Origin: a virus
Lineage: Duplodnaviria; Caudoviricetes
Strand: one strand, 5' to 3'
Virus record (IMG/VR): IMGVR_UViG_3300020045_002007
Location: 1-63,799 of that record
Length of the DNA stretch: 63,799 bases
Shown here: positions 1 through 63,799 of the stretch, piece after piece
Layout: the number at the start of each line of letters is the position of its first letter
Numbering within the stretch: position 1 is the stretch's first letter
Translations under genes and position numbers: made by a program
The notes under the pieces: model-generated
What the model saw: only the letters and a program-made list of their open reading frames with translations
Told to the model about the DNA's origin: nothing
Database searches by the model: none

Positions 1-121
1 TCAACCTATCAGGCTTAGGGATAGAGCATACCATTAATTATAGCGTAAAAATAAATTGCCATGGGGGCAAAATAATTGTTGCCTTTTTCGATTCAGTGAA
101 CTATAATAGGTTCAGTTGCAC
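1..121. repeat. 121-bp direct terminal repeat, left copy (likely circular-assembly overlap)
   Basis: Positions 1-121 are identical to 63679-63799. Confidence 0.95.
79..107 (+). promoter_or_regulatory. sigma70-type early promoter
   Basis: TTGCCT(79-84)-17 bp-TATAAT(102-107), upstream of SD GGAGA and ATG 159. Confidence 0.75.
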
Positions 122-158
122 CAAACCTGATCCGATAACTGATAACCTGGAGATTCAA

Positions 159-1028
159 ATGCCGCTCTTCTCGACTCGTACCGCAGCCCTTCGCAGCCTC
201 AAGGACATCTCGATCGACGCAGTGAAACATGCTAAAGATCTTATCACCGAACGGAACGACGGCAGGTTCTACTTCGATGAAGACCAAGCAGAACAGTTCC
301 TCAACACCCAAGACGACATCACTAACGCACATCTGGAGAATACCATGACCACCGAAATCACCCTCGAAAACTTCAAATCCGCTTCCACCGCCGACCTCGT
401 CGCGTTCTACAACGATCACGCTGAATCGTCTGTCAAGAAGTTCCGTGACCGCGCCACGGCCGAGAAGAAGGTTCAAATGATCCTGGAAACCGTCGTCGCT
501 GAAGAGATCGTCGCCAAGCCCGAACCGATGATCGGTAACATGTCGCTGTCCGACACCGTCGCTTTCGCCCAGGCTATCGCGGTCAAGAAGGCGAAACCGG
601 CCAATGCTGAAAAGCCAGTCAAGGCTCCGAAGTCCGTCATGAGCGAGATGATGCAAGCCTTGATTAACGACCCGAAAATGACTCCTCCGGAAGTGACCGA
701 CGACTTCGCCAGTGTAACCGAAGCGCAACACAAAGAACACCGTGGCGAGAAAGATGCTCCGACAGCCAAGGCTTCCTCCGAAGGTCGTACGGTTAGCGAC
801 ACCCAAGCCGAGACGATGAAGACCACGCTGAAGCTGGACCGTACGATCGTTTATATCGCCTCCGGTGAAACCTGGAAAAACGCATTCCAAATGTGGAAAG
901 CTCACACTGACTGGATGACCTCCGCTCAGCAAGACGGTCTGACTGCCAAACTGTACAAGGCGGCAAAAGAAGGCAAGCAAATCACCGTCGTGATCAATAG
1001 CCGCGCATTCCAGCTCAAGAACGTCTAA
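159..1028 (+). CDS. early hypothetical protein, Ala/Lys/Glu-rich; possible in-frame internal start at 345
   Basis: Strong SD (CTGGAGA) before both ATG 159 and ATG 345; first gene after the promoter. Confidence 0.8.
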   Translation: MPLFSTRTAALRSLKDISIDAVKHAKDLITERNDGRFYFDEDQAEQFLNTQDDITNAHLENTMTTEITLENFKSASTADLVAFYNDHAESSVKKFRDRATAEKKVQMILETVVAEEIVAKPEPMIGNMSLSDTVAFAQAIAVKKAKPANAEKPVKAPKSVMSEMMQALINDPKMTPPEVTDDFASVTEAQHKEHRGEKDAPTAKASSEGRTVSDTQAETMKTTLKLDRTIVYIASGETWKNAFQMWKAHTDWMTSAQQDGLTAKLYKAAKEGKQITVVINSRAFQLKNV

Positions 1029-1035
1029 GAAACTC

Positions 1036-1058
1036 CGGGAGCTTCGGCTCCCGTTTCT
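1036..1058 (+). terminator. intrinsic terminator
   Basis: CGGGAGC-TTCG-GCTCCCG followed by TTTCT, just after the stop at 1028. Confidence 0.75.
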
Positions 1059-1079
1059 AACCGATAACGGAGAACTGAA

Positions 1080-1292
1080 ATGGAACAAAATGGAACTTGC
1101 GATCACTGCGGCGAAGAGATGCCGATCTCTAAGCTCATCAAAAGCGGTAATGATTACTACTGTGCCGATTGCCATGTGGATGTCGTAGAGGAAGATGAAG
1201 GTCCGCAGATCTGTCCGGATTGCGACGGCTCCGGTGAAGGGATGCGCGAGGGAACAACCTGCTGGCGCTGTCATGGAAGGGGAACGATATGA
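1080..1292 (+). CDS. small zinc-finger protein (DnaJ-like CxxCxGxG repeats)
   Basis: CDHC, CADC, CPDCDGSG, CWRCHGRG; SD GGAGA. Confidence 0.75.
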   Translation: MEQNGTCDHCGEEMPISKLIKSGNDYYCADCHVDVVEEDEGPQICPDCDGSGEGMREGTTCWRCHGRGTI

Positions 1293-1462
1293 CCCCCTGC
1301 AACGGAGACAAGGTCACGGTGTCCGACTGTGGCAAAGCCCTTGATGAAATAGCTCGAGAGATAGACGCTCTGAAGCTTCAAACCAAGGAAATCGATCGTC
1401 GTATTCAAGCCTTGCGCACTCAAGCGCTCATCATCAACGCACTAGTACGGAGAATCGCATGA
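1289..1462 (+). CDS. 57-aa coiled-coil hypothetical protein (not in ORF track)
   Basis: MTPCNGDKVTVSDCGKALDEIAREIDALKLQ...; ATGA overlaps with both neighbours. Confidence 0.65.
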   Translation: MTPCNGDKVTVSDCGKALDEIAREIDALKLQTKEIDRRIQALRTQALIINALVRRIA

Positions 1463-1776
1463 AGAACCTGATGAACAACCGTGGAACCCTAAACGTTTCC
1501 AAGTTTCAGACCAAAGCGAATCAGCCTCGCTTCTACGGTCGCGCTAATATCAACGGGGTCGCCTACGAACTGAAAGGCTGGGAGAAGACGACTCCCTCCG
1601 GCGAGCCTTGGATCAGCATTCTGTTTGAAGAAACGGGTGAAGAGTTCGAGAGCGCCAAGGCCACGCCGACTACCCAATCCTCGGTGTTCTCCCAGGCCGC
1701 AATCAAGCCCGTTCGTCGCCCAGCAACGGCGGTTCAACCTAGCTTGATTGACATGGACGACGATATCCCATTTTGA
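1459..1776 (+). CDS. small SSB-like protein with bacterial SSB-type acidic tail
   Basis: Beta-rich N-terminus (PRFYGRANING...W...G.PWISI); C-terminus MDDDIPF. Confidence 0.65.
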   Translation: MKNLMNNRGTLNVSKFQTKANQPRFYGRANINGVAYELKGWEKTTPSGEPWISILFEETGEEFESAKATPTTQSSVFSQAAIKPVRRPATAVQPSLIDMDDDIPF

Positions 1777-1778
1777 GC

Positions 1779-1813
1779 TTTACTTTTCTGCCCCCATGCG
1801 CTATAATGGGGGC
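1779..1813 (+). promoter_or_regulatory. sigma70-type promoter with inverted repeat around the -10 box
   Basis: TTTACT-17 bp-TATAAT(1802-1807); GCCCCCAT/ATGGGGGC inverted repeat. Confidence 0.8.
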
Positions 1814-1847
1814 TGTTGTAACCGATAACCCTAACTGGAGAACCGAA

Positions 1848-2138
1848 ATGACCGCTAAACTGACCCAAAAAGCTGTTCGCGAACTGATTGACAATTACCT
1901 CCTCGCGGATGTTGAGCTCAAGAAGATCGAGAAGTACAAAGAAAAGCTGAAGGCTGAACTCATCGCCCTGGGCGAAGGTGCTCACCTTGGAAACGTCGGT
2001 CAGGTAAATGTCAGCGCGACCGAAACCTCCCGCTTGAACAATGATCGGCTGAAAGCCAAGTTTGGCGAAGCTCTGGCTGATTGTTACACGCTCTCGAAGT
2101 CCGTAACCGTTCGCATCAAACTTTTTGATAAGGAATGA
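1848..2138 (+). CDS. hypothetical protein (coiled coil plus beta hairpin)
   Basis: SD CTGGAGA before ATG 1848, downstream of the promoter at 1779. Confidence 0.75.
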   Translation: MTAKLTQKAVRELIDNYLLADVELKKIEKYKEKLKAELIALGEGAHLGNVGQVNVSATETSRLNNDRLKAKFGEALADCYTLSKSVTVRIKLFDKE

Positions 2139-2392
2139 AAATGCCTGAACCTAAATATTGGCTCAGCGGTGTTCCAGGTTTCTGTGAAACATGTGCTGGG
2201 CCGATTCACAAGAAGTTTTACGACGCGGTAACTCAAGCGGGTCCTCGAAGTGCTCCAGCCGCACCTGGCCCGTGGGCGTGTATGTGTGAAACGTGTTTCA
2301 CCCTGGGTCCAGGGTTTGGTAAACTAGGACAAGGGTTCGGTCAGGAATACACCGAATCTTCTGATGGTAAATGGTATAAAACTGGAGGCTAA
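2135..2392 (+). CDS. small zinc-binding hypothetical protein
   Basis: CETC...WACMCETC; ATGA overlap. Confidence 0.75.
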   Translation: MKMPEPKYWLSGVPGFCETCAGPIHKKFYDAVTQAGPRSAPAAPGPWACMCETCFTLGPGFGKLGQGFGQEYTESSDGKWYKTGG

Positions 2393-2395
2393 GTA

Positions 2396-3499
2396 ATGAC
2401 CCGCTCAATTTTCCCCAAATTTTCCCTTGATCGCAAAGTGATCAAATGGGACGACTACCTCGACGCCCTTACACCGTGGGAGAATCACCAAGGTATTTGG
2501 TTCAAGCGTGAAGACTACTTCGCGCCCCTCGGTTACGGCGGTCCGAACGGTTCCAAGTGTCGTCAGCTGATTCACTTGATGATCAATGATTCCGAAGGCA
2601 AGACGCACGTCCTCTCCGGAGCGAGCGTGAAGTCCCCTCAGCTTTCTATGAGCGCGATAATTGGAGCGCACTACGGACTGCCGAGCCGCCTTATCGTGGG
2701 TGCTACGAAGCCCAAGACGATGTTATATCACCCCAACCCTCGCATTGCGGCCGGGTTCGGTGCCAAGTTCGAATTCATCAACGTCGCCTACAACCCCGCT
2801 CTCCAACGCGAGGTGGCCAAACTGACTAAGCCTTCTAGCCTCGTGGTGAAGTACGGTATCACGGTGGATCACCAGGCTTGTGCGATGGAAGACCTGTTCG
2901 CGTTTCACGAGGTTGGCGCCAATCAGGTCAAAAACCTACCGGAAGAGGTCGAGGTGCTGATCGTACCCGCAGGATCTTGCAACTCCCTGGTGAGCGTACT
3001 CGTCGGGCTGTTCGCCGATCACAAGAACGTGAAGCTGCTCTACACGCTCGGTATCGGTCCGAACAAAATGGAATGGGTTCGTGAGCGTTGTACCAAGTTA
3101 GGTATTGATCTTGATCACGCTCCGTTCAAGTGGAAACATCACAGCCTACACGATACGGGGTTCTCCACGTACCAGGACAGCATGCCGGAGAGCTTCGACG
3201 GTATCAACTTCCACCCGACCTACGAAGGTAAGATGGTCCGTTACCTGAAGAGCAAGGGTTGGCTACCAGAAGACGGTACTGTGGGTTTCTGGATCGTAGG
3301 TAGCGAGCCGGACTTGAAAGTGATCGAGCCGTTTTACACGACCGATCCCGAGAGTATCCTGGCTGAAGGCGAGACGGTAGATTTGAAAGCAACGGCAGAA
3401 GCGATGTACGAAGATATGCCGACTCCTAAGCCGTCGTGGGATCAGTTGGGTGCAACGTGTCAATCTGTGTGGCTTGAAAGAGCGAAGGAATCGGTATGA
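2396..3499 (+). CDS. PLP-dependent enzyme (fold type II, ACC deaminase/D-cysteine desulfhydrase-like); predicted DNA-modification decarboxylase
   Basis: LTP...WFKREDY...GGPNGSKCR (PLP lysine), VPAGSCNS phosphate loop, HPTYEGK; next to hypermodification genes. Confidence 0.8.
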   Translation: MTRSIFPKFSLDRKVIKWDDYLDALTPWENHQGIWFKREDYFAPLGYGGPNGSKCRQLIHLMINDSEGKTHVLSGASVKSPQLSMSAIIGAHYGLPSRLIVGATKPKTMLYHPNPRIAAGFGAKFEFINVAYNPALQREVAKLTKPSSLVVKYGITVDHQACAMEDLFAFHEVGANQVKNLPEEVEVLIVPAGSCNSLVSVLVGLFADHKNVKLLYTLGIGPNKMEWVRERCTKLGIDLDHAPFKWKHHSLHDTGFSTYQDSMPESFDGINFHPTYEGKMVRYLKSKGWLPEDGTVGFWIVGSEPDLKVIEPFYTTDPESILAEGETVDLKATAEAMYEDMPTPKPSWDQLGATCQSVWLERAKESV

Positions 3500-4059
3500 G
3501 CTACTTGAATCATGACCAAATCGTCCAGGCTTGCGAAGCCGGAGCGATAGACCTCTGGTCCGCGGACTGCGTCAATGCGGCTAGCCTGGACCTTCGCCTA
3601 GGGGAGACGATTTTCTTGGAAAGAAACGACCCCAACACCTGGGGTAAACCTACGAGGTTGGACTATCGCGCCCGTGACAAGATGCTCATGCGTGAATATG
3701 CCTTGGGAAATCAGGGTATCCTGATCCTACCTGGAGAGTTCTTCCTCGCCCACACGGTTGAGCTTTGCAACTTCCCTGATAACCTCGCGGCCTTGTTCCG
3801 TATCAAGTCCAGTATGGGTCGCATGGGGTTGGAGCACATGGACGCTGGGTGGGTCGATCCAGGTTTCCACGGAGCACTGACGCTCGAGTTCAAGAACATG
3901 ACTCAGCATCACGCTATCTTGCTCCGACCGGGTGACAAGATCGGTCAGCTGATCTTCTTTCGAGGCGACCAAGTCGCTGAAGACCAGAGTTATCGGGCCA
4001 AGGGTAATTACAACGGCCAGTCTGGCATCATGCAAGCGGGTTACAAGGGAGACAAGTGA
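3496..4059 (+). CDS. dcd: dCTP deaminase
   Basis: ASLDLRLG, KSSMGRMGL, AGWVDPGFHGALTLE, IGQLIF motifs. Confidence 0.9.
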   Translation: MSYLNHDQIVQACEAGAIDLWSADCVNAASLDLRLGETIFLERNDPNTWGKPTRLDYRARDKMLMREYALGNQGILILPGEFFLAHTVELCNFPDNLAALFRIKSSMGRMGLEHMDAGWVDPGFHGALTLEFKNMTQHHAILLRPGDKIGQLIFFRGDQVAEDQSYRAKGNYNGQSGIMQAGYKGDK

Positions 4060-5045
4060 TGGATTACCGACTGAAAGAGAATCGCCTGGGGTATTTCACC
4101 AAGCTCTACGCGATGAACTTGAAACACGGTATCATGCCGGGTTTGGTTTACCTCTATATGCCCGAGCTGGCCAAGAAGTACTCTTGGGACATGGAACAGA
4201 AACTCTGGTTCGCGTTCCTGAACGGTAACACGCAGAACCCGATCACGAGTATGCGTATCTTCCGTCGGTTCCCAGAGCCTCCGAAGAACAAGGCTGAGTT
4301 TCAAGACCTGGACACCTGGTTCAATGAAGAGTGGGAGCGTCTCAGCTTTGACGTCGATCGTCGCTACCAGAAAAAGGACTTCCCGGCCGCAGTGATGTCC
4401 TACTGCCGAGCACTTCACGCGTTTGAAACCCAGGAAAACCTGCTCACCGGAACCCATGAAGAACTGTGGGAGCGGGTTACGACGAGTTTCAAGAGCTTCG
4501 GCAGACTAGCTACGTTCTCCTACCTGGAATACGTCAAGATTATGGGAGCGGGAGCTGCGTGTACGGACCTATTGTTCACTGACCGAAGCGGTAGCAAGTC
4601 CCACCGTAACGGTATGTTGTTCCTGTTAGGTCTTGATCACCTCGTAGATGACAAGCGAGCCGACAACAACTTCGAAGGAACCTATGAAGACTTCCCCAGG
4701 ATGTGCAAATGGCTTGACGCCAAGGCCGAAAAGTATCTCGCCGAATGCGGAATCCAACATCCCGACGTTGGTAACTTCACCCTGGAAAGTCAGTGCTGCC
4801 AGTTCAAGAACGGGTTCTTCCGACGGCGTTTTCCTGGTATCTATGCGGACATGGCTTGGGATCGGATTAAATGGTATCAAGATCGAGACATGGATGACGT
4901 AACTCAGGTCTTCCGTCAGATGCGAGAAGATCACCTACCCGAGTGGCTCCGGGAAGAGTGCGAGTCGCCGGTAGTAGATCGCAAAATCAAAGCCTCACGA
5001 TTCATGGAAACGGGTGTTCCATTCCGTGCTGAACATTTCCTTTAG
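4056..5045 (+). CDS. amino acid:DNA transferase (aGPT-Pplase2-type, HhH-glycosylase-derived fold)
   Basis: DYRL.ENR, EQKLWFAFLNG, FDVDRRYQK, FGRLATFSYLEY, SKSHRNG, FTLESQCCQFK motifs; cluster context. Confidence 0.75.
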   Translation: MMDYRLKENRLGYFTKLYAMNLKHGIMPGLVYLYMPELAKKYSWDMEQKLWFAFLNGNTQNPITSMRIFRRFPEPPKNKAEFQDLDTWFNEEWERLSFDVDRRYQKKDFPAAVMSYCRALHAFETQENLLTGTHEELWERVTTSFKSFGRLATFSYLEYVKIMGAGAACTDLLFTDRSGSKSHRNGMLFLLGLDHLVDDKRADNNFEGTYEDFPRMCKWLDAKAEKYLAECGIQHPDVGNFTLESQCCQFKNGFFRRRFPGIYADMAWDRIKWYQDRDMDDVTQVFRQMREDHLPEWLREECESPVVDRKIKASRFMETGVPFRAEHFL

Positions 5046-5054
5046 GAGTATCAA

Positions 5055-5633
5055 ATGAGCAAAAAGATCGTATCGCTTCGTGGCACTTCCGGTTCCGGCA
5101 AGAGCACGGTAGCCTTCAAGATGTTTGAAAAATACCCTCGCCAGGAAATCGTCGGCGCGGACGGCAAGATTCAGGGCTACAAGGTCGACGCCTCCCCGGA
5201 AGTCAAAAACCCGATCTACGTCCTGGGTAAGTACACGACCGCGTGTGGTGGATGTGACCAAATCCCGACTCAACAAGAAGCCGCTGACCGCGCCGTACAC
5301 TATCACCAAGATGGTCACGTACTGATGGAAGGTCTTCTGGCTTCGGCGGCAGGTCCGGCGGGAGCGGTTACGATGACGATCCAGGATACCGGGAAGGCCG
5401 TTTTCGCCATCCTCGACACGCCGGTAGACCTTTGCATTGAGCGCGTCAAAGCACGTCGCCTAGCGCGTGGAGACGAGCGCCCTCTCAATGAGAAAAATAC
5501 CCGAGACAAGTGGCAGCAAACGCGTAGCACCGCGAGCGCATTGTTCAAACTCGGTTACGACGTCCGACCGATTAATCACACACAAGCCTTCGAAGACGTG
5601 ATGGACATTTTCGTGGGAGCTGAGCGTGATTAA
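5055..5633 (+). CDS. P-loop nucleotide kinase of the hypermodification cluster
   Basis: Walker A GTSGSGKST; LGKY...GGCD; kinase lid CIERVKARR. Confidence 0.8.
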   Translation: MSKKIVSLRGTSGSGKSTVAFKMFEKYPRQEIVGADGKIQGYKVDASPEVKNPIYVLGKYTTACGGCDQIPTQQEAADRAVHYHQDGHVLMEGLLASAAGPAGAVTMTIQDTGKAVFAILDTPVDLCIERVKARRLARGDERPLNEKNTRDKWQQTRSTASALFKLGYDVRPINHTQAFEDVMDIFVGAERD

Positions 5634-6531
5634 TCCGTTCAAGAGGCCTGAGACGTACGCTCCGTGCGCCGACGACATTCTGTACTGGGTCGCCGAGCGG
5701 GAGCGTATCCGTGAAATCAAACTGCTCAATATCGCTAAGCCTTGGACTGAAGATCCTATTATTCAGAAGTATCGCTTCTGTAACGTCCGCCGCCGTCACG
5801 ACCGGATGAGTCAGTGGATGATCTACAACCTGTTTTCTCATTACGTGATGGACGACAGCAAAGACCTTTGGTTCGTATCCGCCATTGCTCGCTACGTGAA
5901 TTGGCCTCCGAGCCTGCTGGCGCTAATGATGAACGGAGCTATTCCGCATAACGCGAAAGACTTTGATCCTTACGTTTTCGTGGCCGTGATGGACGACCTC
6001 AAGAAGGAAGGGATCAAGTGTTGGGGAAGTGCGTATATGCTCTACCCTGGGCGCGAGACCGGCTCTAACAAGGCCGAGACCGTGGCGTTTCGGTTCCTGT
6101 TGCCACTCGTGACCCACGCGGACGATATCCGTAAGGCGGTGGCTAACAATACCGTAGAGGGGGTGGTCGCCGAGCTGTCCAAGTTCTATGGCTGGAATAC
6201 TTTCCTGTCCGGCCAAGTGGCTGCTGATCTGACCTACTTCGCAGATGAATTAGGGCTGGCGAAAGACCTTTATAATTGGGCACCTATTGGTCCTGGGTCC
6301 CAGAGAGGATTGAATCGTCTGTTCGGGCACTCTATCGGACATCACTGGCATCAGGATCAATTCAATGAAGCGTTGATGATTATTTGGCAAGACATCGCTG
6401 AACAGCTAGACCTGGAGGATATCACCCTACATGACGTACAAAACGTGATGTGCGAAATGGACAAGTACTGGAGAGTGCTCGCCGGTGAAGGTGCTCCCCG
6501 TTCGATTTACGTGCCGGAAACGGCTTATTAA
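5626..6531 (+). CDS. 5-hmdU DNA kinase, helical (aGPT-Pplase1-type) protein
   Basis: ERERIR...PWTEDPIIQKYRFCNVRRRHDRMS, GQVAADL, GPGSQRGLNR, QNVMCEMDKY. Confidence 0.8.
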   Translation: MINPFKRPETYAPCADDILYWVAERERIREIKLLNIAKPWTEDPIIQKYRFCNVRRRHDRMSQWMIYNLFSHYVMDDSKDLWFVSAIARYVNWPPSLLALMMNGAIPHNAKDFDPYVFVAVMDDLKKEGIKCWGSAYMLYPGRETGSNKAETVAFRFLLPLVTHADDIRKAVANNTVEGVVAELSKFYGWNTFLSGQVAADLTYFADELGLAKDLYNWAPIGPGSQRGLNRLFGHSIGHHWHQDQFNEALMIIWQDIAEQLDLEDITLHDVQNVMCEMDKYWRVLAGEGAPRSIYVPETAY

Positions 6532-6533
6532 GC

Positions 6534-6626
6534 TATAATTAGCAAGCGACAAGGGTTTGCAAGCCCTGGGAGGATTCGTCCCCTCCCTGTCGCGACTTCA
6601 AGGACGACACTTTGACGAGGTGCTGA
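6534..6626 (+). promoter_or_regulatory. -10 box plus structured three-way-junction 5' leader
   Basis: TATAAT 6534-6539; stem GCGACA/TGTCGC enclosing two hairpins; loop TCGTC complementary to GACGA at 6603 and 6614 (SD). Confidence 0.6.
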
Positions 6627-7199
6627 ATGAATTACCAACTACTATATGATAACTTGATAGCGAAACGCGGCTCCGCCGGCAAACCTGCTGTTTACTCAGA
6701 ACGTCATCACATTCTTCCTAAGTGTTTAGGAGGAAATGATAAGAAAGTTAATCTGATTTACCTAAGTGCCGAAGCTCATTACGTAGCGCATCAACTATTA
6801 GTAAAGATAAACCCAGGACATCCAGGTTTGATGGAAGCGGTAGTTTGGATGTCTGTTCACCCTAATGGCAAAAGATCTAACAATAAATTGTACGGTTGGA
6901 TAAGAAAAATATATTCTAAGGTAAACAGTGAAAGGGTAAAACTTTGGCATAAAAATAACCCTGATAAGCATCCTATGAAAAATACAGAAACTCGTATGAA
7001 GATTTCTGGGGAAAACAACTGGATGGCTTCTGAAGAAGGTAAGCTATTCTTTAGCACCTGCAATCCAATGAAAAATAAAACTATAGCTATGAAAACGTCT
7101 AAGGCTTTGAAAAACAGATGGTCTGATCCCGAATTTAGGACAATGATGAGTGCTTCTATGAAAAAGGGTTGGGCGGCTAAACTAACTAAGGAGAAATAA
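6627..7199 (+). CDS. free-standing HNH homing endonuclease
   Basis: ERHHILPKCLGGND...NLIYLSAEAHYVAHQLL; AT-rich; basic DNA-binding repeats. Confidence 0.9.
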   Translation: MNYQLLYDNLIAKRGSAGKPAVYSERHHILPKCLGGNDKKVNLIYLSAEAHYVAHQLLVKINPGHPGLMEAVVWMSVHPNGKRSNNKLYGWIRKIYSKVNSERVKLWHKNNPDKHPMKNTETRMKISGENNWMASEEGKLFFSTCNPMKNKTIAMKTSKALKNRWSDPEFRTMMSASMKKGWAAKLTKEK

Positions 7200-8186
7200 A
7201 TGGAGCTAACGGTTCGCAACGCTAACGACCTCTTCAGCGAAGGGCTTTGGAAGCTGAAGACGTGTGGTGTAAAATCCGATTCTAGGAACGGTGCAGTCAT
7301 TCGCATCGAAGAGCCTGTTATCATTACTGTAGAAAGACCGCAAGAGCGTGTGCTGTTCTTCGGAGAACGCGATCCTGCCCACATTTTTCACTTAATGGAA
7401 TGTCTGTGGATTTTAGCAGGTAGACAAGATGTTGGGTTCTTAAAGAACTTCAATGGAAATATCGGACAGTTTTCCGACGATGGAATCGTATTTAATGCGA
7501 GCTACGGCTATAGAATGCGACATCACTTTGGTCGGGATCAGCTGGTGGATGTTATTCATACTTTGAAAGCTGATCCTAACAGTCGTCAGGCTGTGATTCA
7601 GCTTTGGGACTCTGAGGATTTGATGAAAGAAACCAAGGACAAGTGCTGTAACACCCAATTGGTTTTCGATATCATTAGTGGAAGAGTGAATCTCACTGTT
7701 TTTAATCGGAGCAATGATTTCTGGTGGGGTAACGCGGGAAGCAATATCGTGCACTTTAGTTTCCTACTTGAATTTGTAGCTTGTGCGATAGGCAAACCGA
7801 TTGGCAAGATGCGTACCTTAATCAACAATCTCCACATTTACGACAAGTCAGTATACGACGCCGCGAAGCACCTTGATATGCCGCCCGAAGCGTACGACTA
7901 TGACGCCTATCAACATAACGTGACCTCTACGCCTATTATCAAACCGGGGGATAACTGGCAAGAATGGCTGAGGGATGCGGAGCGGTTTTGCGATGATCCG
8001 TTTGAATATCCCTATGGATCACACTCATTCTTCAAGAACGTCGCCTACCCGATGGCGATGGTCTCTAAGACTCGTAAAGAGAAGTCTGGAACCGGCGAGC
8101 ACTGGGCGATTCATATTCACGCGACCGACTGGCGTATTGCTACGCTTGATTGGATTGAGCGTCGTGAATCAGCAAAACGCAAATAG
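7200..8186 (+). CDS. thymidylate-synthase-family dUMP hydroxymethylase
   Basis: SRNG, SRQAVIQLWD, KDKCCN (catalytic Cys), NRSND, and Asn in GNAGSN at the dUMP-specifying position; NLHIY. Confidence 0.8.
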   Translation: MELTVRNANDLFSEGLWKLKTCGVKSDSRNGAVIRIEEPVIITVERPQERVLFFGERDPAHIFHLMECLWILAGRQDVGFLKNFNGNIGQFSDDGIVFNASYGYRMRHHFGRDQLVDVIHTLKADPNSRQAVIQLWDSEDLMKETKDKCCNTQLVFDIISGRVNLTVFNRSNDFWWGNAGSNIVHFSFLLEFVACAIGKPIGKMRTLINNLHIYDKSVYDAAKHLDMPPEAYDYDAYQHNVTSTPIIKPGDNWQEWLRDAERFCDDPFEYPYGSHSFFKNVAYPMAMVSKTRKEKSGTGEHWAIHIHATDWRIATLDWIERRESAKRK

Positions 8187-8187
8187 C

Positions 8188-8222
8188 TTTACTTCTGGAA
8201 AGCCCTCAGGTATAATGGGGGC
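8188..8222 (+). promoter_or_regulatory. sigma70-type promoter
   Basis: TTTACT-17 bp-TATAAT(8211-8216) followed by GGGGGC. Confidence 0.8.
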
Positions 8223-8250
8223 TGTTCTAACAAATAACAGGAGTACCGAA

Positions 8251-8469
8251 ATGGAAACACCCCCCAACACCCATGAAGTTTATATCCGTCGTGGGGTTTT
8301 GATCAATGATGATCCTCAGCGCCGGTGCTACAACGGAGCTTATGCGAAAAGTCACATTGAATGGAGCGAGTGGGAACACTGGATGGATTACCCGAGTGAA
8401 GAACACGCCCAGCGAGCCGCAAGATTGTTTGCTCGCGATACTCAACAACTGAAAGTGGTGCCCAAATGA
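8251..8469 (+). CDS. hypothetical protein
   Basis: SD AGGAG before ATG 8251; NDDPQRRCYNG...WSEW. Confidence 0.75.
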   Translation: METPPNTHEVYIRRGVLINDDPQRRCYNGAYAKSHIEWSEWEHWMDYPSEEHAQRAARLFARDTQQLKVVPK

Positions 8470-8966
8470 AAAACCGTCTCAACTTCATCATTTCCGGTAG
8501 CGAGACCGTTCGCTATCACACGGTTCGTACGCTAACTTCCGAAACCGTAGGTCATCATTCCCACATGGTCGCGATGCTCTGTATCATCCTACATCCGACA
8601 GAAAACCCCAGTACGGCTTTACTTTGGGGTGCTTTGACTCATGACCTCGCCGAACACCAAACGGGTGACATCCCCTCGCCAGCAAAACGCGAGTACGGGA
8701 TCGGCGAGCAAGTGTCCGAACTTGAGGAAAGACTACTGACAAGTGCGCTTTTGGACATGAAACTGTCTAATATGGACGCTCGTATCCTGAAGCTAGCTGA
8801 TTTGGCTCAGGGTGCGCTGTTCTGCGTACGCGAACTTCAGCTAGGTAACACCTTGATGAAAATCGTGTACGAGCGTTACAAGTCATACGCCGAGGGTATG
8901 ATCCTAGTCGGTCGTGAGCGGGAAGTGTTCGATGTAATTCAACAGATGAGAGAGGAAATCAAATGA
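8466..8966 (+). CDS. HD-domain deoxynucleotide hydrolase (YfbR-like)
   Basis: RYH, ETVGHHS, ALTHDLAE..TGDIPSPAK, LKLAD. Confidence 0.85.
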   Translation: MKNRLNFIISGSETVRYHTVRTLTSETVGHHSHMVAMLCIILHPTENPSTALLWGALTHDLAEHQTGDIPSPAKREYGIGEQVSELEERLLTSALLDMKLSNMDARILKLADLAQGALFCVRELQLGNTLMKIVYERYKSYAEGMILVGREREVFDVIQQMREEIK

Positions 8967-9409
8967 CACACGCAGATGACAAGCAAGTCGGTGGCGAGCA
9001 TTACAAGAAACATGGTGAGCGTCTTCAACACTGGAATGTCGTGGCTGAAATGGGCTGGGACTATTTCATCGGCAACGCGACCAAGTACCTCTGGCGTCTG
9101 GGCGAAAAGGGTGGTCCGGACAAAGCGATTGAAGACGTCAGCAAGGCGATTCACTACCTGGAAAAGAAGCGTGAATTGATGATGGTGGAAAAGGCTAACA
9201 TGTGTAAAGATAACGTTCAGTGGGTTGATCCTCGGCTTCATCTCCACCCTTATGCGACACCCCCGCAGGGTACTGCCTCTATCAAAAACGTGATTAGAGA
9301 GCAAGAAGGTCGCGTATACGATCCGGCGATCCCCAGTACGTGGAATCTAAAAGTCAGCGATGTTACCGGACCAGGACCGGGACCAGGCTACGTCAATCAG
9401 GATCGGTGA
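8963..9409 (+). CDS. DUF3310 protein (T7 gp1.7-like, putative nucleotide kinase)
   Basis: QVGGEHY...FIGNATKYLWRLGEKG...EDVSKAIHYLE. Confidence 0.8.
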   Translation: MTHADDKQVGGEHYKKHGERLQHWNVVAEMGWDYFIGNATKYLWRLGEKGGPDKAIEDVSKAIHYLEKKRELMMVEKANMCKDNVQWVDPRLHLHPYATPPQGTASIKNVIREQEGRVYDPAIPSTWNLKVSDVTGPGPGPGYVNQDR

Positions 9410-9481
9410 TATCATGGAATGGACTCAGTTAGATACAATCATTTGCATGCTAGCATTTATCATCGGCTTTCTAGTGGTGAA

Positions 9482-11401
9482 ATGATGGCTAAGACTATCG
9501 TATGGGACGTAGAAATATTCAACAACGTGTTCCTCTTTTGCGGACGCGTGTTGGAGAATCGTAACGTCATCGCTATTTGGCACGATGAGCCGGACGCCCT
9601 GGCGAAGATACGCTCGGTGTTCGAGTCAGGATGTACGCTAGTGTCCTTCAACGGGATCAAGTTCGATACTCCCGTCACTTCAGCCTTGATAGCGGGTAAA
9701 GACATACCTACGGTCAAAATGATAGCTAACTCTATCATCGAACACCAGATGCAACCCTGGGAGGCTCAGCGACGCTTCGGCATTCCAGATTTGAAGTTCG
9801 ATCACATAGACTTGATAGAAGTCGCGCCTAGTTTCGTAGGTCTAAAAGCCTATGGTGCTCGGATGCACATGCGCTGGCTGAAAGACTTACCGTTCGAACA
9901 TGACGCGGTAATCACTTCCGAACAGCGGCCAGACGTCCAGGAGTATTGTATCAATGACCTAGACACGACTGAAGAGCTGTACAAGCGACTCAAGAAAGAT
10001 ATCGAGCTTCGTATCAAGATGGGTGAAGAGTACGGGATTGACTTCCGTAGTAAGTCCGATACCCAGATGGCCGAAGCGGCTTTCATCAAGCGTCTAAATC
10101 TGTCACGTAACAAGCCAAAAGTCCCTGATTCTATCACGTACGAGTTGCCGAGCTATATCTCTTTTGGAGCGCCTCACTTACAGGAATTGTGCGAGCGTAT
10201 TCAGGCCACCGTCTATCCTATCAACCAGAAGACTGGACACGTAGAACTACCAGAGTTCCTGGGTAAAGAGGTGATAGCGCTCAACTCGGGAACCTATCAG
10301 CTTGGGGTAGGCGGTATTCATTCTACGCACGACAAGAAGGTCTGTTACGTCGCTAGTAAAGATTATATCGTCACCGATATTGACGCCGAATCGTACTACC
10401 CGAATATACTCTTGAACTGCAACCTGATTCCTCGTAACACCGGGAAGCGGTTTATTGACGAGTACCGAGAGGTAGTGAATCGTCGGGTAGCCGCAAAGCG
10501 TTCGGGTGACAAGGCGACGGCAGACACCTTGAAGATTTCAGTCAATGGGACCTTCGGCAAGACGGCGTCACGGTGGTCGCCTTTGTATTCTCCCGACCTA
10601 ATGTTGGCGATTACTCTCACCGGCCAGCTAACCCTGCTAATGCTCATAGAACGGCTCGAAAAAGTGGGTGCAGTGGCGCTCTCGGCCAATACCGACGGTA
10701 TCGCCATGGGTTACCCTGCCGAGCTAAAAGAAACCGTAGAACGCGTCGTCTCGGAGTTTTCGGAGCTGAGTAATTTCACCTTCGAATATACTCCGTATCG
10801 CACCCTGGCGATGAAAGACGTGAATAATTACATCGCGGTCAAGACAGACCGTAAAGTCAAAGCAAAGGGTATTTATGCGCCTCTTGATCTCAAGAAGAAT
10901 CCTACTGCCCCGATATGTGCCCAGGCTGTATGTAATTGGCTTGCTCAGGGGACGCCGTTTATGGAGACTATTGGCGGCGCACCGTTTACTGAATTCATTT
11001 CAGCGCGTTCGGTAACGGGAGGTGCGGTACAAGGTGGTAAAGAAATCTATCATCGCGTACCAATTAACAATAGCGATGAGTACGCTTCGGTGGTGTGTGG
11101 AATAGAGGGTGGCGAGCATCTAGGTAAAGTTGTTAGGTGGTACTATTCAAGTGATGAATTAGTAGAACCGATTCGTTACAAGGCTAATGGTCACAAGGTG
11201 CCGAAGACGGATGGCGCCAGGGCGTGTATGATCATTGAAAATAAAGTTGCCCATCCGTCCGATCTCGCGTATAATTGGTACCTTAAGGAAGCCATATCAA
11301 TAGCTATTAACGTGGGTTGTAAGGATTTCCTAACGGATGAACAGATAGCGCTGGTGACGCCTCCACCGAAAGTCAAGAAACCCAGAAAGGTAAAATCATG
11401 A
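9482..11401 (+). CDS. DNA polymerase, family B-like with 3'-5' exonuclease
   Basis: Exo motifs WDVE, FNGIKFD, YCIND; pol motifs DAESYYPN, KISVNGTFGK, NTDG; start reassigned to 9482 (SD GGTG). Confidence 0.9.
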   Translation: MMAKTIVWDVEIFNNVFLFCGRVLENRNVIAIWHDEPDALAKIRSVFESGCTLVSFNGIKFDTPVTSALIAGKDIPTVKMIANSIIEHQMQPWEAQRRFGIPDLKFDHIDLIEVAPSFVGLKAYGARMHMRWLKDLPFEHDAVITSEQRPDVQEYCINDLDTTEELYKRLKKDIELRIKMGEEYGIDFRSKSDTQMAEAAFIKRLNLSRNKPKVPDSITYELPSYISFGAPHLQELCERIQATVYPINQKTGHVELPEFLGKEVIALNSGTYQLGVGGIHSTHDKKVCYVASKDYIVTDIDAESYYPNILLNCNLIPRNTGKRFIDEYREVVNRRVAAKRSGDKATADTLKISVNGTFGKTASRWSPLYSPDLMLAITLTGQLTLLMLIERLEKVGAVALSANTDGIAMGYPAELKETVERVVSEFSELSNFTFEYTPYRTLAMKDVNNYIAVKTDRKVKAKGIYAPLDLKKNPTAPICAQAVCNWLAQGTPFMETIGGAPFTEFISARSVTGGAVQGGKEIYHRVPINNSDEYASVVCGIEGGEHLGKVVRWYYSSDELVEPIRYKANGHKVPKTDGARACMIIENKVAHPSDLAYNWYLKEAISIAINVGCKDFLTDEQIALVTPPPKVKKPRKVKS

Positions 11402-11724
11402 ATATCAATAACGCAACCGTCTACGTCGTCTACAATGATTCCCGAAAGAACATGTCCGCCGCCGAGAAGTTCGGTAAGCTGAAAGACGTCTACTCTTCCG
11501 TGGGTCGCGTATACAACGGTGACAAGCTGATTGAACACGCTCGCCGAGTGCTGGACAACTGGCAACCTGGCGACTACCTTCTCTTGGTGGGCGACCCGAC
11601 GCTCTGCGGAATCTGTATGGCCGTGGCGCTTGAAGCCGAAGAAGAGATCAATGTACTCCGCTGGGACCGTGTCAATTTCGACTACGTCCCCTTGAAACTT
11701 AATTTTTCGTATCAGGAGGTTTAA
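11398..11724 (+). CDS. conserved phage hypothetical protein (small alpha/beta)
   Basis: VYVV...AEKFGKL...DYLLLVGDP...LRWDR; ATGA overlap with polymerase. Confidence 0.8.
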   Translation: MNINNATVYVVYNDSRKNMSAAEKFGKLKDVYSSVGRVYNGDKLIEHARRVLDNWQPGDYLLLVGDPTLCGICMAVALEAEEEINVLRWDRVNFDYVPLKLNFSYQEV

Positions 11725-11792
11725 GACAGGTTCTTGAGGTATAATTATTTTCGTACCAAATCGATTGGTATATAACTATAGGAGTCAATAAC

Positions 11793-12530
11793 ATGAGTTG
11801 GAAAAAAGCACTAGTTGTCGGTAAGCAAGAACTGCCTCCCCGTATTTGCATCTACGGAACCCACGGCATCGGTAAGAGCACGATCGCCAGCCTGTTCCCG
11901 GCACCGATCTTCATCTCCACCGAAGACGGTATCGACGGACTGGACGTTACCAGCTTCCCCAAGGCCGCCCACATCAGCGACATCGCGGCAAGTATCAAGA
12001 CGCTGATCAAGGAAGAGCACGAGTTTCGCACGGTCGTGTTGGATACCGTGGATTGGTTGGTGGAGCCTCTGATCGTGGAAGACGTCGAAGCCACCCACGA
12101 CGCCAAAGACCTCGCCTATGGCAAAGGTCAGATGCTCGTAGCCGAGAGCTTCCGTGAGATCCTTCAGGGAATGGACGTGCTACGCCGCAAGCGTGATATG
12201 AACGTGGTCTTGTTGGCTCACGCTAACATCGTCAAGTTCGATGATCCTCGTACTGAGGGATATGACCGATACACGCCTAAGCTCCCTAACCGATGTAACG
12301 CTCTTCTTCAAGAATGGGTAGATGTACTCACTTTTGCCGCCTTTAGAGTTATCATCAAAAAGTCCGACGCGGGGTTTAATAAGGAAGTTGCCCGTGGGGT
12401 AAGCACTGGTGAACGACTTCTTCATTTTGTTGAAAACCCAGCCTTCCTCGCTAAGAACAGGTATAGCTGTCCCGATTCAGCAGAAATGACATTTGAAAAT
12501 GTCAAAAAGTATATCCCTATTAAGGGTTAG
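11793..12530 (+). CDS. AAA ATPase (Sak4/AAA_24-like recombination ATPase)
   Basis: YGTHGIGKST, TVVLDTVD, LLAH, AKNR. Confidence 0.85.
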   Translation: MSWKKALVVGKQELPPRICIYGTHGIGKSTIASLFPAPIFISTEDGIDGLDVTSFPKAAHISDIAASIKTLIKEEHEFRTVVLDTVDWLVEPLIVEDVEATHDAKDLAYGKGQMLVAESFREILQGMDVLRRKRDMNVVLLAHANIVKFDDPRTEGYDRYTPKLPNRCNALLQEWVDVLTFAAFRVIIKKSDAGFNKEVARGVSTGERLLHFVENPAFLAKNRYSCPDSAEMTFENVKKYIPIKG

Positions 12531-12532
12531 AA

Positions 12533-13111
12533 ATGTATTTGCCTTACGTATACAAACTAACAGATAAGACTACTGGAAAGTGGTACATCGGCTCTCGTAT
12601 TTCGGAAACCGACGGATGTTATCCTGGAGAGTTAGGCGTGAGGTATTTCACTTCTAGTAAGATTGTTGCTCCGTTGTTTAGGTCTGAACCTGATAGATTT
12701 CTGATTGAGATCATGGTAACGTCGGAAGATGCTGATTATGTACTAGATGTAGAAAAGAGCATGCTTGAATTTAGAAACGCCAAGTATGATCCTGATTCGT
12801 ATAACATGCATCACAACGACGGTAGGATGAACACTGTAAAATCAGGCAAGATGACTTTAGAATTAGGTTTAGGGTTTCATTCGTGGAGCTTTGAACAGTT
12901 TTCTGATCATAACAAGTCAAACGGATACAATAGTCTTGCTAGTAAGAAAGGTGTTCACGCTCGAAGTAAAGAGCAAATGAGCATTGATACATCTAAAGCT
13001 AACTCACATAAGTGGGTATGCGATGAATGTGGTATGAAAAGCATCGCGATGGGTATCGGAAGACACCAGAAGTATTCCGGACATCGTGGTAAAACTCGTT
13101 TAGATAACTAG
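12533..13111 (+). CDS. GIY-YIG-family homing endonuclease (Seg-like)
   Basis: YVYKLTDKTTGKWYIGSR...YFTSS; C-terminal CDEC...H...H zinc finger; AT-rich. Confidence 0.8.
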   Translation: MYLPYVYKLTDKTTGKWYIGSRISETDGCYPGELGVRYFTSSKIVAPLFRSEPDRFLIEIMVTSEDADYVLDVEKSMLEFRNAKYDPDSYNMHHNDGRMNTVKSGKMTLELGLGFHSWSFEQFSDHNKSNGYNSLASKKGVHARSKEQMSIDTSKANSHKWVCDECGMKSIAMGIGRHQKYSGHRGKTRLDN

Positions 13112-13121
13112 GAGAAATATC

Positions 13122-13691
13122 ATGGCAAAATTTGGTTTTGACACCGACGACTACAACCCATCCGACCGCGACTTCGAAGTCATGCCGAAGGGTGAATATA
13201 CCCTGAAGGGAACCGAGGCCGAAGAGAAGCAAACGTCTAAGGGTGACGGTAGCTACATTTCTTGCGTGTTCGAAGTCACGAAGGGTGAGCACACGGGGCG
13301 TAAGGTCTGGATGAACTTCAACATCAACAACCTGAGCGACAAGGCCGAGAAGATTGGTCGTGAGCATATCGTCGGCTGGGCACGGGCGTGCGGTAAGCCA
13401 AATGCCCAGGACACGGACGAACTCCTCGAGCGCAACTTCCAGGCCAAGCTGGACATCGAAAAGGGTACGGGAGGCTATTCGGACAAGAACAAGATCAGTG
13501 CGTTCCTGATGCCGGAAAAGAATGCCGCTCCCAAGGCCGAGTCGAAGAAGGCTCCTCCGAAGGCTGACCCGGTTGAAGAAGAGGAAGTTGAAGAGACCAA
13601 ACCCGAGCCTAAGAAAGAGGCTCCGAAGAAAGAAGCGCCCAAGGCGACTGAAGGAAGTGGAGCAAAAAAGCGCAACCCGTGGGACGATTAA
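13122..13691 (+). CDS. DUF669-family ssDNA-binding protein
   Basis: MPKGEY...TSKGDGSY...FEVTKGEHTGRKVW; acidic/Lys tail ending NPWDD; follows Sak4-like ATPase. Confidence 0.8.
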   Translation: MAKFGFDTDDYNPSDRDFEVMPKGEYTLKGTEAEEKQTSKGDGSYISCVFEVTKGEHTGRKVWMNFNINNLSDKAEKIGREHIVGWARACGKPNAQDTDELLERNFQAKLDIEKGTGGYSDKNKISAFLMPEKNAAPKAESKKAPPKADPVEEEEVEETKPEPKKEAPKKEAPKATEGSGAKKRNPWDD

Positions 13692-13709
13692 TAAGGTATA
13701 ATTAGGGTT

Positions 13710-14360
13710 ATGGGGCGAATTATTTCAATCATCTACAAGATGACACATCTGCCGACTGGTAAATTTTACATAGGTAGTTTGAAAGATTCGTCCCGGCTTG
13801 CGAGATATAGCACATCTTCTAAGTATGTTAGAGCTATGATACTGGATAACCATGAAGAGTGGATAAAAGAAATAATAGAAACTTTCGACGATATCCCGTT
13901 TTATGACGTCGTTGTAAAAGAACAGATGTTGATTCAAAGCTCAGTAGAGCGGCTAGGATGGGAAAGAGTTTTCAACAAGTTCTATCACAATGGAGTAGCT
14001 GAGTGTTATTCTCCGGAAACGATAGCTCGGCGATTAGCAGTTATGCGCTCCCCGGAAAAGAGAAAGAAAGCTTCTGAATCATCAGTTATACAGATGTCGA
14101 AACCGGGAGCAAAGAGAGCTGTAACCGAAGGACAGATGGGTGAAAAGAATCACTTTTATGGAAAACATCATAGCGAAGCTCATATTGAAAGACTACGGAC
14201 TAATAATCCTTCTTCTAACCCTGAAGTTGGTGCTAAGATTGCAGCGGCGCAGAGAGGTAGAAAGAAGATGCGAGATTTGGAGGGTAATGATAAACGGGTA
14301 AAAGCGGAGCAAATTGAAGACAGACTGAAAGACGGTTGGACATTAGTCGGCTCAGGTTGA
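13710..14360 (+). CDS. GIY-YIG homing endonuclease with NUMOD3 motif
   Basis: IIYKMTHLPTGKFYIGS; GEKNHFYGKHHSE. Confidence 0.8.
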   Translation: MGRIISIIYKMTHLPTGKFYIGSLKDSSRLARYSTSSKYVRAMILDNHEEWIKEIIETFDDIPFYDVVVKEQMLIQSSVERLGWERVFNKFYHNGVAECYSPETIARRLAVMRSPEKRKKASESSVIQMSKPGAKRAVTEGQMGEKNHFYGKHHSEAHIERLRTNNPSSNPEVGAKIAAAQRGRKKMRDLEGNDKRVKAEQIEDRLKDGWTLVGSG

Positions 14361-14662
14361 ACCCTGAGTAAAAGCGGTCCCCGGTGCCGCGACAACGCCG
14401 GGACTTACAAGAGAGAAGAGTGCCCCAGATAGCTATGCCAGAGGCCTCAGCGTCGTGGGTACATACCCCGAAGGATTAGCACTCTTCTCCCTTGTGAGCC
14501 ATACGTGTGAATCCGGATACCAGTTGCCTAAGGCAGAACGGCACGGCCAGCAGACGAGTAACGGTGAATTAGCCGTAAAAGTAATGTCGGAATAGCTCAC
14601 TTCAGTTCCGTCACCCCCGCCTGTTACAGGAATCGTCAGCGGGAAACTGCGATGGGGGTGAC
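14351..14662 (+). ncRNA. candidate multi-domain structured RNA (pseudoknot plus three multi-stem modules)
   Basis: Non-coding gap with several long complementary stems (see findings). Confidence 0.5.
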
Positions 14663-14687
14663 ACCCATTTAACAGATAGGAGATAAC

Positions 14688-14918
14688 ATGAGTATTAGAG
14701 AAAAGCTGTTCGGCCGACCTGAACGCGATGCGCTGATACGCGTGATACGCGAGCAAGAAGAGCGGATTGAATCCCTGAGTAACAATCTGAAGGGCATGAA
14801 TAACGCTGCCGACGAATGGGAAAAACGATACTTTGCACAGCGTCGGCAGTATGATGAGCTCGTCTTCTCACAGAGAAAACTCATTCATGAAGGTCTAAGT
14901 AACCTAGGAGTAAAGTGA
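14688..14918 (+). CDS. small coiled-coil protein
   Basis: SD AGGAG; heptad pattern. Confidence 0.75.
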   Translation: MSIREKLFGRPERDALIRVIREQEERIESLSNNLKGMNNAADEWEKRYFAQRRQYDELVFSQRKLIHEGLSNLGVK

Positions 14919-15754
14919 TGGCTGAAATTAAGAAGACTTCAAACGGAATGATTGACCGCATCTACGCTCATTACGAGAAACAGAATGAAAAACCCATCTA
15001 CCTGGCGCGTATTGGCGCTTCTGGCATTGGTGACCCTTGTCTCCGTTCTATCTGGCTGTCCTGGCGAGCCTACGATGACAAGAAGTTTGAGGGACGTATG
15101 CTGCGCCTATTTTCCACCGGACATCTTCAAGAAGAGCGTATTCAGGATGATCTGAGTAAGGCTGGATTTCAGGTCTGGACGCACCAGGAAGACGGCAATC
15201 AATTTACCTACACGGACGAAACCGGTCACTTCGTATGTAAGCTGGACGGCGTGATCAAAGGCGTGGTCGGTGCCGAGAAGACACCGCACGACTTGGAAAT
15301 CAAGACCCATAGTCTGAAGAGCTTCGAGGGGGTTACGAAGAAGGGTGTGGAAAAGTCTAAGCCAGTTCACTTCTATCAAATGCAAGCCGGTATGCTGTTC
15401 AGTAAGCTGCCTCGCGCCCTGTACGTCGCCTTATGCAAGAATGACGAACACTATCACATCGAGCGCATCTACCCGGACAAAGCCATTCAAGACGAGATCG
15501 GTTACAAGATCATCAAACTCGTAGAGGCTCGTACTCCTCCAGTCGGTATCAGCGATGACGCCGGAGCGTTTGATTGCAAATGGTGCGACATGAAAGAAGT
15601 CTGCGTAGGTAAGAAACCTATCAAGACCTGTCGCTCATGCGATCACGTTCAGGTCGTGCCGAAGAATGGCGAATGGCTCTGTACGCTTCATGGAAACGTG
15701 TTGAGTAATGGTGAACAGAAAGCCGCGTGTGATAATTACGAGGTGATCTCGTGA
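14918..15754 (+). CDS. Cas4-like PD-(D/E)XK exonuclease
   Basis: ASGIGDPC, KLDG, LEIKT, YQMQ, CKWC...C, CRSC. Confidence 0.85.
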   Translation: MAEIKKTSNGMIDRIYAHYEKQNEKPIYLARIGASGIGDPCLRSIWLSWRAYDDKKFEGRMLRLFSTGHLQEERIQDDLSKAGFQVWTHQEDGNQFTYTDETGHFVCKLDGVIKGVVGAEKTPHDLEIKTHSLKSFEGVTKKGVEKSKPVHFYQMQAGMLFSKLPRALYVALCKNDEHYHIERIYPDKAIQDEIGYKIIKLVEARTPPVGISDDAGAFDCKWCDMKEVCVGKKPIKTCRSCDHVQVVPKNGEWLCTLHGNVLSNGEQKAACDNYEVIS

Positions 15755-16230
15755 CCCTTTGCATAGGCATTGACCCCGGACTAACCGGAGCCGTCGGCGT
15801 GTTAGACAGTGGCAAATTCGTACGGGTAGAAGACATCCCTACGACGCTCAAGGGTTCAGGGGTCGTGAAGAACGAAGTTGATCCGTACGGTCTTTACAAG
15901 ATGGTCCGTTACGTTACCCAGGGTCACGAAGAGGCCGAGATTGCCCTCGAGCGCGTTTCGGCGATGCCGGGCCAAGGGTCTTCTAGCGTGTTCAGTTTCG
16001 GGGACACCTATGGCTGTTGTCGTTCAGCGGCGACCATCTCCGGGCATCCGGTGTTCCTAGTACCTCCAGCGACTTGGAAAAAGCACTTCAAGATCGGGCG
16101 GGATAAAGAAGAGGCTCGAGCCTTAGCTATCCGACTGTTCCCTGACGCACCATTGAATCTGAAGAAGTATGCGGATAGAGCTGAATCCCTTTTGATTGCC
16201 CGATGGCTATGGGAAACGCGACATTCCTAA
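15751..16230 (+). CDS. RuvC-like Holliday junction resolvase
   Basis: IGIDPGLTGA, ALERV, FSFG, PATWKK, DRAES. Confidence 0.85.
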   Translation: MTLCIGIDPGLTGAVGVLDSGKFVRVEDIPTTLKGSGVVKNEVDPYGLYKMVRYVTQGHEEAEIALERVSAMPGQGSSSVFSFGDTYGCCRSAATISGHPVFLVPPATWKKHFKIGRDKEEARALAIRLFPDAPLNLKKYADRAESLLIARWLWETRHS

Positions 16231-16236
16231 TCAGGC

Positions 16237-16271
16237 TTTACTTTTGAGAAACCCCCAGCTATAATGGGGGC
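16237..16271 (+). promoter_or_regulatory. sigma70-type promoter
   Basis: TTTACT-17 bp-TATAAT(16260-16265); CCCCCA/TGGGGG inverted repeat. Confidence 0.8.
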
Positions 16272-16298
16272 ACCTTAACAAATAACAGGAGAAATATC

Positions 16299-16466
16299 AT
16301 GGACGTCTTCCTTATGTGGATAGCTATTGAGATCGGACAAACCCTTTGTTTCCCCAACACCTGCGCCGAAGTGATCATTCGCGAAGCCACGACGCAGTCC
16401 GAACCCGTTGAGCCGCCGAAGGCTGAAGAACCTGTCGAGGAGAAGACCGATGAAACCGTCGAATGA
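16299..16466 (+). CDS. 55-aa protein, hydrophobic N-terminus and acidic tail (not in ORF track)
   Basis: SD AGGAGA; MDVFLMWIAIEIGQTLCFPNTC...EEKTDETVE. Confidence 0.7.
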   Translation: MDVFLMWIAIEIGQTLCFPNTCAEVIIREATTQSEPVEPPKAEEPVEEKTDETVE

Positions 16467-16710
16467 ACTTGACCTTCGCTATCGGCTAATTGATGCGTTG
16501 ATTATCGTGGTCGGTCTGCTGATCTTCTTAGTCTTGGTTACGTGGGCTCAGCAGAGAGACATTGATGACGCCGTTCAGTACCAAAAAGAAGCCGCCACCC
16601 GCTATGCGCACATGCTCGCACAGTGTATGAACGGTAAGCTCCTGTACGATAAATCTGGTGATAAACTCTACGCCTGTGATAAGGTCGTAGAAATCACATT
16701 GAATAAGTGA
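16450..16710 (+). CDS. single-pass membrane protein
   Basis: SD GAGGAG; TM segment LIIVVGLLIFLVLVTWA. Confidence 0.7.
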   Translation: MKPSNELDLRYRLIDALIIVVGLLIFLVLVTWAQQRDIDDAVQYQKEAATRYAHMLAQCMNGKLLYDKSGDKLYACDKVVEITLNK

Positions 16711-16718
16711 GAACTGAT

Positions 16719-17696
16719 ATGAAACCCCTTGTAATTTACCACGCCAACTGTGCCGATGGGTTTGGTGCTGCGTTCGCAGCTTGGATGAAGTTGGGCGATG
16801 AGGCTGAATACGTACCAATGTTATATAATCAACACTTTCCGCCAATAGACTGTAATGATCGGGATATTTACATTCTAGACTTCAGCTTTGATCGTCAGCG
16901 TATGGACGTGCTGTTCAGCCGCGCAAAACGCGTCGTGTGGCTTGACCATCACAAAACAGCGTTTGAGATGTGGGTAGCCACGGGGTATTTGGATAAATAC
17001 TCCTCATTTACGAACTTATCCGAGCCGCATCACATCATCCTCGACAACAACAAATCCGGCGCGTACCTCGCGTGGGAATACTTCCACCCCGGCGAAGAGG
17101 TGCCGCTTTTCATTCGTCACATCGACGACTACGACCGGTGGCAGTTCAAGCTCGACGGCACGAAGGCGTTCAACAAGGCGCTGTGGAGCTATGCACCGTG
17201 GTCGTTCCCTCAATGGGTAGAATGGTTCTATGACTGCGAAGCTGTGTTCAACCACACCTATTGGGCAGATTTCTACACCGAAGGCGAAGCCATTCTCCGC
17301 GCCCACGAGCAGAACGTGCAGTCCGTGGTGAAGGGTTCGGCGAGAGCGTGCAAGTTGATCATCCCAGTAGACGCAAGGAACTTGGTTGCTTCGTACAATC
17401 AGCCGAACTGGATTTACGACCAAGACGCCCGGTATGCCACAGCCTCGGTTGAAGGACTCGCCGCCAACTGCCCACCCCACCTTACCTCGGATGTCGGTCA
17501 TGAACTTGCCACCAAATCAGGTACCTTCGGGCTATGCTGGACGCTTAGTCAAACAGGTCTTGTTGCGAAATGTTCGCTACGATCCAACGGTGAATATGAC
17601 GTATCTGCTATCGCCAAAGTCTTTGGGGGTGGTGGGCATCGTAATGCGGCTGGATTCGAAGTTGACATTCACACACTGCTAGGGTGGCTGAAATGA
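16719..17696 (+). CDS. DHH/DHHA1 phosphoesterase (NrnB-like)
   Basis: YHANCADG, ILDFS, LDHH, SLRS, GGGGHRNAAGF. Confidence 0.9.
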   Translation: MKPLVIYHANCADGFGAAFAAWMKLGDEAEYVPMLYNQHFPPIDCNDRDIYILDFSFDRQRMDVLFSRAKRVVWLDHHKTAFEMWVATGYLDKYSSFTNLSEPHHIILDNNKSGAYLAWEYFHPGEEVPLFIRHIDDYDRWQFKLDGTKAFNKALWSYAPWSFPQWVEWFYDCEAVFNHTYWADFYTEGEAILRAHEQNVQSVVKGSARACKLIIPVDARNLVASYNQPNWIYDQDARYATASVEGLAANCPPHLTSDVGHELATKSGTFGLCWTLSQTGLVAKCSLRSNGEYDVSAIAKVFGGGGHRNAAGFEVDIHTLLGWLK

Positions 17697-18190
17697 GCGT
17701 ACAAATTACTGTATCCGAATTTAGAGAACTAAAGAATCGGTTCATTTTTCAAGGCGGTAGTGAGTTTGGCAACTCTATCGCAGACACTATTGACAATCTA
17801 AAAGCCGAGGTCGAGCAGCTGAAGAAAGTAGCTTTATTCAAAGAAGAGTGCCGTGTAATTTCTGAATCCGAGCGTGATGCGCTGGCGTTGCAGAACAAGC
17901 AATTGCGGGAGGCGCTTGAAGTCGTGCACGCTCAGCTGATTGACGGGAAGATATTTACCCAACAAATGCACCAGCGCCCTTACTGGCGGTATTCCGTTTC
18001 TGACTGTCTCGCCCTCCCCGACCTCTCCACCGAGATCATCAAGCGGCATGACGCGGAACAAATAAGGCTGTGTATTCAGATGATTCAATCGGGCAATTTT
18101 CTTCACGACCAAGCCCCTGCCAAACTGTTCTCGAATGAGGTTTGCGCAAGGCTTGAACGTGAAGCACTAAAACTGGAGCAAACGAAATGA
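17693..18190 (+). CDS. hypothetical protein
   Basis: ATGA-coupled chain of ORFs. Confidence 0.7.
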   Translation: MSVQITVSEFRELKNRFIFQGGSEFGNSIADTIDNLKAEVEQLKKVALFKEECRVISESERDALALQNKQLREALEVVHAQLIDGKIFTQQMHQRPYWRYSVSDCLALPDLSTEIIKRHDAEQIRLCIQMIQSGNFLHDQAPAKLFSNEVCARLEREALKLEQTK

Positions 18191-18540
18191 CCGACCGTGG
18201 ATTGCTTGAGTTGGCGGCGAAGGCGGCGGGATACAACGCCAGATTTGTTATTGGCAAATACACCAAAGATGACCGTCTTGGCATGTTTTTGCTGAACTAC
18301 GGGACAAGCAATCAGCGCTCCTGGAACCCGCTCCAAGACGACGGCGATGCGCTCCGGCTGGCTGTGGAGCTAAATATGGACATTGAGATTGGCCGAACTT
18401 TTGTTAAAGCCACTTGGTACGACCTGATTAAGTCCGAGACACACACGACCGAACTGAGCTTCAGCTTTCCACAAGATAAAGAGAAGTGCGTCAAGCGTGC
18501 AATTGTCTTGGCTGCATCAGAAATAGGAGAAACGAAATGA
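18187..18540 (+). CDS. hypothetical protein (common phage family, WNPL.DDGDALRLAV)
   Basis: LLELAAKAAG...WNPLQDDGDALRLAV...RAIVLAA.EIG. Confidence 0.75.
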   Translation: MTDRGLLELAAKAAGYNARFVIGKYTKDDRLGMFLLNYGTSNQRSWNPLQDDGDALRLAVELNMDIEIGRTFVKATWYDLIKSETHTTELSFSFPQDKEKCVKRAIVLAASEIGETK

Positions 18541-18965
18541 CCGAACAAGAGAAAGAGATTGAACGGCTATCACTGGAAACTCGGGCGGCAATGGTTGAGT
18601 CGGGCGACTTTTGGATTAGCCCTAGAAAAGCGATTGAATTCGCCTCACGATTCCTCGCCGCAGTCGATGCGGAACGGGGGAAGGAGGCGGTGGCTTGGCT
18701 TTGTGAAATGCCGCAGTTCGATGGCCGGTTTCCGAATAAGCCAGAGCCTAGACTTAACCCCGTGGACGGATGGAAAAATACGCCGCTCTACCTCACCCCT
18801 CGCAAAGATGGGTGGCGGCTTGTGCCTGTTGAGCCGACTCTAGACATGGGGTGGGCGTATTTAGACGCCGCAAGGGAATCAAGCCCAGAGCATGACCATA
18901 TGTTCAACCATCCTGGCTACAAAGCCATGCTCGCAGCAGCACCTACACCGGAGGAAGGGAAATGA
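18537..18965 (+). CDS. hypothetical protein (VPVEPT...YKAMLAAAP domain)
   Basis: SD AGGAG; ATGA overlap. Confidence 0.75.
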   Translation: MTEQEKEIERLSLETRAAMVESGDFWISPRKAIEFASRFLAAVDAERGKEAVAWLCEMPQFDGRFPNKPEPRLNPVDGWKNTPLYLTPRKDGWRLVPVEPTLDMGWAYLDAARESSPEHDHMFNHPGYKAMLAAAPTPEEGK

Positions 18966-19720
18966 GCCTGACTGACGAACGGATTGATGAAATAATCAGT
19001 GAGAACAGTTGGTTTCCAGAGCCAGCTATGCGTAGATTGTGCCGAGCAATCGAAGCCGAAGCGACGAAGCCGCCGGAGCCTTTCTGTTGGGCGGTTCGAG
19101 GAACAATCCTAAAAAATGAAAATTGGATGCTGTTCTTCGATGGCGAACACCACATTGCGAAAGGATTCCTTGACGCTCGTTACAACGGAGAGCCTGCGTA
19201 TGAAGGCTTTGCCCTCTACACCAACCAGAAGCCCTGCCCGAAGTGCGAGTCGCACGCCGAAGAAATAACCCAGATGAACTTCCAGCTTGCAGCATGGAAA
19301 AACAAGAAGTTCGCCCGGTTCAATAATGAAGAATGCTGGCTTTGGCAGGGTGACGGTGAAGACAAGCTTGGCTCGCTAGTTTGCCCCGTAGTGATTAGCC
19401 CACGAGCGCTGTCCGAATTGACCGGCAAGTGCGCCGAGCTTGAGAAAGAAAACCACGACTGGCGCAACGGCGGGTACACAAGCCTCTGGAAACTGCGCAC
19501 TGAAGACCGGGATGCGATGATCGAATCCCAGCGCTGCGTGCTAGGCGCGTTGAGAGATCGGATTGTAAAAGCTGAAGCCAAGCTCGCCCGAGCAGAGACG
19601 GTGATTGCGGAGGCTGAGAAGGCGCTGGGCGTTTGCCACAGGAATACACAGCTATCCATTATTTTCGATGCTTGTGATGAAACGCTTGGCACCATTAAGC
19701 AATGGAAGGAATCGAAATGA
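18962..19720 (+). CDS. hypothetical mosaic protein
   Basis: SD GGAGG/AAGGG; ATGA overlap. Confidence 0.7.
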   Translation: MSLTDERIDEIISENSWFPEPAMRRLCRAIEAEATKPPEPFCWAVRGTILKNENWMLFFDGEHHIAKGFLDARYNGEPAYEGFALYTNQKPCPKCESHAEEITQMNFQLAAWKNKKFARFNNEECWLWQGDGEDKLGSLVCPVVISPRALSELTGKCAELEKENHDWRNGGYTSLWKLRTEDRDAMIESQRCVLGALRDRIVKAEAKLARAETVIAEAEKALGVCHRNTQLSIIFDACDETLGTIKQWKESK

Positions 19721-19866
19721 TGGAAGTATTCCTCGTGCTCATCTCTACGTTCATTATTGTGTTTTTGATTTACTACGCTTACGACATCCCAATCAACAGC
19801 AAGAAAGACGCGATGCGCTTCAGAGAATGGTGGAGTAAGCGCAACTCTTGGAAGGACTCAAAGTGA
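19717..19866 (+). CDS. 49-aa membrane protein (not in ORF track)
   Basis: MMEVFLVLISTFIIVFLIYYAY...; ATGA and GTGA overlaps; SD AAGGA. Confidence 0.65.
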   Translation: MMEVFLVLISTFIIVFLIYYAYDIPINSKKDAMRFREWWSKRNSWKDSK

Positions 19867-20072
19867 ACAAGTTACGTATCTCGCTCACCGAAAAAGACAC
19901 TACGATCAAAGGCTCCATTAAGCTGGAAGGCTCGACGTCTTTCATTCAATCATGCCTAGCTGAAGTGGTAAACAAAACAGCCCACGCCTATAAGTGTACG
20001 CCTGAGCGAGTGCTTCAGGATATCTGGTTCACCATTTGCAAAGAAAAAGAAGCCGATGAAAAACCAGCATAA
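19863..20072 (+). CDS. hypothetical protein
   Basis: GTG start with SD AAGGA, overlapping the previous stop. Confidence 0.65.
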   Translation: MNKLRISLTEKDTTIKGSIKLEGSTSFIQSCLAEVVNKTAHAYKCTPERVLQDIWFTICKEKEADEKPA

Positions 20073-20205
20073 TGAACCTAAACCCTCATTGATCACGTGC
20101 TCATGTTGTCGGGCTAAGAAACCCCGAGAGGAGTTTCCTAGCACCCTATTTCGCGTTTCGAGCAAATGCTACAAATGCTCTCCACTCATTGAAAGAAAAC
20201 CATGA
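20056..20205 (+). CDS. 49-aa zinc-finger protein (not in ORF track)
   Basis: CSCC...KPREEF...CYKC; ends at the convergent junction. Confidence 0.5.
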   Translation: MKNQHNEPKPSLITCSCCRAKKPREEFPSTLFRVSSKCYKCSPLIERKP

Positions 20206-22077
20206 CTACTTGGTGGCGGTCAATCGCCGCATACGTTCGTTCAAAGCTCCCTGGGGATATTGACCGAGGCCAAACGCGGCTCTCGGCAACACTCCCTGTG
20301 ACGGAGCCAATCGCTCGCGAAGCCCTTGAAGCCCTTTTTGCTGCAATGCTACCAAAGGAGATATGTGAGTCGGAGCAGATCCAGATAACACGTCCTCCGC
20401 TCCCATCAACCTGGCTGCCGTGTTCGATTCCGACAAACCCTTTAGCCCTGGAATCCGGCTGGCAACGGTTTCTGCCACCGCTACCGGGTGACCCGCTACT
20501 GTCCGAAATAATTGCGAGAGACCCCCTCGCGTTTCCGGAACTTGCATATCTCGCGACAGTGCCGTGGCCCGAACGTCGGGTAAGTTGCGAAGCACGTCCG
20601 TCATGTCCTGTCCACGACGAGTCATGGTCGGGTATAGACGGTCTACCATCGGGATGCCAGCGTTGCTTGTCGCAGCCGACAACCCCTCCTGTCCGGTCTT
20701 GAACCCTCGCGCCTGACTCATAGACTTACGAGCGATAGGGTTGTCCAACACGGTAGGCGCGACCACTTCACGATAGTATTTGGTAGCGTCTTTGTAAAGA
20801 TTCAAGGCTTCTTCATTTCCCGCGTGTTTAGCAGCCCAGGCTTCCGCATCGGAGTCTAGCGACGTTTTCAAATGCTGGAGATAATTCTTAGCTGCTCGGT
20901 TCTCGGATGGTATAGAAGTGCCCATCCGCTCTGCCGTTTCGATGCCCCTATTCAGCGTATTCAAGGCTTTGTTAGCCGCCGTGCGCATCGTGTGAAATTG
21001 ATCAAAACTTAGCGGCGACTGAGCAATCTGACTAGACTTCATCCCATGAAATGCGCTGATGTCTAATCCATATCGACTAAGTAGTTCCGACGCCACCGGA
21101 TACCCTGGGTCCCCTTGGCTAACTACTACTCGTGCCGTTCTGGCCGGTTGAAGCGCACCCAGGTTGTTCGCCGCGATATGTTCATCAACCGCTTTGTATT
21201 TCTCAGCACCTTGATTGATACGTTGCTGACCCGCTGCCGCCAATTCGTCTACGTAAGCGCGACCGACGTCCCGTACCTCGCCTTCGGGTAATTGAAGAGG
21301 CTTGTCGAGTACGTTACGCAGCGCTTTCGCTTGGCCTGTAACGCGTTCTCCGTACCCCGGTAAGGCTTGCTCAACCGAAGCCATAGGTGACGTCGGATAA
21401 AGCTGTCCGAGGCTAGTAGGCGGCAACCCGAGACGCTCACCCGCCGCTTTAGTACGCATGGCAATTTCGCCTTCGGGTGTGTAGCGTCCCATGCCGGCAC
21501 CCGCCGTCTTACCTAGACCTTGAACGCCCTTACCGATCACCCCTATCGTACCCGCACCAACTCCACCCTGATACGCCGAATTCAGTAGTTCACTGCCGAT
21601 ACCTTTAGGTGTCGTACTGCCTGGCTGAGCAAAGCTGAGCGCACCCTCTAAGGCCATCTGGGCGGGTATTCTAGCGGGAGCCGCTGCTGCCGTGACCGCT
21701 TGGCCCAGGAACCGACCGGCTTGAGCTTCAGGATTAGAAAACAGTTCTTTATTGAGGTCCGCACGCTCGGCACGGTCGGCTTGAATCTTAGCCAATAGGT
21801 CAGCACCTTCTACGCCTTCCGGCGCAAAAGCCATCTGACCTTTTTCTTTGAGCCCTTGATACATTTCATTCAAGTTGGAGCCGATGCCCGCCAGTCCGAG
21901 CTGAACTGGGTTCATCCCCATTGAAGCGTCGGCCTTGATCGGTTGTCCCTGCGCTAATTTACCGACGGCCGAGACTACGGGACCGACTACGGGATTGAGC
22001 GCCGCTTCCGGGCGGATACCTTCGATGATACGATCAAGCTCTTCATCGCTCATTTCACTATAATTCGGATCAGCCAT
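20206..22077 (-). CDS. putative internal virion/DNA ejection protein
   Basis: Ala/Gly-rich, helical, last gene of the virion operon; MSDEEL N-terminal motif. Confidence 0.65.
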   Translation of the reverse strand: MADPNYSEMSDEELDRIIEGIRPEAALNPVVGPVVSAVGKLAQGQPIKADASMGMNPVQLGLAGIGSNLNEMYQGLKEKGQMAFAPEGVEGADLLAKIQADRAERADLNKELFSNPEAQAGRFLGQAVTAAAAPARIPAQMALEGALSFAQPGSTTPKGIGSELLNSAYQGGVGAGTIGVIGKGVQGLGKTAGAGMGRYTPEGEIAMRTKAAGERLGLPPTSLGQLYPTSPMASVEQALPGYGERVTGQAKALRNVLDKPLQLPEGEVRDVGRAYVDELAAAGQQRINQGAEKYKAVDEHIAANNLGALQPARTARVVVSQGDPGYPVASELLSRYGLDISAFHGMKSSQIAQSPLSFDQFHTMRTAANKALNTLNRGIETAERMGTSIPSENRAAKNYLQHLKTSLDSDAEAWAAKHAGNEEALNLYKDATKYYREVVAPTVLDNPIARKSMSQARGFKTGQEGLSAATSNAGIPMVDRLYPTMTRRGQDMTDVLRNLPDVRATALSRDMQVPETRGGLSQLFRTVAGHPVAVAETVASRIPGLKGLSESNTAARLMGAEDVLSGSAPTHISPLVALQQKGLQGLRERLAPSQGVLPRAAFGLGQYPQGALNERMRRLTATK

Positions 22078-23690
22078 TATTTAGCCCCTTGAAAACGCGC
22101 TGCGATCTGAGTATTGAGTTGTGCCAGTTTCGCCATTTCTTCCTTCATCAAGCGTTGCTTACGCTGATTCCATTCTGGAGGAATGATACCTCTATTCTCG
22201 GTCGCCATTTTATTAGCTTCTTCCGCAAACCGCATACGCGTCTTAGTCATGTTTTGCATCAGATCAATTAGAGCCGAACGACCTTCGGCGGTCCCTTCAA
22301 GACCAGGTACGAGACCGCGCAAGATCTTCTGTTCGAAGTCCGACATTGCACCCGGCATCAGGTTCTTGCCTTCTGCCGTACGCGAAAGCAGAGCCATCTT
22401 ACCGCTGATAGACGAAGCTAAGTCCGCCGCGCCGACTTCCGGACCGACGTCAATACCGATCGTCTTCAGGCCTGAGCGAATACCTTGAAGCTCTTTAGCC
22501 ATTTGGCCTTCAGGCATGTTCGGTGTCTGATACAGCTTTTTCAGCATGTCAAGTTGACCAGACAACTGACTAGCGCTCTCGGCGGCGATATTCAAGTCTT
22601 GTTGTTCTTTTTCAAGACTAGTGCCCGCTTTTTTGGCAGTTTCCTCTTCCATCGCCCGTTTCGGCTTGTCCAAATACTTTAGGGTGGGGGCCGGAGCCGC
22701 TTCTGCCGCCGGAGCGATTGCACCCGGTTGAGTGCGTTCGTCATACTTAGAAAGCAGCGTCTGAAGAGTTCGCGTATCATTCTGAGCCGCGTTCGGATTT
22801 GCGTTGATTCTAGCCACCAGACGGGTAACGGTTGCCTTGTCTTCCGGAGAGAGCGTCTTGGCCAGGCTCGGAGCGATATCTACCGTGCCCTCTCCGCCTT
22901 CTTTCGGACCGATACGCTCAGCTGGGAGAGCCTCCGTAACGGGAGATGTAACCGCCGACTTCACGCCAGGGATTGCATTCGCTTCTCCCTTTACCGTCGT
23001 GCCGCCGAATTCCTTCAGCATCTTTTCCGTCTGAGCGAGCGCGTAGGCTTCCGGGTCTGGAAGTTCTGCGGACACGGCCTTAGTGTAGAACGTTTGAAAC
23101 ATACGAGCCTTGAGTTCATCCTGAGAACCGCTCAGAACTTCGGTAGCGTAGCTCTGAGTTACTGGATCCCATTTAGCGGCGACGAGTTTCCCATTAACCA
23201 CTTTAATCGTCGGCGTAGCAGCCTTAGCTCCACCACCCATCGCTTTGATTAGAGAGGCGTTCTGATCTTTCGATTCCAGAGCACGAACTTCGTCCTGACG
23301 CATCTTCGTGAGCGAGGCCTGATTCTTCAAGTCGTTTTGTTGCTGAGCCTCCTGTCCGGCTCCGTACGCGCCGCCAACTTGGCCGATCATCGCACCGATA
23401 TTACCCCAGGTGGGAGCAACTTGAGACGCGGCCCGAGCCATACCGCCCCAGGTAGCCGCTTCGTTAGCGTCTGGTGATCGGCTCTGCTCTACCATCTGAG
23501 CATAGCGTTCCATATCTTGATTGTAAGCGGCTTGCTGTTGCTCAAGATAGCTTTGCTTTTGCTGTGATCCCGCGAGCAAGTTCTTGAACATGTCACCAAT
23601 AGCCGAGTTGCCGCCCGATGCCGAAGGCACCATAGCTTCAGCCGGGTTAGTGACCTGAGACAGGGCACCTTGATTCATAACGTCAGCCAT
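22077..23690 (-). CDS. putative internal virion/DNA ejection protein
   Basis: Q/A-rich helical; GAMSDFE...L..LVPGL motif typical of ejection proteins. Confidence 0.65.
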   Translation of the reverse strand: MADVMNQGALSQVTNPAEAMVPSASGGNSAIGDMFKNLLAGSQQKQSYLEQQQAAYNQDMERYAQMVEQSRSPDANEAATWGGMARAASQVAPTWGNIGAMIGQVGGAYGAGQEAQQQNDLKNQASLTKMRQDEVRALESKDQNASLIKAMGGGAKAATPTIKVVNGKLVAAKWDPVTQSYATEVLSGSQDELKARMFQTFYTKAVSAELPDPEAYALAQTEKMLKEFGGTTVKGEANAIPGVKSAVTSPVTEALPAERIGPKEGGEGTVDIAPSLAKTLSPEDKATVTRLVARINANPNAAQNDTRTLQTLLSKYDERTQPGAIAPAAEAAPAPTLKYLDKPKRAMEEETAKKAGTSLEKEQQDLNIAAESASQLSGQLDMLKKLYQTPNMPEGQMAKELQGIRSGLKTIGIDVGPEVGAADLASSISGKMALLSRTAEGKNLMPGAMSDFEQKILRGLVPGLEGTAEGRSALIDLMQNMTKTRMRFAEEANKMATENRGIIPPEWNQRKQRLMKEEMAKLAQLNTQIAARFQGAK

Positions 23691-23699
23691 GTTGATTCC

Positions 23700-24587
23700 T
23701 TATTTAGTCGCGGTGGTAGCCAGAGTACGTGCTCCCAAGAAGCCTTGAGCCGCTGCCGCCAACGGAGACATCTGAGCCGTCGTCGCGCCTGGATTGCTAA
23801 CTGCCGAATAGCTCGTCGTGTTCGTCGGCTGACCGCGAATAATATCAGACAGGAAGGACAGTTGCGTCTTCGGATAGTTCAGCTGATTCGTGTAATCCGT
23901 CTGAGCCAAATTCATGTTCTGTTGCTGTTGCGCTTGCTGCGTCTGCCCAACGGTTTCCAACGCGCCAGCCTGTTGCAGCCCCAGTTGCTGCGTCGTCTGA
24001 GCCAGCGACTGCTGACGTTGCAAATCCGCCAAGGCCGCGTTCTGAGCCTGCGTATATCCGGCTTGCAGCGCGGTTGATTGCTGACCTAGAATAGACTCAT
24101 TCGCATCACGAACGGCGTTGTTAGTAAAATCGGCATTCCGAGTTGAACCGAACTGACCTGCGCCGGTGAAAGTGCTGTTCACCTGAGGGAGTAGGTTTTC
24201 ACTCAAGTTACGCTGACCGAGCTGAGCGATGCGATTGACTACGGAGTCCGTATACGGGCTCATGTACGAGCCGACGGCCTGAGGTAGCGTCTGGCTGGCG
24301 AGATTCAAAGCGGGTTGGTAATTACCCTGGCTATTGACGATCTGTTGCTGAGCCTGTTGCTGAGCCGGAGTGAAACCCGCAATACGTCCGGCATCTTGAC
24401 CATAGGTTTCCGCGTTAGTCGGAGCCGTGTAAGGCTGATACGCTTCTCCCGCTACTGCCGTAGCCTGGCCGGCAAGCCCACGGGTATATTCCTGAAGCCA
24501 TGCGGGGAGTTGCGCGCCCGTATCGGTCAGAGTGCCCGTTACCGAAGCGGGTGTCGTGTTGCCGAACAGGTAGGAATTATCAGCCAT
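23700..24587 (-). CDS. putative internal virion (pilot/ejection) protein
   Basis: Q-rich; YMSPYTDSV, GAGQFGSTR, YPKTQLSFL motifs. Confidence 0.65.
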   Translation of the reverse strand: MADNSYLFGNTTPASVTGTLTDTGAQLPAWLQEYTRGLAGQATAVAGEAYQPYTAPTNAETYGQDAGRIAGFTPAQQQAQQQIVNSQGNYQPALNLASQTLPQAVGSYMSPYTDSVVNRIAQLGQRNLSENLLPQVNSTFTGAGQFGSTRNADFTNNAVRDANESILGQQSTALQAGYTQAQNAALADLQRQQSLAQTTQQLGLQQAGALETVGQTQQAQQQQNMNLAQTDYTNQLNYPKTQLSFLSDIIRGQPTNTTSYSAVSNPGATTAQMSPLAAAAQGFLGARTLATTATK

Positions 24588-25705
24588 TATTTTGCTCCCT
24601 TAGTCTTCATATACTCAAGTGGGGATTTAGCCTTGGGAGGAATCTTGTTCTTAGGGGCTGACCGTTTGTGCGTACGTACTTTCTCGCGCATCTGGTCTAG
24701 AACCGCCGCGCCTGCGTCATTATTACCGTCCCCGAGCGCCGAGACGACGTCCGCGTCCATCACGTATTCGCCGTCTGACACCTTTGCATTGACGGTGTCT
24801 GCTTGACCCGACGCGCCACCTCTAACGTACCCGAGAGCGCCACCTTCGCAGAAGCCGAGGAAGTTCTTTTTCTTGGCAGGCTGCAACCGCTTAAGAGCAT
24901 TCGCGAGAGCCTCCGCTTCAAGCCTTGCGGTCTCAGCAGCATAGGCGTCAGCTTCAGAACCTCTTGACGGAGCACGTTCAGTCGCGGAAACCTGAGGCGC
25001 GTCTTCCGATTCACGCAACATTTTTTCAATATCCCGACCCTGCGCGTATTTACGTAGGTTACTCAAACCTCCAGTACTGCCGCCTTCAGCGAAATACGAG
25101 GGGAGTTGATTATTGGTGAAGAAGGCTGATTCACCGCGTCTTGCGGTCGGGGTTGCCGCTGTACGCGGGTTAGCCAGTCGAAGAGGTGCGTTGTAAACAC
25201 TTGCCGCCGCTTGCCGAGCCGCTAGCTCTTCAGCTTGTTTCCGCTGGGCTTCTTTCAGCAGTTTGTTTTGCTTCATAGCGCCGAGTGCTGAAATTCCCGC
25301 GCCGCCTAGTCCGGCCAGGAGCTTACCGCCAGGAGACCCCATGAAAGAGCCAGCTTGCTGGAGATAGCTATTAGCCTGATCGAGGTAGCTAGGCTCGGAT
25401 ATGGGAGAGCTGGTATAGCTACTCGGATTACCGATACCCAGCCCTTGATATCCGCCTTGATCATACATCGACGTGTCCTGAAAACTCGGGATTTCGTCGT
25501 ACGCGGAGGCCGGGTTCCAAGAGCTTTCTCCGAACGCTTGCACCGGATTCCAGTCCGTATTATCGAACATCGAATATGCTGAATCCCCCAGCGAAGAAAA
25601 GTCCGTGTAAGCCTGGACTGGCGACCAATTATCCGTAGCCGTCTCCCATATGTCTACGGGGTCGTAATCAAAGTTCATTCCAGACAAATCGAAATCTTCA
25701 AACAT
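24587..25705 (-). CDS. putative internal virion protein with C-terminal (S)DGE.V domain
   Basis: FAEGG/FCEGG motifs; GQADTVNAKVSDGEYVMDADVVSALGDG...AGA..LDQMRE. Confidence 0.65.
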   Translation of the reverse strand: MFEDFDLSGMNFDYDPVDIWETATDNWSPVQAYTDFSSLGDSAYSMFDNTDWNPVQAFGESSWNPASAYDEIPSFQDTSMYDQGGYQGLGIGNPSSYTSSPISEPSYLDQANSYLQQAGSFMGSPGGKLLAGLGGAGISALGAMKQNKLLKEAQRKQAEELAARQAAASVYNAPLRLANPRTAATPTARRGESAFFTNNQLPSYFAEGGSTGGLSNLRKYAQGRDIEKMLRESEDAPQVSATERAPSRGSEADAYAAETARLEAEALANALKRLQPAKKKNFLGFCEGGALGYVRGGASGQADTVNAKVSDGEYVMDADVVSALGDGNNDAGAAVLDQMREKVRTHKRSAPKNKIPPKAKSPLEYMKTKGAK

Positions 25706-25715
25706 AATATACTCC

Positions 25716-27260
25716 TTAGGACCTGTTGTCGCCGGGTTCGGTATGAATTATAACCTTTCCAGCCTCATAAAACCCGTTTAGCACATTGCTTTCAAATTTT
25801 AAAAGTATGTGCCGCCGCTGTTCCCGCATGTCTACCTTACCCGTTGAAGACGTAAACGTATACGACGTTATGGGTTCCATAGGCGCTTGTGCAAATTCAT
25901 AGCCGATTACCGACACCGTCATATCCCCGGTCTGAATAAAATCAGGCTCAACTCGCGTAAGCCGTGTCCATTTACTAACGCCCTGAGGGCTATCACCGAC
26001 GCCGCCCGTAGGATAGCCGAAGTTCTGCGTGGTGAAATAGCTCTCAATCGCGTTTTCATTATCCCCGAGAACGGCGTTGTACCCAAACTCGTGTTGATAC
26101 AATCCGTACTTACCCGAGGGCTCTTTTTCTGAACCCGCCCAGACCGGATACTGAACAATTTGTGAGTAGAAACCCGCAGCCCGAGAGATAGAATTATCGT
26201 ACCACGTTTTCAATCTCGTATTGAACACGATTGTCGCATTACATTCCGTCGAATCCCCGCGAGGATAATGCCAAATGATCTCCCCGAAGCGAGGTATCTT
26301 AGTCGCCCAGATCTTCTGGCGTTGAGCATAATTCAGGTTATCAAAGAACCAGTTTTGATTCAAATCATTTTGCAACTCTTTTACCGAGCTGTCGAAATAC
26401 AAAAACCTATCCACGCCTATCCAAAAATAGATACCGTCATATTCAATGACGCTGTTCTGCGCGAGGATACTCGATTGAGTAGAGAGGGTAGAGAAGCGCC
26501 AGATAGCTTGACCACCGACGTAATCCATGCGAATGACTGAATCAAGCGACCAGAGGATAGCTGCCGTTTGCCCGGCTCGCAGTGGGAGACCCGCGACGAT
26601 CTTAGCGCCGGTTACTCTGTCCGCACCCGCGTCGCCGGGGATAGTACTCGTGCTCCACACTTGCGGTTGATTAGCGTCCGACCAAGCGACCAAACCGTCT
26701 GAACCGTAGGCAATCGTATACGGAGCTACTGAAAATACGCCGCCCGACACTGCCGGAGCGTCCGTGATCGTCGCAAATACGGAGGTAGCCGAGTTAGCCA
26801 TCGCCCAGTAAGGCTTAGTGGCCCGATCGTCGTCAATACTCCGCAAAGCCTGATTGCAATGCGCCACGATGATCGTACCCTGCGTTCCTACCGCTTCATC
26901 ATACTGGGTATCAGCGGTCCAGAGGTTGTCCACGTCATCTACAAAACCTACGGGGGTTCGGTCGTGAATATCATTCCCGACGACGTTGTTATCAACTAGG
27001 AGCGTTTCGATATTGGCTTGAGAAAAACAGAGGCATGAGTTCAGGTCTTTACGTGACCAGAGAAGGAACTTACGTATCGGTCCGGACAGCTGATCGGTTA
27101 CGCGGCGATACCCGCCCATCTTTTTGGCCTTACCGCGCTGAAACCGAACCCATTGGCCGTCGGAGCAATACTCGCCTTCCAATAGGGTTCCGTCGCGCTT
27201 GATGCCGGGTTGAGGCAGCAGCGTGAATACCATTTCATCCGCGTTTTGATTATCAGCCAT
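25716..27260 (-). CDS. tail tubular/hub (nozzle) protein, beta-propeller, podovirus type
   Basis: PGIKRDGT...DGQWVRFQRG..KKMGG; beta-rich; position after tail fibre. Confidence 0.7.
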   Translation of the reverse strand: MADNQNADEMVFTLLPQPGIKRDGTLLEGEYCSDGQWVRFQRGKAKKMGGYRRVTDQLSGPIRKFLLWSRKDLNSCLCFSQANIETLLVDNNVVGNDIHDRTPVGFVDDVDNLWTADTQYDEAVGTQGTIIVAHCNQALRSIDDDRATKPYWAMANSATSVFATITDAPAVSGGVFSVAPYTIAYGSDGLVAWSDANQPQVWSTSTIPGDAGADRVTGAKIVAGLPLRAGQTAAILWSLDSVIRMDYVGGQAIWRFSTLSTQSSILAQNSVIEYDGIYFWIGVDRFLYFDSSVKELQNDLNQNWFFDNLNYAQRQKIWATKIPRFGEIIWHYPRGDSTECNATIVFNTRLKTWYDNSISRAAGFYSQIVQYPVWAGSEKEPSGKYGLYQHEFGYNAVLGDNENAIESYFTTQNFGYPTGGVGDSPQGVSKWTRLTRVEPDFIQTGDMTVSVIGYEFAQAPMEPITSYTFTSSTGKVDMREQRRHILLKFESNVLNGFYEAGKVIIHTEPGDNRS

Positions 27261-28519
27261 CAATATTGTTCCTCAAACTGAACCGTAACGGATACGTTAC
27301 TATTGCCCGTAATAGTTCTAGCGCTCAATGTAAATGAATCTCGGACATTGGCGTACGTTCGTGCCAGCTGTATAATAGAGTTTGTCCCTTGAACACTTGC
27401 AAACCCTCGAGTCTGACCCAGTCCGGCGGTGACAAAGCCATTATAAAGTATCACCCCTCCGGCGAGAGTATTCAACGCCCCCGCATATGTGTCATACTCA
27501 CATTGGGAGTACGTCGTATCCACGTTTGCCGTCGTAATTATACCGCCCGCGCCGAGTGTGATAGTCGGATTGTATCGTATTTCCCAATAGATATCAGCGG
27601 AAGTAAATATAGAAAATGAAAGTAATTTCGTTCGTGCTCTGGCCGTTTTACCATTAAAGGTATCACGCAGACGTCGGGAAGTTAGTGGGCGTAAAGTGGC
27701 GTCAATGGCCTTAGGCGTGAGATAGGCCGCGTATGAAAACGGATATACCGAGCCTTCATCTATACCGCCTTCGGATTCAATTGAAGAACATATAGCGTTG
27801 AGGGCTATATTTGCACCCTCCCCGCCTGAATTAAATACCTCGTAACGCACCGGCAAATCAGCAGTAGCCATGTACACGCTTGGAAATAAGTTCGCGTGTA
27901 CGGACTGATGGGCAATCCACATCTGACCATCTATATCTAACGCGTAACGGACACGCCCTGCGCCCAGCCATTGGAGATCAATGATAAAGATCTGCGTTTT
28001 CGTCCAATCGACCGTTTTACCACTCGGTCCCGTGCCATCAAACTTATCAACATTCCAACTTGTTTGACTTACGGAGGTTTCTATCACTGAACCTGAAACA
28101 TCTGACCGTTCAGCGACGCTAACGCCCGAAGCTGAATATTTAAAGAACAGCCCGTTGCGATCATCATAATATCCGAGCGCCGAATAGGCGGCTCCCGAAG
28201 CCGTTCCGCTAGAATTTAGTACGCCGGTCATCTTTATCAATTGTGACTTGCCAGGCGTATAGCGCCAATACGTCTTGGTCTGGCGAAGTGCTCTAGCACC
28301 TGATGTAGAACTATTAGTAGCTAGAGTGGAGCTATTTGTAATCGAGCTATGAGTCGATGTACCTCCAGATACGGTATACGAATCCCAGACTAACTGATGG
28401 GATGAATACTCCTGAGACATGCCGAATAGCGGAGCGCCCACAGACGTACGCAGCCGCCCAAAGGCATCTAAATTAGCGCCATCTTTATAGGCCGTCTGTT
28501 CAGGACTTATATAGCTCAT
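27260..28519 (-). CDS. virion/tail protein (beta-rich)
   Basis: DAFGRLR...RQT..Y.PGKSQL...DLQWLGAGRVR motifs. Confidence 0.65.
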   Translation of the reverse strand: MSYISPEQTAYKDGANLDAFGRLRTSVGAPLFGMSQEYSSHQLVWDSYTVSGGTSTHSSITNSSTLATNSSTSGARALRQTKTYWRYTPGKSQLIKMTGVLNSSGTASGAAYSALGYYDDRNGLFFKYSASGVSVAERSDVSGSVIETSVSQTSWNVDKFDGTGPSGKTVDWTKTQIFIIDLQWLGAGRVRYALDIDGQMWIAHQSVHANLFPSVYMATADLPVRYEVFNSGGEGANIALNAICSSIESEGGIDEGSVYPFSYAAYLTPKAIDATLRPLTSRRLRDTFNGKTARARTKLLSFSIFTSADIYWEIRYNPTITLGAGGIITTANVDTTYSQCEYDTYAGALNTLAGGVILYNGFVTAGLGQTRGFASVQGTNSIIQLARTYANVRDSFTLSARTITGNSNVSVTVQFEEQY

Positions 28520-28899
28520 ATCATAATCCAGCCAAAAGAGGTCGCCTTGAATCGTAAAGAGGTGCCATAATTATAAACTCGAACTTCAGACGAATCTAAT
28601 ATCAAATCTAGTCCTGAGGATTGAATGATCAGCGTATTGGGTCTAGCATTTTTCATAATCTCTATTTCACGCCCGTTACTCGCGAGCGGAAGGGAGATCG
28701 TGATACTTTTTAGAGTCGTATCAACTAATATGAAATCTTGTTGAAGCGTGACCGTAAAGTTTTCCGATACCGAAAACGCCGGAGACGCGCCCTGTAGCGA
28801 TAGAACCGAGACGTGATCCAAAACTCGATCCGCCGAGTGCCAGTGCTCAAAGCAATCCCCCGCCGAGACCAGAGAGGACTCTTGGAAAGGAGTGATCAT
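28516..28899 (-). CDS. small tail-associated protein
   Basis: ILVDTT...ITISLPLA..GREIEI motif, also seen in tail-fibre domains. Confidence 0.6.
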   Translation of the reverse strand: MITPFQESSLVSAGDCFEHWHSADRVLDHVSVLSLQGASPAFSVSENFTVTLQQDFILVDTTLKSITISLPLASNGREIEIMKNARPNTLIIQSSGLDLILDSSEVRVYNYGTSLRFKATSFGWIMI

Positions 28900-29846
28900 T
28901 ATCGCGCTCTACTCAGAGGCCCGACGGAACCGCCAGACTTCCAGCCGCTATAGCTCGTATCTGATCCAGCGTCCGTCCCCTGACTCTCATTGCTAGAGGA
29001 ACCGCCACTCCACGAACCTGAATCAAAACCTGAACCTGATCCCGTGTTCAATCCACCGTAGTCTACGACGCTGGAACCTGAATCAGACGCGCCTAGGTTG
29101 GGACCAAATCCAGTTACCCCGTACGCATCCCCGACGCTAATGCCTCCCGAGCCTGGACCCGCCGTATTGCCAATTCCTGAGCCACTATAGGTTTGGGTAG
29201 GACTATCAGGAGCTTCTGGCGACCACGACCCGTTACCCCAAAACCCACCATTATATCCCGCATCATAACGCTCGTCAATATCCGAACGCATTGTATCTCT
29301 GAAACCTTGAGCCGTATTAAGTCCGAACAGGTTGGCTAGTCCGTAAGCCATTCCAGCCATAGGATTAATCGCAGAGATAGCTTTACCGATCCCCATATTG
29401 ATCATCTTATCCGTATCAATACCGTTACCGGCTTTTTGACCGACAATGGAACCGATTGTTCCTGCGATCGGACTCGGAACACCTGCGTAATTTAAACCGA
29501 CGGACGCAGCGGCACCCAACCCGCTACTCATCCATCCGGGCAGACCATATCCTTCGGTCGCGAGCATTTCGCTATCTTCGGTAGGAGCCTGATTAAAAGT
29601 CGGGCTAGAAGTCTGCGAAGTACCCCCAATTGAGTCTTGAAAGGGGGATTGGCGTTCGGCTAAGAGCTTCGCATCAGCGAGCGCCTTGGCTTGTGCTTTA
29701 GCGTTATCCGCCGCCGTCTGGCTAAGAGGGCTGGAAGCCTCGTCGTTAGACGAATTCAGCCATGAGTTATAAAGCTGGGACTTAGAAGCCATGGGAGATG
29801 CCAAGCCGCTCCAATACGGTAAACTCCAGCTATACGGAACAGCCAT
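28899..29846 (-). CDS. Gly/Ser-rich putative internal virion protein
   Basis: Low complexity; ends WKSGGSVGPLSRAR; SD AGGAG and own -10 (29877-29882). Confidence 0.65.
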   Translation of the reverse strand: MAVPYSWSLPYWSGLASPMASKSQLYNSWLNSSNDEASSPLSQTAADNAKAQAKALADAKLLAERQSPFQDSIGGTSQTSSPTFNQAPTEDSEMLATEGYGLPGWMSSGLGAAASVGLNYAGVPSPIAGTIGSIVGQKAGNGIDTDKMINMGIGKAISAINPMAGMAYGLANLFGLNTAQGFRDTMRSDIDERYDAGYNGGFWGNGSWSPEAPDSPTQTYSGSGIGNTAGPGSGGISVGDAYGVTGFGPNLGASDSGSSVVDYGGLNTGSGSGFDSGSWSGGSSSNESQGTDAGSDTSYSGWKSGGSVGPLSRAR

Positions 29847-29911
29847 GAAAATCTCCTAAATTACTGATTTCAAGATATTATAGCGCATTACCCTGATTTA
29901 TTAAACCTGTA

Positions 29912-30457
29912 TTATGCTTCAGATATGCCCATGAAAGGGTTGGGGGAAAAGGTCAGCTGAGGTTTGGTGGTGCGGAAATCGCCCCAGAGTTTCCAGCCGA
30001 GGTTGATGCGCAGACACTTCATCGAAGACCCCCAGCGCCGGACGTAGTACCATTGAAAGTACACAGGCCTGCCGCTGCGGATAAGGGTGCGTCGGACGAG
30101 GCCGTTGAGGATCGGTCTATTAGATACCTGAGTATCCCCTATGATTTCTAAGGTATCAGTATTATACACTTTTGCCCCTAGAATGTCAATAGCAAAGCCA
30201 TACATGGAGTTCCGGTAGAGCCAAGTGGTTCGGTTGTACCAACGCTTCCAAGGCTTATCCTCTACCTTGAAGCGACGGTGTTCTTCCTTCCATCCATTAT
30301 CCCCATCAAGGCTATCTCCCGGTGTCTGGAACCACCATAACCACTTGGGTAGCCATCCATCCTCAGAAGCAAAGAGGACAGCTACCGGAGCTAGGAAGTA
30401 ATTCAGGAATGAAACCAGGAGGCTTACTAGGACTAGGATGACGTACTTAAGGTACAT
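29912..30457 (-). CDS. conserved phage protein with N-terminal TM segment
   Basis: WLPKWLWWFQTPGDSLDGD, WLYRN..YGF, RINLGWKL. Confidence 0.7.
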   Translation of the reverse strand: MYLKYVILVLVSLLVSFLNYFLAPVAVLFASEDGWLPKWLWWFQTPGDSLDGDNGWKEEHRRFKVEDKPWKRWYNRTTWLYRNSMYGFAIDILGAKVYNTDTLEIIGDTQVSNRPILNGLVRRTLIRSGRPVYFQWYYVRRWGSSMKCLRINLGWKLWGDFRTTKPQLTFSPNPFMGISEA

Positions 30458-30894
30458 CACAGTGAAGCTGCCAGAACAAATAGGTTGTGCAAATCTTCTT
30501 TACTCACCAGAAGATACTCAGCAAGTACGATTACCGTAGGATGATCTTCCTCAAACGTAGTTGCGAACTCATACCAGTCTTTAATGTCCTGAGTATTCCC
30601 GGCAATTGCAGCCTCCACAGAAGTACGTAGCCCTGCCGCAGTAAGTGCTTGACGAATCTGGCGAGGGGATACGCTGATAGGAGGTATAACTACCGGGTCA
30701 GCCGGTTTAATTCCAGCTTCCACCATAGCAATAAGTTCTGCGTACTCAGCAGCATCATCGCTTAAGTCTTCTCGCAGCATATCCATCTGTACATCGGCGT
30801 AACTATGGCAGCGAACTTGCACATCTTCGGAATCAACCCAAGTGGCTTCGACTGAGTTGGAATCAGGATAGTGAATGACTTGTTTTAAGATCAT
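30457..30894 (-). CDS. tail-fibre assembly-like protein
   Basis: SPRQIRQAL...W.FAT.F....P...LF..A..L; follows tail fibre. Confidence 0.65.
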   Translation of the reverse strand: MILKQVIHYPDSNSVEATWVDSEDVQVRCHSYADVQMDMLREDLSDDAAEYAELIAMVEAGIKPADPVVIPPISVSPRQIRQALTAAGLRTSVEAAIAGNTQDIKDWYEFATTFEEDHPTVIVLAEYLLVSKEDLHNLFVLAASL

Positions 30895-32891
30895 GCTACA
30901 GCTCCTTTGATGACGGCGAAGTTAATAATTACAGCGACCGCAGCAGGGGAGCCGGTCTCATTTTTGACGACAAAGTATATTGTCCCAGCCGAGGCTGCTG
31001 TTCTTACACTGTAGGTAGCGGGGTCATTTGAAGCAGCAATAACTAAATCATTTGCGGATACTAGAGAGTTGCTGCAAGTGAATTGCACTGTCGCTCCAGC
31101 TGCCAGAGAAGCATCATTCATCGTGATCTGACCACATGGTTTATGAAGCGTAACCATAGTTGATTTACTCGTCGCTTGAGTAACTGTTCCACCTGCTCCG
31201 GCTCCGTAGCCTATACCTGCTGGAGCGTTAACAGTGGTGCTCCCAAAGAAGGAAGCCGTCTTGTCATCTTGCAGTGTGAGTATATTTGCAGCGTCGGAGT
31301 TTTGTACTGCGACTACATACGTCGCGGAGGTATTACCAGCCCCCTTAATGTGGCATCTTACAGATGGTGTAACACCAATACCAACATTCCCGCTAGTATC
31401 AATCCGAAGTCTCTCATTGCCTCCTGTGTAGAAGGTCATTGGAAGGAACGAAGCAGCACCAACAACTGTACTATTAAGCCTGACGTCAGTTGCGGTCGCC
31501 GCAAGTCGACCCATAGCTGTATTTGTTACGTCGGAATTGCTATATGCATCATAGCTCGCGTGTGTCCCGGTTCCATTTGGAATAGCTGAAAGTTGTGTAA
31601 TACCGTTAACCGTACTCGTCTGGAACGTCACCCGATTAGCAATAGTTGTATTGCTAAAGTCGCCTGTGATGCGGTTGGCGGTTCCAAGGAAAGTTAAATT
31701 ACCACTATCCGATAAACCTGTAACCGTAGGTGTGGATGTCCAAGTCGGTGTTCCTGCTCCTCCCGAGATCAGTAGCTGTCCAGCGCTTCCAGGTGCGGTA
31801 AAAGCAGTCACGTTCGGGGCAGACTGATAAACTACGGAACCCGACGCCCCACCTGAAAGCGTGTTCGCCGGAGCCGCCGAGGTCTGAGCCAACACCACGT
31901 CGATACCATCACAGTAGATGATAGCTCGGTCGGTTCCGGTTAGTACTACGCTTGTTCCGGTAGCCGTCTTGATAGTAAGCGTGAAGGCGCCCGCATACGC
32001 ACATTGAATGTAATAAACCGCCACGACCGCTGGAACATTTACAATCACGTTTGAAGTCGTCGTGCCGATGAACTGAATCAGTTTGTTCTGAGCCTGAACG
32101 CTCGTCAGCGTGAAGGGGGTTCCGGTAGAAATATCTAACACCAATTTCGTGAATTGAAACTGAGTACTGCGTCCGTGACCGACCGTGACCCACTTCGTGC
32201 CGTTGCACACGAGGAAAGTCGATTCACCCGGTGCGAGGTCTTTAGTCAGTAGCTCATCTACCAATTCTGAACCTGACGGATTGATCGTAATCGCACCCGT
32301 ACCTTGATTAGACAACGAGAATATATAGCCGTTAGTTGCCGTCAGCGCGTCAATCAAGTTCAGCGTTAGTGCGCCCCCGTATGAAATCAGGGTTTTTGCT
32401 CGATCCGTAATCATCAGGCTATACGTGGTCGCCGACAGGCTAACCGCGTCATAATTCTGAGCGAGTTGCGAAGAGATTACTTTCAAGCCCGCACCGGCAA
32501 GCGCTGAAGCATCAGCCACCGTGGTGCTCGAACCCAGGCCGATTACTTCCCAGTCACCTTGAACAGTTGTATTATCTACCAGGTAAATCGCCCGGACTTC
32601 GCCCGTCAGCAACGTACCTATCTGAGTTCCGAGGCTATCTTTCAGGATGATCGTAAATGCGCTCAAGTTGTTGAACATGATAGAGCGCCCGACGGACACT
32701 TCCATCGCTGACGGGAAAGTAATCTCGTAAGCTCCCGAAGCGTATACGTCCAACACATCATACAACAGGTATGTTCCAGAACTTACCTCCGGCCAGTAAA
32801 ACTGTTGATTTGCCGTGAGCGTTACGGCTCCGTACGAGCTATCCGCCGACGGTATCGTCTGTCCGCCAAAAACTTCGGTATACGTAGTCAT
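30891..32891 (-). CDS. tail fibre protein
   Basis: Thr/Gly/Ser-rich; GQLLISGGAG.PTW; ERLRIDTSGNVGIG; GGTVTQATSKST C-terminal domain. Confidence 0.8.
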   Translation of the reverse strand: MTTYTEVFGGQTIPSADSSYGAVTLTANQQFYWPEVSSGTYLLYDVLDVYASGAYEITFPSAMEVSVGRSIMFNNLSAFTIILKDSLGTQIGTLLTGEVRAIYLVDNTTVQGDWEVIGLGSSTTVADASALAGAGLKVISSQLAQNYDAVSLSATTYSLMITDRAKTLISYGGALTLNLIDALTATNGYIFSLSNQGTGAITINPSGSELVDELLTKDLAPGESTFLVCNGTKWVTVGHGRSTQFQFTKLVLDISTGTPFTLTSVQAQNKLIQFIGTTTSNVIVNVPAVVAVYYIQCAYAGAFTLTIKTATGTSVVLTGTDRAIIYCDGIDVVLAQTSAAPANTLSGGASGSVVYQSAPNVTAFTAPGSAGQLLISGGAGTPTWTSTPTVTGLSDSGNLTFLGTANRITGDFSNTTIANRVTFQTSTVNGITQLSAIPNGTGTHASYDAYSNSDVTNTAMGRLAATATDVRLNSTVVGAASFLPMTFYTGGNERLRIDTSGNVGIGVTPSVRCHIKGAGNTSATYVVAVQNSDAANILTLQDDKTASFFGSTTVNAPAGIGYGAGAGGTVTQATSKSTMVTLHKPCGQITMNDASLAAGATVQFTCSNSLVSANDLVIAASNDPATYSVRTAASAGTIYFVVKNETGSPAAVAVIINFAVIKGAVA

Positions 32892-32893
32892 CC

Positions 32894-33523
32894 TTATTCT
32901 CCTGAACGGGACGTAGCGGCTCTGTCCCCACTGATTCGACGAGTTGTTTCTTGAGCAATACCCTGCAACGCCCGGTCATAAAGTGCCTGGAATTCGGCAA
33001 TGCGCTCTGGACGCTTCAAGAACGGTTGAGCTTCCAAAAGCGTCGCGTAGAGCAGAAGTTGGGGCGCGTACTGAGTAATCCAGTTAGTCTGATTGTTTAC
33101 GCTCAGAGGCTCGGGACGCTCATAGTACGCGATTTCGAATTCGTAAGGCAAATCAGGAGTCGGGACGAATAGGTAATGTTCGTATTCGTAATCGGCATAG
33201 TATCGCGGAACAGCCTGCTCAGCAGGGTTAGGCCAAAACGCCCGGCAATAATCGTATGTTCTAGGCTGCAAAAACGCCATAGAGCCACCCGCGAGGACGC
33301 TCAAACTTACGGTCTCGCGCCAACGGCTAGGCTTAGCCATCGTCGCCCCCGAAAGCGTCCCTTTCGCATATTTTTGCAATCCCAATCCGCGGACTTCCGA
33401 CGCCAGGCGGTTTTCAGCCATCATGACGAATCGCGGTATCTGAGTGATGAAAGGGCTATCATTACGCTCGGCGTAAAGGGCTACGTCCGTGAGCAGAGAA
33501 TCATAGGTAAGGGCTTCGCTCAT
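32894..33523 (-). CDS. head-tail adaptor/tail tubular protein
   Basis: TYDSL...IPRFVMMAE.R...PTPD..Y..E..YY...NW....P.LLLYATL.EA.PFLK. Confidence 0.7.
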   Translation of the reverse strand: MSEALTYDSLLTDVALYAERNDSPFITQIPRFVMMAENRLASEVRGLGLQKYAKGTLSGATMAKPSRWRETVSLSVLAGGSMAFLQPRTYDYCRAFWPNPAEQAVPRYYADYEYEHYLFVPTPDLPYEFEIAYYERPEPLSVNNQTNWITQYAPQLLLYATLLEAQPFLKRPERIAEFQALYDRALQGIAQETTRRISGDRAATSRSGE

Positions 33524-33524
33524 T

Positions 33525-33746
33525 TCATTCTACTTTCGCATCAGGTCTAGGATGTTGGAGCGTGATATCTTCAGCTTTGCGAGCGGGTAGTCTCCAAGGG
33601 TCGTAAAGGTCGACGCATTCGGGACAGTACCAGTTTTGATTGTTCGGATCACGCGTTAGCTGATCATAGTAAATCTTTTTCTGGCATCGTCCGCACACCG
33701 CAATCGCGACGGTCCCTTTAGCTCGAACGGGAAGGTAGAGTCCCAT
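33525..33746 (-). CDS. small zinc-binding virion-module protein
   Basis: AVCGRC...CPECVD...PRPD. Confidence 0.7.
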   Translation of the reverse strand: MGLYLPVRAKGTVAIAVCGRCQKKIYYDQLTRDPNNQNWYCPECVDLYDPWRLPARKAEDITLQHPRPDAKVE

Positions 33747-33748
33747 GA

Positions 33749-34732
33749 TTATCGCGAGTACACGCCGATTGAAGGAGTCAGGTAGATCGGAGCACCGTCC
33801 GTTTCGCCCTGCTCAGCTTCAAACACTTGTTTGTCGGACATAGAGACGACCATTTGCGCAAGCGCCGGATCAACCGTCGGGAGTTCAAAACACAACCGTG
33901 CCGCCAGCAGCCAAATCAGTCCATCAAGCCATCGCTGAGGTATATCCAACTGTTGAATCAGGCTACCGACGTCCTGAGGCTGGCGATGAATGAACAGGGT
34001 AAGATGATTCGTAGAGATATCGGGTATCGGCCAAAGCGTGAGTAACGGGGTCAATTTCTTTTCGAAAAAGTAATTGATAGCCGGATGACCTTGCTGGGTC
34101 TTCGCGTTGATAGCCGAATACGTATCGCGACTCCACTGCGTCATCGGGAGGTCGTATAGAGAAGTGGCGACTAGTATGTCCGAAATAACAGGGAAGGGGA
34201 GAAAGCCCTGAACCGTATAATAGGCTTTGTTTTCGATCACCGGAAGATCAAACCAGTAATACTGATCCGCCGCGTAGGTGTTCGAAGCGACTGAAGAAAT
34301 CGTCGTGTAAGTTACGCCCTCGGACGAGTTACCAATCGTAAGAGCGCCCGTATAGGCGGAAGAGAACTTCACGCCAACTCGCAACCCGTTTGCTGAATCA
34401 GTAAGGGAAGCAACTCCACCTCCAACCGTTACTGAGAAAGTCGAACTTGCAAATACAGGTTGAGTATGAACTACATTCAATACGTCAATCGTGCCGGGTG
34501 GCGTAAGGTAAGTCGCCTTACCCGCCTGCAAACCGACCAATACTTTATCAACACACCACAGATTCAATCCTCGATTGCCCAAGTTGAGCAAGAGCATGTA
34601 CAGACATTCTTTGGCAATCAGGATCGTTTCTGGAGTTTGAGCAGAGGGTAGCACCCGCACCCGACGAAACGCATGCTCTATCAGAGAGCTAGTGTCGATT
34701 ACAGTTGAAGCGACGGTTCCGCTAGTGGTCAT
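33749..34732 (-). CDS. head-tail connector/tail tubular protein (P22 gp4-like N-terminus)
   Basis: MTTSGT...LIEHAFRR...NRGLNLW; WPIPD; P.RW...L...LA. Confidence 0.7.
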   Translation of the reverse strand: MTTSGTVASTVIDTSSLIEHAFRRVRVLPSAQTPETILIAKECLYMLLLNLGNRGLNLWCVDKVLVGLQAGKATYLTPPGTIDVLNVVHTQPVFASSTFSVTVGGGVASLTDSANGLRVGVKFSSAYTGALTIGNSSEGVTYTTISSVASNTYAADQYYWFDLPVIENKAYYTVQGFLPFPVISDILVATSLYDLPMTQWSRDTYSAINAKTQQGHPAINYFFEKKLTPLLTLWPIPDISTNHLTLFIHRQPQDVGSLIQQLDIPQRWLDGLIWLLAARLCFELPTVDPALAQMVVSMSDKQVFEAEQGETDGAPIYLTPSIGVYSR

Positions 34733-34741
34733 GCTAACCTC

Positions 34742-35017
34742 TTAGGTGTAAAGGACGATAACTGAGCCTGCCGCCACTACCAGAAACAATCCATTCTTTG
34801 CCGCGACACCTACTGATCCGCCGACGATCGGTGCGATTGCACCAGCCGCGAGCGTTTGCGTGAATATGATCGTGCCGCTCGTACTCGTGCCGTCATAGAT
34901 CGTCACCGCGCCGCCGGTAATCGTCGAAATAACACCGAACAATCCAGCCGGGCCAGTCTTAATCTGTACGCCAGCGGTTACGCCACTAGGGAAATAACCA
35001 ATTTTTTCAGCAGCCAT
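34742..35017 (-). CDS. small virion protein
   Basis: SD GGAGA before ATG 35017; beta-rich. Confidence 0.7.
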   Translation of the reverse strand: MAAEKIGYFPSGVTAGVQIKTGPAGLFGVISTITGGAVTIYDGTSTSGTIIFTQTLAAGAIAPIVGGSVGVAAKNGLFLVVAAGSVIVLYT

Positions 35018-35070
35018 GAGTTTCTCCAAATAATAAGTGAAGAGGTTTCCCCCTCCACCTATAAGGCTAA

Positions 35071-35799
35071 CTAGACCTGGGTAACCCCACACGCGCCGAT
35101 ACGGGTAGCATTCGGGCCACACGCGATAGCTGGAAGAGCAATCGTCGCCACCAGACGCTTGACACCGTCAGCCGCTGAAGCCAGAGTGATATAACCGCGA
35201 ACATCGGTAGTCGATTGGGTAGCAGGAGACGTCACATCCGCCACGGTCACTGCGGCCAGGAGACCAACCGTCGCGTTGTAATTGAACGTGATGTAATCAC
35301 GGCTAGTAACGCGATATGGGAGACCGATCAGATCACTGAAACCTGCATTGATGTTAGTACCTGCAGCGGTAGCGTTGGCATTCGTGATACTGGTAACCGA
35401 CTTGAACATCTTGGTCGAAGTCACGGTGCTCGTATTCGGAGCCGCGAGCGTCTGCGACATCGGCTGACCGTACATATCAAAGCCACTGATCTTGTAGGTC
35501 GCCGTATTGGCGCCGACTGCCGTGATCGTAACCGAACGGGCCACGTCCAGGTTATAGCGAAGCGTACCGTCGCCGTTTGCCGAGGTAGTTACGCCCGTAC
35601 CCGCGACCATCACGAGAGAAGCGCCCGAAGCCACCGCCGCCGTAGTAGACAGGCCAGAGGCTTGAAGCGTGACAGGCACGACGTCGTAAATGTAATTGCG
35701 ACCCATCGGACCTACGCCGAGTTCCATCTCACTCGGACCGTCTGAATTGATTTTGCCCGAATTGACCGGACCCAACATGATATCATCAGAAACTTGCAT
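35071..35799 (-). CDS. virion structural protein (possible head decoration/spike base)
   Basis: SD AAGGAG; follows major capsid gene; Thr/Ala-rich. Confidence 0.7.
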   Translation of the reverse strand: MQVSDDIMLGPVNSGKINSDGPSEMELGVGPMGRNYIYDVVPVTLQASGLSTTAAVASGASLVMVAGTGVTTSANGDGTLRYNLDVARSVTITAVGANTATYKISGFDMYGQPMSQTLAAPNTSTVTSTKMFKSVTSITNANATAAGTNINAGFSDLIGLPYRVTSRDYITFNYNATVGLLAAVTVADVTSPATQSTTDVRGYITLASAADGVKRLVATIALPAIACGPNATRIGACGVTQV

Positions 35800-35838
35800 T
35801 TGAATCTCCTTGTGGCTTGAACCACTCAGGTGAATGTG

Positions 35839-35865
35839 AAAACTCCCCAGCGAAGGCCGGGGAGT
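35839..35865 (-). terminator. intrinsic terminator after major capsid gene
   Basis: Minus strand ACTCCCCGGC-CTTC-GCTGGGGAGT followed by TTT. Confidence 0.75.
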
Positions 35866-35876
35866 AGATTACTACA

Positions 35877-36887
35877 TCAGGTACCCGGAGTACCGAACAT
35901 TGCGCGCCAATCGGTCCAACCCGAACCGAAGCGCATCGTGCTCTTGTAGCGGACGCTGTCGGTCTCGAAGTCGCCTTCCATTGACTTCTCGATCTTGCGA
36001 CGCCACAGGGTCTTCATACCTTCCGACGCATCGGTCTGGACGAACCAGGCAGTGGCCGAGGTGAGACGGGACAGGACGACCACATCCGACAGCATACCCA
36101 TCGACTTGACGGGGTTGAGGTCGTTGTTGTTCGTACCCGCACGCAGCACACTCTTCAGCAGGACTTCGGCCTGGAGCATGTTGCCAGGCGCGACTACCAG
36201 CTTCTTCGGTGTGAGGCGAATCTTCTTACCACGCGGATCAGCCGCTTGACGAATCTGGACCATCATCTGTTCCAGCGACGTTTGCGACAGCGCTGCTGAA
36301 GTAGCCAGCAGGTTGCTAGCCGACGGATCACCAGCCGCAACGGCGAGAGCCGCAGCATGATTGTTGACGCAGAGCGCCGAACCGTCGCCGCCTTGATACG
36401 TACTAGTAAAAGCGCGGTTCAGGTGATTGGCGTGAATCGTTTCCAGCGTCTCGGTCATCGACTGAGCCAGGTGCTTGGAGAAGGTCGAGCCGATACGGAT
36501 GTGATCACCGTCTTCGACCAGCACCTTAGTCAGCGCGAAGGCCAGACCATACACTTCGTACGGATAGCGTTTCACGAACAGCTGACCACCTGCATCATAC
36601 GTAACCGGCGTGCTATCAGGAAGTGCCGGAGCCGAACCCATACCGTACAACATAGGCTCTTCATGATAAGCTCGAGCGATGCCCGGACTCTCGGTGAAGA
36701 TCTGTTTGTACTCGTCAGCGCGTTGGTCGTAGACCCCGTCGAACGCTTGATTGAGGATAGGCTCCACAATCGAACGGAAGTCGGAACTGCGCATGGGAAC
36801 AGCACAAGCGATCAGGCCCGTACGAGCCATGAACATGGTCAGGATTGCGAAGAGGCTTTCAAGGAAGCCAAAGAACATCTTTTTCAT
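35877..36887 (-). CDS. major capsid protein (HK97 fold, Mu gpT-like family) with N-terminal extension
   Basis: PMRSSDFRSIVEPILN..FDGVY, LAFALT...EDG, GDG.AL, GDFETDSVRYK...R...GWTDWR. Confidence 0.85.
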   Translation of the reverse strand: MKKMFFGFLESLFAILTMFMARTGLIACAVPMRSSDFRSIVEPILNQAFDGVYDQRADEYKQIFTESPGIARAYHEEPMLYGMGSAPALPDSTPVTYDAGGQLFVKRYPYEVYGLAFALTKVLVEDGDHIRIGSTFSKHLAQSMTETLETIHANHLNRAFTSTYQGGDGSALCVNNHAAALAVAAGDPSASNLLATSAALSQTSLEQMMVQIRQAADPRGKKIRLTPKKLVVAPGNMLQAEVLLKSVLRAGTNNNDLNPVKSMGMLSDVVVLSRLTSATAWFVQTDASEGMKTLWRRKIEKSMEGDFETDSVRYKSTMRFGSGWTDWRAMFGTPGT

Positions 36888-36897
36888 TTTCAGCCCC

Positions 36898-37467
36898 TTA
36901 GATAGAGTTGACTTCAGTCAACAGTTGGTTCTTGGCGATCTGGACACGGACGATCGTGTAGGCATCACCCCACGCGTTGTCAGCATACGGAGCCAAACCC
37001 ATGATGCGGAAGTTGCCTACCGCAGCCGCGCCCTTGAGGGTGGAGTTCATGTACGAACCCGTCACGCCTGTATTGACGTTGCCGGCAGCGATCACGATAT
37101 CAGCCGAATCGCCGATAGCCGTAACAGCCACCGCGCCACCTGCCTGAATTTCGCATTCCAGAAGCGGATCAAACGGAATAACATACCATTCAATCTGAGT
37201 CACACCCGACAGCGATGCCGGCCAGTAAGCTGAATACGTCGGCTTGCCGGTAGCGTCATTGTAGCGACAACCGTCAAAGATACCATACGCGGCGTCATTG
37301 GCGGCGATGATAGCAGCGATAGCGCCATCACCAGTAAGTTTGACCAAGTCGCCCTTGTAAACGGCGGCGCTCGGAATCGAAGTGAAACCAGACATAACGC
37401 GAGTCCGAATCGTCCCAGAGGGATGATAGACAGCGCGTACGCCCGACGGAGAAGCAAAAGTACTCAT
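36898..37467 (-). CDS. capsid decoration/minor capsid protein
   Basis: P.G.R.VYHPSG...YKGDLVKL...GIFDGC.Y.D; directly upstream of capsid gene. Confidence 0.65.
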   Translation of the reverse strand: MSTFASPSGVRAVYHPSGTIRTRVMSGFTSIPSAAVYKGDLVKLTGDGAIAAIIAANDAAYGIFDGCRYNDATGKPTYSAYWPASLSGVTQIEWYVIPFDPLLECEIQAGGAVAVTAIGDSADIVIAAGNVNTGVTGSYMNSTLKGAAAVGNFRIMGLAPYADNAWGDAYTIVRVQIAKNQLLTEVNSI

Positions 37468-37481
37468 GATCTATTCCTTTA

Positions 37482-38048
37482 CTAAATGAAGGTAGGATTG
37501 CGGGAGTTACCGCGTCCGAGATTGTTGAAGTCCCCTTCCACCTGCGAGAGTCGTCGACCTTCGCTGTCTTCATCATTCCGGGCTGAAACCTGGTCGCGAA
37601 TGGAGGCTTCTTGTTCCATCGGCATATCATGGTGATAAATCATCATCAGATCCTGGTACGTTTCGGTAGGAATCTTGAACAGCAACATCTCATTGCAGGC
37701 GATACATCCGTCAAACTCGCCGCCGGTGGCCATGAACTGGGCACCGAATGCCGGGACTTCTGATGCTTTTACCGGAGCATAACCACGCTGAATCCGCTTA
37801 TAAACCGGATCGGTACTGTTGGTCGTACTCAGCCAGCAACAATGAAAGCCTGGGAGTTTCGGGGGAGTCGGGAGAACTTCTTGTACCCAGTCTTGCCGCA
37901 AGGCGCGTCTGCGCTCTGAAGCTGTTAGGGCACTTCCATCTTGCTGAACGCGATCAACATCCGCGCTATCACGAGAGCCACGTACCGACTGGCCTGCATC
38001 CTTCTTAAGGCGGTCATCACCGAAGGTGTCTTTGATTGGATTAGCCAT
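37482..38048 (-). CDS. conserved head-module protein
   Basis: LP.PP..PGFH.CWLSTTN..D....R...GY.PV. Confidence 0.7.
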   Translation of the reverse strand: MANPIKDTFGDDRLKKDAGQSVRGSRDSADVDRVQQDGSALTASERRRALRQDWVQEVLPTPPKLPGFHCCWLSTTNSTDPVYKRIQRGYAPVKASEVPAFGAQFMATGGEFDGCIACNEMLLFKIPTETYQDLMMIYHHDMPMEQEASIRDQVSARNDEDSEGRRLSQVEGDFNNLGRGNSRNPTFI

Positions 38049-38059
38049 GTCATGTCTCC

Positions 38060-39031
38060 TTATTTGTTCGAACCGTGTGTACGGTCATATTCTTGGAATC
38101 GCCGAATGGCGTCTGCGCGTTTGGCGGGATCATCAAAAGTACCGGCATCTTTCAGAGCTTGAACTCGCTCTGCGGATAGACGGTAAGTCCCCTTGGGCGC
38201 AGCGCCCGATTCCGTTCCTGAACCGGCCACCGGAACACGAGGTTTCGAGGGCTGATTACCTGGAGTACGATTATACCCTGAAATAGCGCGGTGAGGCAAG
38301 TATTTTTTAACCCGTGAATCCAACTCCTCCCAATACTCAGAGGTCGTCGGGTTCCAGCCTTCCTGTACGAGGCGATTGTCAATCTTCATCACCAGGTCAC
38401 TATCGGCATCACTACCTGCCGGATCATACCACGAATTCTTTTCAATCCAGGCGTTGGCATTTTTCGCCATGCGCGGATCAAGAGGCTTCGGCTGCTGTTG
38501 AACCTTAGTCCCCATGTTCTTCTTGGCATTTTGCAACATGTTGAATCGGTTCTGGGCGGCGAACATCTTTTCCTGGGCGTCTACGGCTGTAGCGCCATCA
38601 GCCATCTCAATCGCCTTACGATTGATTTCCTTGAAATGCGTGTAGTAATTCGACGCTTCAGTAATGGCTGAATCGAGCTGAGCCGCCTGATTACCGACGG
38701 AATGCTGTTCCACCGAAGCGAGTCGAGTGGACAGTTCATTCAGCATCTCATCGCGAGAGGCTAGTTCACGCTTGAGGGATTCTACGTATTCCTTACGGCT
38801 GGCCTTGTTTTGAACACGGCGAGCACGGTTGCGTTCGCGGCGAGCGTCGGCTTCTTCTTGAGTTTCCTCGTCATGACCGGTTTCGTCATCATCCGAAGAC
38901 TCATTGGTGGCGACTCGTTCGTCGTCTTTGGTTTCTTCCTTCAGATCGGGTTTCGCGTCCTCGCCAATTTGGAGAGAGCCGTCATCGAGTTCCTTGACGA
39001 CCAAGTCGTCTTTCTTGTCTTCATTTTCCAT
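38060..39031 (-). CDS. capsid scaffolding protein
   Basis: Acidic N-terminus, long coiled coil, W..KN.WY, LS.ERVQA; upstream of capsid genes. Confidence 0.7.
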   Translation of the reverse strand: MENEDKKDDLVVKELDDGSLQIGEDAKPDLKEETKDDERVATNESSDDDETGHDEETQEEADARRERNRARRVQNKASRKEYVESLKRELASRDEMLNELSTRLASVEQHSVGNQAAQLDSAITEASNYYTHFKEINRKAIEMADGATAVDAQEKMFAAQNRFNMLQNAKKNMGTKVQQQPKPLDPRMAKNANAWIEKNSWYDPAGSDADSDLVMKIDNRLVQEGWNPTTSEYWEELDSRVKKYLPHRAISGYNRTPGNQPSKPRVPVAGSGTESGAAPKGTYRLSAERVQALKDAGTFDDPAKRADAIRRFQEYDRTHGSNK

Positions 39032-39051
39032 TGTGTATTCTTTCACACAAA

Positions 39052-39456
39052 TTACAGCAGTTGATCAAACGATTCGAAGTTGCTCTCCACCACCAGTTGC
39101 ACGTTCGTATCATCGAACACGGCGAAGATAGCCTTCTCTTTTTGCTCAGCAATAGGAGCCTCGAAACGGAAGCCTCCCCAGCGCGGTAGGATAACCAAGT
39201 CACCCACCTTAGCCCAAGCTCCCTCTTTCCACTCTTCACCCGAAGAACGGTCCCTAAAGGCTATTCCTCCGACTGCGACGACCAGCCCAATCTGGGTGTT
39301 ACCGTTGTTAAAGTCCTTCGTGTCTTCTACGAGGACGATACCACCTTGGGTCTTTTCTTTCAAGGTGCGAAGTTGCACCAGGATTTTCGCTCCAGCCGGT
39401 TTAGCGCCTGGGTCTACCTGGGGGAAGTGGTGCTGGATGTAATCTTTTTTATTCAA
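39052..39456 (-). CDS. groES: GroES-like co-chaperonin
   Basis: PAGAKILVQ...KTQGGIVL...GLVVAVG...KVGDLV. Confidence 0.8.
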   Translation of the reverse strand: MNKKDYIQHHFPQVDPGAKPAGAKILVQLRTLKEKTQGGIVLVEDTKDFNNGNTQIGLVVAVGGIAFRDRSSGEEWKEGAWAKVGDLVILPRWGGFRFEAPIAEQKEKAIFAVFDDTNVQLVVESNFESFDQLL

Positions 39457-39653
39457 GATTGATACTCCTTCTGGATTTCATCGCGCAATAATGATTCAAG
39501 GATTTCCAGCGCGAGTTGGAGACCTTGATAACGCCCAGTTTGCACCCCATGTTCGAACGGATCGGACTTGGGGCGCATCATGGACGCTTCAGCAACACCG
39601 AGTTGTTGATCTTTGATACTACCTATGAACTTAGCTACCAGGTTTTGATTCAC
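39453..39653 (-). CDS. small head-module protein
   Basis: FEHG...GRYQGL..A; GTGA overlap. Confidence 0.7.
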   Translation of the reverse strand: MNQNLVAKFIGSIKDQQLGVAEASMMRPKSDPFEHGVQTGRYQGLQLALEILESLLRDEIQKEYQS

Positions 39654-39817
39654 TTGGTCTTCGGCTTCTTAGGTGTGGGTTTAACTTCAACCTCGTCTTC
39701 ATCAATGATAGGCTGAATGTCGGTAGACAGGTTATAACCGACAGAAAAGTGAGCGAGGCTCTTGTCGCTTTCTACAACGGTCTGCGTGCCGTCTGACGTG
39801 GTGACGAGATATTTCAT
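39650..39817 (-). CDS. 55-aa hypothetical protein (not in ORF track)
   Basis: MKYLVTTSDGTQTVVES...KPKTK; ATGA and GTGA overlaps. Confidence 0.65.
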   Translation of the reverse strand: MKYLVTTSDGTQTVVESDKSLAHFSVGYNLSTDIQPIIDEDEVEVKPTPKKPKTK

Positions 39818-39975
39818 TTGCACTTACCGCCTTTCTTCAGACCCTTTTTCTTGAATTCAGCGGCGATGAGCTTCTTGTCTTCAGCAATATCTTCATGCTT
39901 GACTTTGCCGCCATCTTTGTAAGCCTTCAAGCCGGGTTGAGCTTGGCCACCCATTACTTTAGCGAGACGTCCCAT
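39814..39975 (-). CDS. 53-aa basic protein with two xKxGG motifs (not in ORF track)
   Basis: MGRLAKVMGGQAQPGLKAYKDGGKVKHEDIAEDKKLIAAEFKKKGLKKGGKCK; SD AGGAGA. Confidence 0.75.
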   Translation of the reverse strand: MGRLAKVMGGQAQPGLKAYKDGGKVKHEDIAEDKKLIAAEFKKKGLKKGGKCK

Positions 39976-39990
39976 TACTTTCTCCTCAGG

Positions 39991-40533
39991 TTAGGCTGCG
40001 AGTAGCAGCAATTCAATATCGTGTTCGTCATCATTAGCCGCTTCTGTCGCTTCCCAATCCGTAAGCCGAGACTCATAGGGATTCAGCCAGCTTCTAAATT
40101 CATTACTAATTATATTTAAAAACTGCGTGATTGGGGGGATTTCCACGCGAGGCGGTTTTACGTAGACCGGTTTCGGTAAAACGGGTGGAACCCAGATTTC
40201 TACGTCTATTTCCCGGCGAGGCTTTTTGACAACTCGGAGCTTGGGCTCCACGGGTTTTGTTTCCGAGCCTTGGCCCGTTCTTTTCTGCGCTTCTTCTCTT
40301 TGCTTTTGCTCATGCTTTTTCAATTCCTCTTCTTGTAATTGATAGAAAAATGCGCGCCAATAGCCTGACCGAGCCTCTACTTTAGTAGCGCCATCACACC
40401 AGAAGCCATTGGCCCAAAAACCCTTAGACCAGACACCAACAGCCCAGAACTTACAATCACCCGGAGCAACTTGTGATTGCTTGAATGCGTTAGTACTGAA
40501 TGAAGCCTGAGAGAAGGAGTTGGTACTGAACAT
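39991..40533 (-). CDS. putative virion appendage anchor protein
   Basis: FSTNSFS..SFSTNAF and W..GFW repeats; ends DDEHDIELLLLAA. Confidence 0.6.
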   Translation of the reverse strand: MFSTNSFSQASFSTNAFKQSQVAPGDCKFWAVGVWSKGFWANGFWCDGATKVEARSGYWRAFFYQLQEEELKKHEQKQREEAQKRTGQGSETKPVEPKLRVVKKPRREIDVEIWVPPVLPKPVYVKPPRVEIPPITQFLNIISNEFRSWLNPYESRLTDWEATEAANDDEHDIELLLLAA

Positions 40534-42143
40534 TAGGCGGGTTCTCCGACACCTCGGAATTTATCAGTAGAAAGCCCCTTACCGATTATTTCAGTGCTAT
40601 TCATTTGAACAGTATTTACGGCCACTGGAGCGGCATTCATTTCAGCCAGCAGTACGGTGGTAATCAGTTGGTTGCCCTTCTCGGTCATAGTGGATTCATT
40701 ATAGAACGCGCCATACCCTTCAATCCAGTACTCTCCACCTGTACAGGAAACGTCTAGTGTGATGTCTCCACCAGATATGTTCATTTCAGCGAGGCTCCCA
40801 GCAACTGCATTCTTAATCAAAACCGAACCGCTCGCCAAGTCAGCCGAGAAGACCGTACTTGCGTGACTACCCATGTCAAGCACGGTAAAGTCGCCTTCAA
40901 CAATTGTTCCGGCGACTGAGAGCGTTTTACCTGGCGCGATAAAGATGTCAGCCTCCATACGACCCGCGTCGACCTCGCCTTGAACATTATACACGTTTTG
41001 CAGGTAACAACCACTGAAGACGTTTGCGGGGTTTGACAACAGGCCCATGGAGCCTGTCACTGTCATGTTTTCTATACGGCAAGAGTTGAACACTTTAAGG
41101 TTCAGATCAAACGAGTCCGCCGTAAATCCCGTTTCTCCACGTAGCACTGCGTTGTCAAAGCCGTCGTCCGCGGAGAAGCTACCAGTTAGTAAGAACGCAT
41201 TGAAGCCATTGGCAAAGGCTATAGCCCGAGCAGCAGGTAAGTTATTTACTGGGTGAGCGGGAGTGCCTAGCGGCCAAGCAGTGCCTGATGATCCGTTGAC
41301 TGAATCAACATGCACGGCACCATAGAAGGACAGCCGATCAACCTCTTCGTCTATATCTACAAGAGCCGAATCAGTATGAAGATTAATATCATTCTGCAGA
41401 GTGCCAATGATTTGTCCAGCGGTACCCGCTAAGTAGGACCCAGGTAGAATAGTAGTCCAGGGGTCACCGGCGGACGCGGCCGAATTGACCTTGTTACCCA
41501 TCGTGCCTGCAACATTGAATACCGCCGCCACCGAGTTCCAAACCTCATTCGCTACGCTCTGGGGAGTAACCGCTTCCCCTTGCCCAGAAATAGTAGCTGA
41601 TATAAACCCGTTAGCTGTTGCCGTGGCCGTGGGTGTGAAGGTCATCGTCAGTGTAGCACCTAGGCCCGATTGTGCGCCTAGCACCGGAGTCATGGTAAAG
41701 CTCGGTCCGGTAAAGCTCGCTTGTGCTAGTAATGCGCCGACGATGACTGGATTCTCAATCGTAAAACCCATGGAAATAGAGGCTACCCCACCTACCACTA
41801 GCGCGAGAGCCGCTTGGTCAACCGCCATATCCAGGGTCAGATTGGCGCTGAGGTTACGACCGTAAATACCCGTTCCCGTTGTCGTAACCGAGAAACCAGC
41901 CTCATTATGGCTTGCCAGTCCCCCGGCTACTCGTGGCATGAGCCATGCTACCGGGTGGCGTGTGCCTGCAGGAATAGAGGCTTGCGTATTGAACCCGGCC
42001 TCTCCCGCGAGTTGATTGCGCTTGAACGAGGCAAGGTTGTAGCTGGAAGGCAGGCAAGAGAAGTTCGCGCCATTAAGCTGCGTCGTAGCCGTAGTGATAC
42101 GCCCCGTAAAGTTCTCTCGCCTTCCGTTGCCAAGCAGGCCCAT
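40533..42143 (-). CDS. fibre/spike protein with beta-helix-like region
   Basis: Ala/Gly/Thr-rich; VANEVW...GTMG; VDSVNG..GT.WP.GT...PVNN. Confidence 0.65.
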   Translation of the reverse strand: MGLLGNGRRENFTGRITTATTQLNGANFSCLPSSYNLASFKRNQLAGEAGFNTQASIPAGTRHPVAWLMPRVAGGLASHNEAGFSVTTTGTGIYGRNLSANLTLDMAVDQAALALVVGGVASISMGFTIENPVIVGALLAQASFTGPSFTMTPVLGAQSGLGATLTMTFTPTATATANGFISATISGQGEAVTPQSVANEVWNSVAAVFNVAGTMGNKVNSAASAGDPWTTILPGSYLAGTAGQIIGTLQNDINLHTDSALVDIDEEVDRLSFYGAVHVDSVNGSSGTAWPLGTPAHPVNNLPAARAIAFANGFNAFLLTGSFSADDGFDNAVLRGETGFTADSFDLNLKVFNSCRIENMTVTGSMGLLSNPANVFSGCYLQNVYNVQGEVDAGRMEADIFIAPGKTLSVAGTIVEGDFTVLDMGSHASTVFSADLASGSVLIKNAVAGSLAEMNISGGDITLDVSCTGGEYWIEGYGAFYNESTMTEKGNQLITTVLLAEMNAAPVAVNTVQMNSTEIIGKGLSTDKFRGVGEPA

Positions 42144-43052
42144 TTAGCCACCCCAACCGTATTGACCCGACGCGTAGAACGTACCGCCGGAAGTCGTCGC
42201 GCCCGTGTTGAATACCAGGAACTGGAGGTTGCATCCATCACGTAGCTTGGGGAAACTCGGAACCGTATTGACGTAATCGAACAGGTTGAACAGACCCGTC
42301 TGTGGTACGGGAATTGGCAAGGATGCCAGCGGGTAACACAAGCCAATAATTACTGAGCCGGACGCATGCGCCGTGCCGCCCCATGTCAAGGTTTCAATGT
42401 CCTTGACACCTACGTCATTGCCTTGCAGCGGAAGGAATGGGCCATACTTGTTCGCCGCGTTGCCTGAATTCAGGAGTGTGCCGTTGGTCGCTGATGCTGT
42501 CGATACGCAACCCGCAGTCGTCACCCGTCCGGTCGCACCGGCTGAGTTGGTGTAGGCTACTTGCATTGTTGGAGCATTTGCGCCCATCGCGGCGTAAGCG
42601 GCGACGAACAGCCTCAGCCCCGCACCCTCAGGATAGCGATCTACCTTTGCCGCCGTGCTGCCGATCGGCGTCATCGTAACCGTCTTAGCGCCGGTCGTAG
42701 AGACGTTGGTCGTGGTCAGCTTGGCGTAGCCGATTAAGTCCACGGGTAGGATGAACCAGGGTGCCCCAGCTGCTGCAATGATTGAGCCGCCCATCGCCGT
42801 AAGGTGTTTGGTAGCCGGAGCAACGTCACCGCTTAGATTGACCGAACCTTCTGCCCAGGCGTTATCCGTCGCGGTGAAGGTCAATTCCGTACCGCCAAAG
42901 GTGGCCGCTGGAGGGCTACCTGCGGAGTTAGTCAGATGCTGCCAGTGTCCGGCAACTCCCGCCGCAACAAAGTTCTTCTGGAAAATGAATCCGTCGGTCT
43001 TGCCGTTGGAAGTCATCTGGTTAATCATGTCGTCTTGTGAAGTCCAGCCCAT
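42144..43052 (-). CDS. virion appendage protein (paralog of 43052-43954)
   Basis: RYPEG...YTNSAG.TGR...PFLPLQG.D.GV. Confidence 0.65.
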   Translation of the reverse strand: MGWTSQDDMINQMTSNGKTDGFIFQKNFVAAGVAGHWQHLTNSAGSPPAATFGGTELTFTATDNAWAEGSVNLSGDVAPATKHLTAMGGSIIAAAGAPWFILPVDLIGYAKLTTTNVSTTGAKTVTMTPIGSTAAKVDRYPEGAGLRLFVAAYAAMGANAPTMQVAYTNSAGATGRVTTAGCVSTASATNGTLLNSGNAANKYGPFLPLQGNDVGVKDIETLTWGGTAHASGSVIIGLCYPLASLPIPVPQTGLFNLFDYVNTVPSFPKLRDGCNLQFLVFNTGATTSGGTFYASGQYGWGG

Positions 43053-43954
43053 TATGTGCTCCATTGCGTCGTGAGGACGCCTGTTAAAATAGAAGACGCC
43101 AGTGAACCAGCGTTACCCAAACTGATGAATCCCAAGACGGCACCCGACTTCACTTCAAAAATCGGCATGTGAATCAGTGCCTCAACATGTGTTGCCGCGC
43201 CGTAACTGTCGAACACTGTGGCCGTAGTACGCCGACACTCTTGAGTAGCTAAGGTGCCTAGGATAGGCTTGACGATTACCAGCGCCATCAGACCGCCACC
43301 CGCTGCCGTGAAGGTTACGGACTCGATTGACCGGACACCGGAGTCACCCCCTTGAAGGTCAAGGAAAGGCAACGATCCGGTTGATGCGTTGTTTATGGAG
43401 TTCAGAAGAATCCCGCCACCAGCGACGATCTTGGTGTTCGTTGCTTGCGTAGTGCGCCCAGCCACACCATCCTGATTAGTGTAGGACACGGTGAAGGTAC
43501 CGTTGGTGGAACTGGCTGATTGAGCGACGCACATGATTTTACCGCCCTGAGGATACCGGCTTGGTAGGGGGTTGGTCTGGACCATGTCTTGTTGCTCACC
43601 TACCGCGTCCGTATCAATGAACGGGTAATACATCAGATAATCAGCTAACAACAAGCGCTGATTCTGATTACTAGTGCCTGTCGCACTACTTGCTGCGGTC
43701 ATCGTGCAAACGTCTTTGATAAACTGAGACTTGCCGATGTTCGGTAGGTGAATACCTCGGTTGGCTTCTACATAGGCTGATTCCAGCGGCGAGGAGGCGT
43801 AGAAGTTCGCCACAGGGTTACCTGCGTAGTAGGTATAATCAATGAAGTCGTTAGCGGACGTAGCGGCACTTGCTACGCTCTTACGGAACGTAGTGATATG
43901 TCGCTGTCCGCGCTCATGGGCGTTAGCCCACTCGGCGACGTTCTTGAATCCCAT
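43052..43954 (-). CDS. virion appendage protein (paralog of 42144-43052)
   Basis: RYPQG...YTNQDG.AGR...PFLDLQG.D.GV. Confidence 0.65.
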   Translation of the reverse strand: MGFKNVAEWANAHERGQRHITTFRKSVASAATSANDFIDYTYYAGNPVANFYASSPLESAYVEANRGIHLPNIGKSQFIKDVCTMTAASSATGTSNQNQRLLLADYLMYYPFIDTDAVGEQQDMVQTNPLPSRYPQGGKIMCVAQSASSTNGTFTVSYTNQDGVAGRTTQATNTKIVAGGGILLNSINNASTGSLPFLDLQGGDSGVRSIESVTFTAAGGGLMALVIVKPILGTLATQECRRTTATVFDSYGAATHVEALIHMPIFEVKSGAVLGFISLGNAGSLASSILTGVLTTQWST

Positions 43955-44394
43955 TAGTCGGCCACGATATCCAGATCACCACCCGCGAACTGAGGTTGAA
44001 TCAAGTTCGCTACAGCGAGTGATGAACTAAGCTGACCGGAGAACAGAAGAAGCCCGGCTCCTGACGGTGCCGTACCGATGCCTACGTAAGTTACCGTAGC
44101 TCCTGTCGCTCCACACTGCGGAAACTGAACCAGTGAAGCGTTGGTTGCCGTGTTGCCTGCGATACTCCAAGCACCTGCTGTACGCACGACGCCTACTCTG
44201 GCATAATTAGTATAGACCGTTTCGTTAGTGGACTGGGTACCGGCTTCGCCTGGATCACCTAGGTGAAGGCTGACGTAGAGGCTACCTGCGACAGCGGAAG
44301 GCTGAAGACCTGCGGCGTCGCCTATCAAGGCAATAGCATTGTTGTTGAATACTAGCTCCAACAACTCGGTTTCAAAGGCGTTTGACATGCTCAT
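43954..44394 (-). CDS. small fibre-associated structural protein
   Basis: SNAFETELL...LYVSLH..DPGEAG...E..Y..YARV. Confidence 0.7.
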   Translation of the reverse strand: MSMSNAFETELLELVFNNNAIALIGDAAGLQPSAVAGSLYVSLHLGDPGEAGTQSTNETVYTNYARVGVVRTAGAWSIAGNTATNASLVQFPQCGATGATVTYVGIGTAPSGAGLLLFSGQLSSSLAVANLIQPQFAGGDLDIVAD

Positions 44395-44409
44395 GATATT
44401 ACTCCTTGG

Positions 44410-44877
44410 TTAAGCGGGTCGCATAGGATCGGCAGGTGTACCGCTACCTGTCAGGGGTTTTGAATTGATTTGAACTGTATTCACCGGGATCGCTGTCGCT
44501 TGAAGGGCCGCAAGGACGGCGTCGGCTATATCGCTCGGGGTCGCTCCACCAGCGCCGATGCTAGTCACGGCGTAGGCTGCTGACGCGGTGTATTTGACGT
44601 AGCAGTTCGCCACAGGGTTGATCGTCGCCGCGACGTTGCCGCCCTTGATCTCCCAATTGCCTGCGGGGAACTGAAGTGTCCAGCCGTTGATGAATGCGAC
44701 GGCTGGAAACAGCGAACCGCTGCCGAGATCGATCTGCTTGTAGGTATGCACGACGGGATGCACCATCGCCAGCGGATCATCCTCGATATCGCGCAACGCC
44801 ATGTGAAACGCCACCGCATCGGTGATGCTGGCGTCCGACGTGATGACTTTCGTGGCGAAGTTGGCGGTCAGGGCCAT
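44410..44877 (-). CDS. virion appendage protein
   Basis: C-terminal IADAV...PVNTVQINS...GSG...DP motif shared with 40533-42143. Confidence 0.6.
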   Translation of the reverse strand: MALTANFATKVITSDASITDAVAFHMALRDIEDDPLAMVHPVVHTYKQIDLGSGSLFPAVAFINGWTLQFPAGNWEIKGGNVAATINPVANCYVKYTASAAYAVTSIGAGGATPSDIADAVLAALQATAIPVNTVQINSKPLTGSGTPADPMRPA

Positions 44878-44880
44878 GTT

Positions 44881-46386
44881 TTACAGGTCCAGTGCCCGAA
44901 TCGCGCTGTTCGAACCGCCTGCTGCCGTCACCGAGAACGTCGTCTCGTAGGGCTGGATCGGGGTGGATTTGCCGTTGCGCACCCGCACGCGAGCGGTGAA
45001 GTCTGCGACGTAGGTGAAGGACGGGGAGGCTTCCGATGTAGTCGCCGTCTCCTTGTCGATGTAGGTGAAGAACATCGGCGCGGAGGAGTAGCCCCCGGCC
45101 GGGATCGCCGGGCTGAGTGTCGTCAGTGTGTTGCCGGAGATGGTGGCGTAGGTGTGCAGGTTGCCATTGATCCGCACCGTGCCCGCTGCTGGAACGTCAG
45201 CCGTGGGCGTGCCAGACAGATTGACCGTCGTTGCGGCTGCCGTGCCAGTCGCCAGAATATCCACGAGGCCGGTGGTCTTGGCGTTGGCGAAGCCGCCCGA
45301 GCCGTTGTCCTTGGCGACAATCACGTAGTCCGTGGCGACGATGCTGTCCACGCTGATGCCGATGTTGTTCGGCGGCGTGATCGTGGCGCCTGCGTCGTCG
45401 AGCAGCGAGTAGGTCTTGAGGTCGAGCGCGTTGAGCGAAGCGAGGTTGACCCACCAGCCCTGCGCCACAAACCACGTGCCGCCAGCGAGTGAGCCGAAGG
45501 GCGCCGCCTGATTCTCGGTGTAGGTCGTGTTGAGCTTCCGGTACTGCCAGCCGGTGACGCCGTTCAGCGTGGCCGTGCTGCTTTCGGAACACGCCCATTG
45601 CAGCGCCTGCCACACCTCGCTCAAGCGCACGCCGCCGGTGAAGCTGATCTCGCCCTTGTAGGTCTTGCTCGCAGCGCCGGTGAAGTTGCGCGTGATCGTC
45701 CCGGGCGTCAGCGTGACGACGAAGGCCGGGGATGTCGAAGTGACGGTGTTCGTTCCGCCTGTATAGTTCCCGGCGAGGCGAACGGCATTTGAATCATCGC
45801 TGACGGCCAGGGCCGCGACCTGCTCGGAACCGGCAGAGCAATCCACGTCGAAGTGCGAGTAGGTGTAGCCCCACTCACGACAGAACACGGTGACGGTGCC
45901 GGCGGCTTGTGCGGTCCCGGCGACAGTGTTGCCGGCGATTAGCGCGCTTGCCGTCTTGACTTTGAACAGGGCGCGCACCGGGCCAGCCGCCCACCACTTC
46001 GTCCCGGCGTTGTACTTGGCGTTGGTCTGCACCACGTAATGACTGCGCAGCGCAAGGCCCGATCCGATGGTGTTGATGCCCGTCCACATTTCCGCACCGG
46101 AGCCTTGCTCGATGCTGCCGAACTTGAACCGCTGGCTTACCGCCTGATTGACCGTGATCGTCGGCAGCAGCGTCAGCGCCGAGGGCCGCGCCGCATTTCG
46201 CTTACCGGCAAGCTGCGACGGATTGGCTCCTAGGATCGACACATTGTCGTCGAGCGTGGCCGCTGGATTGTCGGCGAGGTCTTGCAGCCACTGGTGCAGG
46301 TCGAGGACGTCATAGACCGTCGAGCCGCCCGCCTGGGTGATTGCCCCGCCAGCGGAGATTGCAAAGTCTGTGTTTGTGATGGCCAT
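44881..46386 (-). CDS. fibre/appendage protein (GC-rich segment)
   Basis: Ala/Thr/Gly-rich; YDVLDLHQWLQDLAD; C-terminal RVRVR...QPYET. Confidence 0.65.
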   Translation of the reverse strand: MAITNTDFAISAGGAITQAGGSTVYDVLDLHQWLQDLADNPAATLDDNVSILGANPSQLAGKRNAARPSALTLLPTITVNQAVSQRFKFGSIEQGSGAEMWTGINTIGSGLALRSHYVVQTNAKYNAGTKWWAAGPVRALFKVKTASALIAGNTVAGTAQAAGTVTVFCREWGYTYSHFDVDCSAGSEQVAALAVSDDSNAVRLAGNYTGGTNTVTSTSPAFVVTLTPGTITRNFTGAASKTYKGEISFTGGVRLSEVWQALQWACSESSTATLNGVTGWQYRKLNTTYTENQAAPFGSLAGGTWFVAQGWWVNLASLNALDLKTYSLLDDAGATITPPNNIGISVDSIVATDYVIVAKDNGSGGFANAKTTGLVDILATGTAAATTVNLSGTPTADVPAAGTVRINGNLHTYATISGNTLTTLSPAIPAGGYSSAPMFFTYIDKETATTSEASPSFTYVADFTARVRVRNGKSTPIQPYETTFSVTAAGGSNSAIRALDL

Positions 46387-46394
46387 GATTTACC

Positions 46395-47876
46395 TCATTC
46401 GTCTTGAATTTGGGCGATGTAGAGCGACGAGCTGCCGGCCGTCGCGGTCATCAGGGTTTCGTAGGGTTGATACGCTGGGGAGTCCGATGCCTTGCGCACC
46501 CGAATTCGCCAGTTGTCCCGGCTGTCGCCATAGACCGTTTGCGTAATGACAACAGTCGAGGACGCCGCAGTGTCGTCGTAGTGAACGACCGTTCCGGCTT
46601 GGTCCGAGATGTGGACGCGGGAGCCGGTAACGACGTTGGTGAGTGTGAGTACATGCGATGCCGGGTGTGGCCCGAACCCATTGTCGAACTCGTAACACCC
46701 GATGTCGTATGCTTCCGCGCCGCCGTTGTTGTAGCTCGGACGTTCTGCCTTGGTAATGTCGGTTGATACGACATTGTAATAAGCAATCGCGCTGTCTACT
46801 TGCGGGGAGGTACTTAGCGCGGGCCTAAAATTATCATTTGCGTAGTCAGTGAAGTCAGAGGTCGCCAGAGTATACGATGGGTAAGTTCCTGATACCCAGG
46901 GGGCTATACCGGCATTCCCTCCTGCTGTATTAGCGACTGGCATTACGCCCCAATCAGTTGTAATATTACCGACTGATATATTATTCCAAAGCGTCTCCCA
47001 AATATTTGTAGCTCGCTGGGATATAACCCCTACGTCGTTCTTTGTGAATATGTTATTCGCTAATACTATGTTTGATAGCTGGTAACTGTTTGCGCTATAT
47101 CCCATCTTAAACCCCATAAAGAGGCAATTAGAAACAGTACACACAGCGGATAGGATTTGTAATCCGTAATTACTCGACCCCACAACCCCTGTAACGATGC
47201 ATCTATCAAGTACCGAAAAAGGGCCTTGCAGCAGCACCGCCGAGCCTGTGCTCGTGCAAGATACTGTGATTCCATCCACCGATATTCCTGATAGGCGAAA
47301 CATAGCGACGACGTAATTGGAATTAGCCATTTCTATCGCGTAGCCTTTGCCAATAACCCCCCTATGGTCCGCGTCGTTAATCGCTGTGATCTTCTTAACT
47401 GCAGCAGGTCCAGATAGAGAAAGAGTCTCAGTAAGAATCTCAGTCCAAGCCATGCCAATTTCACATATCTCGGAATCAAATAGAGATGCTGTAGCTTTCG
47501 CTGCTCCCCAAGCCCCTATGCCGTCATATATAAACTCAACGCTAGCATAGGTCCATCGGGACTTATCGACCAGCCCTTGATAATAAGCACTGCGTAAAAC
47601 AAGAGATGCTCCATTACTTGTAAAGTCTATTTTAGAAATTAAATCGGAGTCATAGTAAAGTTCAAACGCATTAACGGAGATGTATTTAGCGTAATAGGTA
47701 GTATCCAACGCTAAAGGGGCTCCACTTACGGATGGAAGTGTGCCGGATACAAACTGCACTCCAGTAGCATCCCGCAATCCGTGGCGTGTTAACGCTACTA
47801 AATCAGTCGCATAGGCTACCGTGACCGCTTTGCCGGTCTTACCTCCCCAGCAGATCAGGCTATAGACCGTTGCCAC
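46395..47876 (-). CDS. putative receptor-binding/tailspike protein with right-handed beta-helix
   Basis: Asn ladders (NCLF, NNIF, WNNI), DIGCYEF, C-terminal RIRVR...QPYET. Confidence 0.65.
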   Translation of the reverse strand: MATVYSLICWGGKTGKAVTVAYATDLVALTRHGLRDATGVQFVSGTLPSVSGAPLALDTTYYAKYISVNAFELYYDSDLISKIDFTSNGASLVLRSAYYQGLVDKSRWTYASVEFIYDGIGAWGAAKATASLFDSEICEIGMAWTEILTETLSLSGPAAVKKITAINDADHRGVIGKGYAIEMANSNYVVAMFRLSGISVDGITVSCTSTGSAVLLQGPFSVLDRCIVTGVVGSSNYGLQILSAVCTVSNCLFMGFKMGYSANSYQLSNIVLANNIFTKNDVGVISQRATNIWETLWNNISVGNITTDWGVMPVANTAGGNAGIAPWVSGTYPSYTLATSDFTDYANDNFRPALSTSPQVDSAIAYYNVVSTDITKAERPSYNNGGAEAYDIGCYEFDNGFGPHPASHVLTLTNVVTGSRVHISDQAGTVVHYDDTAASSTVVITQTVYGDSRDNWRIRVRKASDSPAYQPYETLMTATAGSSSLYIAQIQDE

Positions 47877-48288
47877 TCAAAATCTCCGTAGCGCGTCCTG
47901 TTGCGATCAGCCCGTAGGACTCAAGGGCATTCACCCCGGCAACCGTGCGCGGGTCGTCCAGGTCGATGCTTGTGCCGTCTGGGTCAGGCGTGGCCGAGTC
48001 CAAGTCCTCCAGGAACACGCGCAAGCCCGCAGCTTGTGCCCGTGTTTCCATGTCCGCTGATGGGTTGTCCAGCGCAGCCAGTTCAATAGCTACTTTTTCT
48101 TCCGTTGTGAATAGGTTGCGGAATTGCAGCTTCGTGGCGCGGCGGCTTGGCGCGGGCGGCACTACAACTACCTCGGCAACGTGGTTGCACGTGGCGAATT
48201 CCATCCCCGGCCATTCTGTCGGCTCGTCTGCGCTATAGGCGTAAATGACCTCGCCAGCCGTTCTGTTGGTTACAAGCCAAGTGGTCAT
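47860..48288 (-). CDS. fibre assembly chaperone-like protein
   Basis: TKLQFRNLFT.EE...IDLDDP.T..G...L...GLI...RA.EIL. Confidence 0.65.
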   Translation of the reverse strand: MTTWLVTNRTAGEVIYAYSADEPTEWPGMEFATCNHVAEVVVVPPAPSRRATKLQFRNLFTTEEKVAIELAALDNPSADMETRAQAAGLRVFLEDLDSATPDPDGTSIDLDDPRTVAGVNALESYGLIATGRATEILSGNGL

Positions 48289-48527
48289 GCTCGATACTCC
48301 GGTGCGTCAAACTGATGCGACTTGCTATGGGAAAACGACTCGTAGCAGTGCCCGCGACCGAACCACCAATCGACTCGATCAATCCATGCCTGCCGCTGCC
48401 TGCGCCAAAAGTACGAACTGGCAGGCTCGGTTGGGTAACACTCGGCGAACAGGATCGTGCCGAGGAAGATGTCGAGCGCGAGAATCACCCGGTTGTACTT
48501 CTTCGTCAGATCGATGGGGTCGTTCAT
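48285..48527 (-). CDS. small conserved phage protein
   Basis: ALD......P.E..SS...IDRVDWWFG.GHC. Confidence 0.65.
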   Translation of the reverse strand: MNDPIDLTKKYNRVILALDIFLGTILFAECYPTEPASSYFWRRQRQAWIDRVDWWFGRGHCYESFSHSKSHQFDAPEYRA

Positions 48528-48983
48528 TCAATCCTCTATTGGGCAATTGTTTCGTTTGCAGTAGTCGATCCAGGCCCCAACTTTAAGGGCGTCTTCGGCT
48601 GCAAACTGGATGAACTCTCGTTCGCAAGCCACTGGTTTTTCGACGGCGTCATCATCCACCGGGACACTGGGGCCATCTTCGCAGCGGGCGGCGGGCTGAC
48701 ATAAGGCTGGGTTGCGCAGGCAGTAAGCGCGAACAGCGTTGTCGCGAATAATAGGCACTTTGGATTCATATTCTTTCCTCGTTTCTTCAAGGTTCTTCTC
48801 GCGCTGGTCGCCTAGTTCGGTGAGCGCCTTTAGCTGGTCCGCGTTGGCCTGGGCGACGGTCGCTTTGTAGCTGGACAGCTCGTCGCGTTTGCCGAGGTAC
48901 AGGCTCGTCATCAGCGCCAGCAGAGCGGCCAGCACCGCGACAGCGATCCAAGGCGCGGCTTTAATCAGGGTGAATGGGTTCAT
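48528..48983 (-). CDS. i-spanin (Rz-like)
   Basis: N-terminal TM segment, periplasmic coiled coil, Cys residues; lysis cassette. Confidence 0.75.
   Translation of the reverse strand: MNPFTLIKAAPWIAVAVLAALLALMTSLYLGKRDELSSYKATVAQANADQLKALTELGDQREKNLEETRKEYESKVPIIRDNAVRAYCLRNPALCQPAARCEDGPSVPVDDDAVEKPVACEREFIQFAAEDALKVGAWIDYCKRNNCPIED
48536..48769 (-). CDS. o-spanin (Rz1-like lipoprotein), embedded in the i-spanin gene
   Basis: MNPKCLLFATTLFALTA-C lipobox, Pro-rich mature part, alternate frame inside Rz. Confidence 0.75.
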   Translation of the reverse strand: MNPKCLLFATTLFALTACATQPYVSPPPAAKMAPVSRWMMTPSKNQWLANESSSSLQPKTPLKLGPGSTTANETIAQ

Positions 48984-49006
48984 GTAACTATTATACCTCG
49001 TTTTTC

Positions 49007-49174
49007 TTAATCACGGGGTGCTCGTAAGTGTAATGGACAGCTGATAGGCCGTGGACAGTTTTCGCCCAGGCACTCTTCACCGTGCTGATCCCAGTCGCGC
49101 TTACGTAAAACATAGCCCGAAGCGCACGTAACTTCATTCGGCGTGTCATGCTCAAAAGGTAAGGGATAACTCAT
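49007..49174 (-). CDS. 55-aa Cys-rich hypothetical protein (not in ORF track)
   Basis: MSYPLPFEHDTPNEVTC...ECLGENCPRPISCPLH; ATGA overlap with holin. Confidence 0.45.
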   Translation of the reverse strand: MSYPLPFEHDTPNEVTCASGYVLRKRDWDQHGEECLGENCPRPISCPLHLRAPRD

Positions 49175-49395
49175 GGTAACTTGTTTTCAGCGTAGGTCTT
49201 GTAGACTGAGGCGAACAACGCGGTGGCCGGCACTTGGGCTGCTGCCAAAACCGCCGCAATCTCTAATCCAGGAAGGGAGCTGGTAGTGGAAAACACAGTT
49301 CCCCAGTGAGTGATCCACAGCATCTGGCCGAAAGACACGAGCAACAGACTGCGGCTGAAAATCCGGTACTTCTTGAGCCATACGTCAAACTCCAT
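49171..49395 (-). CDS. holin (two TM segments)
   Basis: MEFDVWLKKYRIFSRSLLLV...; next to endolysin. Confidence 0.65.
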   Translation of the reverse strand: MEFDVWLKKYRIFSRSLLLVSFGQMLWITHWGTVFSTTSSLPGLEIAAVLAAAQVPATALFASVYKTYAENKLP

Positions 49396-49405
49396 GATTA
49401 TTCTC

Positions 49406-49819
49406 TCAGGGATAAAAGACTCTGCGACCGGACTTGGGCGCTTTGGTAGTCCAGTGTGACCAATGAAGCGTCGCGTCTGGGTGCTCGATATAGATTCCGC
49501 ATGACTCAAGCCTGTCCTGGTTGGCCATACACCACGCATCAATTGCACCATCAGGATCGTATCGGTCCACAGCCAGACCTTCTTTATGACTTGAACGAGG
49601 AGCACCTTGGGCACAGTCCTGGGGGCGGAATCCGCCGAGGGTTGAACCGCTGATGCCGTTTCCAGTAGAGGGGTTGTCGAGGAACTTCACTCCATCCGCT
49701 TTCGCCAACGCTTCAAGTCGCGAGCAAGCCACGAGCAGGTTGGCAGCGTTGGCCTGACGTACTAGCGTCCAGTCGCCTGAATCAACATGTTTACCGACGT
49801 ATTGCGTTAGCGTAATCAT
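49406..49819 (-). CDS. endolysin, zinc peptidase M15 family
   Basis: GGFRP...SSHKEGLAVD...WSH (SxHxxGxAxD motif). Confidence 0.8.
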   Translation of the reverse strand: MITLTQYVGKHVDSGDWTLVRQANAANLLVACSRLEALAKADGVKFLDNPSTGNGISGSTLGGFRPQDCAQGAPRSSHKEGLAVDRYDPDGAIDAWCMANQDRLESCGIYIEHPDATLHWSHWTTKAPKSGRRVFYP

Positions 49820-50203
49820 TCAAGCTCCAAGTTTGGTTTTAACAACACGAACAATGTCCGTCCATACCGCCGTCGCTAGAAAGCCGAAGAATGCGATCAG
49901 CGCCCACGTCAGGGTAGACTGACTAACCTTTTCCATCATGCGATTACGTACGTCCTGACGCTTGATGAGGTTATCTACAAACTCTGCTCTCAATACCATC
50001 GTATCAACCCCTCCTAGATCTTTCAGGAGGAGGTCTGACTGAGCATCACGTTCATCTTCACGCTTGGCGTGTGGGATAATGACGGCGGTCAGTCGATTGA
50101 TACTGTATAGTATCAGGCGATCAATCTCTCGGCGGTCACCTTTGAGGTAGAGTTCAATCTCCTCTTCGGTGAGGACGTGGGGAGGGGTTTCTTGTACGGG
50201 CAT
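49820..50203 (-). CDS. C-terminally anchored membrane protein (holin/antiholin candidate)
   Basis: TM segment LTWALIAFFGFLATAVW; upstream of endolysin. Confidence 0.55.
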   Translation of the reverse strand: MPVQETPPHVLTEEEIELYLKGDRREIDRLILYSINRLTAVIIPHAKREDERDAQSDLLLKDLGGVDTMVLRAEFVDNLIKRQDVRNRMMEKVSQSTLTWALIAFFGFLATAVWTDIVRVVKTKLGA

Positions 50204-50208
50204 CTCTA

Positions 50209-52926
50209 TTACTCGGCAATGATTTGAACTTTACGCATCCCTACCGTCTTGCCGGTGGCTGGGTCTCTAATTAGTTCGGTAGGCGCATTCATATGTTGCA
50301 TAACAGCCCTTAGACCGTCGACGGTGGCGGTTAGAGCGTCCCCGGTCTTGGCCTTCTCAAGCTGACCTAACATATCTTGCATCTGCTTCATCATAGGGCT
50401 GAAATCGGGGGCTTCTGGCGTTTGCGCCGGGATAGCCGCAACTTGATTTTGCAACTCCAACATCTTGAGTTGGAGAGCCGTTTCATTGTCGTCACGGTTC
50501 TTCATCAACTCGGTCATCTGGTGTTGCTTATTGTCCGCCTCATTCTTGATGAGTTCAATCTGTTGATTCATCTGGTCAGCTTGCTGTTTGGCCTTCAGCT
50601 CGAGGGTCTGGGACTGCATCGCGAACTGATTCTTCAGCGCTTCCAACATCGGAGCCGTCTGGCTCTCCTGCTGTTTCATCTGTTGGTCAAACTGCATCTC
50701 TTGCATCTTGCGGGCCTGTTCAGCCTGATCGACTTGCGTCTTGCGTTGAATCTCGGCCATCGCCGCTTCAAAGGTCTTCTGAATCGCAGGATCAAGTTGA
50801 GGCGGCGGTTGCTTACTCTGCACGATCTTAGCCGCTTCCTGAAGGATCGGTAATAGACCTTGAATGGTTTGCGAGTTCGCTTCCTGAGCCTTCATAGACG
50901 CCATGAGCGCCATCTGGTCCGGACTCATGTTCTGGCCTTGCGATTCAATCATCACTACCATCTGAGCCGACTGAGCCGCGAAGCCATAGTCGAGGATGAA
51001 GTGATCATTGATATGAGTCATGAGTGCGGCGAGTTTCTGTCCGTCTACCTGACCTTGAGCAATCATAGGCTGTAGGATGAACATCAGGTGACACTTGATA
51101 TGTGCAAGGTGATCTTGAGGCTCGACCGCCTTCAGCATCTTCCCTTGCATGATAGAGATGTTCTCGGTGACCGGATCGGCCGTGACGAGTTCATCGGGTT
51201 TCGGTAGGAACTCATCAATACCTTCTACGCGTAGCAGTTCCAGCATACGCCGACGCATAGCGACCTTGTTCCAGGGCACTGAAGGATCTTGTACGTCCGT
51301 GGAAGCCAACTGCATCACGCTCTGCATTTGAGCAAAGCGTTGGGTCTCGCTGAAGATGTTGGGATCGGATACGGGAGCGATGTCGCTACTGTCCAGGAAG
51401 TCCTCAGGCACGAGGTCGAACTTACCGAGGTCAGCTAGCGCGTGTTCCGGGTAGTCCGCAATCAAGCGACAGATGATCTTCAGAGCCTTGCGCTGAGCGT
51501 CGTGCAATCGTGCGTGAATACTAGAGAAGACCTGAGAGCCTTGCTCTATCAGCGCGAGCGCCGTACCGACTGGCATGTTGGCGCCAGCGTCCGCGATACG
51601 CTCTTCTGCGGTAGCGACCACGCCCTTAGCCTGGGCCGTGATCCAATCTAGCAGCTGGAACAGGACCGCAGATGGCGGATTGAACGGAACGGGCATCATT
51701 ACCTTACGGATGTCGTCCGTACCGGCTGGCGCTTCAATCTCCGTTACCGCCGTCATGTCTAGCGTGACGTTCTGACCAGAGGACCGACCACCCTTCAGCT
51801 TGATAGCCGTGGGTGCGTTGTTGATGTGGGCTGAGTCTAGCAGGGCGCGAAGAGCGCCGGTGAGCGCGGCCGCAAGGCCACCGATCAAATGTGGGAAGCC
51901 GATACCATAAGCCCCGCGCCACGGAATGAACTTGTCTTCTACCCACCAGTCCAGACGCTCTTTGCTCTCATCGCTTTCTTTCCAGTTGCGATAAATAGCA
52001 CAGATCTTGCCTGAAGGTTCGTCAATGTGGATGACGTAAGGGGCGATGCCGTCGCCTTCGGCGTCCCAGTTACACGTGACTTCGTAAATGATACGGCAAC
52101 CGTCTTCATTGTAGCCCGAATCGGTCTTGCCTTCGATCTTGTCGGTGGCCTTCTGGGAAGCCGTTTCCTCTACGTTTTGCTCGGACTGTCCGAAGACGTC
52201 GGAGTAGAAGCCGTTGGCGACGTACTCATCAATCTTCTCTTCCGTCAGGTCTTTTTCGTGAGTGATACGGTTAGACGCGTAGAAAGAGTTGGCGGAGAAC
52301 GGCAAGTAGACCTTGTCTACCGGCACGAATTCCATCCGGATACGACGACCATCAAACCAATACTTCTCGTACTGCGAGCCGCCGAGAGGGAGTTGGGTGA
52401 GGAGCGTTTCTTTCTCGGAGCGATACTCAGGCATGCGCTCTACGAGGTAAAAGTTCAGGAAGTCTCTCTTCTTACGGGCCTTGTCTAGCTTCAGTGAAGT
52501 CGCTTCGCCTTGGATCTTGGTACGGACTGGGCCGTTACTCGGGAACAGTTCCTTGATAGCCCTGGCGGAGAAGTCTACGCAGCCTTCAGCGAGTACAGGG
52601 TGAACGACCTTGGCCGCTCCATCAAACGTCGCACCGCCCGGAGCATCGTCGCCCAGACCCGTACGCCGTATACCCTCTTCCTGTTGTTTGTCGCGCTCAG
52701 TGCGAGCTTCCTTGTCCTTCTCAATCAAGTCCAAGAGCGCCGTGGCGATCGTGTTCAGCTCGAAGGTGTCGAGTGATTCAGCCAGGTTGGAATAGAAGTC
52801 GGTGTCTTCCAAAGTATCGGTGTCAGCGTATTCGATTATCGCGCTGCCGTCTTCCAATTCGGTGACTTCCCCCATGAGTTCGGTAGAGGGTGTCGGTTGG
52901 TCGAGGGTTTCGTCGGACTTAGGCAT
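50209..52926 (-). CDS. portal protein with long C-terminal coiled-coil barrel
   Basis: FYSNLAE, F.GA..VVHPVLAE, F.P..G.YG.G..HLIGGL, MPVGT.LAL.E.G..V.S.IHARLH; Q-rich tail. Confidence 0.85.
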   Translation of the reverse strand: MPKSDETLDQPTPSTELMGEVTELEDGSAIIEYADTDTLEDTDFYSNLAESLDTFELNTIATALLDLIEKDKEARTERDKQQEEGIRRTGLGDDAPGGATFDGAAKVVHPVLAEGCVDFSARAIKELFPSNGPVRTKIQGEATSLKLDKARKKRDFLNFYLVERMPEYRSEKETLLTQLPLGGSQYEKYWFDGRRIRMEFVPVDKVYLPFSANSFYASNRITHEKDLTEEKIDEYVANGFYSDVFGQSEQNVEETASQKATDKIEGKTDSGYNEDGCRIIYEVTCNWDAEGDGIAPYVIHIDEPSGKICAIYRNWKESDESKERLDWWVEDKFIPWRGAYGIGFPHLIGGLAAALTGALRALLDSAHINNAPTAIKLKGGRSSGQNVTLDMTAVTEIEAPAGTDDIRKVMMPVPFNPPSAVLFQLLDWITAQAKGVVATAEERIADAGANMPVGTALALIEQGSQVFSSIHARLHDAQRKALKIICRLIADYPEHALADLGKFDLVPEDFLDSSDIAPVSDPNIFSETQRFAQMQSVMQLASTDVQDPSVPWNKVAMRRRMLELLRVEGIDEFLPKPDELVTADPVTENISIMQGKMLKAVEPQDHLAHIKCHLMFILQPMIAQGQVDGQKLAALMTHINDHFILDYGFAAQSAQMVVMIESQGQNMSPDQMALMASMKAQEANSQTIQGLLPILQEAAKIVQSKQPPPQLDPAIQKTFEAAMAEIQRKTQVDQAEQARKMQEMQFDQQMKQQESQTAPMLEALKNQFAMQSQTLELKAKQQADQMNQQIELIKNEADNKQHQMTELMKNRDDNETALQLKMLELQNQVAAIPAQTPEAPDFSPMMKQMQDMLGQLEKAKTGDALTATVDGLRAVMQHMNAPTELIRDPATGKTVGMRKVQIIAE

Positions 52927-52927
52927 A

Positions 52928-55102
52928 TCAGTTTCCCGATTGAATTGCACGAATTATAGCGGATAAATCAGCGACCGTTTCAATTTTATTTGGGCGAACG
53001 CTCCCACCGGATGCAAACTCTTGATTGTTCGTCCAGTCAAACGGGGTGTTTTCGTAAGTGTCTAACTCTTCCTTAGTAATCCAGTCTCCGGTCTTAGGAT
53101 GCTTAGCTAACCCTGTATTCTGCAAGTCACCCACGTCAGACCACTTACCTGACTTCACGAAGTCTTGAACCATCGGCAGGTATTCAGGGTTAGGAGCGCG
53201 GTTTTGCTTACCTTTGATTTGGACGATGGAAGGAGACTTACTATTCACTTCAGCTAGGAAGTCCTTAGCGTTCTGTCTTTGGGTATTTCCTGGGTGATTC
53301 GCGGCAACCCATTGCAAATATTCCATAGGATCTTTTTCATCCCCCACCTCGCTATACATCCTCGCTTCCGTGGGTGTATTTATACCCACTAGATCATCAA
53401 GACGATCGATTTGATCCGGCATTGAGATGCCAGAAGGTTTAACTTCCACCGTCACATGAGGTTGTCCCTTCGCATCCCTCAGCGAGTAGATACGCGAGCG
53501 TCCGCTAGCTACATCATCGCAATAGCCTCCCACGCAGTGGCCCATCGTGTCGCCTTCGTATTTGAGGGCGTCTTGGAGGGCTTGATCTCTAGACTTCATC
53601 CGACCCATCGCTTCTTCGGGAGCCATAGACGTTAGGTCTTGAGTTTCATCCGGTGAGCGCAACTCCACCCACTTCATTCCCTGCTCCGGATACTCTTTGT
53701 GCATCACGGTCGCCGCGTTGTTAGCCTTCGCCGCATCCGCTTCAGCCTTCATAGCTGACCGCCAAGCGTTGATAGCCGACACGCGCTCTACTGCCTGAGG
53801 AACCGACACCTTGTCCAACCGGTCGGCGGGGAATTGCAGATGGCGAGGGAGGCCTGATTCAGGATTGATAGAGTTAGAGAGTTCGTCTATGAGGTGATTG
53901 AAGCCGAGGTCGGCATTAAGTGAATCCAGCTCATGAACAATAGCGTTATCGTGGACTCGCTCCATATTCATCAAGCTTGACTTAGGCATAAGCGCGTAAG
54001 GGCTACGAGCGTATTCCATAGTCATGGGTTTTATCCCCGTATCGGTGATATCTTCCCAATCTTGGGCTAGCGGCGACTTACCCATACGCTGACCGACAGC
54101 ACCGTTAGTCAAATCAGCAGCTAAGCCTCTATCAACTGACGCATCTGGAACCCTGCCGGGTGTATAATGCAATACTCCTCGCTCAGCCAACGCTCGGATA
54201 GGATCTTCCGGAGTTGCCATATCATTGCGTACGTAGCGAGTGAGGGCTTTGTCTATCCAGCTGTTGATGGAAGCGGCTCTATCATGTAGAGGTATAACAG
54301 GGTTTCCCATCGGTCCAGCATGTTGTTTCAACCCCTTCAACGCTCCCTCTACCGAGCCTTCCAGCCAGTTACCACCCTTGTTCTTGATCACTCCTCCGAT
54401 CATAGCAAGTGGTGACAGTCCTTTCGCCAACATAGCGAGCTTAGTCGGTATCCCGGAACCTATCAGGTCGTCAGGGCTGATCATAGGAGCTTCAAGTGCA
54501 GGCTCAACTTCGTATTCAGGTTGCCAACGCTCGCCGCCGGACTTACTCATCACGGAGGCTTTACGAGCCGCTTCGGCTTGTCGCTGAGGTTGGGTTTCCA
54601 TGTAGCGAGTGAGTACGCCGGTGCGGGGTGTAGTGTTCACGGTGCCTCCTGAGGCGAAGTTGTCCTTAGCCCATCGCAGAGCTTTCTGATCACGTTCTTT
54701 TTGGGATAGCTGACGTCCGAGTTCTTTGTCGGCATTCGCGGCGAACACTCCAGCGACGTTTTCATCATAGTCGGCTTGAGCGTCCGCTTCCAGATTAGGG
54801 TCGAACGTCGTCATGTAATCAGCGAGTTGATAGGCTCGCGCCATATCGACCGCGTCTTTGAGTGGAACATCGCGAGCGCCGAAGTCATAGCCGCCTCCAT
54901 AGTTCAAGGCTCTATCAATTTCGTTACGATTTACTCTAGGGAGTTGAAGCTGTTGACGGAACCGCTTGAGAGCGCCTTCTGGATACTTTCCATGCGCTCC
55001 ACTTGCATCCCAATGCTTGAATTGAAGTCCCGCTCCACGTAGTAATGTGCCGAACTTATCAAGAAGCGGTAATTCAGCGAGGGGGAGAGGTTTGTCAGAC
55101 AT
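52928..55102 (-). CDS. multidomain (polyvalent-type) protein with PcfJ-like domain and two FASGG motifs
   Basis: EGDTMGHCVGGY...IYSLRD..G.PHVTVEV...QIKGKQN. Confidence 0.65.
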   Translation of the reverse strand: MSDKPLPLAELPLLDKFGTLLRGAGLQFKHWDASGAHGKYPEGALKRFRQQLQLPRVNRNEIDRALNYGGGYDFGARDVPLKDAVDMARAYQLADYMTTFDPNLEADAQADYDENVAGVFAANADKELGRQLSQKERDQKALRWAKDNFASGGTVNTTPRTGVLTRYMETQPQRQAEAARKASVMSKSGGERWQPEYEVEPALEAPMISPDDLIGSGIPTKLAMLAKGLSPLAMIGGVIKNKGGNWLEGSVEGALKGLKQHAGPMGNPVIPLHDRAASINSWIDKALTRYVRNDMATPEDPIRALAERGVLHYTPGRVPDASVDRGLAADLTNGAVGQRMGKSPLAQDWEDITDTGIKPMTMEYARSPYALMPKSSLMNMERVHDNAIVHELDSLNADLGFNHLIDELSNSINPESGLPRHLQFPADRLDKVSVPQAVERVSAINAWRSAMKAEADAAKANNAATVMHKEYPEQGMKWVELRSPDETQDLTSMAPEEAMGRMKSRDQALQDALKYEGDTMGHCVGGYCDDVASGRSRIYSLRDAKGQPHVTVEVKPSGISMPDQIDRLDDLVGINTPTEARMYSEVGDEKDPMEYLQWVAANHPGNTQRQNAKDFLAEVNSKSPSIVQIKGKQNRAPNPEYLPMVQDFVKSGKWSDVGDLQNTGLAKHPKTGDWITKEELDTYENTPFDWTNNQEFASGGSVRPNKIETVADLSAIIRAIQSGN

Positions 55103-55137
55103 GGGAACAACCTTGAGTAAGATTGTTCCCGATTATA
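55103..55137 (-). promoter_or_regulatory. RBS-sequestering hairpin overlapped by a -10 box
   Basis: Minus strand TATAAT-C-GGGAACAATCTT-ACTC-AAGGTTGTTCCC-ATG. Confidence 0.65.
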
Positions 55138-55139
55138 CG

Positions 55140-55445
55140 TTATTCTTCAGTGGAAGGCAAGGGCTGCTCCGCATCCCCAGGCGCAAGCGGCAACTCACTC
55201 GTCTTTCTTGGCTTGCTGATGGGTCGAACTGGGTACAGCGAACACTTAGTCACGGTACAGGCTTCCACCTGCTGACGCCAGTTGCCGGCTCCCTTGTCTT
55301 GAGGGTCATAAATGCAATCGCGGCAGTACCCGTTAATCGCACCGCGTAAGCTGTGTTTAGGAGCAGCGTCCTCTTCTAACGTGGCGTCTCCCACGTTCTC
55401 TACAACCAACGGGTCATCCTCAATAGCACGGGCTAAGTCATTCAT
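55140..55445 (-). CDS. small zinc-binding protein
   Basis: AINGYCRDC.YDP...WRQQV..C....C.LYP.RP; SD AGGAGA. Confidence 0.75.
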   Translation of the reverse strand: MNDLARAIEDDPLVVENVGDATLEEDAAPKHSLRGAINGYCRDCIYDPQDKGAGNWRQQVEACTVTKCSLYPVRPISKPRKTSELPLAPGDAEQPLPSTEE

Positions 55446-55479
55446 AGTTATCTCCTGTAAAGCGCTAATTATACCCTAC

Positions 55480-57048
55480 TTACGAGGCGTACGGATTCAT
55501 TCTCGACGCTTTAGATTTGTACTCTATCTCTTCAATCAAGTCCTCATCAGTCTCGGGCATCTCCAACTGTCCTCCATCACGCAAGTACGTCAAGGCTTGA
55601 GTGTAGGTATCCACGTAGTCATCGTGTTCAGCATTAGGGAACATCTCTACTTGTGTCACGAAGGCTCTAGCCCAAGTCACGAACTTGCCTGCGTCCTTAT
55701 TTGATTCAAGGATGTAGATGTTGTCTAGCTCATGCACCGCTGATACGGCATGGGCTCTAGCTATCTTGGACATCCGACCTGGATTGTATGGGATGGCGGG
55801 TATCTTGGCGCGTCTCAAGTCTTGAAGGATGCTGATACCGGACGACTTGTTCTCCACCAGGATAGCGTCAGCCTTCTTGCCCTTTCGGTCATCACGCTTG
55901 CCGTAGATTGAATGCCAGTCAGCTAAGACCTTCTTACGGAAGTCAGGATAGCCCAGGTGCTCGTCCCAAGCGTCAAGGAGGATAGCTCCACGTATGCCTC
56001 GCTCCTCGAAGATACCCCACACGGTGCAGGCTGACGGGTCATTGCTAGACGTTGCGTCATCATCGTAGGCACCGTCGTAGCTCTGCAGGATGTACTCGAA
56101 CACTGGAAGCTTCCACGTGACTGGCCAGAGTTGAAAGTGCTTGATCTTCAAAATACCACCGCCAGCAGGAGCCGGTCTCTGTTGCATCTGCCCAGCATAA
56201 GCTTGCTCACCCAGCGCCTTCTTGTAGGTAGAGACCGTGTTCGGCCCAAAGCGTTCAGGGAACATCAGCTCCCCTTCAACCTTACGAGGGTCTTCAAAGC
56301 CGATAGACGTACGACAGGCTCGAGCCTTCTCGTATTCCATCGGTAGCATCAGGTGCTCGTACCCCAGCATCTCCTTCAGGATGATACCACTTGGATCCTT
56401 CTCGTGTAGCCGTTGCATGATAACCACGATAGCTGATTCATCGTTGTTCACCCGAGTGGGTAGCGCTTCACGGAAGGTAGATTCACACGCGGCAAGTGCG
56501 GCATCGCTGTTGGCATCGTCTACACTCAGTGGGTCGTCTAGAGTGACGCGGTCTCCTCGTGAGCCTGTCATTGAAGTGAAGGCCATCGCTTCGCGGAAGC
56601 CTGTCTTGTCATTTTCGAACTTGGTCTTAGCGTTCTGGTCCCCCATTAGGAGGATCGGCCAACGTTCTTGATACCAGTCTGATTGAATGAGGCGGCGACA
56701 CTTGATGTTATCTCGCACAGCCAGGTCTTGTTTGTGAGCCGTACTGAGGAAGCGCATGTGCGGCATGTTCAATGGACCCCACTCCCATGCGGGCCAGAAG
56801 ACGTTGGTGAGTAGGGACTTCATTGAACCGGGCGGGACGTTCATCAGTAGCCTGAAGATGTCCTTGTCGCTCACAGCCTGAAGGTGGAGGCAGATAGCGT
56901 CTAGTGCCCAACCCCACTTGAGTTCAGTGGAAGGCTCTATCACCTGCCAGGCTTGCTTTACGAACTCACTTAGTGAGGCTTCGGCCAAGCGTACCTCTCG
57001 CTCACGGCGCACCGCGTCTAGCAGGATGATAGGGCTTACTTCACTCAC
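55480..57048 (-). CDS. terL: terminase large subunit
   Basis: NVPPGSMKS, TGSRGD...LDDP, IMQRLHEKD, QSYD, ENKSSG, FPNAEHDDYVD. Confidence 0.92.
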   Translation of the reverse strand: MSEVSPIILLDAVRREREVRLAEASLSEFVKQAWQVIEPSTELKWGWALDAICLHLQAVSDKDIFRLLMNVPPGSMKSLLTNVFWPAWEWGPLNMPHMRFLSTAHKQDLAVRDNIKCRRLIQSDWYQERWPILLMGDQNAKTKFENDKTGFREAMAFTSMTGSRGDRVTLDDPLSVDDANSDAALAACESTFREALPTRVNNDESAIVVIMQRLHEKDPSGIILKEMLGYEHLMLPMEYEKARACRTSIGFEDPRKVEGELMFPERFGPNTVSTYKKALGEQAYAGQMQQRPAPAGGGILKIKHFQLWPVTWKLPVFEYILQSYDGAYDDDATSSNDPSACTVWGIFEERGIRGAILLDAWDEHLGYPDFRKKVLADWHSIYGKRDDRKGKKADAILVENKSSGISILQDLRRAKIPAIPYNPGRMSKIARAHAVSAVHELDNIYILESNKDAGKFVTWARAFVTQVEMFPNAEHDDYVDTYTQALTYLRDGGQLEMPETDEDLIEEIEYKSKASRMNPYAS

Positions 57049-57286
57049 GATTCACCAAAGCATTCTCCAGCTTTCGCTGAGCGCAGCATAGTAGGTAATG
57101 AGCAACGGTTCCATCCGCTTCGGCTCCTATTCCAAACACTTCTAGTGACGCAGCGTTGAGAACAATGATACATTCCTTTGCTTCACCGAACTGACCTTCT
57201 TCAATCGCGTCTGCAATGTCACGCAGCTTCTGTGGGAGGTCAGCAAGCGAATTAACGGGGAAGTCGATAACCTTCAAGTGAGACAT
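57041..57286 (-). CDS. hypothetical protein
   Basis: D.P.KLR.IADAIE.G.FG; between terminase genes. Confidence 0.7.
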   Translation of the reverse strand: MSHLKVIDFPVNSLADLPQKLRDIADAIEEGQFGEAKECIIVLNAASLEVFGIGAEADGTVAHYLLCCAQRKLENALVNRE

Positions 57287-58215
57287 CACTCATCCCCCAT
57301 CTTCTTCAACAATGATTCAAGAGTCTTCAGTTCCTTCTCGGTTAGACCCTTTAGCGACTTAGCATCGATCTTAGGAGCCGTGATGTCCTTCGTCTCCAGC
57401 TCTTGTTTCACTGGGACCTTACGGTGCACATAATCCATCAACGTCTTCGCCGCCGTGATGCGGTCTCCAGTCTTCACGTTCTCGCTACGGTAGATCCGCG
57501 CCAGGAACTCCAACGGCATCTCACCGGAGGCTTGAAGCCAGCGCACGGTCGCTGCCTGGGTATCATCTAAGCCTTCGGCTTGACTCGGCAGGTCACCCGC
57601 TTCAATGTCCAGACCCATCGCTTGATTCAACATGCGACGTTCCTTCTGTATCTCAGGCGCCAGCTTACAAACCGTGTCGATCATCTGCTGAGTCTCGTAC
57701 TCGAAGATCCATTCCTCTATCCAATGGAAGTGTTCAATGTCGTCTTCAAAGCGCAGGGTAGGACGATGTCCCCAGACCTGCTGAACCTTCTTGTACAATC
57801 TGGTCGTACTCTTGATCTGTTCCGCCTTGGGCTGAGTCGCCAGGGCTTCGTCTATCCTCTTGCGTAAGTGTAGCGGACAGGCTTCATACCATGACCAGGC
57901 GTTCCACTCTTCAATAGGTGCATAGAAGCTGATAGGCATCACAACCCGACGATTAGAAAACTCCGGATCGATACGGTGAGGGAACATGGTGCTCCAGAAG
58001 GCGGCTCCTTGCTCGTCTCCGGTAAGCGAGTCCCACCACTCCCGAGTGTATTGACCGTCATCCGTCGGAGTAACCGAGGTGGGTGAGAACGCCGGAACGC
58101 GGTATTGCGCAATCTTCACCCGGACGTCCAACGGCAGGTAGTCATACTTCGGACACGACGGTGACGGGAAGGTCGACAGGCAACTCCGATTGCGATAATT
58201 CAACTCTCTACTCAT
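57286..58215 (-). CDS. terminase small subunit with long N-terminal extension
   Basis: C-terminal PLEFL..IYR......DRITAAKTLMDYVH.K; SD AGGAGA; upstream of TerL. Confidence 0.6.
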   Translation of the reverse strand: MSRELNYRNRSCLSTFPSPSCPKYDYLPLDVRVKIAQYRVPAFSPTSVTPTDDGQYTREWWDSLTGDEQGAAFWSTMFPHRIDPEFSNRRVVMPISFYAPIEEWNAWSWYEACPLHLRKRIDEALATQPKAEQIKSTTRLYKKVQQVWGHRPTLRFEDDIEHFHWIEEWIFEYETQQMIDTVCKLAPEIQKERRMLNQAMGLDIEAGDLPSQAEGLDDTQAATVRWLQASGEMPLEFLARIYRSENVKTGDRITAAKTLMDYVHRKVPVKQELETKDITAPKIDAKSLKGLTEKELKTLESLLKKMGDE

Positions 58216-58301
58216 TCAGTATCTCCTAAGCGCATGTTACGCTGATTGCACTATTATACCTTGAAACTCATTCGACCCAGTGAAAATCGCTGGTTTTACC
58301 A

Positions 58302-58641
58302 GCCCCCATATGCCCCTAACTGAAAGTATTTAGGGGTAAATAAATCGAGGGGGGTGGATAAGTGAGGGTGGTAAGTGAGGGGTGCAAACGCCATTTTTAC
58401 CACCCTCAGCTCTCCCCCCACTTGCCCCTAACTTCTTCTATATATTGCCCCTATTTACTGAGGGGGGTGAGGGGGGTGAAATTAGAAGAAGAGTAGTCGA
58501 TAAAAAACGAAAAAGTCGCCTAATAGAACCACCCCCCTCACCACCCTCACCACCCTCACCTCCCAATCCCTGTAAGAGATAGAGCTGCAGAAACCCCTAC
58601 CACAGCCCCCATTCGAAAACCACCCCCCTCAACCACCCTCA
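58302..58641. repeat. array of (T/C)GAGGG(G)nTG repeats in both orientations; putative replication origin
   Basis: About 11 copies in the non-coding gap right after primase, interleaved with A/T tracts. Confidence 0.65.
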
Positions 58642-58648
58642 GTTTTAC

Positions 58649-61114
58649 CTATTTCGACTCAATTTCTTCAATCCGGTATGCCGATTGCTTATCCCTAATA
58701 AAAGATGTCAGGCGATAAACTGACCCCTTTTCGTCGGTAAAGGGGAAGTCTTTCACCGTATTTAAAGCTGACCCGACCTTTACATTCAGATCGTGCTTAG
58801 GTCTTCGGCTCAAAGTATTCACCCAGGCTTCTTGTTCCGACTCGGGACCGATGTTATTCACTAGGTCTTTCGTCCGGAAGAACACCGTACTCTTACTCTT
58901 CTCGTTCCGCATCCCGCTGTTCCAAAGCCCTAAAACAAACTCCAGGAACATGTGACGAGCTTCTTCGGCCGAGTCTATCGTCCGGTCTTCGTCGTCCATC
59001 GCCGGAGGCGCGATGTCTAGGTGACAAATCAACATCACGGTACGACGCACCATGTAGTCCCACATTTTGAATCGGTGATTCGGTTTCCAATTCCCATCGC
59101 CTTGCTCCATCGCCCATTTGATCATACCGATGGCGGCAGAGACCATCTTAGAGCGGTTTTGCAGGGTGTGTCCTACCACGTCCATGTAACGGAACTTGCG
59201 GTTAGGGTCGAGGTTGGTTCTCGCCAGTCTAATAAACACCGAGCGCGTTTGTAGGTCCAGCGACGGAGCGGTGTTTACGCCGTTGAGCAGGAAGAGCGTA
59301 TTATTAGGCACGCTCCGAGTCTCGTTAGTACCCAGGACCCGGAACTCAGGGTTAGTAGAAGTCAGGGCTTCCGTCAAGGCCGCACTGCGGAACTCACCGT
59401 CGTGATTGTCCAACGTCACCACGCGCCGACCTCGGGACAAGATGGCCGAGAGTTGCTTCTCTTGCTCCTCGTCGTTACCGCCTCTAGACAGCTGACCCAG
59501 GGACTGCTCGACGCCAGCCGCCGCTGCGATAACTCCGCTCAAGACGCTCTTACCGTCGCTGTACTGAGACGACGTAATGACGTACATGGGGCAAATGTCT
59601 AGCACGGGACGGATAACCGCCGTGAGGATAGCGGACAGAGACGCCGCATAGTACCGCCCGGCCCCACCTCCGATGAACGGGAAGTCGGCCAAGACGTCCT
59701 TGATAATTGGTATCGCTTCGTCGGGGAACATCGGTTGTACGGCAAACTCACACGCCGAAAACAACTTCAACTCTTCGTCGTAGCCCCAAGCCTGGTCAAG
59801 GATACGACCTGAAGAGGTAATCAGGGGAGTGTTGCTCACGCCGCGCAACTCCGGCAGCATACCTTTGTACGTCGCGGGATCGGATATCTCCATCGCCAGG
59901 GACGTCGGACACTTGATGTCTTGGTCATTCAAGATGCCGGTCGCCTTGTCCATCACCGACTGAGAGAAGCGTATCTCTCGGGTTAGCCAAGACGCTGCCG
60001 TGACACCTTTGGATAGCGCCGTAATCTGCGCCTTGACCCCGACCTTATTCACCACACAGGCTTGTCCGGCCATCTGGTAGAACTTCTCACTTTGGACCAT
60101 CGCCGCCAGCGTGTGGTCAATCCACAACGGTTCTTTAGAGGTAATGATCTTTACGGCGGGGCGAGCGTCGTCGATCTCTTTACTACCGAACTTGAACGTC
60201 TTACTCAGCCACTTGCAAAGCGCCTTGGGCCAGCGGTCACTATTATACAGGTAGCCGATGCCGGCAATGTTATCCCCTTCCGCATACCGAGCGCGAGACG
60301 TCTTGAGCGATGCCAACCGATCTTCGATTCCCGTCTGCCCGGACTGCTCGGCAATGTAACGCACGGACTTCTCAATCAGCTCATCGGGTATCCCCGCCGC
60401 GATCATAAACCCGCACCAATACATCATATCTTCGTGAAACTTACCGGACTTGAAGTGTGCCATGGAATGAAAGGACGCTTTGGCTACTCGAATACACTGA
60501 TTCAAATAGTCGCGGGTAGTCTCGGGGATCGGGCCTTTGGGAACCTGAGTGGAGTTACCTTCCCAGCGTACGCTATCGACTATGTAACCGAGCTTGTGGT
60601 CTACGATCGTACTCGTCGGAGCCATCGTCTGACCGCCGTTAGTACGGAGTTCAATAGCTCCCCCACCGATGGGACGCTCTACCGTTATATTGCGGCCGGG
60701 ATCACTAACTTTATAGAGCCAATGTGCTAGCTGCTGTTTACCGTCGCCGTAATAGCGACCGAACTTGAATGGGGTGTGGGGTAGGAAGAGCGGGAGGACG
60801 TCGATCAATTCACGGTCATCAACATCTACGTCGCATATGTTATTGCCGGTCTCGCCGGTGATGATGCCGATGTTATGATAGCCCGTGAAGTCGGTGGCGT
60901 GAGGGACTGGACGCTTTTGCCATTCGTCGCCGACCGGAGCTTTCAGTCCTGGGTGAAGCATGACCGGCCTGAAACCGGCTTCAATCAGTTGGTGGTAGGT
61001 GGCGCGTATAAGTTCTTGATGCTTGAGTTGCTCGTATCCTTCTTCCCTGAGCCTTGATTGCGCTTGAGTAGAAGTCAAGGCTTTGGGCTTCATCTTCACT
61101 ACGTTAGTATTCAT
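58649..61114 (-). CDS. primase-polymerase (Prim-Pol N-terminus) fused to P-loop helicase-like domain
   Basis: KAP..W, NIGIITG...DVDVD, HWLY, IELR..G.QT.AP.S; SDGKS, LDN; start reassigned to 61114. Confidence 0.85.
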   Translation of the reverse strand: MNTNVVKMKPKALTSTQAQSRLREEGYEQLKHQELIRATYHQLIEAGFRPVMLHPGLKAPVGDEWQKRPVPHATDFTGYHNIGIITGETGNNICDVDVDDRELIDVLPLFLPHTPFKFGRYYGDGKQQLAHWLYKVSDPGRNITVERPIGGGAIELRTNGGQTMAPTSTIVDHKLGYIVDSVRWEGNSTQVPKGPIPETTRDYLNQCIRVAKASFHSMAHFKSGKFHEDMMYWCGFMIAAGIPDELIEKSVRYIAEQSGQTGIEDRLASLKTSRARYAEGDNIAGIGYLYNSDRWPKALCKWLSKTFKFGSKEIDDARPAVKIITSKEPLWIDHTLAAMVQSEKFYQMAGQACVVNKVGVKAQITALSKGVTAASWLTREIRFSQSVMDKATGILNDQDIKCPTSLAMEISDPATYKGMLPELRGVSNTPLITSSGRILDQAWGYDEELKLFSACEFAVQPMFPDEAIPIIKDVLADFPFIGGGAGRYYAASLSAILTAVIRPVLDICPMYVITSSQYSDGKSVLSGVIAAAAGVEQSLGQLSRGGNDEEQEKQLSAILSRGRRVVTLDNHDGEFRSAALTEALTSTNPEFRVLGTNETRSVPNNTLFLLNGVNTAPSLDLQTRSVFIRLARTNLDPNRKFRYMDVVGHTLQNRSKMVSAAIGMIKWAMEQGDGNWKPNHRFKMWDYMVRRTVMLICHLDIAPPAMDDEDRTIDSAEEARHMFLEFVLGLWNSGMRNEKSKSTVFFRTKDLVNNIGPESEQEAWVNTLSRRPKHDLNVKVGSALNTVKDFPFTDEKGSVYRLTSFIRDKQSAYRIEEIESK

Positions 61115-61259
61115 ATTATTATCCGGTGGTCGTGATCCGGTTGGTAGGGTGAGACTCCCAGGGAACATCTCCCCAGGAGTGCTCGGTGCGGGAGCGACCC
61201 GCTGTGGCGACCGGAAGGCACCACCATACAATTATGCGCTTTTTTGATTCAAAAGCCAA
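61115..61259 (-). promoter_or_regulatory. promoter and structured leader of primase
   Basis: TTGGCT-17 bp-CATAAT; three hairpins; loop TCCGGT complementary to two ACCGGA copies near the start. Confidence 0.55.
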
Positions 61260-62777
61260 TTAGTCGAAATGCTCTTTGAGCACGTTGAAGTATTTACCAT
61301 TACGTTTTACTATCAACTTTCTAGGGGATGGAAGTCCGTAACACATGTAGAGAGCGCTATCTGTTGATCTGGGCAAAATAGCTCCTCTGGCTTCGGCCCA
61401 TCTTTCACTTTTAGTCCGAGCCCACCCTGAATATTCAGGCATTACAAAATCACTTACATCTATCGAATATCCTCCTTCCGTAGAGCATGTATAGCTCACT
61501 AGAATAAGTTCTTTACCAGGTTGAGATTTACTACCTATTTTTAAGTAAGACACGTTATCCACCTCAACCTGGACTTCACTCACTCCTCCCAGCATTGGAT
61601 CAAGAGCATCTATCAAGTTAGATCTCTTAATAGCACGAGGTTTCTTTTCTTTAGGTTTTTTGATTTTACCTTTTACTAATACTCCGTTGTCAGTTTCTTG
61701 CATAAAATCAGCTTCAGAACTAATTCCACCGAGCCTCATTAGATTCCCAGCTACATCCAGCACTAGGCAATCGGCTTTACCCGGAAAGTTCCTAACCCCT
61801 CTTCCGAGTTTCTGTATATGCTTACCGAGAGATTCAGTTGGGGAGCAATCAACAATGCAATCTATTGCTGGGTTGTCATACCCCGTAGTTAATAGCTGAC
61901 AGTTCGCCATTAGTCTAAACTCTCCGGCTTCCCATCGTTTTAGACGACCTGCTCGCTCTGTATCACCCCCATGAACATACTCAGCGGTAATACCAATTTC
62001 CGTCGCTAGCTTTGCGGCCAACTGGGCTGTACGTACGGTGGGTGTAAACATTAGGATGGTTTTGCGTGCGCTAGCAAGTTCTTGAACCTTACTCAACACT
62101 TCTTTCAGCCAGGATTCAGTAATACGTTCATCGACTTCTTTAGTGTCAAAGTCGCCGTTGGTTTTATGTATTCCATCTAGGTTTAGCTGCACTGCCGCCG
62201 ATATACCCTTCAGAGGGGTTAGGTAACCTAATTCAATTAATTCCTTTACCGTTATCTCTATAGCTAAGTCGTCAAAATGGCAACCCTCCCCCTGATACAC
62301 TAATCCTTTATCAAGGCGATATGGCGTGGCCGAAACGCCAATCTTACGAGCATTAGGAAAGTGGGCCATAACTGCGTTATACATCTTAGCTTCAGAGCCT
62401 TTATGAGCTACGTTTTGAACCTCATCCACGATCACCACATCCACCTTGGATAGTTGATTTAGGTTACGATAGATAGTTTGAATAGTTCCATAAGTAGCTG
62501 CGCTTCCTACAGTATTATGGTTCAATCCGGCGCTATATATCCCGACACCTTCCAACCCTCTGTAGAGTCTCAAGGAACGCAAATTCTGCACTATCAATTC
62601 CTTGCTGTTGGCAAGCACAAGGGAGTTACCCCCTTTAGTGCGAAATCGGTCTACCAACATGGAAATCAGCAAACTTTTTCCTCCCCCCGTAGCGATTGCC
62701 GCAACTGGATTATATCCTCGTTGTAAAGAGCCTATTACAGCTTCGTAGGCTCTAACCTGATAGTCACGAGGTATCAT
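61260..62777 (-). CDS. SF2 DEAD/H helicase (RadD/YejH-like)
   Basis: PRDYQ, ATGGGKS, DEVQ, SATP, LTTGYD, QKLGRGVR. Confidence 0.9.
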   Translation of the reverse strand: MIPRDYQVRAYEAVIGSLQRGYNPVAAIATGGGKSLLISMLVDRFRTKGGNSLVLANSKELIVQNLRSLRLYRGLEGVGIYSAGLNHNTVGSAATYGTIQTIYRNLNQLSKVDVVIVDEVQNVAHKGSEAKMYNAVMAHFPNARKIGVSATPYRLDKGLVYQGEGCHFDDLAIEITVKELIELGYLTPLKGISAAVQLNLDGIHKTNGDFDTKEVDERITESWLKEVLSKVQELASARKTILMFTPTVRTAQLAAKLATEIGITAEYVHGGDTERAGRLKRWEAGEFRLMANCQLLTTGYDNPAIDCIVDCSPTESLGKHIQKLGRGVRNFPGKADCLVLDVAGNLMRLGGISSEADFMQETDNGVLVKGKIKKPKEKKPRAIKRSNLIDALDPMLGGVSEVQVEVDNVSYLKIGSKSQPGKELILVSYTCSTEGGYSIDVSDFVMPEYSGWARTKSERWAEARGAILPRSTDSALYMCYGLPSPRKLIVKRNGKYFNVLKEHFD

Positions 62778-63484
62778 AATTTTACACCAACACAATCCGT
62801 GGCTTTTTGGTGCTTTACCAAATTACCAGGATTCATCTCCTTACCGCAGGAGCATGTAATCGTTTTGAAGATACCCTTACCCGCTAGGTAATTCTTACTT
62901 ACGTTAGCGCGAGCGCCTAGTTTAGAAGCGGATTTACGAGTTTCTGGATTATGAATACCTGATTTGTTATTACGTTGAGTTTCATTTGTTTGTGCTATTG
63001 TGCCCCCTCTTCCTGGAATAAATCCTTTGGGCTGAACTTCACTCCTGGTCGTTGTTCCGCTTTCTGGATCATACCACCAAGGAAGCTTACCGCCTATCTT
63101 ACCCGCTTCTCCGGCATCCTTGATTATCCGCTCGTTACTTCTACCGAAAATCCCAACCCGTTTCGTTTTAGTTATAAGTCCCATAACCCTGGCCTGTTCG
63201 CTTCCTATGCCGTCTCCCCCAGGAGTAATATTTACTATTCTTTCATTACGAGCGAGGGCTTCCCTTATCAGTAATATCTCTAAGGCTTTAGCTTCTTCGT
63301 TTGTTAGACCGGAGTGCAGGATTTTTACCAAGCATCCATGCTTTTCTTTAACTCGACGATGCCATTCAGATCTAAAGTAATCCAACAAGGTTTTAGCGCG
63401 ATTCCCCGTTCCTTTACCATAATAGAAAGGGCTTCCGTCGTCGGCTCGACAATGAACGTAAACATAAAACCTTTTATCTTCCAT
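62774..63484 (-). CDS. GIY-YIG-family homing endonuclease
   Basis: FYVYVH...PFYYGKG.G.R...EA..LE..LI...VN.T.GG.G; start reassigned to 63484 (SD GGAG). Confidence 0.85.
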   Translation of the reverse strand: MEDKRFYVYVHCRADDGSPFYYGKGTGNRAKTLLDYFRSEWHRRVKEKHGCLVKILHSGLTNEEAKALEILLIREALARNERIVNITPGGDGIGSEQARVMGLITKTKRVGIFGRSNERIIKDAGEAGKIGGKLPWWYDPESGTTTRSEVQPKGFIPGRGGTIAQTNETQRNNKSGIHNPETRKSASKLGARANVSKNYLAGKGIFKTITCSCGKEMNPGNLVKHQKATDCVGVKL

Positions 63485-63616
63485 GCGCGTCTCCAAAAAG
63501 AAGGCTTCACCTGCTCTCTCATCCTTGCGGAAGTTGGAATAACGAGTTGGCACTCGCCAGAGAGCATGTGAAGCCTTGCCAAGTTAATCGGATTCCAAGC
63601 CGATACCCTAATTATA
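63485..63616 (-). promoter_or_regulatory. -10 box plus C4-antisense-like structured leader
   Basis: TATAAT 63611-63616; 19-bp stem (one mismatch) enclosing two hairpins; junction ATTCCAA complementary to upstream TTGGAAT and to SD TTGGAG. Confidence 0.6.
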
Positions 63617-63678
63617 CCTCGAAAACTATCAGTAAAGAAAGCTCAATCGCCAATCCTGACGCAGTTGTATTTGCGGAT

Positions 63679-63799
63679 TCAACCTATCAGGCTTAGGGAT
63701 AGAGCATACCATTAATTATAGCGTAAAAATAAATTGCCATGGGGGCAAAATAATTGTTGCCTTTTTCGATTCAGTGAACTATAATAGGTTCAGTTGCAC
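63679..63799. repeat. 121-bp direct terminal repeat, right copy
   Basis: Identical to positions 1-121. Confidence 0.95.

Follow-up and report, generated by a model that had tools for sequence, protein, structure and literature searches.

The window, i.e., the whole stretch of 63,799 nucleotides analysed here, is a complete genome (64 kb) of an uncultivated phage. Its positions 2396-9409 hold a single string of co-oriented genes on the + strand, most of which overlap their neighbours, and a DNA polymerase gene follows directly. Genes were called from the list of open reading frames (ORFs) together with profile searches against Pfam, PHROGs and NCBIfam, and the features of the locus are as follows.

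1779..1807, + strand: promoter-like site (TTTACT, 17 nt, TATAAT), a consensus match only, ~590 nt 5' of the PLP gene
2396..3499, + strand: ViI gp226-like PLP enzyme of fold-type II (phrog_3650, 5e-87; predicted Schiff-base lysine K54)
3496..4059, + strand: dCTP deaminase of the trimeric dUTPase fold (PF22769, 1e-33; TIGR02274, 115.3 bits)
4056..5045, + strand: amino acid:DNA transferase (AADT), a clade-2 aGPT-Pplase (PF18724, 63.5 bits; catalytic E244 and C248)
5055..5633, + strand: P-loop 5-hmdU DNA kinase (PF18748, 26.5 bits; Walker A GTSGSGKST)
5626..6531, + strand: aGPT-Pplase1 / HMUDK_hel protein (PF18723, 3.6e-42)
6627..7199, + strand: HNH homing endonuclease (phrog_655, 2.7e-43)
7200..8186, + strand: thymidylate synthase (TS) homologue, a predicted dUMP hydroxymethylase with C150 and N182 (PF00303, 3.7e-22)
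8188..8216, + strand: second copy of the promoter-like site, directly 3' of the TS-homologue stop codon
8251..8469, + strand: likely 72-aa ORF, with AGGAG upstream
8466..8966, + strand: HD phosphohydrolase of the YfbR/DatZ type (PF12917, 6.7e-11)
8963..9409, + strand: DUF3310 protein (PF11753, 4e-6)
9419..11401, + strand: DNA polymerase (phrog_1252, 7.4e-167)

Every gene that an earlier, sequence-only reading had placed in this cluster was recovered at its position and on its strand, as was the polymerase immediately downstream, while the homing endonuclease and the 72-aa ORF had been overlooked. The longer frame around that ORF (7975-8469) matched no Pfam family. The ATG at 4059 is the probable start of the AADT, whose database copy has 328 aa; the start of the aGPT-Pplase1 gene overlaps the stop of the kinase gene by 8 nt. 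Both promoter-like sites belong to a 54-nt repeat present in two copies. The homing endonuclease, located between the aGPT-Pplase1 gene and the TS homologue, is a mobile insertion outside the pathway; it is absent from this junction in three close relatives that span the cluster (L006, L007 and L008), and a 53%-identical relative occupies the same junction in L047.

These three relatives share the gene order of the window, and among 82 related IMG/VR loci the kinase, Pplase1 and TS homologue occur together in 67, with the order AADT-kinase-Pplase1-TS kept at 40-60% protein identity. Because the order recurs in this way, a chance arrangement is ruled out on comparative grounds. The PLP gene was found in 47 of the 82 loci, in 35 of these directly upstream of the AADT gene. 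The transferase clade to which the AADT belongs is represented in at least 572 IMG/VR stretches, and metavirome contigs with such gene combinations have been reported previously (Lee 2021). We confirm that the gene set for replacing thymine by a decorated base is real and intact.

By the homology of its genes, the cluster most probably constitutes a working thymidine hypermodification pathway starting from 5-hydroxymethyl-dU (5-hmdU). The logic proposed earlier, in which 5-hmdU enters the DNA, is phosphorylated there, undergoes displacement by a donor and is finally tailored, is supported; for the pre-replication steps the argument is one of homology, and for the post-replication steps it draws on homologues in M6, PaMx11 and ViI that have been assayed. 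The dCTP deaminase would supply dUTP or dUMP, and the TS homologue would convert dUMP to 5-hmdUMP rather than to dTMP. Phosphorylation of 5-hmdUMP may fall to the DUF3310 protein and clearance of thymidine nucleotides to the HD hydrolase, and the adjacent polymerase would build 5-hmdU DNA. The P-loop kinase would then phosphorylate the 5-hydroxymethyl group in DNA, C248 of the AADT would attack C6 so that the phosphate is expelled and a small donor added, and the PLP enzyme would remove CO2, leaving a primary amine on the base.

Profile searches placed the AADT well above the PF18724 cut-off of 26.2 bits, whereas the kinase fell just short of that of PF18748 (HMUDK_HMUD1, cut-off 27). In BLASTP comparisons the kinase matched PaMx11 gp49 (34% identity, E 3e-29) and M6 gp54 (26%, E 6e-10), and the aGPT-Pplase1 protein matched M6 gp55 (28% identity, E 6e-33); the latter is also 34% identical to the Pam3 'aGPT-Pplase1'. 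Residues E244, C248 and D176 of the AADT are invariant with ViI gp247, M6 gp51 and PaMx11 gp46, and the Cys and Glu are described as essential in the M6 gp51 and ViI gp247 transferases (Lee 2021). Foldseek with the AF2 model of the AADT (pLDDT 92.4) gave PaMx11 gp46 as the top three PDB rows (8z2m, 8z2n; TMq 0.49-0.56, E ~1e-2), with no row at 1e-3, and BLASTP gave no match to M6 gp51 or PaMx11 gp46. A tree of 40 rows separated PhiW-14 gp109, M6 gp51 and PaMx11 gp46 from all others with 100/99 support, and the AADT lies on the ViI gp247 side of this split, opposite the glycine and putrescine transferases. Nevertheless, the two are not close orthologues, because they share just 29% identity and the ViI branch is long (6.7 changes per column); the AADT is nearer to proteins of mycobacteriophages that are uncharacterised (33%). 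Where donor classes differ in sequence, the window is unlike ViI: the catalytic Cys is followed by Q in the window, by W in ViI and by K in M6/PaMx11, and a conserved loop has the sequence GSKSHRNG in the window versus GSESNRNG in ViI.

The PLP enzyme scored 15.9 bits on the Pfam PALP model (cut-off 35), on which ViI gp226 itself reaches just 30.7. It is 35% identical to gp226 by BLASTP (E 1e-65, covering residues 3-329 of 367), with no match to M6 gp52. K54 aligns to ViI K92 and M6 K36, and this lysine, like 29 further columns, does not vary among the window enzyme, ViI gp226, M6 gp52 and two relatives. We predict that it is a decarboxylase of the amino acid appended to DNA. Unlikely, though the likeliest of the alternatives, is that it instead carries out a different fold-type II reaction on the appended group, for example beta-elimination or replacement, racemisation or deamination, which would leave the pathway the same up to the AADT and yield a final base distinct both from the ViI base and from a simple decarboxylated analogue. 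The best PDB folds for its AF2 model (pLDDT 88.5) are D-cysteine desulfhydrase and the ACC deaminase homologue 1j0a (E ~1e-10), and the nearest folds, which also include SbnA and serine/threonine dehydratases, comprise no decarboxylase; the modest identity to the assayed enzyme and a C-terminal tail of about 45 aa, present in the window and L006 and absent from ViI, could be read in the same way. Yet gp226 shares this fold assignment, 1j0a being its structural template, and according to Lee 2021, where the ViI and M6 lysines are named, it decarboxylates O-SerT. The extent of the gp226 match and the invariant columns also argue for decarboxylation, which we retain as the preferred assignment.

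Radical-SAM, flavin and acetyltransferase families were found in none of the 76 ORFs of the window (Pfam, E<=0.01), which bears out across the genome the earlier observation that tailoring genes of the M6 type (radical-SAM) and PaMx11 type (flavin, acetyltransferase) are absent. Likewise, no homologue of the M6 rSAM, PaMx11 FAD or PaMx11 acetyltransferase gene was found in the 82 related loci. Because many ORFs match no family, there may be an unrecognised tailoring enzyme among them. An amino acid attached via its side chain is the most likely donor, since a free alpha-amine is required by the PLP enzyme and there is no gene for an isomerase. The earlier proposal of a serine-derived base is an extrapolation in view of the low identity to gp247, and Pplase2 enzymes that are about 35% identical are reported to use different donors, with two pocket residues switching donor preference (Li et al. 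2026, PMC13458397). The identity of the decoration cannot be read from sequence. Within the hypermodification reading, a serine donor giving 5-(2-aminoethoxy)methyl-dU as in ViI comes close to an even chance without reaching it, and another side-chain-linked donor is a serious possibility whose chance is somewhat further below even; the remainder is unassigned.

It is highly improbable that the post-replicative genes are inactive or accessory and that the virion DNA contains only 5-hmdU or ordinary thymine. The sub-threshold kinase score and the endonuclease inserted within the cluster could be taken in that sense, and in 10 of the 82 loci, each with >=2.5 kb on both sides, the PLP gene is missing from the stretch fetched, so the PLP step is dispensable in the lineage. 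Against this, all frames of the cluster are open with overlapping ends, the catalytic residues of the AADT, PLP enzyme and kinase are intact, the endonuclease sits between genes and interrupts none, and the order conserved at 40-60% identity in most loci argues for selection. A functional pathway is thus the reading we prefer.

The TS homologue is predicted to be of the hydroxymethylase type acting on dUMP. It is 38% identical to both PaMx11 gp51 (BLASTP, E 2e-76) and M6 gp58; its best phage matches are in M6-like (38-39%) and ViI-like (34-35%) phages, and td/thyA-annotated genes reach only ~1e-6 to 1e-8. According to Lee 2021, the DNA that M6 and ViI initially synthesise has 5-hmdU in place of thymidine. 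The best PDB match is a CMP 5-hydroxymethylase (80 bits, versus at most 50 bits for thymidylate synthases), none of eight NCBIfam thymidylate-synthase models was matched at cut-off, and the protein has G and S where the synthase motif WDEW has its two Trp. C150, R170, S171, D173, N182, H212 and Y214 are invariant in all six aligned phage homologues. Among them, N182 is the dUMP-specifying Asn recognised earlier; in HMMER alignments its counterpart is Asn in a thymidylate synthase but Asp in a CMP hydroxymethylase. The least probable alternative, that this protein acts as an ordinary thymidylate synthase or as a dCMP hydroxymethylase and leaves the kinase and AADT without a phage-made 5-hmdU substrate, can point to the Pfam Thymidylat_synt match and the retained synthase nucleotide-binding and catalytic residues, but it is opposed by the Asn (against dCMP), by the hydroxymethylase-leaning scores and missed synthase cut-offs, by its closest phage relatives being those of M6-like and ViI-like phages, and by the lack of any Tet/JBP family in the 76 ORFs scanned, because of which no other 5-hmdU source is seen.

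Of the genes for precursor supply, the dCTP deaminase exceeds its NCBIfam cut-off (92.8 bits), has 2qxx as best PDB match (80 bits) and keeps the KSSxGR and TLE motifs. Among the 82 loci its gene occurs in the four closest relatives only, and there is precedent for it in T-modifying phages (PMC13697223). The HD hydrolase is homologous to PaMx11 gp52 and M6 gp59, which hold the same position in those clusters, and we propose from weak PDB matches to YfbR (7.5e-4) and DatZ (1.9e-3) that it would remove dTMP or dTTP. The DUF3310 protein, homologous to PaMx11 gp53 and M6 gp61, matches PHROGs labelled 'nucleotide kinase' (1.7e-14) and, weakly, the T7 gene 1.7 nucleotide kinase (38% identity over 34 aa, E 9e-4), and is possibly such a kinase. 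The polymerase is 37-38% identical to those of Pseudomonas phage Iggy and Achromobacter phage AchV4.

The virion genes resemble, by sequence, those of HTVC023P and Caulobacter RW-like phages. For the major capsid protein, identity is 65.5% to Caulobacter phage GB2A and 36% to HTVC023P, the portal is 33% identical to that of Pelagibacter phage HTVC023P, and adaptor, GroES-like and scaffold-region proteins are common to the window and the virion modules of HTVC023P, Roseobacter phage CRP-901 and Caulobacter RW/GB2A. SU10-adaptor and podophage GP4 fibre families are also encoded, and HTVC023P resembles podoviruses according to its authors; the short-tailed virion suggested earlier is therefore plausible. 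Homologues of the PLP enzyme, AADT, kinase, Pplase1 and TS homologue were not found in 50.0 of the 60.9 kb of HTVC023P or in 51.9 of the 62.0 kb of GB2A.

Among known systems, the Mycobacterium phage JAMaL-type cluster (ParB, Tet_JBP-like gp2, AADT gp3 and kinase gp4) contains, of all cultured phages, the AADT nearest to that of the window (33% identity, 1e-47), with the GSKSHRNG loop common to both. It differs in that 5-hmdU is presumably made in DNA by the dioxygenase (Tet_JBP 26.1 bits, below cut-off), and neither a TS homologue nor a PLP gene was seen in the 11.7 kb fetched. The diamine:DNA transferases of PhiW-14 (gp109) and Acinetobacter phage 15599, as described in Li 2026, share the Pfam family and catalytic scheme, but use free diamine donors for which a PLP step is unneeded, and PhiW-14 gp109 falls on the opposite side of the deep split.

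The ViI pathway to 5-NeOmdU (Lee 2018, Lee 2021) employs the kinases gp67/gp243, the serine:DNA transferase gp247 and the PLP decarboxylase gp226. The window has identical post-replicative enzyme classes with no isomerase, lyase or acetyltransferase, a gp226-like PLP enzyme with the lysine conserved, and an AADT on the gp247 side of the deepest split with the longer architecture of gp247. On the other hand, the AADT has diverged in identity and in the residues beside the catalytic Cys, and the kinase is of the short M6/PaMx11 type and not of the ViI HMUD2 type (gp243 scores 561 bits on PF18747, which the window kinase does not match). The genes are scattered in ViI and clustered in the window, and ViI is a 157-kb Ackermannviridae myovirus whereas the 64-kb genome has other virion genes.

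In the Pseudomonas phages M6 and PaMx11 (Mesyanzhinovviridae), AADT, tailoring genes, kinase, Pplase1, TS homologue, HD, DUF3310-like protein and polymerase follow one another as in the window, whose gene order parallels M6 gp51-62 and PaMx11 gp46-55, and the best characterised matches for kinase, Pplase1, TS homologue, HD and DUF3310 are found here (26-38% identity). The differences are that M6 has rSAM plus PLP genes and PaMx11 a FAD lyase plus an acetyltransferase, whereas the window has just the gp226-type PLP enzyme, located upstream; that AADT (gp51, gp46) and polymerase (gp62, gp55) give no BLASTP match; and that a dCTP deaminase replaces the annotated dCMP deaminase. The likeness to ViI noted earlier thus applies to the tailoring pair, while the M6/PaMx11-like nature of the core had been missed. 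Because the best BLASTP matches lead from the PLP enzyme to ViI gp226 and from the kinase, Pplase1 and TS homologue to PaMx11/M6, the cluster is, as judged from these matches, a mosaic in which a ViI-type tailoring pair (PLP enzyme and AADT) lies in an M6/PaMx11-type core, and it is built of parts already known from cultured phages.

IMG/VR classes the record as 100% complete, with direct terminal repeats, and 121 identical bases are common to both ends of the window, in which no tRNA genes were found. Between about 1 and 19.7 kb the + strand carries replication and nucleotide-metabolism genes; the - strand, read from 63.5 kb to 20.2 kb, encodes helicase, primase, terminase, portal, capsid and tail proteins. 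The eight genes that the sequence-only reading had named as a thymidine-hypermodification pathway are all present at the coordinates listed below, on one strand and with stop and start codons that mostly overlap, and the polymerase that it placed directly downstream is there as well (phrog_1252, 7e-167). That gene list was right in what it named but had overlooked an HNH endonuclease and a probable 72-aa ORF:

2396-3499, + strand, PLP enzyme
3496-4059, + strand, dCTP deaminase
4056-5045, + strand, amino acid:DNA transferase (AADT), a clade-2 aGPT-Pplase (Pplase2)
5055-5633, + strand, P-loop kinase
5626-6531, + strand, aGPT-Pplase1/HMUDK_hel protein (Pplase1)
6627-7199, + strand, HNH homing endonuclease (phrog_655, 2.7e-43)
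7200-8186, + strand, thymidylate synthase (TS) homologue
8251-8469, + strand, probable 72-aa ORF
8466-8966, + strand, HD protein
8963-9409, + strand, DUF3310 protein
9419-11401, + strand, polymerase

At the DNA level, megablast of the 9-kb cluster against the phage collection gave no match. The HNH endonuclease is missing at the Pplase1-TS junction in three of the closest relatives (L006, L007 and L008), and a 53%-identical one is found there in another related locus, L047. Homing-endonuclease-like genes number three in this 64-kb genome, the others being at 13710-14360 (NUMOD3 motif) and 62774-63553 (phrog_314). Near the left end, two long overlapping frames on opposite strands (93-1274, -; 96-1028, +) match no family, and the first 2 kb show a high AT skew (0.19). 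A 54-nt direct repeat occurs at 1776-1829 and 8185-8238 (copies 74% identical) and contains a sigma-70-like promoter (TTTACT, 17 nt, TATAAT) followed by GGGGGCTGTT; its 16-nt core has 5 occurrences at up to 3 mismatches, against a chance expectation of 0.24. The second copy directly follows the stop codon of the TS homologue, which suggests that the gene cluster forms two transcription units.

The families on which the pathway depends, which the sequence-only reading had proposed to verify by profile search, gave a divided result. The AADT (PF18724, 63.5 bits, Pfam cut-off 26.2) and Pplase1 (PF18723, HMUDK_hel, 145.1 bits, cut-off 25, 3.6e-42) score above their cut-offs, whereas the kinase (PF18748, 26.5 bits) falls 0.5 bit under its cut-off of 27 and the PLP enzyme (PALP, 15.9 bits) stays below 35. 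The last two assignments are rescued by direct comparison with assayed proteins of Salmonella phage ViI and Pseudomonas phages M6 and PaMx11, in which 5-hmdU hypermodification has been characterised. ViI gp226 itself misses the PALP cut-off (30.7 bits), M6 gp52 passing it at 39.5. The kinase carries the Walker A motif GTSGSGKST and is 34% identical (3e-29) to PaMx11 gp49 and 26% (6e-10) to M6 gp54, both of which have been assayed. PHROGs (phrog_800) and numerous phage records in the databases give this family of 5-hmdU DNA kinases the name ‘terminase small subunit’, a label that affects M6 gp54, PaMx11 gp49 and several ViI-like records and is likely a propagated misannotation.

The PLP enzyme is 35% identical to ViI gp226 (E 1e-65), a protein whose PLP-dependent decarboxylase activity was demonstrated after purification, and its K54 aligns with the lysines that are proposed to form the internal aldimine in the available text of Lee 2021, K92 of gp226 and K36 of M6 gp52. 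By phmmer against PDB sequences the AADT, the PLP enzyme and the DUF3310 protein yielded nothing useful, so that fold searches were needed. An AlphaFold model of the PLP enzyme from a natural alignment was confident (pLDDT 88.5) and matched fold-type II enzymes at about 1e-10, among them 1j0a, which the same text of Lee 2021 cites as the template for gp226. The PLP gene is predicted to encode a decarboxylase of the gp226/gp52 type acting on DNA. Residues ~305-367 of the protein form a helical C-terminal tail (~45-60 aa) common to L006 and absent from gp226; in most other relatives the match stops near residue 315.

For the AADT, the corresponding model was also confident (pLDDT 92.4), and the top three rows of its fold search against the PDB are all PaMx11 gp46, the solved member (8Z2M; prob 1.00, TMq 0.49-0.56, TMt 0.54-0.63, E 0.011-0.026); subsequent rows lie at TM 0.19 or below, and no row reaches E 1e-3. 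When the protein was aligned with ViI gp247, M6 gp51, PaMx11 gp46, gp3 of Mycobacterium phage JAMaL and one Vibrio phage homologue, E244 and C248 were invariant in all six, and D176 is also kept. An active-site Cys and a Glu close to it are indispensable to both M6 gp51 and ViI gp247 (Lee 2021, available text), and the gp46 point mutants given in the accessible part of PMC11472151 include C247, E243 and D175, with Cys247 as the nucleophile. An unrooted ML tree was built from 40 rows: the window protein, six reference proteins and, hand-picked for spread, 33 of the 82 loci described below. In it the window protein lies on the side of ViI gp247, its Vibrio homologue and JAMaL gp3, and PhiW-14 gp109, M6 gp51 and PaMx11 gp46 split off at 100/99. 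ViI sits on a long branch, and the window protein, 29% identical to gp247, is nearer to mycobacteriophage proteins. Between the two branches identity is about 13-15%.

Pplase1 has its best cultured-phage match (34%) in the Pplase1 of Pam3, a Pseudanabaena phage. Its M6 counterpart, gp55, was dispensable in vitro according to the text available of Lee 2021.

The TS homologue matches Pfam Thymidylat_synt (3.7e-22) but aligns best in the PDB with a CMP 5-hydroxymethylase (80 bits), every thymidylate synthase scoring 50 bits or less. It is unlikely to be ThyA proper, and it misses the equivalog cut-offs of all eight NCBIfam thymidylate-synthase models (best 69.7 bits against 327). Identity to both M6 gp58 and PaMx11 gp51 is 38%, and a ranking of cultured phages, with rows sampled across the list, places M6-like Pseudomonas phages (38-39%, ~1e-64 to 1e-69) before a Bacillus phage and then ViI-like phages (34-35%, ~1e-34), while td/thyA-annotated genes of T4-like and T5-like phages reach only 1e-6 to 1e-8. 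Six aligned phage homologues all retain C150, R170, S171, D173, N182, H212 and Y214. In HMMER alignments N182 stands opposite the Asn of a synthase and the Asp of the CMP enzyme, at the position that we take to be the uracil-specifying Asn177 of E. coli ThyA. Both Trp of the synthase motif WDEW face G and S; they presumably correspond to Trp80 and Trp83 of E. coli ThyA, which contact folate. Loss of these Trp goes along with the methylene intermediate being trapped or hydrated. Given this kinship, these residues and the fact that none of the 76 window ORFs scanned matched the Tet/JBP family, the TS homologue is most likely a dUMP hydroxymethylase, of the TS-like kind known from M6, ViI and SPO1-type phages.

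The deaminase belongs to the Pfam dCTP deaminase-like family (1e-33) and scores above the cut-off of the TIGR02274 equivalog (115.3 against 92.8 bits). Its best PDB match is 2qxx (80 bits), with KSSMGRMGL and TLE aligned; this entry, labelled only as dCTP deaminase in the PDB search, is one that we take to be the bifunctional dUMP-forming enzyme of Mycobacterium tuberculosis. A precedent for a role of the deaminase comes from another group of T-modifying phages, all members of which have a dCTP deaminase according to the accessible part of PMC13697223. The HD protein matches a YfbR-like Pfam family (6.7e-11) and shows weak likeness to the dNMP phosphatase YfbR (7.5e-4) and the dATPase DatZ (1.9e-3), and it might clear thymidine nucleotides. 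The DUF3310 protein (Pfam 4e-6) has a 34-residue motif in common with the T7 gene 1.7 nucleotide kinase (E 9e-4, from one comparison) and might phosphorylate 5-hmdUMP. M6 and PaMx11 have homologues of both proteins in matching positions. These two putative roles are the weakest links in the pathway reading.

Database relatives of the AADT number 933 proteins at E≤1e-5; the best 120 of these are all at least 54% identical and all metagenomic, a few of them with MAG labels, and no cultured member of the clade exceeds 33% identity. A pattern scan of IMG/VR for the AADT found at least 598 stretches, of which at least 572 were confirmed and 80 kept. The scan loci and five further ones, less L011 (the same stretch as L008), gave 82 loci for a tblastn screen (E≤1e-6, query coverage of 40% or more). 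In 67 of the 82, the genes for kinase, Pplase1 and TS homologue follow one another in the window order. Homologues of the M6 radical-SAM and PLP enzymes and of the PaMx11 FAD lyase and acetyltransferase were found in none. The deaminase occurs in four only, which are the closest relatives L006-L009. The lineage appears to be common in metagenome data and is without a cultured representative.

A PLP gene was detected in 47 of these loci (directly upstream of the AADT in 35 of the 47) and was not found in the fetched stretch of the other 35, ten of which extend at least 2.5 kb on both sides. These ten (L025, L029, L044, L046, L050, L054, L060, L067, L069 and L075) have the same AADT clade and core. 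A search of L050 and L060 for another tailoring enzyme recognised DUF932 and a primase only. PLP-less relatives may carry the undecarboxylated adduct. Five loci have a protein like JAMaL gp2 in place of the TS homologue. In L026, L080, L082, L084 and L088 an AADT of this clade and a gp226-like PLP gene adjoin a Tet_JBP-like protein, without a TS homologue, and in JAMaL (L004:785-3460) the AADT-clade gene likewise adjoins the Tet_JBP-like gp2, whose match to Tet_JBP is weak (26.1 bits, below the cut-off of 34.9). The arrangement suggests that in such loci 5-hmdU is made in DNA by thymine oxidation. In the deposited JAMaL annotation gp2 is called ‘queuine tRNA-ribosyltransferase’ and the kinase gp4 ‘terminase small subunit’.

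With regard to the virion, several features favour a short tail: the window encodes an SU10 adaptor (88.4 bits) and a protein of the podophage GP4 fibre family (gp80; 8.1e-18), and no sheath or tube family was found when 31 further ORFs were scanned against PHROGs. Homology to Pelagibacter phage HTVC023P covers the portal (33%, 2e-88), capsid (36%), terminase, adaptor and GroES-like proteins, and this phage is said in the available text of 10.1101/2019.12.14.876532 to ‘resemble podoviruses in morphology’. The nearest cultured capsid relatives (65.5%) are the Caulobacter RW group, for which the accessible part of the Caulobacter phage paper gives no morphology. Against a short tail, or equivocal, are a weak match to a tape-measure PHROG (8e-4), a stretch of 77 aa that matches a gene annotated as tape measure in the Caulobacter RW-type phage GB2A, and the many structural ORFs to which no family could be assigned. 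For the 666-aa protein that follows the adaptor, tblastn matches are confined to Caulobacter RW-type phages, in which they are ‘tail fiber’ or hypothetical proteins, and the ESM Atlas gives unnamed viral clusters, in one of which 23% of members have T4_gp9_10_N; blastn of the adaptor/666-aa region against the phage collection gave no match. A 419-aa protein matches ‘virion structural proteins’ of cyanomyophages. These two predicted tail proteins match myophage structural proteins, which does not decide the morphology. The virion is probably short-tailed. The carriers in Lee 2018 Table 1, as available, belong only to Myoviridae and Siphoviridae, and no podovirus carrier was found within the limited literature searched on T-hypermodification and podoviruses. 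Between terminase and portal lies a 724-aa protein with a PcfJ-like domain (52928-55102, -), and the GroES/Cpn10-like protein (39052-39456, -) is in the head module, as in HTVC023P.

PLP chemistry requires a free primary amine. The sequence-only reading had seen no radical-SAM isomerase, and none was found in 76 window ORFs; the donor would therefore most simply be an amino acid joined via its side chain, which fits serine and the ViI base. In the available text of Lee 2021, M6 gp52 is inactive on N-alpha-glycinyl-T until radical-SAM isomerisation, whereas O-seryl-T is a direct substrate of ViI gp226. Immediately after its catalytic Cys the window AADT has Q, where ViI has W and M6 and PaMx11 have K, and a conserved loop reads GSKSHRNG across the window clade and GSESNRNG in ViI and Vibrio. 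The accessible part of Li 2026 (PMC13458397) reports thousands of Pplase2 proteins in many uncharacterised clusters; putrescine and 1,3-diaminopropane are the donors of two enzymes that share about 35% identity, the glycine carboxylate in YuA is bound by the Lys after the Cys together with a Tyr, and a two-residue swap turns a diamine transferase into a glycine transferase. In view of this donor switch, the 29% identity to gp247 and the differing residues, we place the chance that the donor is serine a little under half. Another side-chain-linked donor is a serious possibility, though we would not bet on it; threonine, homoserine, cysteine, or side-chain-linked ornithine, lysine or diaminobutyrate may be candidates. 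We put forward only tentatively, and with some doubt, the joint proposal that a non-serine donor would lead, through the gp226-like decarboxylase, to a new thymidine derivative, or to a known polyamine-thymine by a new route, in an apparently widespread lineage with HTVC023P-like virions and with decarboxylating and non-decarboxylating forms.

Compared with the known systems, the cluster is a mosaic. In M6 the order is gp51 (AADT), gp52 (PLP), gp53 (radical-SAM), gp54 (kinase), gp55, then gp58 (TS), gp59 (HD), gp61 and gp62 (polymerase), and in PaMx11 it is gp46 (AADT), gp47 (FAD), gp48 (acetyltransferase), gp49 (kinase), gp50, gp51 (TS), gp52 (HD), gp53 and gp55 (polymerase). This order recurs in the window for kinase, Pplase1, TS homologue, HD and DUF3310, five proteins whose best characterised matches come from M6 or PaMx11. 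By contrast, BLASTP gave no match between the window PLP enzyme and M6 gp52, or between the AADT and gp51 or gp46, and it is ViI that both proteins match. Pam3, a cyanobacterial myophage, has an M6-type cluster (L093:33676-44480) of PLP, radical-SAM, Pplase2, kinase, Pplase1, Nmad5, TS homologue, HD and polymerase genes, so that both sipho- and myoviruses were already known to have the M6-type module.

Hypermodified thymines block restriction enzymes and disturb sequencing. The enzymes of the pathway also hold practical interest, as tools in site-directed DNA chemistry. The genome offers a convenient test case for the determinants of the donor in the ViI/JAMaL branch of transferases, for the role of Pplase1, and for the bases formed with and without the PLP gene. 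The annotation and the main finding of the sequence-only reading are real and right, and the predicted mechanism follows the 5-hmdU, kinase and transferase pathways already known. Nothing known is overturned: combinatorial versions of such clusters have already been reported on hundreds of metavirome contigs, and such combinations are frequent in metaviromes (Lee 2021, available text). The novelty lies in the union of a ViI-type tailoring pair with an M6-type core and an inserted dCTP deaminase, of which this genome is a compact, complete and apparently intact case, together with the size of the uncultivated clade and the likely virion background.

What the first reader, a model, noticed from the sequence alone, without database searches (positions are those of the whole stretch)
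24587..55102. Recurrent [F/Y/W/L]-[A/K/C]-x-G-G motif in four virion-arm proteins: possible maturation/packaging signal with a candidate cognate domain
Seen: FAEGG, FCEGG and the variant YVRGG in 24587-25705; WKSGG near the C-terminus of 28899-29846; YKDGG and LKKGG in the unannotated 53-aa ORF 39814-39975; FASGG twice (54644-54658 and 53003-53017) bracketing the main body of 52928-55102. No canonical prohead protease is recognisable. From memory, siphovirus tape-measure proteins such as lambda gpH carry FATGG followed by a GE.V motif near their C-terminal processing site, and 24587-25705 ends in a similar xxGG...VSDGEYV domain. Inference: the motif tags cargo for capsid loading and/or cleavage, and the SDGE.V domain may be its reader or protease. 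I know of no verified function for this in podovirus-like phages.
Basis: partly seen in the sequence, partly recalled or inferred. Interest (0 to 1): 0.7.

Follow-up and report, generated by a model that had tools for sequence, protein, structure and literature searches.

The report
Gly-Gly tag on phage virion proteins
A short peptide (bulky residue, Ala/Lys, any, Gly, Gly, any, Val) really does recur in unrelated head and ejection proteins of this short-tailed phage and its relatives, probably marking where they are cut or docked, but that function is untested.

Summary
All eight pentapeptides are at the stated coordinates.

For three of the four proteins the motif is conserved well beyond chance:
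- 115 of 120 homologues of the PcfJ-like protein carry it. That is 185 copies against 20 of the reversed motif, and 97 of 120 have a copy in the last 60 residues.
- 107 of 120 homologues of the tape-measure-like protein carry it, 241 copies against 6 reversed.
- Both copies in the 53-aa ORF are kept across its family.
- WKSGG in 28899-29846 is kept in only 1 of 16 homologues.

In three related genomes the refined motif occurs 14 times in the virion arm and 0 times elsewhere. The copies lie in predicted disordered linkers at module borders.

The idea that the GEYV domain reads or cuts the motif gets no support. Phage T5's tape measure is cut immediately before an A-x-G-G. However, profile searches do not show homology between this module and the T5 or lambda proteins.

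My best reading, at about 40%, is a processing junction cut by an unidentified, perhaps host, protease. The main rival is an uncut docking tag. Earlier notes of this scan report the same motif on other phage DNA. My paper searches found no description of it.

The parts
24587..25705 (-). Tape-measure-like ejection protein, 372 aa. It carries three tag copies: FAEGG 25079-25093, FCEGG 24839-24853 and YVRGG 24815-24829.
   Evidence: One search gives the coordinates. Residues 284-328 match phrog_6090 'tail length tape measure protein' at E=8e-4. There are 980 homologues of the C-terminal 98 aa. Of the best 120, 107 have [FYWLM]AxGG, and 86 have a tag within 45 aa upstream of the GE/D-aromatic-V anchor. 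A206, G208 and G289 are at least 90% conserved in alignment A1.
24590..24820 (-). C-terminal GEYV module of that protein, residues about 296-372.
   Evidence: It is conserved in the G001 orthologue (54% identity over 76 aa) and in the DSL-LC04 'tape measure protein' (39.7 bits to the module profile). In the AlphaFold2 model pLDDT is 78-87 across model residues about 121-160, which are coil plus helices 129-135 and 140-160. The tag copies have pLDDT about 50.
52928..55102 (-). PcfJ-like protein, 724 aa, lying between the large terminase and the portal. Tag copies: FASGG 54644-54658 (residue 149) and 53003-53017 (residue 696).
   Evidence: Pfam PcfJ at E=4e-9, 36.9 bits against a cut-off of 25. 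115 of 120 homologues are tagged and 97 of 120 have a tag in the last 60 aa. An upstream copy is present in 41 of 49 homologues with a long N-terminal extension but in only 2 of 45 with a short one.
53081..53755 (-). Core of the PcfJ-like protein with a GNAT-like fold, residues about 450-674.
   Evidence: AlphaFold2 model with pLDDT 85.7 and pTM 0.75. VIA-align found 43 chains with Z of 5 or more, almost all GNAT acetyltransferases; the best is Hat1 at Z 7.2, rmsd 3.0, 104 residues aligned. Foldseek against the PDB gave nothing at E<=0.001.
52940..52975 (-). C-terminal amphipathic helix after the last tag, residues about 710-721.
   Evidence: Helix 486-497 of the model follows a stretch with pLDDT below 50 (model residues 470-481) that holds the tag. 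The helix is conserved in homologue tails.
39814..39975 (-). Small basic protein, 53 aa, with two tag copies: YKDGG 39907-39921 and LKKGG 39826-39840.
   Evidence: There are 14 cluster representatives among 1.84 billion proteins. The invariant columns are G23, D33, G49 and G50. G001 has an orthologue. DSL-LC04 has two tagged small proteins directly after its portal gene.
28899..29846 (-). Gly/Ser-rich 315-aa protein with WKSGG at 28929-28943. Whether it belongs to the tagged set is doubtful.
   Evidence: Of its 16 homologues, only P0242 keeps W-x-x-GG-x-V followed by the same C-terminal residues; 11 of the 16 end in GGW instead.
50209..52950 (-). Portal protein, 913 aa. It is context and a candidate docking partner.
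   Evidence: phrog_1216 portal at E=4.9e-15. It is 48% identical to the G001 portal.
35877..39456 (-). Head-assembly block: GroES-like gene 39052-39456, coiled-coil scaffold-like gene 38060-39046, two unknown genes, and the major capsid gene 35877-36887. No protease is recognisable in it.
   Evidence: Cpn10 at E=4.2e-8 and Phage_capsid_4 at E=8.6e-13. No protease family appears at E<=5. The same gene order is described for viral GroES contigs in PMC5649160 (passages).

Best explanation
The motif (Gly/Asn)-(Phe/Tyr/Met/Leu/Trp)-(Ala/Lys)-x-Gly-Gly-x-(Val/Ile/Ala) is a conserved short linear motif. It sits in disordered linkers at the borders between modules of proteins that this podophage clade encodes in its head and ejection gene block.

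These proteins are most likely packed in the capsid and expelled with the DNA. That is inferred from gene position and family, not shown.

The most likely mechanism is a processing junction. During particle assembly an endopeptidase that the window does not recognisably encode (a host enzyme or an unrecognised phage protein) cuts at the tag, probably between the bulky residue and the Ala, as in T5 pb2. The cut would separate the working part from an anchoring or targeting piece. The working parts would be the GNAT-like PcfJ core, the body of the tape-measure-like protein, and basic peptides. The anchoring pieces would be the C-terminal helix, the GEYV module and the N-terminal extensions.

Shown: the motif exists, is conserved, lies at junctions and is restricted to virion-block proteins. 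Inferred: packaging, cleavage, the position of the cut and the identity of the enzyme.
For: Conservation:
- PcfJ-like family: 115 of 120 homologues tagged; 185 forward copies against 20 reversed; shuffle mean 15.1, maximum 26.
- Tape-measure-like family: 107 of 120 tagged; 241 forward against 6 reversed; shuffle mean 10.1.
- Small basic protein family: the Gly-Gly columns are among its only four invariant columns.

Junction position:
- The upstream PcfJ copy goes with a long N-terminal extension (41 of 49 against 2 of 45).
- Only 6 copies lie between the core start and the last 60 residues, in the 94 proteins where the core start could be located.
- The tags fall in stretches with pLDDT below about 50 in both models.

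Restriction to virion genes:
- The refined motif occurs 14 times in 35,233 virion-arm residues and 0 times in 25,444 other residues over three genomes (Fisher P=5e-4).
- Around 79 related viral loci, same-strand neighbours of the PcfJ-like gene hold 78 forward copies against 3 reversed. Opposite-strand ORFs hold 0 against 3.

Arrays: basic proteins downstream of the portal in relatives carry up to 11 bracketed copies of [FYWLM][AK]xGG in about 260-345 aa. This fits chopping into peptides or multivalent binding.

Precedent for cutting:
- T5 pb2 is cut after R1127 (PMC10038345, passage). That bond immediately precedes one of only two A-x-G-G in its 1219 residues.
- Lambda gpH loses about 14 kDa from its glycine-rich region, which holds five A-x-G-G. 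Both the site and the catalyst are unknown (PMC12617516, passages).
- Phage 80alpha capsid and scaffold proteins are cut between Phe and Ala by a host protease, at a motif also found on non-homologous virion proteins of other phages (PMC5744158, passages).
Against: - No cleavage has been observed for any protein of this clade, and no protease is recognisable in the window.
- The link to T5 and lambda rests on motif resemblance only. A profile of the window's module scores lambda gpH at 3.3 bits, below the shuffled maximum of 9.0, and gives no hit in T5 pb2. T5 also has Arg, not a bulky hydrophobic residue, before the Ala.
- Conservation lies mainly on what would be the prime side of the cut (A-x-G-G-x-V), which is unusual for protease sites (the judgement is mine).
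The tag system is therefore clade-specific.
- The homologue counts come from related sequences and are not independent events. The refined motif was defined after seeing these genomes.
Confidence: 0.4

Rival explanations
1. Uncut docking tag. The peptide binds a repeated site inside the procapsid (coat protein inner face, scaffold or portal) and so loads cargo. This would work like encapsulin cargo-loading peptides, the T4 capsid targeting sequence or the P1 DarB localisation signal. Proteins with many copies would bind multivalently.
For: - The tags lie at termini or in exposed linkers.
- Several non-homologous proteins of the head block share the tag.
- Relatives have arrays of up to 11 bracketed copies of the five-residue core in basic proteins.
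- Conservation of seven positions, including residues after the Gly-Gly, fits a binding epitope.
- Capsid localisation signals are known in P1 and T4 (PMC9024508, passages).
Against: - No partner has been identified, and the complex prediction could not be run.
- Internal copies at module junctions, and the link between the upstream copy and N-terminal extensions, are not needed for simple loading.
- A similar pentapeptide occurs in tape measures of long-tailed phages, which are not capsid cargo.
Confidence: 0.3
2. Passive hinge. The Gly-Gly turn is a flexible joint that lets multi-module proteins unfold and thread through the portal and tail channel, with no specific recognition.
For: The tags lie in disordered linkers between modules. 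They occur in proteins expected to pass through the channel, as judged from gene neighbourhood with the phrog_4287 'DNA ejection protein'.
Against: A hinge would not need an invariant Ala, an aromatic residue before it, or Val (93%) two residues after the Gly-Gly. It also would not produce a 9- to 40-fold excess over the reversed motif.
Confidence: 0.15
3. One reading: the C-terminal GEYV module of 24587-25705 is the cognate reader or protease of the tag.
For: The module always follows tag copies in cis: 86 of 120 homologues have one within 45 aa upstream. In DSL-LC04 and other relatives the strand before GE-aromatic-V resembles, by eye, the nucleophile hairpin of Ser-Lys peptidases. That resemblance is recalled, not tested against those families.
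Against: - The invariant columns of A1 are A, G, E, V, G, G, G, L, R, R, K, R and similar, with no Ser, Cys or His. The would-be Ser position is Thr in the window, Val in G001 and Asp in many homologues.
- The model shows coil plus helices, not an enzyme fold.
- GB2A has the module without tags on other proteins.
- The module profile finds nothing in PcfJ tails beyond shuffles: best 6.2 bits against 3.7.
Confidence: 0.07
4. Chaperonin-loop mimic. The tag imitates the GroES mobile loop and recruits host GroEL to these proteins. The phage also encodes a GroES-like protein whose loop reads KTQGGIVL.
For: - A GroES-like gene sits in the same head block.
- Some tags read GG-(I/L)-V.
[quoted passage not shown] I saw only this title in reference lists. 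PMC5649160 cites the paper among reports of phage dependence on host chaperonins (passage).
Against: The loop signature is a Gly followed by three small hydrophobic residues (PMC5649160, passage). In the tags the first residue after Gly-Gly is Leu 31%, Ser 29% or Pro 14%, and the third is polar.
Confidence: 0.03

Closest known systems
C-terminal glycine-rich region of siphophage tape measure proteins: T5 pb2 (matured to pb2* and pb2C) and lambda gpH (gpH* and gpHC)
   Same: Both carry an A-x-G-G pentapeptide followed within about 20 residues by GE-x-V/EVV: lambda FATGG 733 ... GEFV 754 ... YATGG 778, and T5 AEGG 1128. T5 is cut exactly before the Ala (PMC10038345, passage). The distal piece stays anchored in the particle.
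   Different: Homology is not demonstrable: lambda scores 3.3 bits, below the shuffled maximum of 9.0, and T5 gives no hit. T5 has Arg before the Ala. Those proteins lie in a tail tube, whereas this phage is short-tailed and also puts the tag on non-tape-measure proteins.
Host protease Prp sites on Staphylococcus phage 80alpha capsid and scaffolding proteins
   Same: A short shared motif on non-homologous virion proteins is cut between Phe and Ala by an enzyme the phage does not encode (PMC5744158, passages).
   Different: The Prp motif is N-terminal and defined by residues before the cut. Prp and the L27 extension are described for Firmicutes (search listing abstracts). Here the conserved residues follow the putative cut, and the known host of a relative is a gammaproteobacterium.
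Capsid targeting or localisation signals: the T4 capsid targeting sequence and the P1 DarB N-terminal signal
   Same: Short terminal peptides that load unrelated cargo into phage heads. In T4 the signal is removed by the prohead protease (PMC9024508, passages and its reference titles).
   Different: Those signals are N-terminal, single-copy and phage-specific. Here the tag is internal or C-terminal and often repeated, and no prohead protease is recognisable.
Gly-Gly maturation sites of adenovirus core proteins, and similar sites in African swine fever virus polyproteins.
   Same: A short hydrophobic-x-Gly-Gly type site occurs on basic core proteins and several other virion proteins, which are processed inside the particle.
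   Different: The spacing differs by one residue and the cut there follows the Gly-Gly. Those viruses encode the cysteine protease; none is found here.
Polyvalent or MuF-type capsid-carried effector proteins of phages. Known to me from earlier notes of this scan and from recall of Iyer et al. 2017, which I did not read.
   Same: An enzyme-fold protein (here GNAT-like) is encoded beside the portal gene, with variable N-terminal extensions.
   Different: No MuF domain was detected. The family is PcfJ-like, and its borders carry the Gly-Gly tag.

Membership tests
Tape measure C-terminal module (lambda gpH / T5 pb2C type) | A-x-G-G pentapeptide upstream of a GE-aromatic-V element | tested here: met
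   The window has FCEGG and YVRGG followed by GEYV. Lambda has FATGG followed by GEFV. T5 has AEGG followed by GEHGTEVV. The comparison is by eye.
Tape measure C-terminal module (lambda gpH / T5 pb2C type) | Statistically supported sequence similarity to lambda gpH or T5 pb2 | tested here: not met
   A profile built from 181 module segments scores lambda at 3.3 bits (shuffled maximum 9.0) and gives no hit in T5. The same profile scores GB2A at 64.3 bits and the DSL-LC04 'tape measure protein' at 39.7 bits.
Tape measure C-terminal module (lambda gpH / T5 pb2C type) | Similarity to proteins annotated as tape measure | tested here: inconclusive
   phrog_6090 at E=8e-4. Mycobacteriophage Douge tape measure 8zdo_S at E=0.24, two stretches. 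In that structure only residues 1658-1699 are resolved.
Tape measure C-terminal module (lambda gpH / T5 pb2C type) | Proteolytic cut at the motif during assembly | not testable with these tools
   This needs virion mass spectrometry.
PcfJ-like (Pfam PF14284) | Match above Pfam's gathering score | tested here: met
   36.9 bits against a cut-off of 25, E=4e-9, residues 512-558. The BFVD fold search returns PcfJ-like phage proteins at E down to 3e-33.
GNAT acetyltransferase fold | Structural match of the core domain | tested here: inconclusive
   VIA-align best Z is 7.2, under the tool's caution line of 8, but almost all of the 50 listed rows are GNATs. Foldseek gives nothing at E<=0.001.
GNAT acetyltransferase fold | Acetyl-CoA binding loop and catalytic residues | not tested
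   The invariant His-Cys-Val-Gly-x-Tyr-Cys stretch was not mapped onto a GNAT structure.
Prohead-protease maturation system (T4 gp21 / HK97 type) | A recognisable prohead protease gene in the head block | tested here: not met
   No protease family appears in PHROGs or Pfam for the 48 minus-strand proteins, for 11 proteins at E<=5, or for 35 further proteins of the window's other ORFs (34 on the + strand and the minus-strand ORF 93-1274). The capsid protein matches only the capsid part of fused protease-capsid PHROGs.
Ser-Lys dyad peptidases (signal peptidase / LexA type), considered for the GEYV module | Invariant nucleophile Ser and general-base Lys | tested here: not met
   No invariant Ser in A1. 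The candidate position varies: Thr, Val, Asp or Ser.
GroES mobile-loop mimic | Gly followed by three small hydrophobic residues | tested here: not met
   The logo of 97 C-terminal PcfJ tags shows Leu/Ser/Pro at +1, Val 93% at +2 and polar residues at +3. The criterion is taken from PMC5649160.
Cargo-loading or capsid-targeting peptide | Binds the shell, scaffold or portal and is needed for packaging | not testable with these tools
It needs pull-downs or reporter packaging.

The most novel reading that the evidence does not exclude
This clade of uncultured aquatic podophages uses one Gly-Gly 'zip code' for a particle-internal maturation system. Basic core proteins would be chopped into peptides, and injected enzymes and ejection proteins released from their anchors, by a protease that is not recognisably encoded and may be a host enzyme.

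The same code would be what cuts the tape measures of T5 and lambda. That would answer the old question of where and how gpH and pb2 are processed.
Probability: 0.2. Interest if true: 0.85.

Novelty: new variant of a known kind. Interest (0 to 1): 0.62.

Why it matters
Shared targeting or cleavage peptides are known for only a few model phages. Here one seven-residue motif marks at least three unrelated protein families in a large, uncultured and environmentally common phage group: about 2180 PcfJ-like and 980 module homologues were found.

If the tag is a cut or docking site, three things follow:
- It gives a sequence rule for predicting which proteins are packed and injected.
- It gives a handle for loading foreign cargo into such capsids.
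- It gives a concrete, testable candidate for the unmapped cleavage site of lambda gpH. Both the catalyst and the site are stated to be unknown in PMC12617516.

Tried and rejected
- **Close relatives.** Megablast of 24587-32891 against phage records found no match.
- **Solved structures.** Sequence search of the PDB with the module gave only a weak hit to the Douge tape measure (E=0.24). The matching parts are not resolved in that structure.
- **Fold of the module.** The AlphaFold2 model was low-confidence (pLDDT 66) and gave no fold to search.
- **Fold of the PcfJ-like core.** Foldseek against the PDB gave nothing at E<=0.001.
- **PcfJ-like protein as a self-flanked protease.** Rejected, because the fold search points to GNAT, not a peptidase.
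- **Homology to lambda and T5.** The profile test was not significant.
- **Degenerate module in PcfJ tails.** The same profile gave no signal beyond shuffles.
- **DNA-level repeat.** Rejected, because all five codons differ between the two FASGG copies.
- **FMATGG in 37482-38048.** Not conserved: G001 has Ser-Gly, and the DSL-LC04 sequence is unrelated at that point. I treat it as chance.
- **YKTGG in 2135-2392.** Not followed up; I treat it as chance.
- **The 188-aa protein in the usual protease slot.** No Pfam hit at E<=5. The protein atlas returns only unnamed viral clusters. Its His-Cys pair is not kept in DSL-LC04.
- **GroES-loop mimicry and Ser-Lys peptidase likeness.** Both were considered; their defining residues are not met.
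- **Complex prediction.** The job pairing the GEYV module with the PcfJ C-terminal tail was never accepted. The queue was full or in its waiting time, and the tool was declared unavailable.
- **Paper searches that found no description of the motif:**
  - 'PcfJ, phage, portal'.
  - 'tape measure protein, C-terminal, conserved motif, ejection proteins, podovir'.
  - 'tape measure protein, proteolytic processing, cleavage site, virion, mass spectrometry'.
  - 'AxGG, phage'.
  - Subscription journals are not covered by these searches.
- **Earlier notes.** A place look-up and a sequence look-up found none for this genome or this protein.

Full report
**What the window is**

The 63,799-base window is a complete virus record. 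Minus-strand genes from about 20.2 to 58.2 kb form the particle block:
- a small-terminase-like gene and the large terminase (55480-57048);
- a PcfJ-like protein (52928-55102) and the portal (50209-52950);
- a fibre and lysis insert;
- small basic ORFs, a GroES-like gene (39052-39456) and a coiled-coil scaffold-like gene;
- the major capsid protein (35877-36887);
- SU10-type adaptor, DUF7338 and GP4 gp80-like tail parts;
- four ejection-type genes (20206-25705).

No protease family is found anywhere in the window.

Two relatives could be read in full. One is an uncultured 62.8-kb record (G001) whose structural proteins are 30-74% identical to the window's. The other is phage DSL-LC04, whose structural proteins are 26-39% identical.

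**The observation**

In the window alone the excess is modest. One of the eight hits lies in the replication arm.

The flanks suggest a longer consensus, with Val two residues after the Gly-Gly: FASGGSV, FASGGTV, WKSGGSV, YKDGGKV. The two FASGG copies differ at the third base of all five codons, so selection acts on the protein and not on a DNA repeat.

**Conservation, protein by protein**

1. *PcfJ-like protein (52928-55102).*
   - Of the best 120 of 2180 homologues, 115 carry [FYWLM]AxGG. There are 185 copies against 20 of the reversed motif; shuffles give a mean of 15.1 and a maximum of 26.
   - 97 of 120 have a copy in the last 60 residues.
   - The logo of the C-terminal copies is Gly/Asn, Phe 70%/Tyr 26%, Ala 100%, x, Gly, Gly, Leu/Ser/Pro, Val 93%. 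A conserved amphipathic helix follows.
   - The core start could be located in 94 proteins. An upstream copy is present in 41 of the 49 with a long N-terminal extension and in 2 of the 45 with a short one. Only 6 copies lie between the core start and the last 60 residues.
   - G001 keeps the C-terminal copy (FANGGLV). DSL-LC04 has three copies at its N-terminus instead.
2. *Tape-measure-like protein (24587-25705).*
   - Its C-terminal 98 residues have 980 homologues.
   - Of the best 120, 107 carry the motif (241 copies against 6 reversed; shuffle mean 10.1). 86 have a copy within 45 residues upstream of the GE/D-aromatic-V anchor.
3. *The 53-aa ORF.* This is a real gene.
   - It has 14 cluster representatives of 42-73 aa.
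   - The Gly-Gly columns make up three of its four invariant columns.
   - 12 of 15 sequences keep the first copy and 14 of 15 the second. G001 has an orthologue.
4. *28899-29846.* Only 1 of 16 homologues keeps the motif, and 11 of 16 end in GGW instead. In a Gly/Ser-rich protein I cannot tell this copy from chance.

**Restriction to particle genes**

- Over the three genomes the refined motif [FYWLM][AK]xGGx[VIA] occurs 14 times in 35,233 virion-arm residues and 0 times in 25,444 other residues (Fisher P=5e-4). The refined motif was defined after seeing these genomes.
- In DSL-LC04 alone it occurs 8 times against 0.95 expected; 0 of 500 shuffles reach 8. G001 alone is not significant (2 against 0.58, P=0.11).
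- Around 79 further viral loci holding a PcfJ-like gene (1.13 Mb), the counts are:
  - 71 PcfJ-like genes: 137 forward copies against 3 reversed;
  - 891 other same-strand ORFs: 78 against 3;
  - 494 opposite-strand ORFs: 0 against 3.
  Some of these loci are near-duplicates, so the counts are not independent.
- The neighbour hits fall mainly into three groups:
  - basic, Lys/Gly/Met-rich proteins about 7 kb downstream, after the portal, with 2 to 11 bracketed copies of [FYWLM][AK]xGG;
  - proteins directly after the PcfJ-like gene, tagged at both ends;
  - proteins about 3 kb upstream with a copy about 20 residues from the end.

**A negative result**

Caulobacter phage GB2A carries the GEYV module (64 bits) but has no PcfJ-like gene. 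The multi-protein tag is a feature of this clade, not of every phage with the module.

**Structure**

- The tape-measure-like C-terminus (residues 190-372, 50-sequence alignment) folds with pLDDT 66. The tags fall in stretches with pLDDT about 50, and the GEYV region is coil plus two helices.
- The PcfJ-like residues 225-724 fold well (pLDDT 85.7, pTM 0.75). The C-terminal tag lies in a stretch with pLDDT below 50, and a terminal helix follows.
- The PcfJ-like core resembles GNAT acetyltransferases. Hat1 scores Z 7.2, 43 chains reach Z of 5 or more, and nearly all listed rows are GNATs. Z stays under the tool's caution line of 8, and Foldseek finds nothing at E<=0.001.
- The protein therefore looks like an enzyme cargo rather than a protease.

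**Comparison with tape measures of long-tailed phages**

This lies downstream of the Pfam Tape_meas_lam_C region at 627-701.
I checked it. The paper states that pb2 is cut after R1127 (PMC10038345, passage). In the T5 record that bond precedes AEGG, one of only two A-x-G-G in 1219 residues. Placed at random, a cut would fall there 2 times in 1218.
- Lambda gpH loses about 14 kDa from its glycine-rich region. The site and the catalyst are stated to be unknown (PMC12617516, passages). A fragment starting at Ala734 would be 12.5 kDa, and there are further A-x-G-G at 707, 711 and 718.
- Against a true relationship:
  - A profile of the window's module does not detect lambda (3.3 bits, shuffled maximum 9.0) or T5.
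  - T5 has Arg where the clade has an aromatic residue.
- I therefore treat the parallel as a working analogy, not as shown homology.

**Mechanism**

I favour a processing junction, at about 40%. The points in its favour are:
- the tags sit at module borders in disordered linkers;
- the upstream copy appears when an extra N-terminal module is present;
- arrays occur in basic proteins;
- the only precisely mapped tape-measure cut falls on a matching peptide.

Since no protease is recognisable, a host enzyme is plausible. Staphylococcus phage 80alpha offers a precedent: host Prp cuts its capsid and scaffold proteins between Phe and Ala, at a motif that other phages carry on non-homologous virion proteins (PMC5744158, passages).

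The main rival is an uncut docking tag, at about 30%. It explains the seven-position conservation, most of it after the putative cut, and the multivalent arrays at least as well.

The planned complex prediction of the GEYV module with the PcfJ tail could not be run.

**Novelty**

Earlier notes of this scan describe the same Gly-Gly junction tag on other phage DNA.

- the PcfJ-like family as a major carrier of the tag;
- the multi-copy basic proteins;
- the virion-arm test;
- the GNAT-like fold of the cargo;
- two negative results, for GB2A and for homology to T5 and lambda.

Four paper searches found no published description of the motif. Subscription journals and supplements were not covered.

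Noticed in passing
window 3496-8186 (+): A thymidine hypermodification cassette. It comprises a dCTP deaminase-like gene (3496-4059), amino acid:DNA transferase PF18724 (4056-5045), a 5-hmdU DNA kinase in two parts (5055-6531), a thymidylate-synthase-like gene (7200-8186) and an HD nucleotidase (8466-8966). The phage DNA is probably hypermodified.
   Followed up: no
window 53081-53755 (-), within 52928-55102: The conserved core of the PcfJ-like protein has a GNAT acetyltransferase-like fold (VIA-align Z up to 7.2, nearly all listed rows GNATs). It holds an invariant His-Cys-Val-Gly-x-Tyr-Cys stretch. PcfJ (PF14284) had no fold or function assigned in any output I saw.
   Followed up: partly
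L088 20384-21418; L064 12624-13451; L037 10808-11731; L090 12340-13125; L094 20034-20873: In related viral contigs, the slot after the portal holds basic Lys/Gly/Met-rich proteins of 260-345 aa. They carry up to 11 bracketed copies of the five-residue core [FYWLM][AK]xGG, and many start with the same MGQFKPMVKM stretch.
   Followed up: partly
L024 734-2023; L028 8740-9630; L038 1328-2020; L048 1708-2511; L091 5211-6065; L082 3577-4410; L070 2296-2850: Proteins about 3 kb upstream of the PcfJ-like gene in relatives carry one tag copy about 10-20 residues from their C-terminus. The window's protein in that position (57286-58215) has none.
   Followed up: no
window 38060-39456 (-): A GroES-like gene with a typical mobile loop is followed by an acidic coiled-coil protein and the capsid gene. 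This is the arrangement of GroES, 'kinesin-like' protein and head protein reported for marine viral contigs in PMC5649160.
   Followed up: partly
window 37482-38048 (-): A conserved 188-aa protein of unknown family sits where many phages encode a prohead protease. It has no Pfam hit at E<=5 and only unnamed viral clusters in the protein atlas. Its His-Cys pair is not kept in DSL-LC04.
   Followed up: partly
window 28899-29846 (-) and homologues P0243-P0256: 11 of 16 homologues of this Gly/Ser-rich protein end exactly in Gly-Gly-Trp. The window's protein and its closest relative end differently.
   Followed up: no
window 40533-50203 (-): Compared with DSL-LC04, where the small tagged proteins follow the portal directly, the window has about 10 kb inserted between them. 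The insert holds a GP4 gp80-like fibre protein (43954-44394), large unknown proteins and an Rz-like spanin (48528-48983).
   Followed up: no
window 13710-14360 (+) and 62774-63553 (-): Two homing-endonuclease-like genes: a NUMOD3 motif at E=2.4e-4, and phrog_314 at E=7.9e-12.
   Followed up: no
window 20206-22077 (-): The last ejection-block protein (623 aa) has a weak, sub-threshold match to a lysozyme-like domain (Pesticin C-terminal, E=0.011, 16.1 bits against a cut-off of 25.8). It may be the wall-degrading ejection protein.
   Followed up: no
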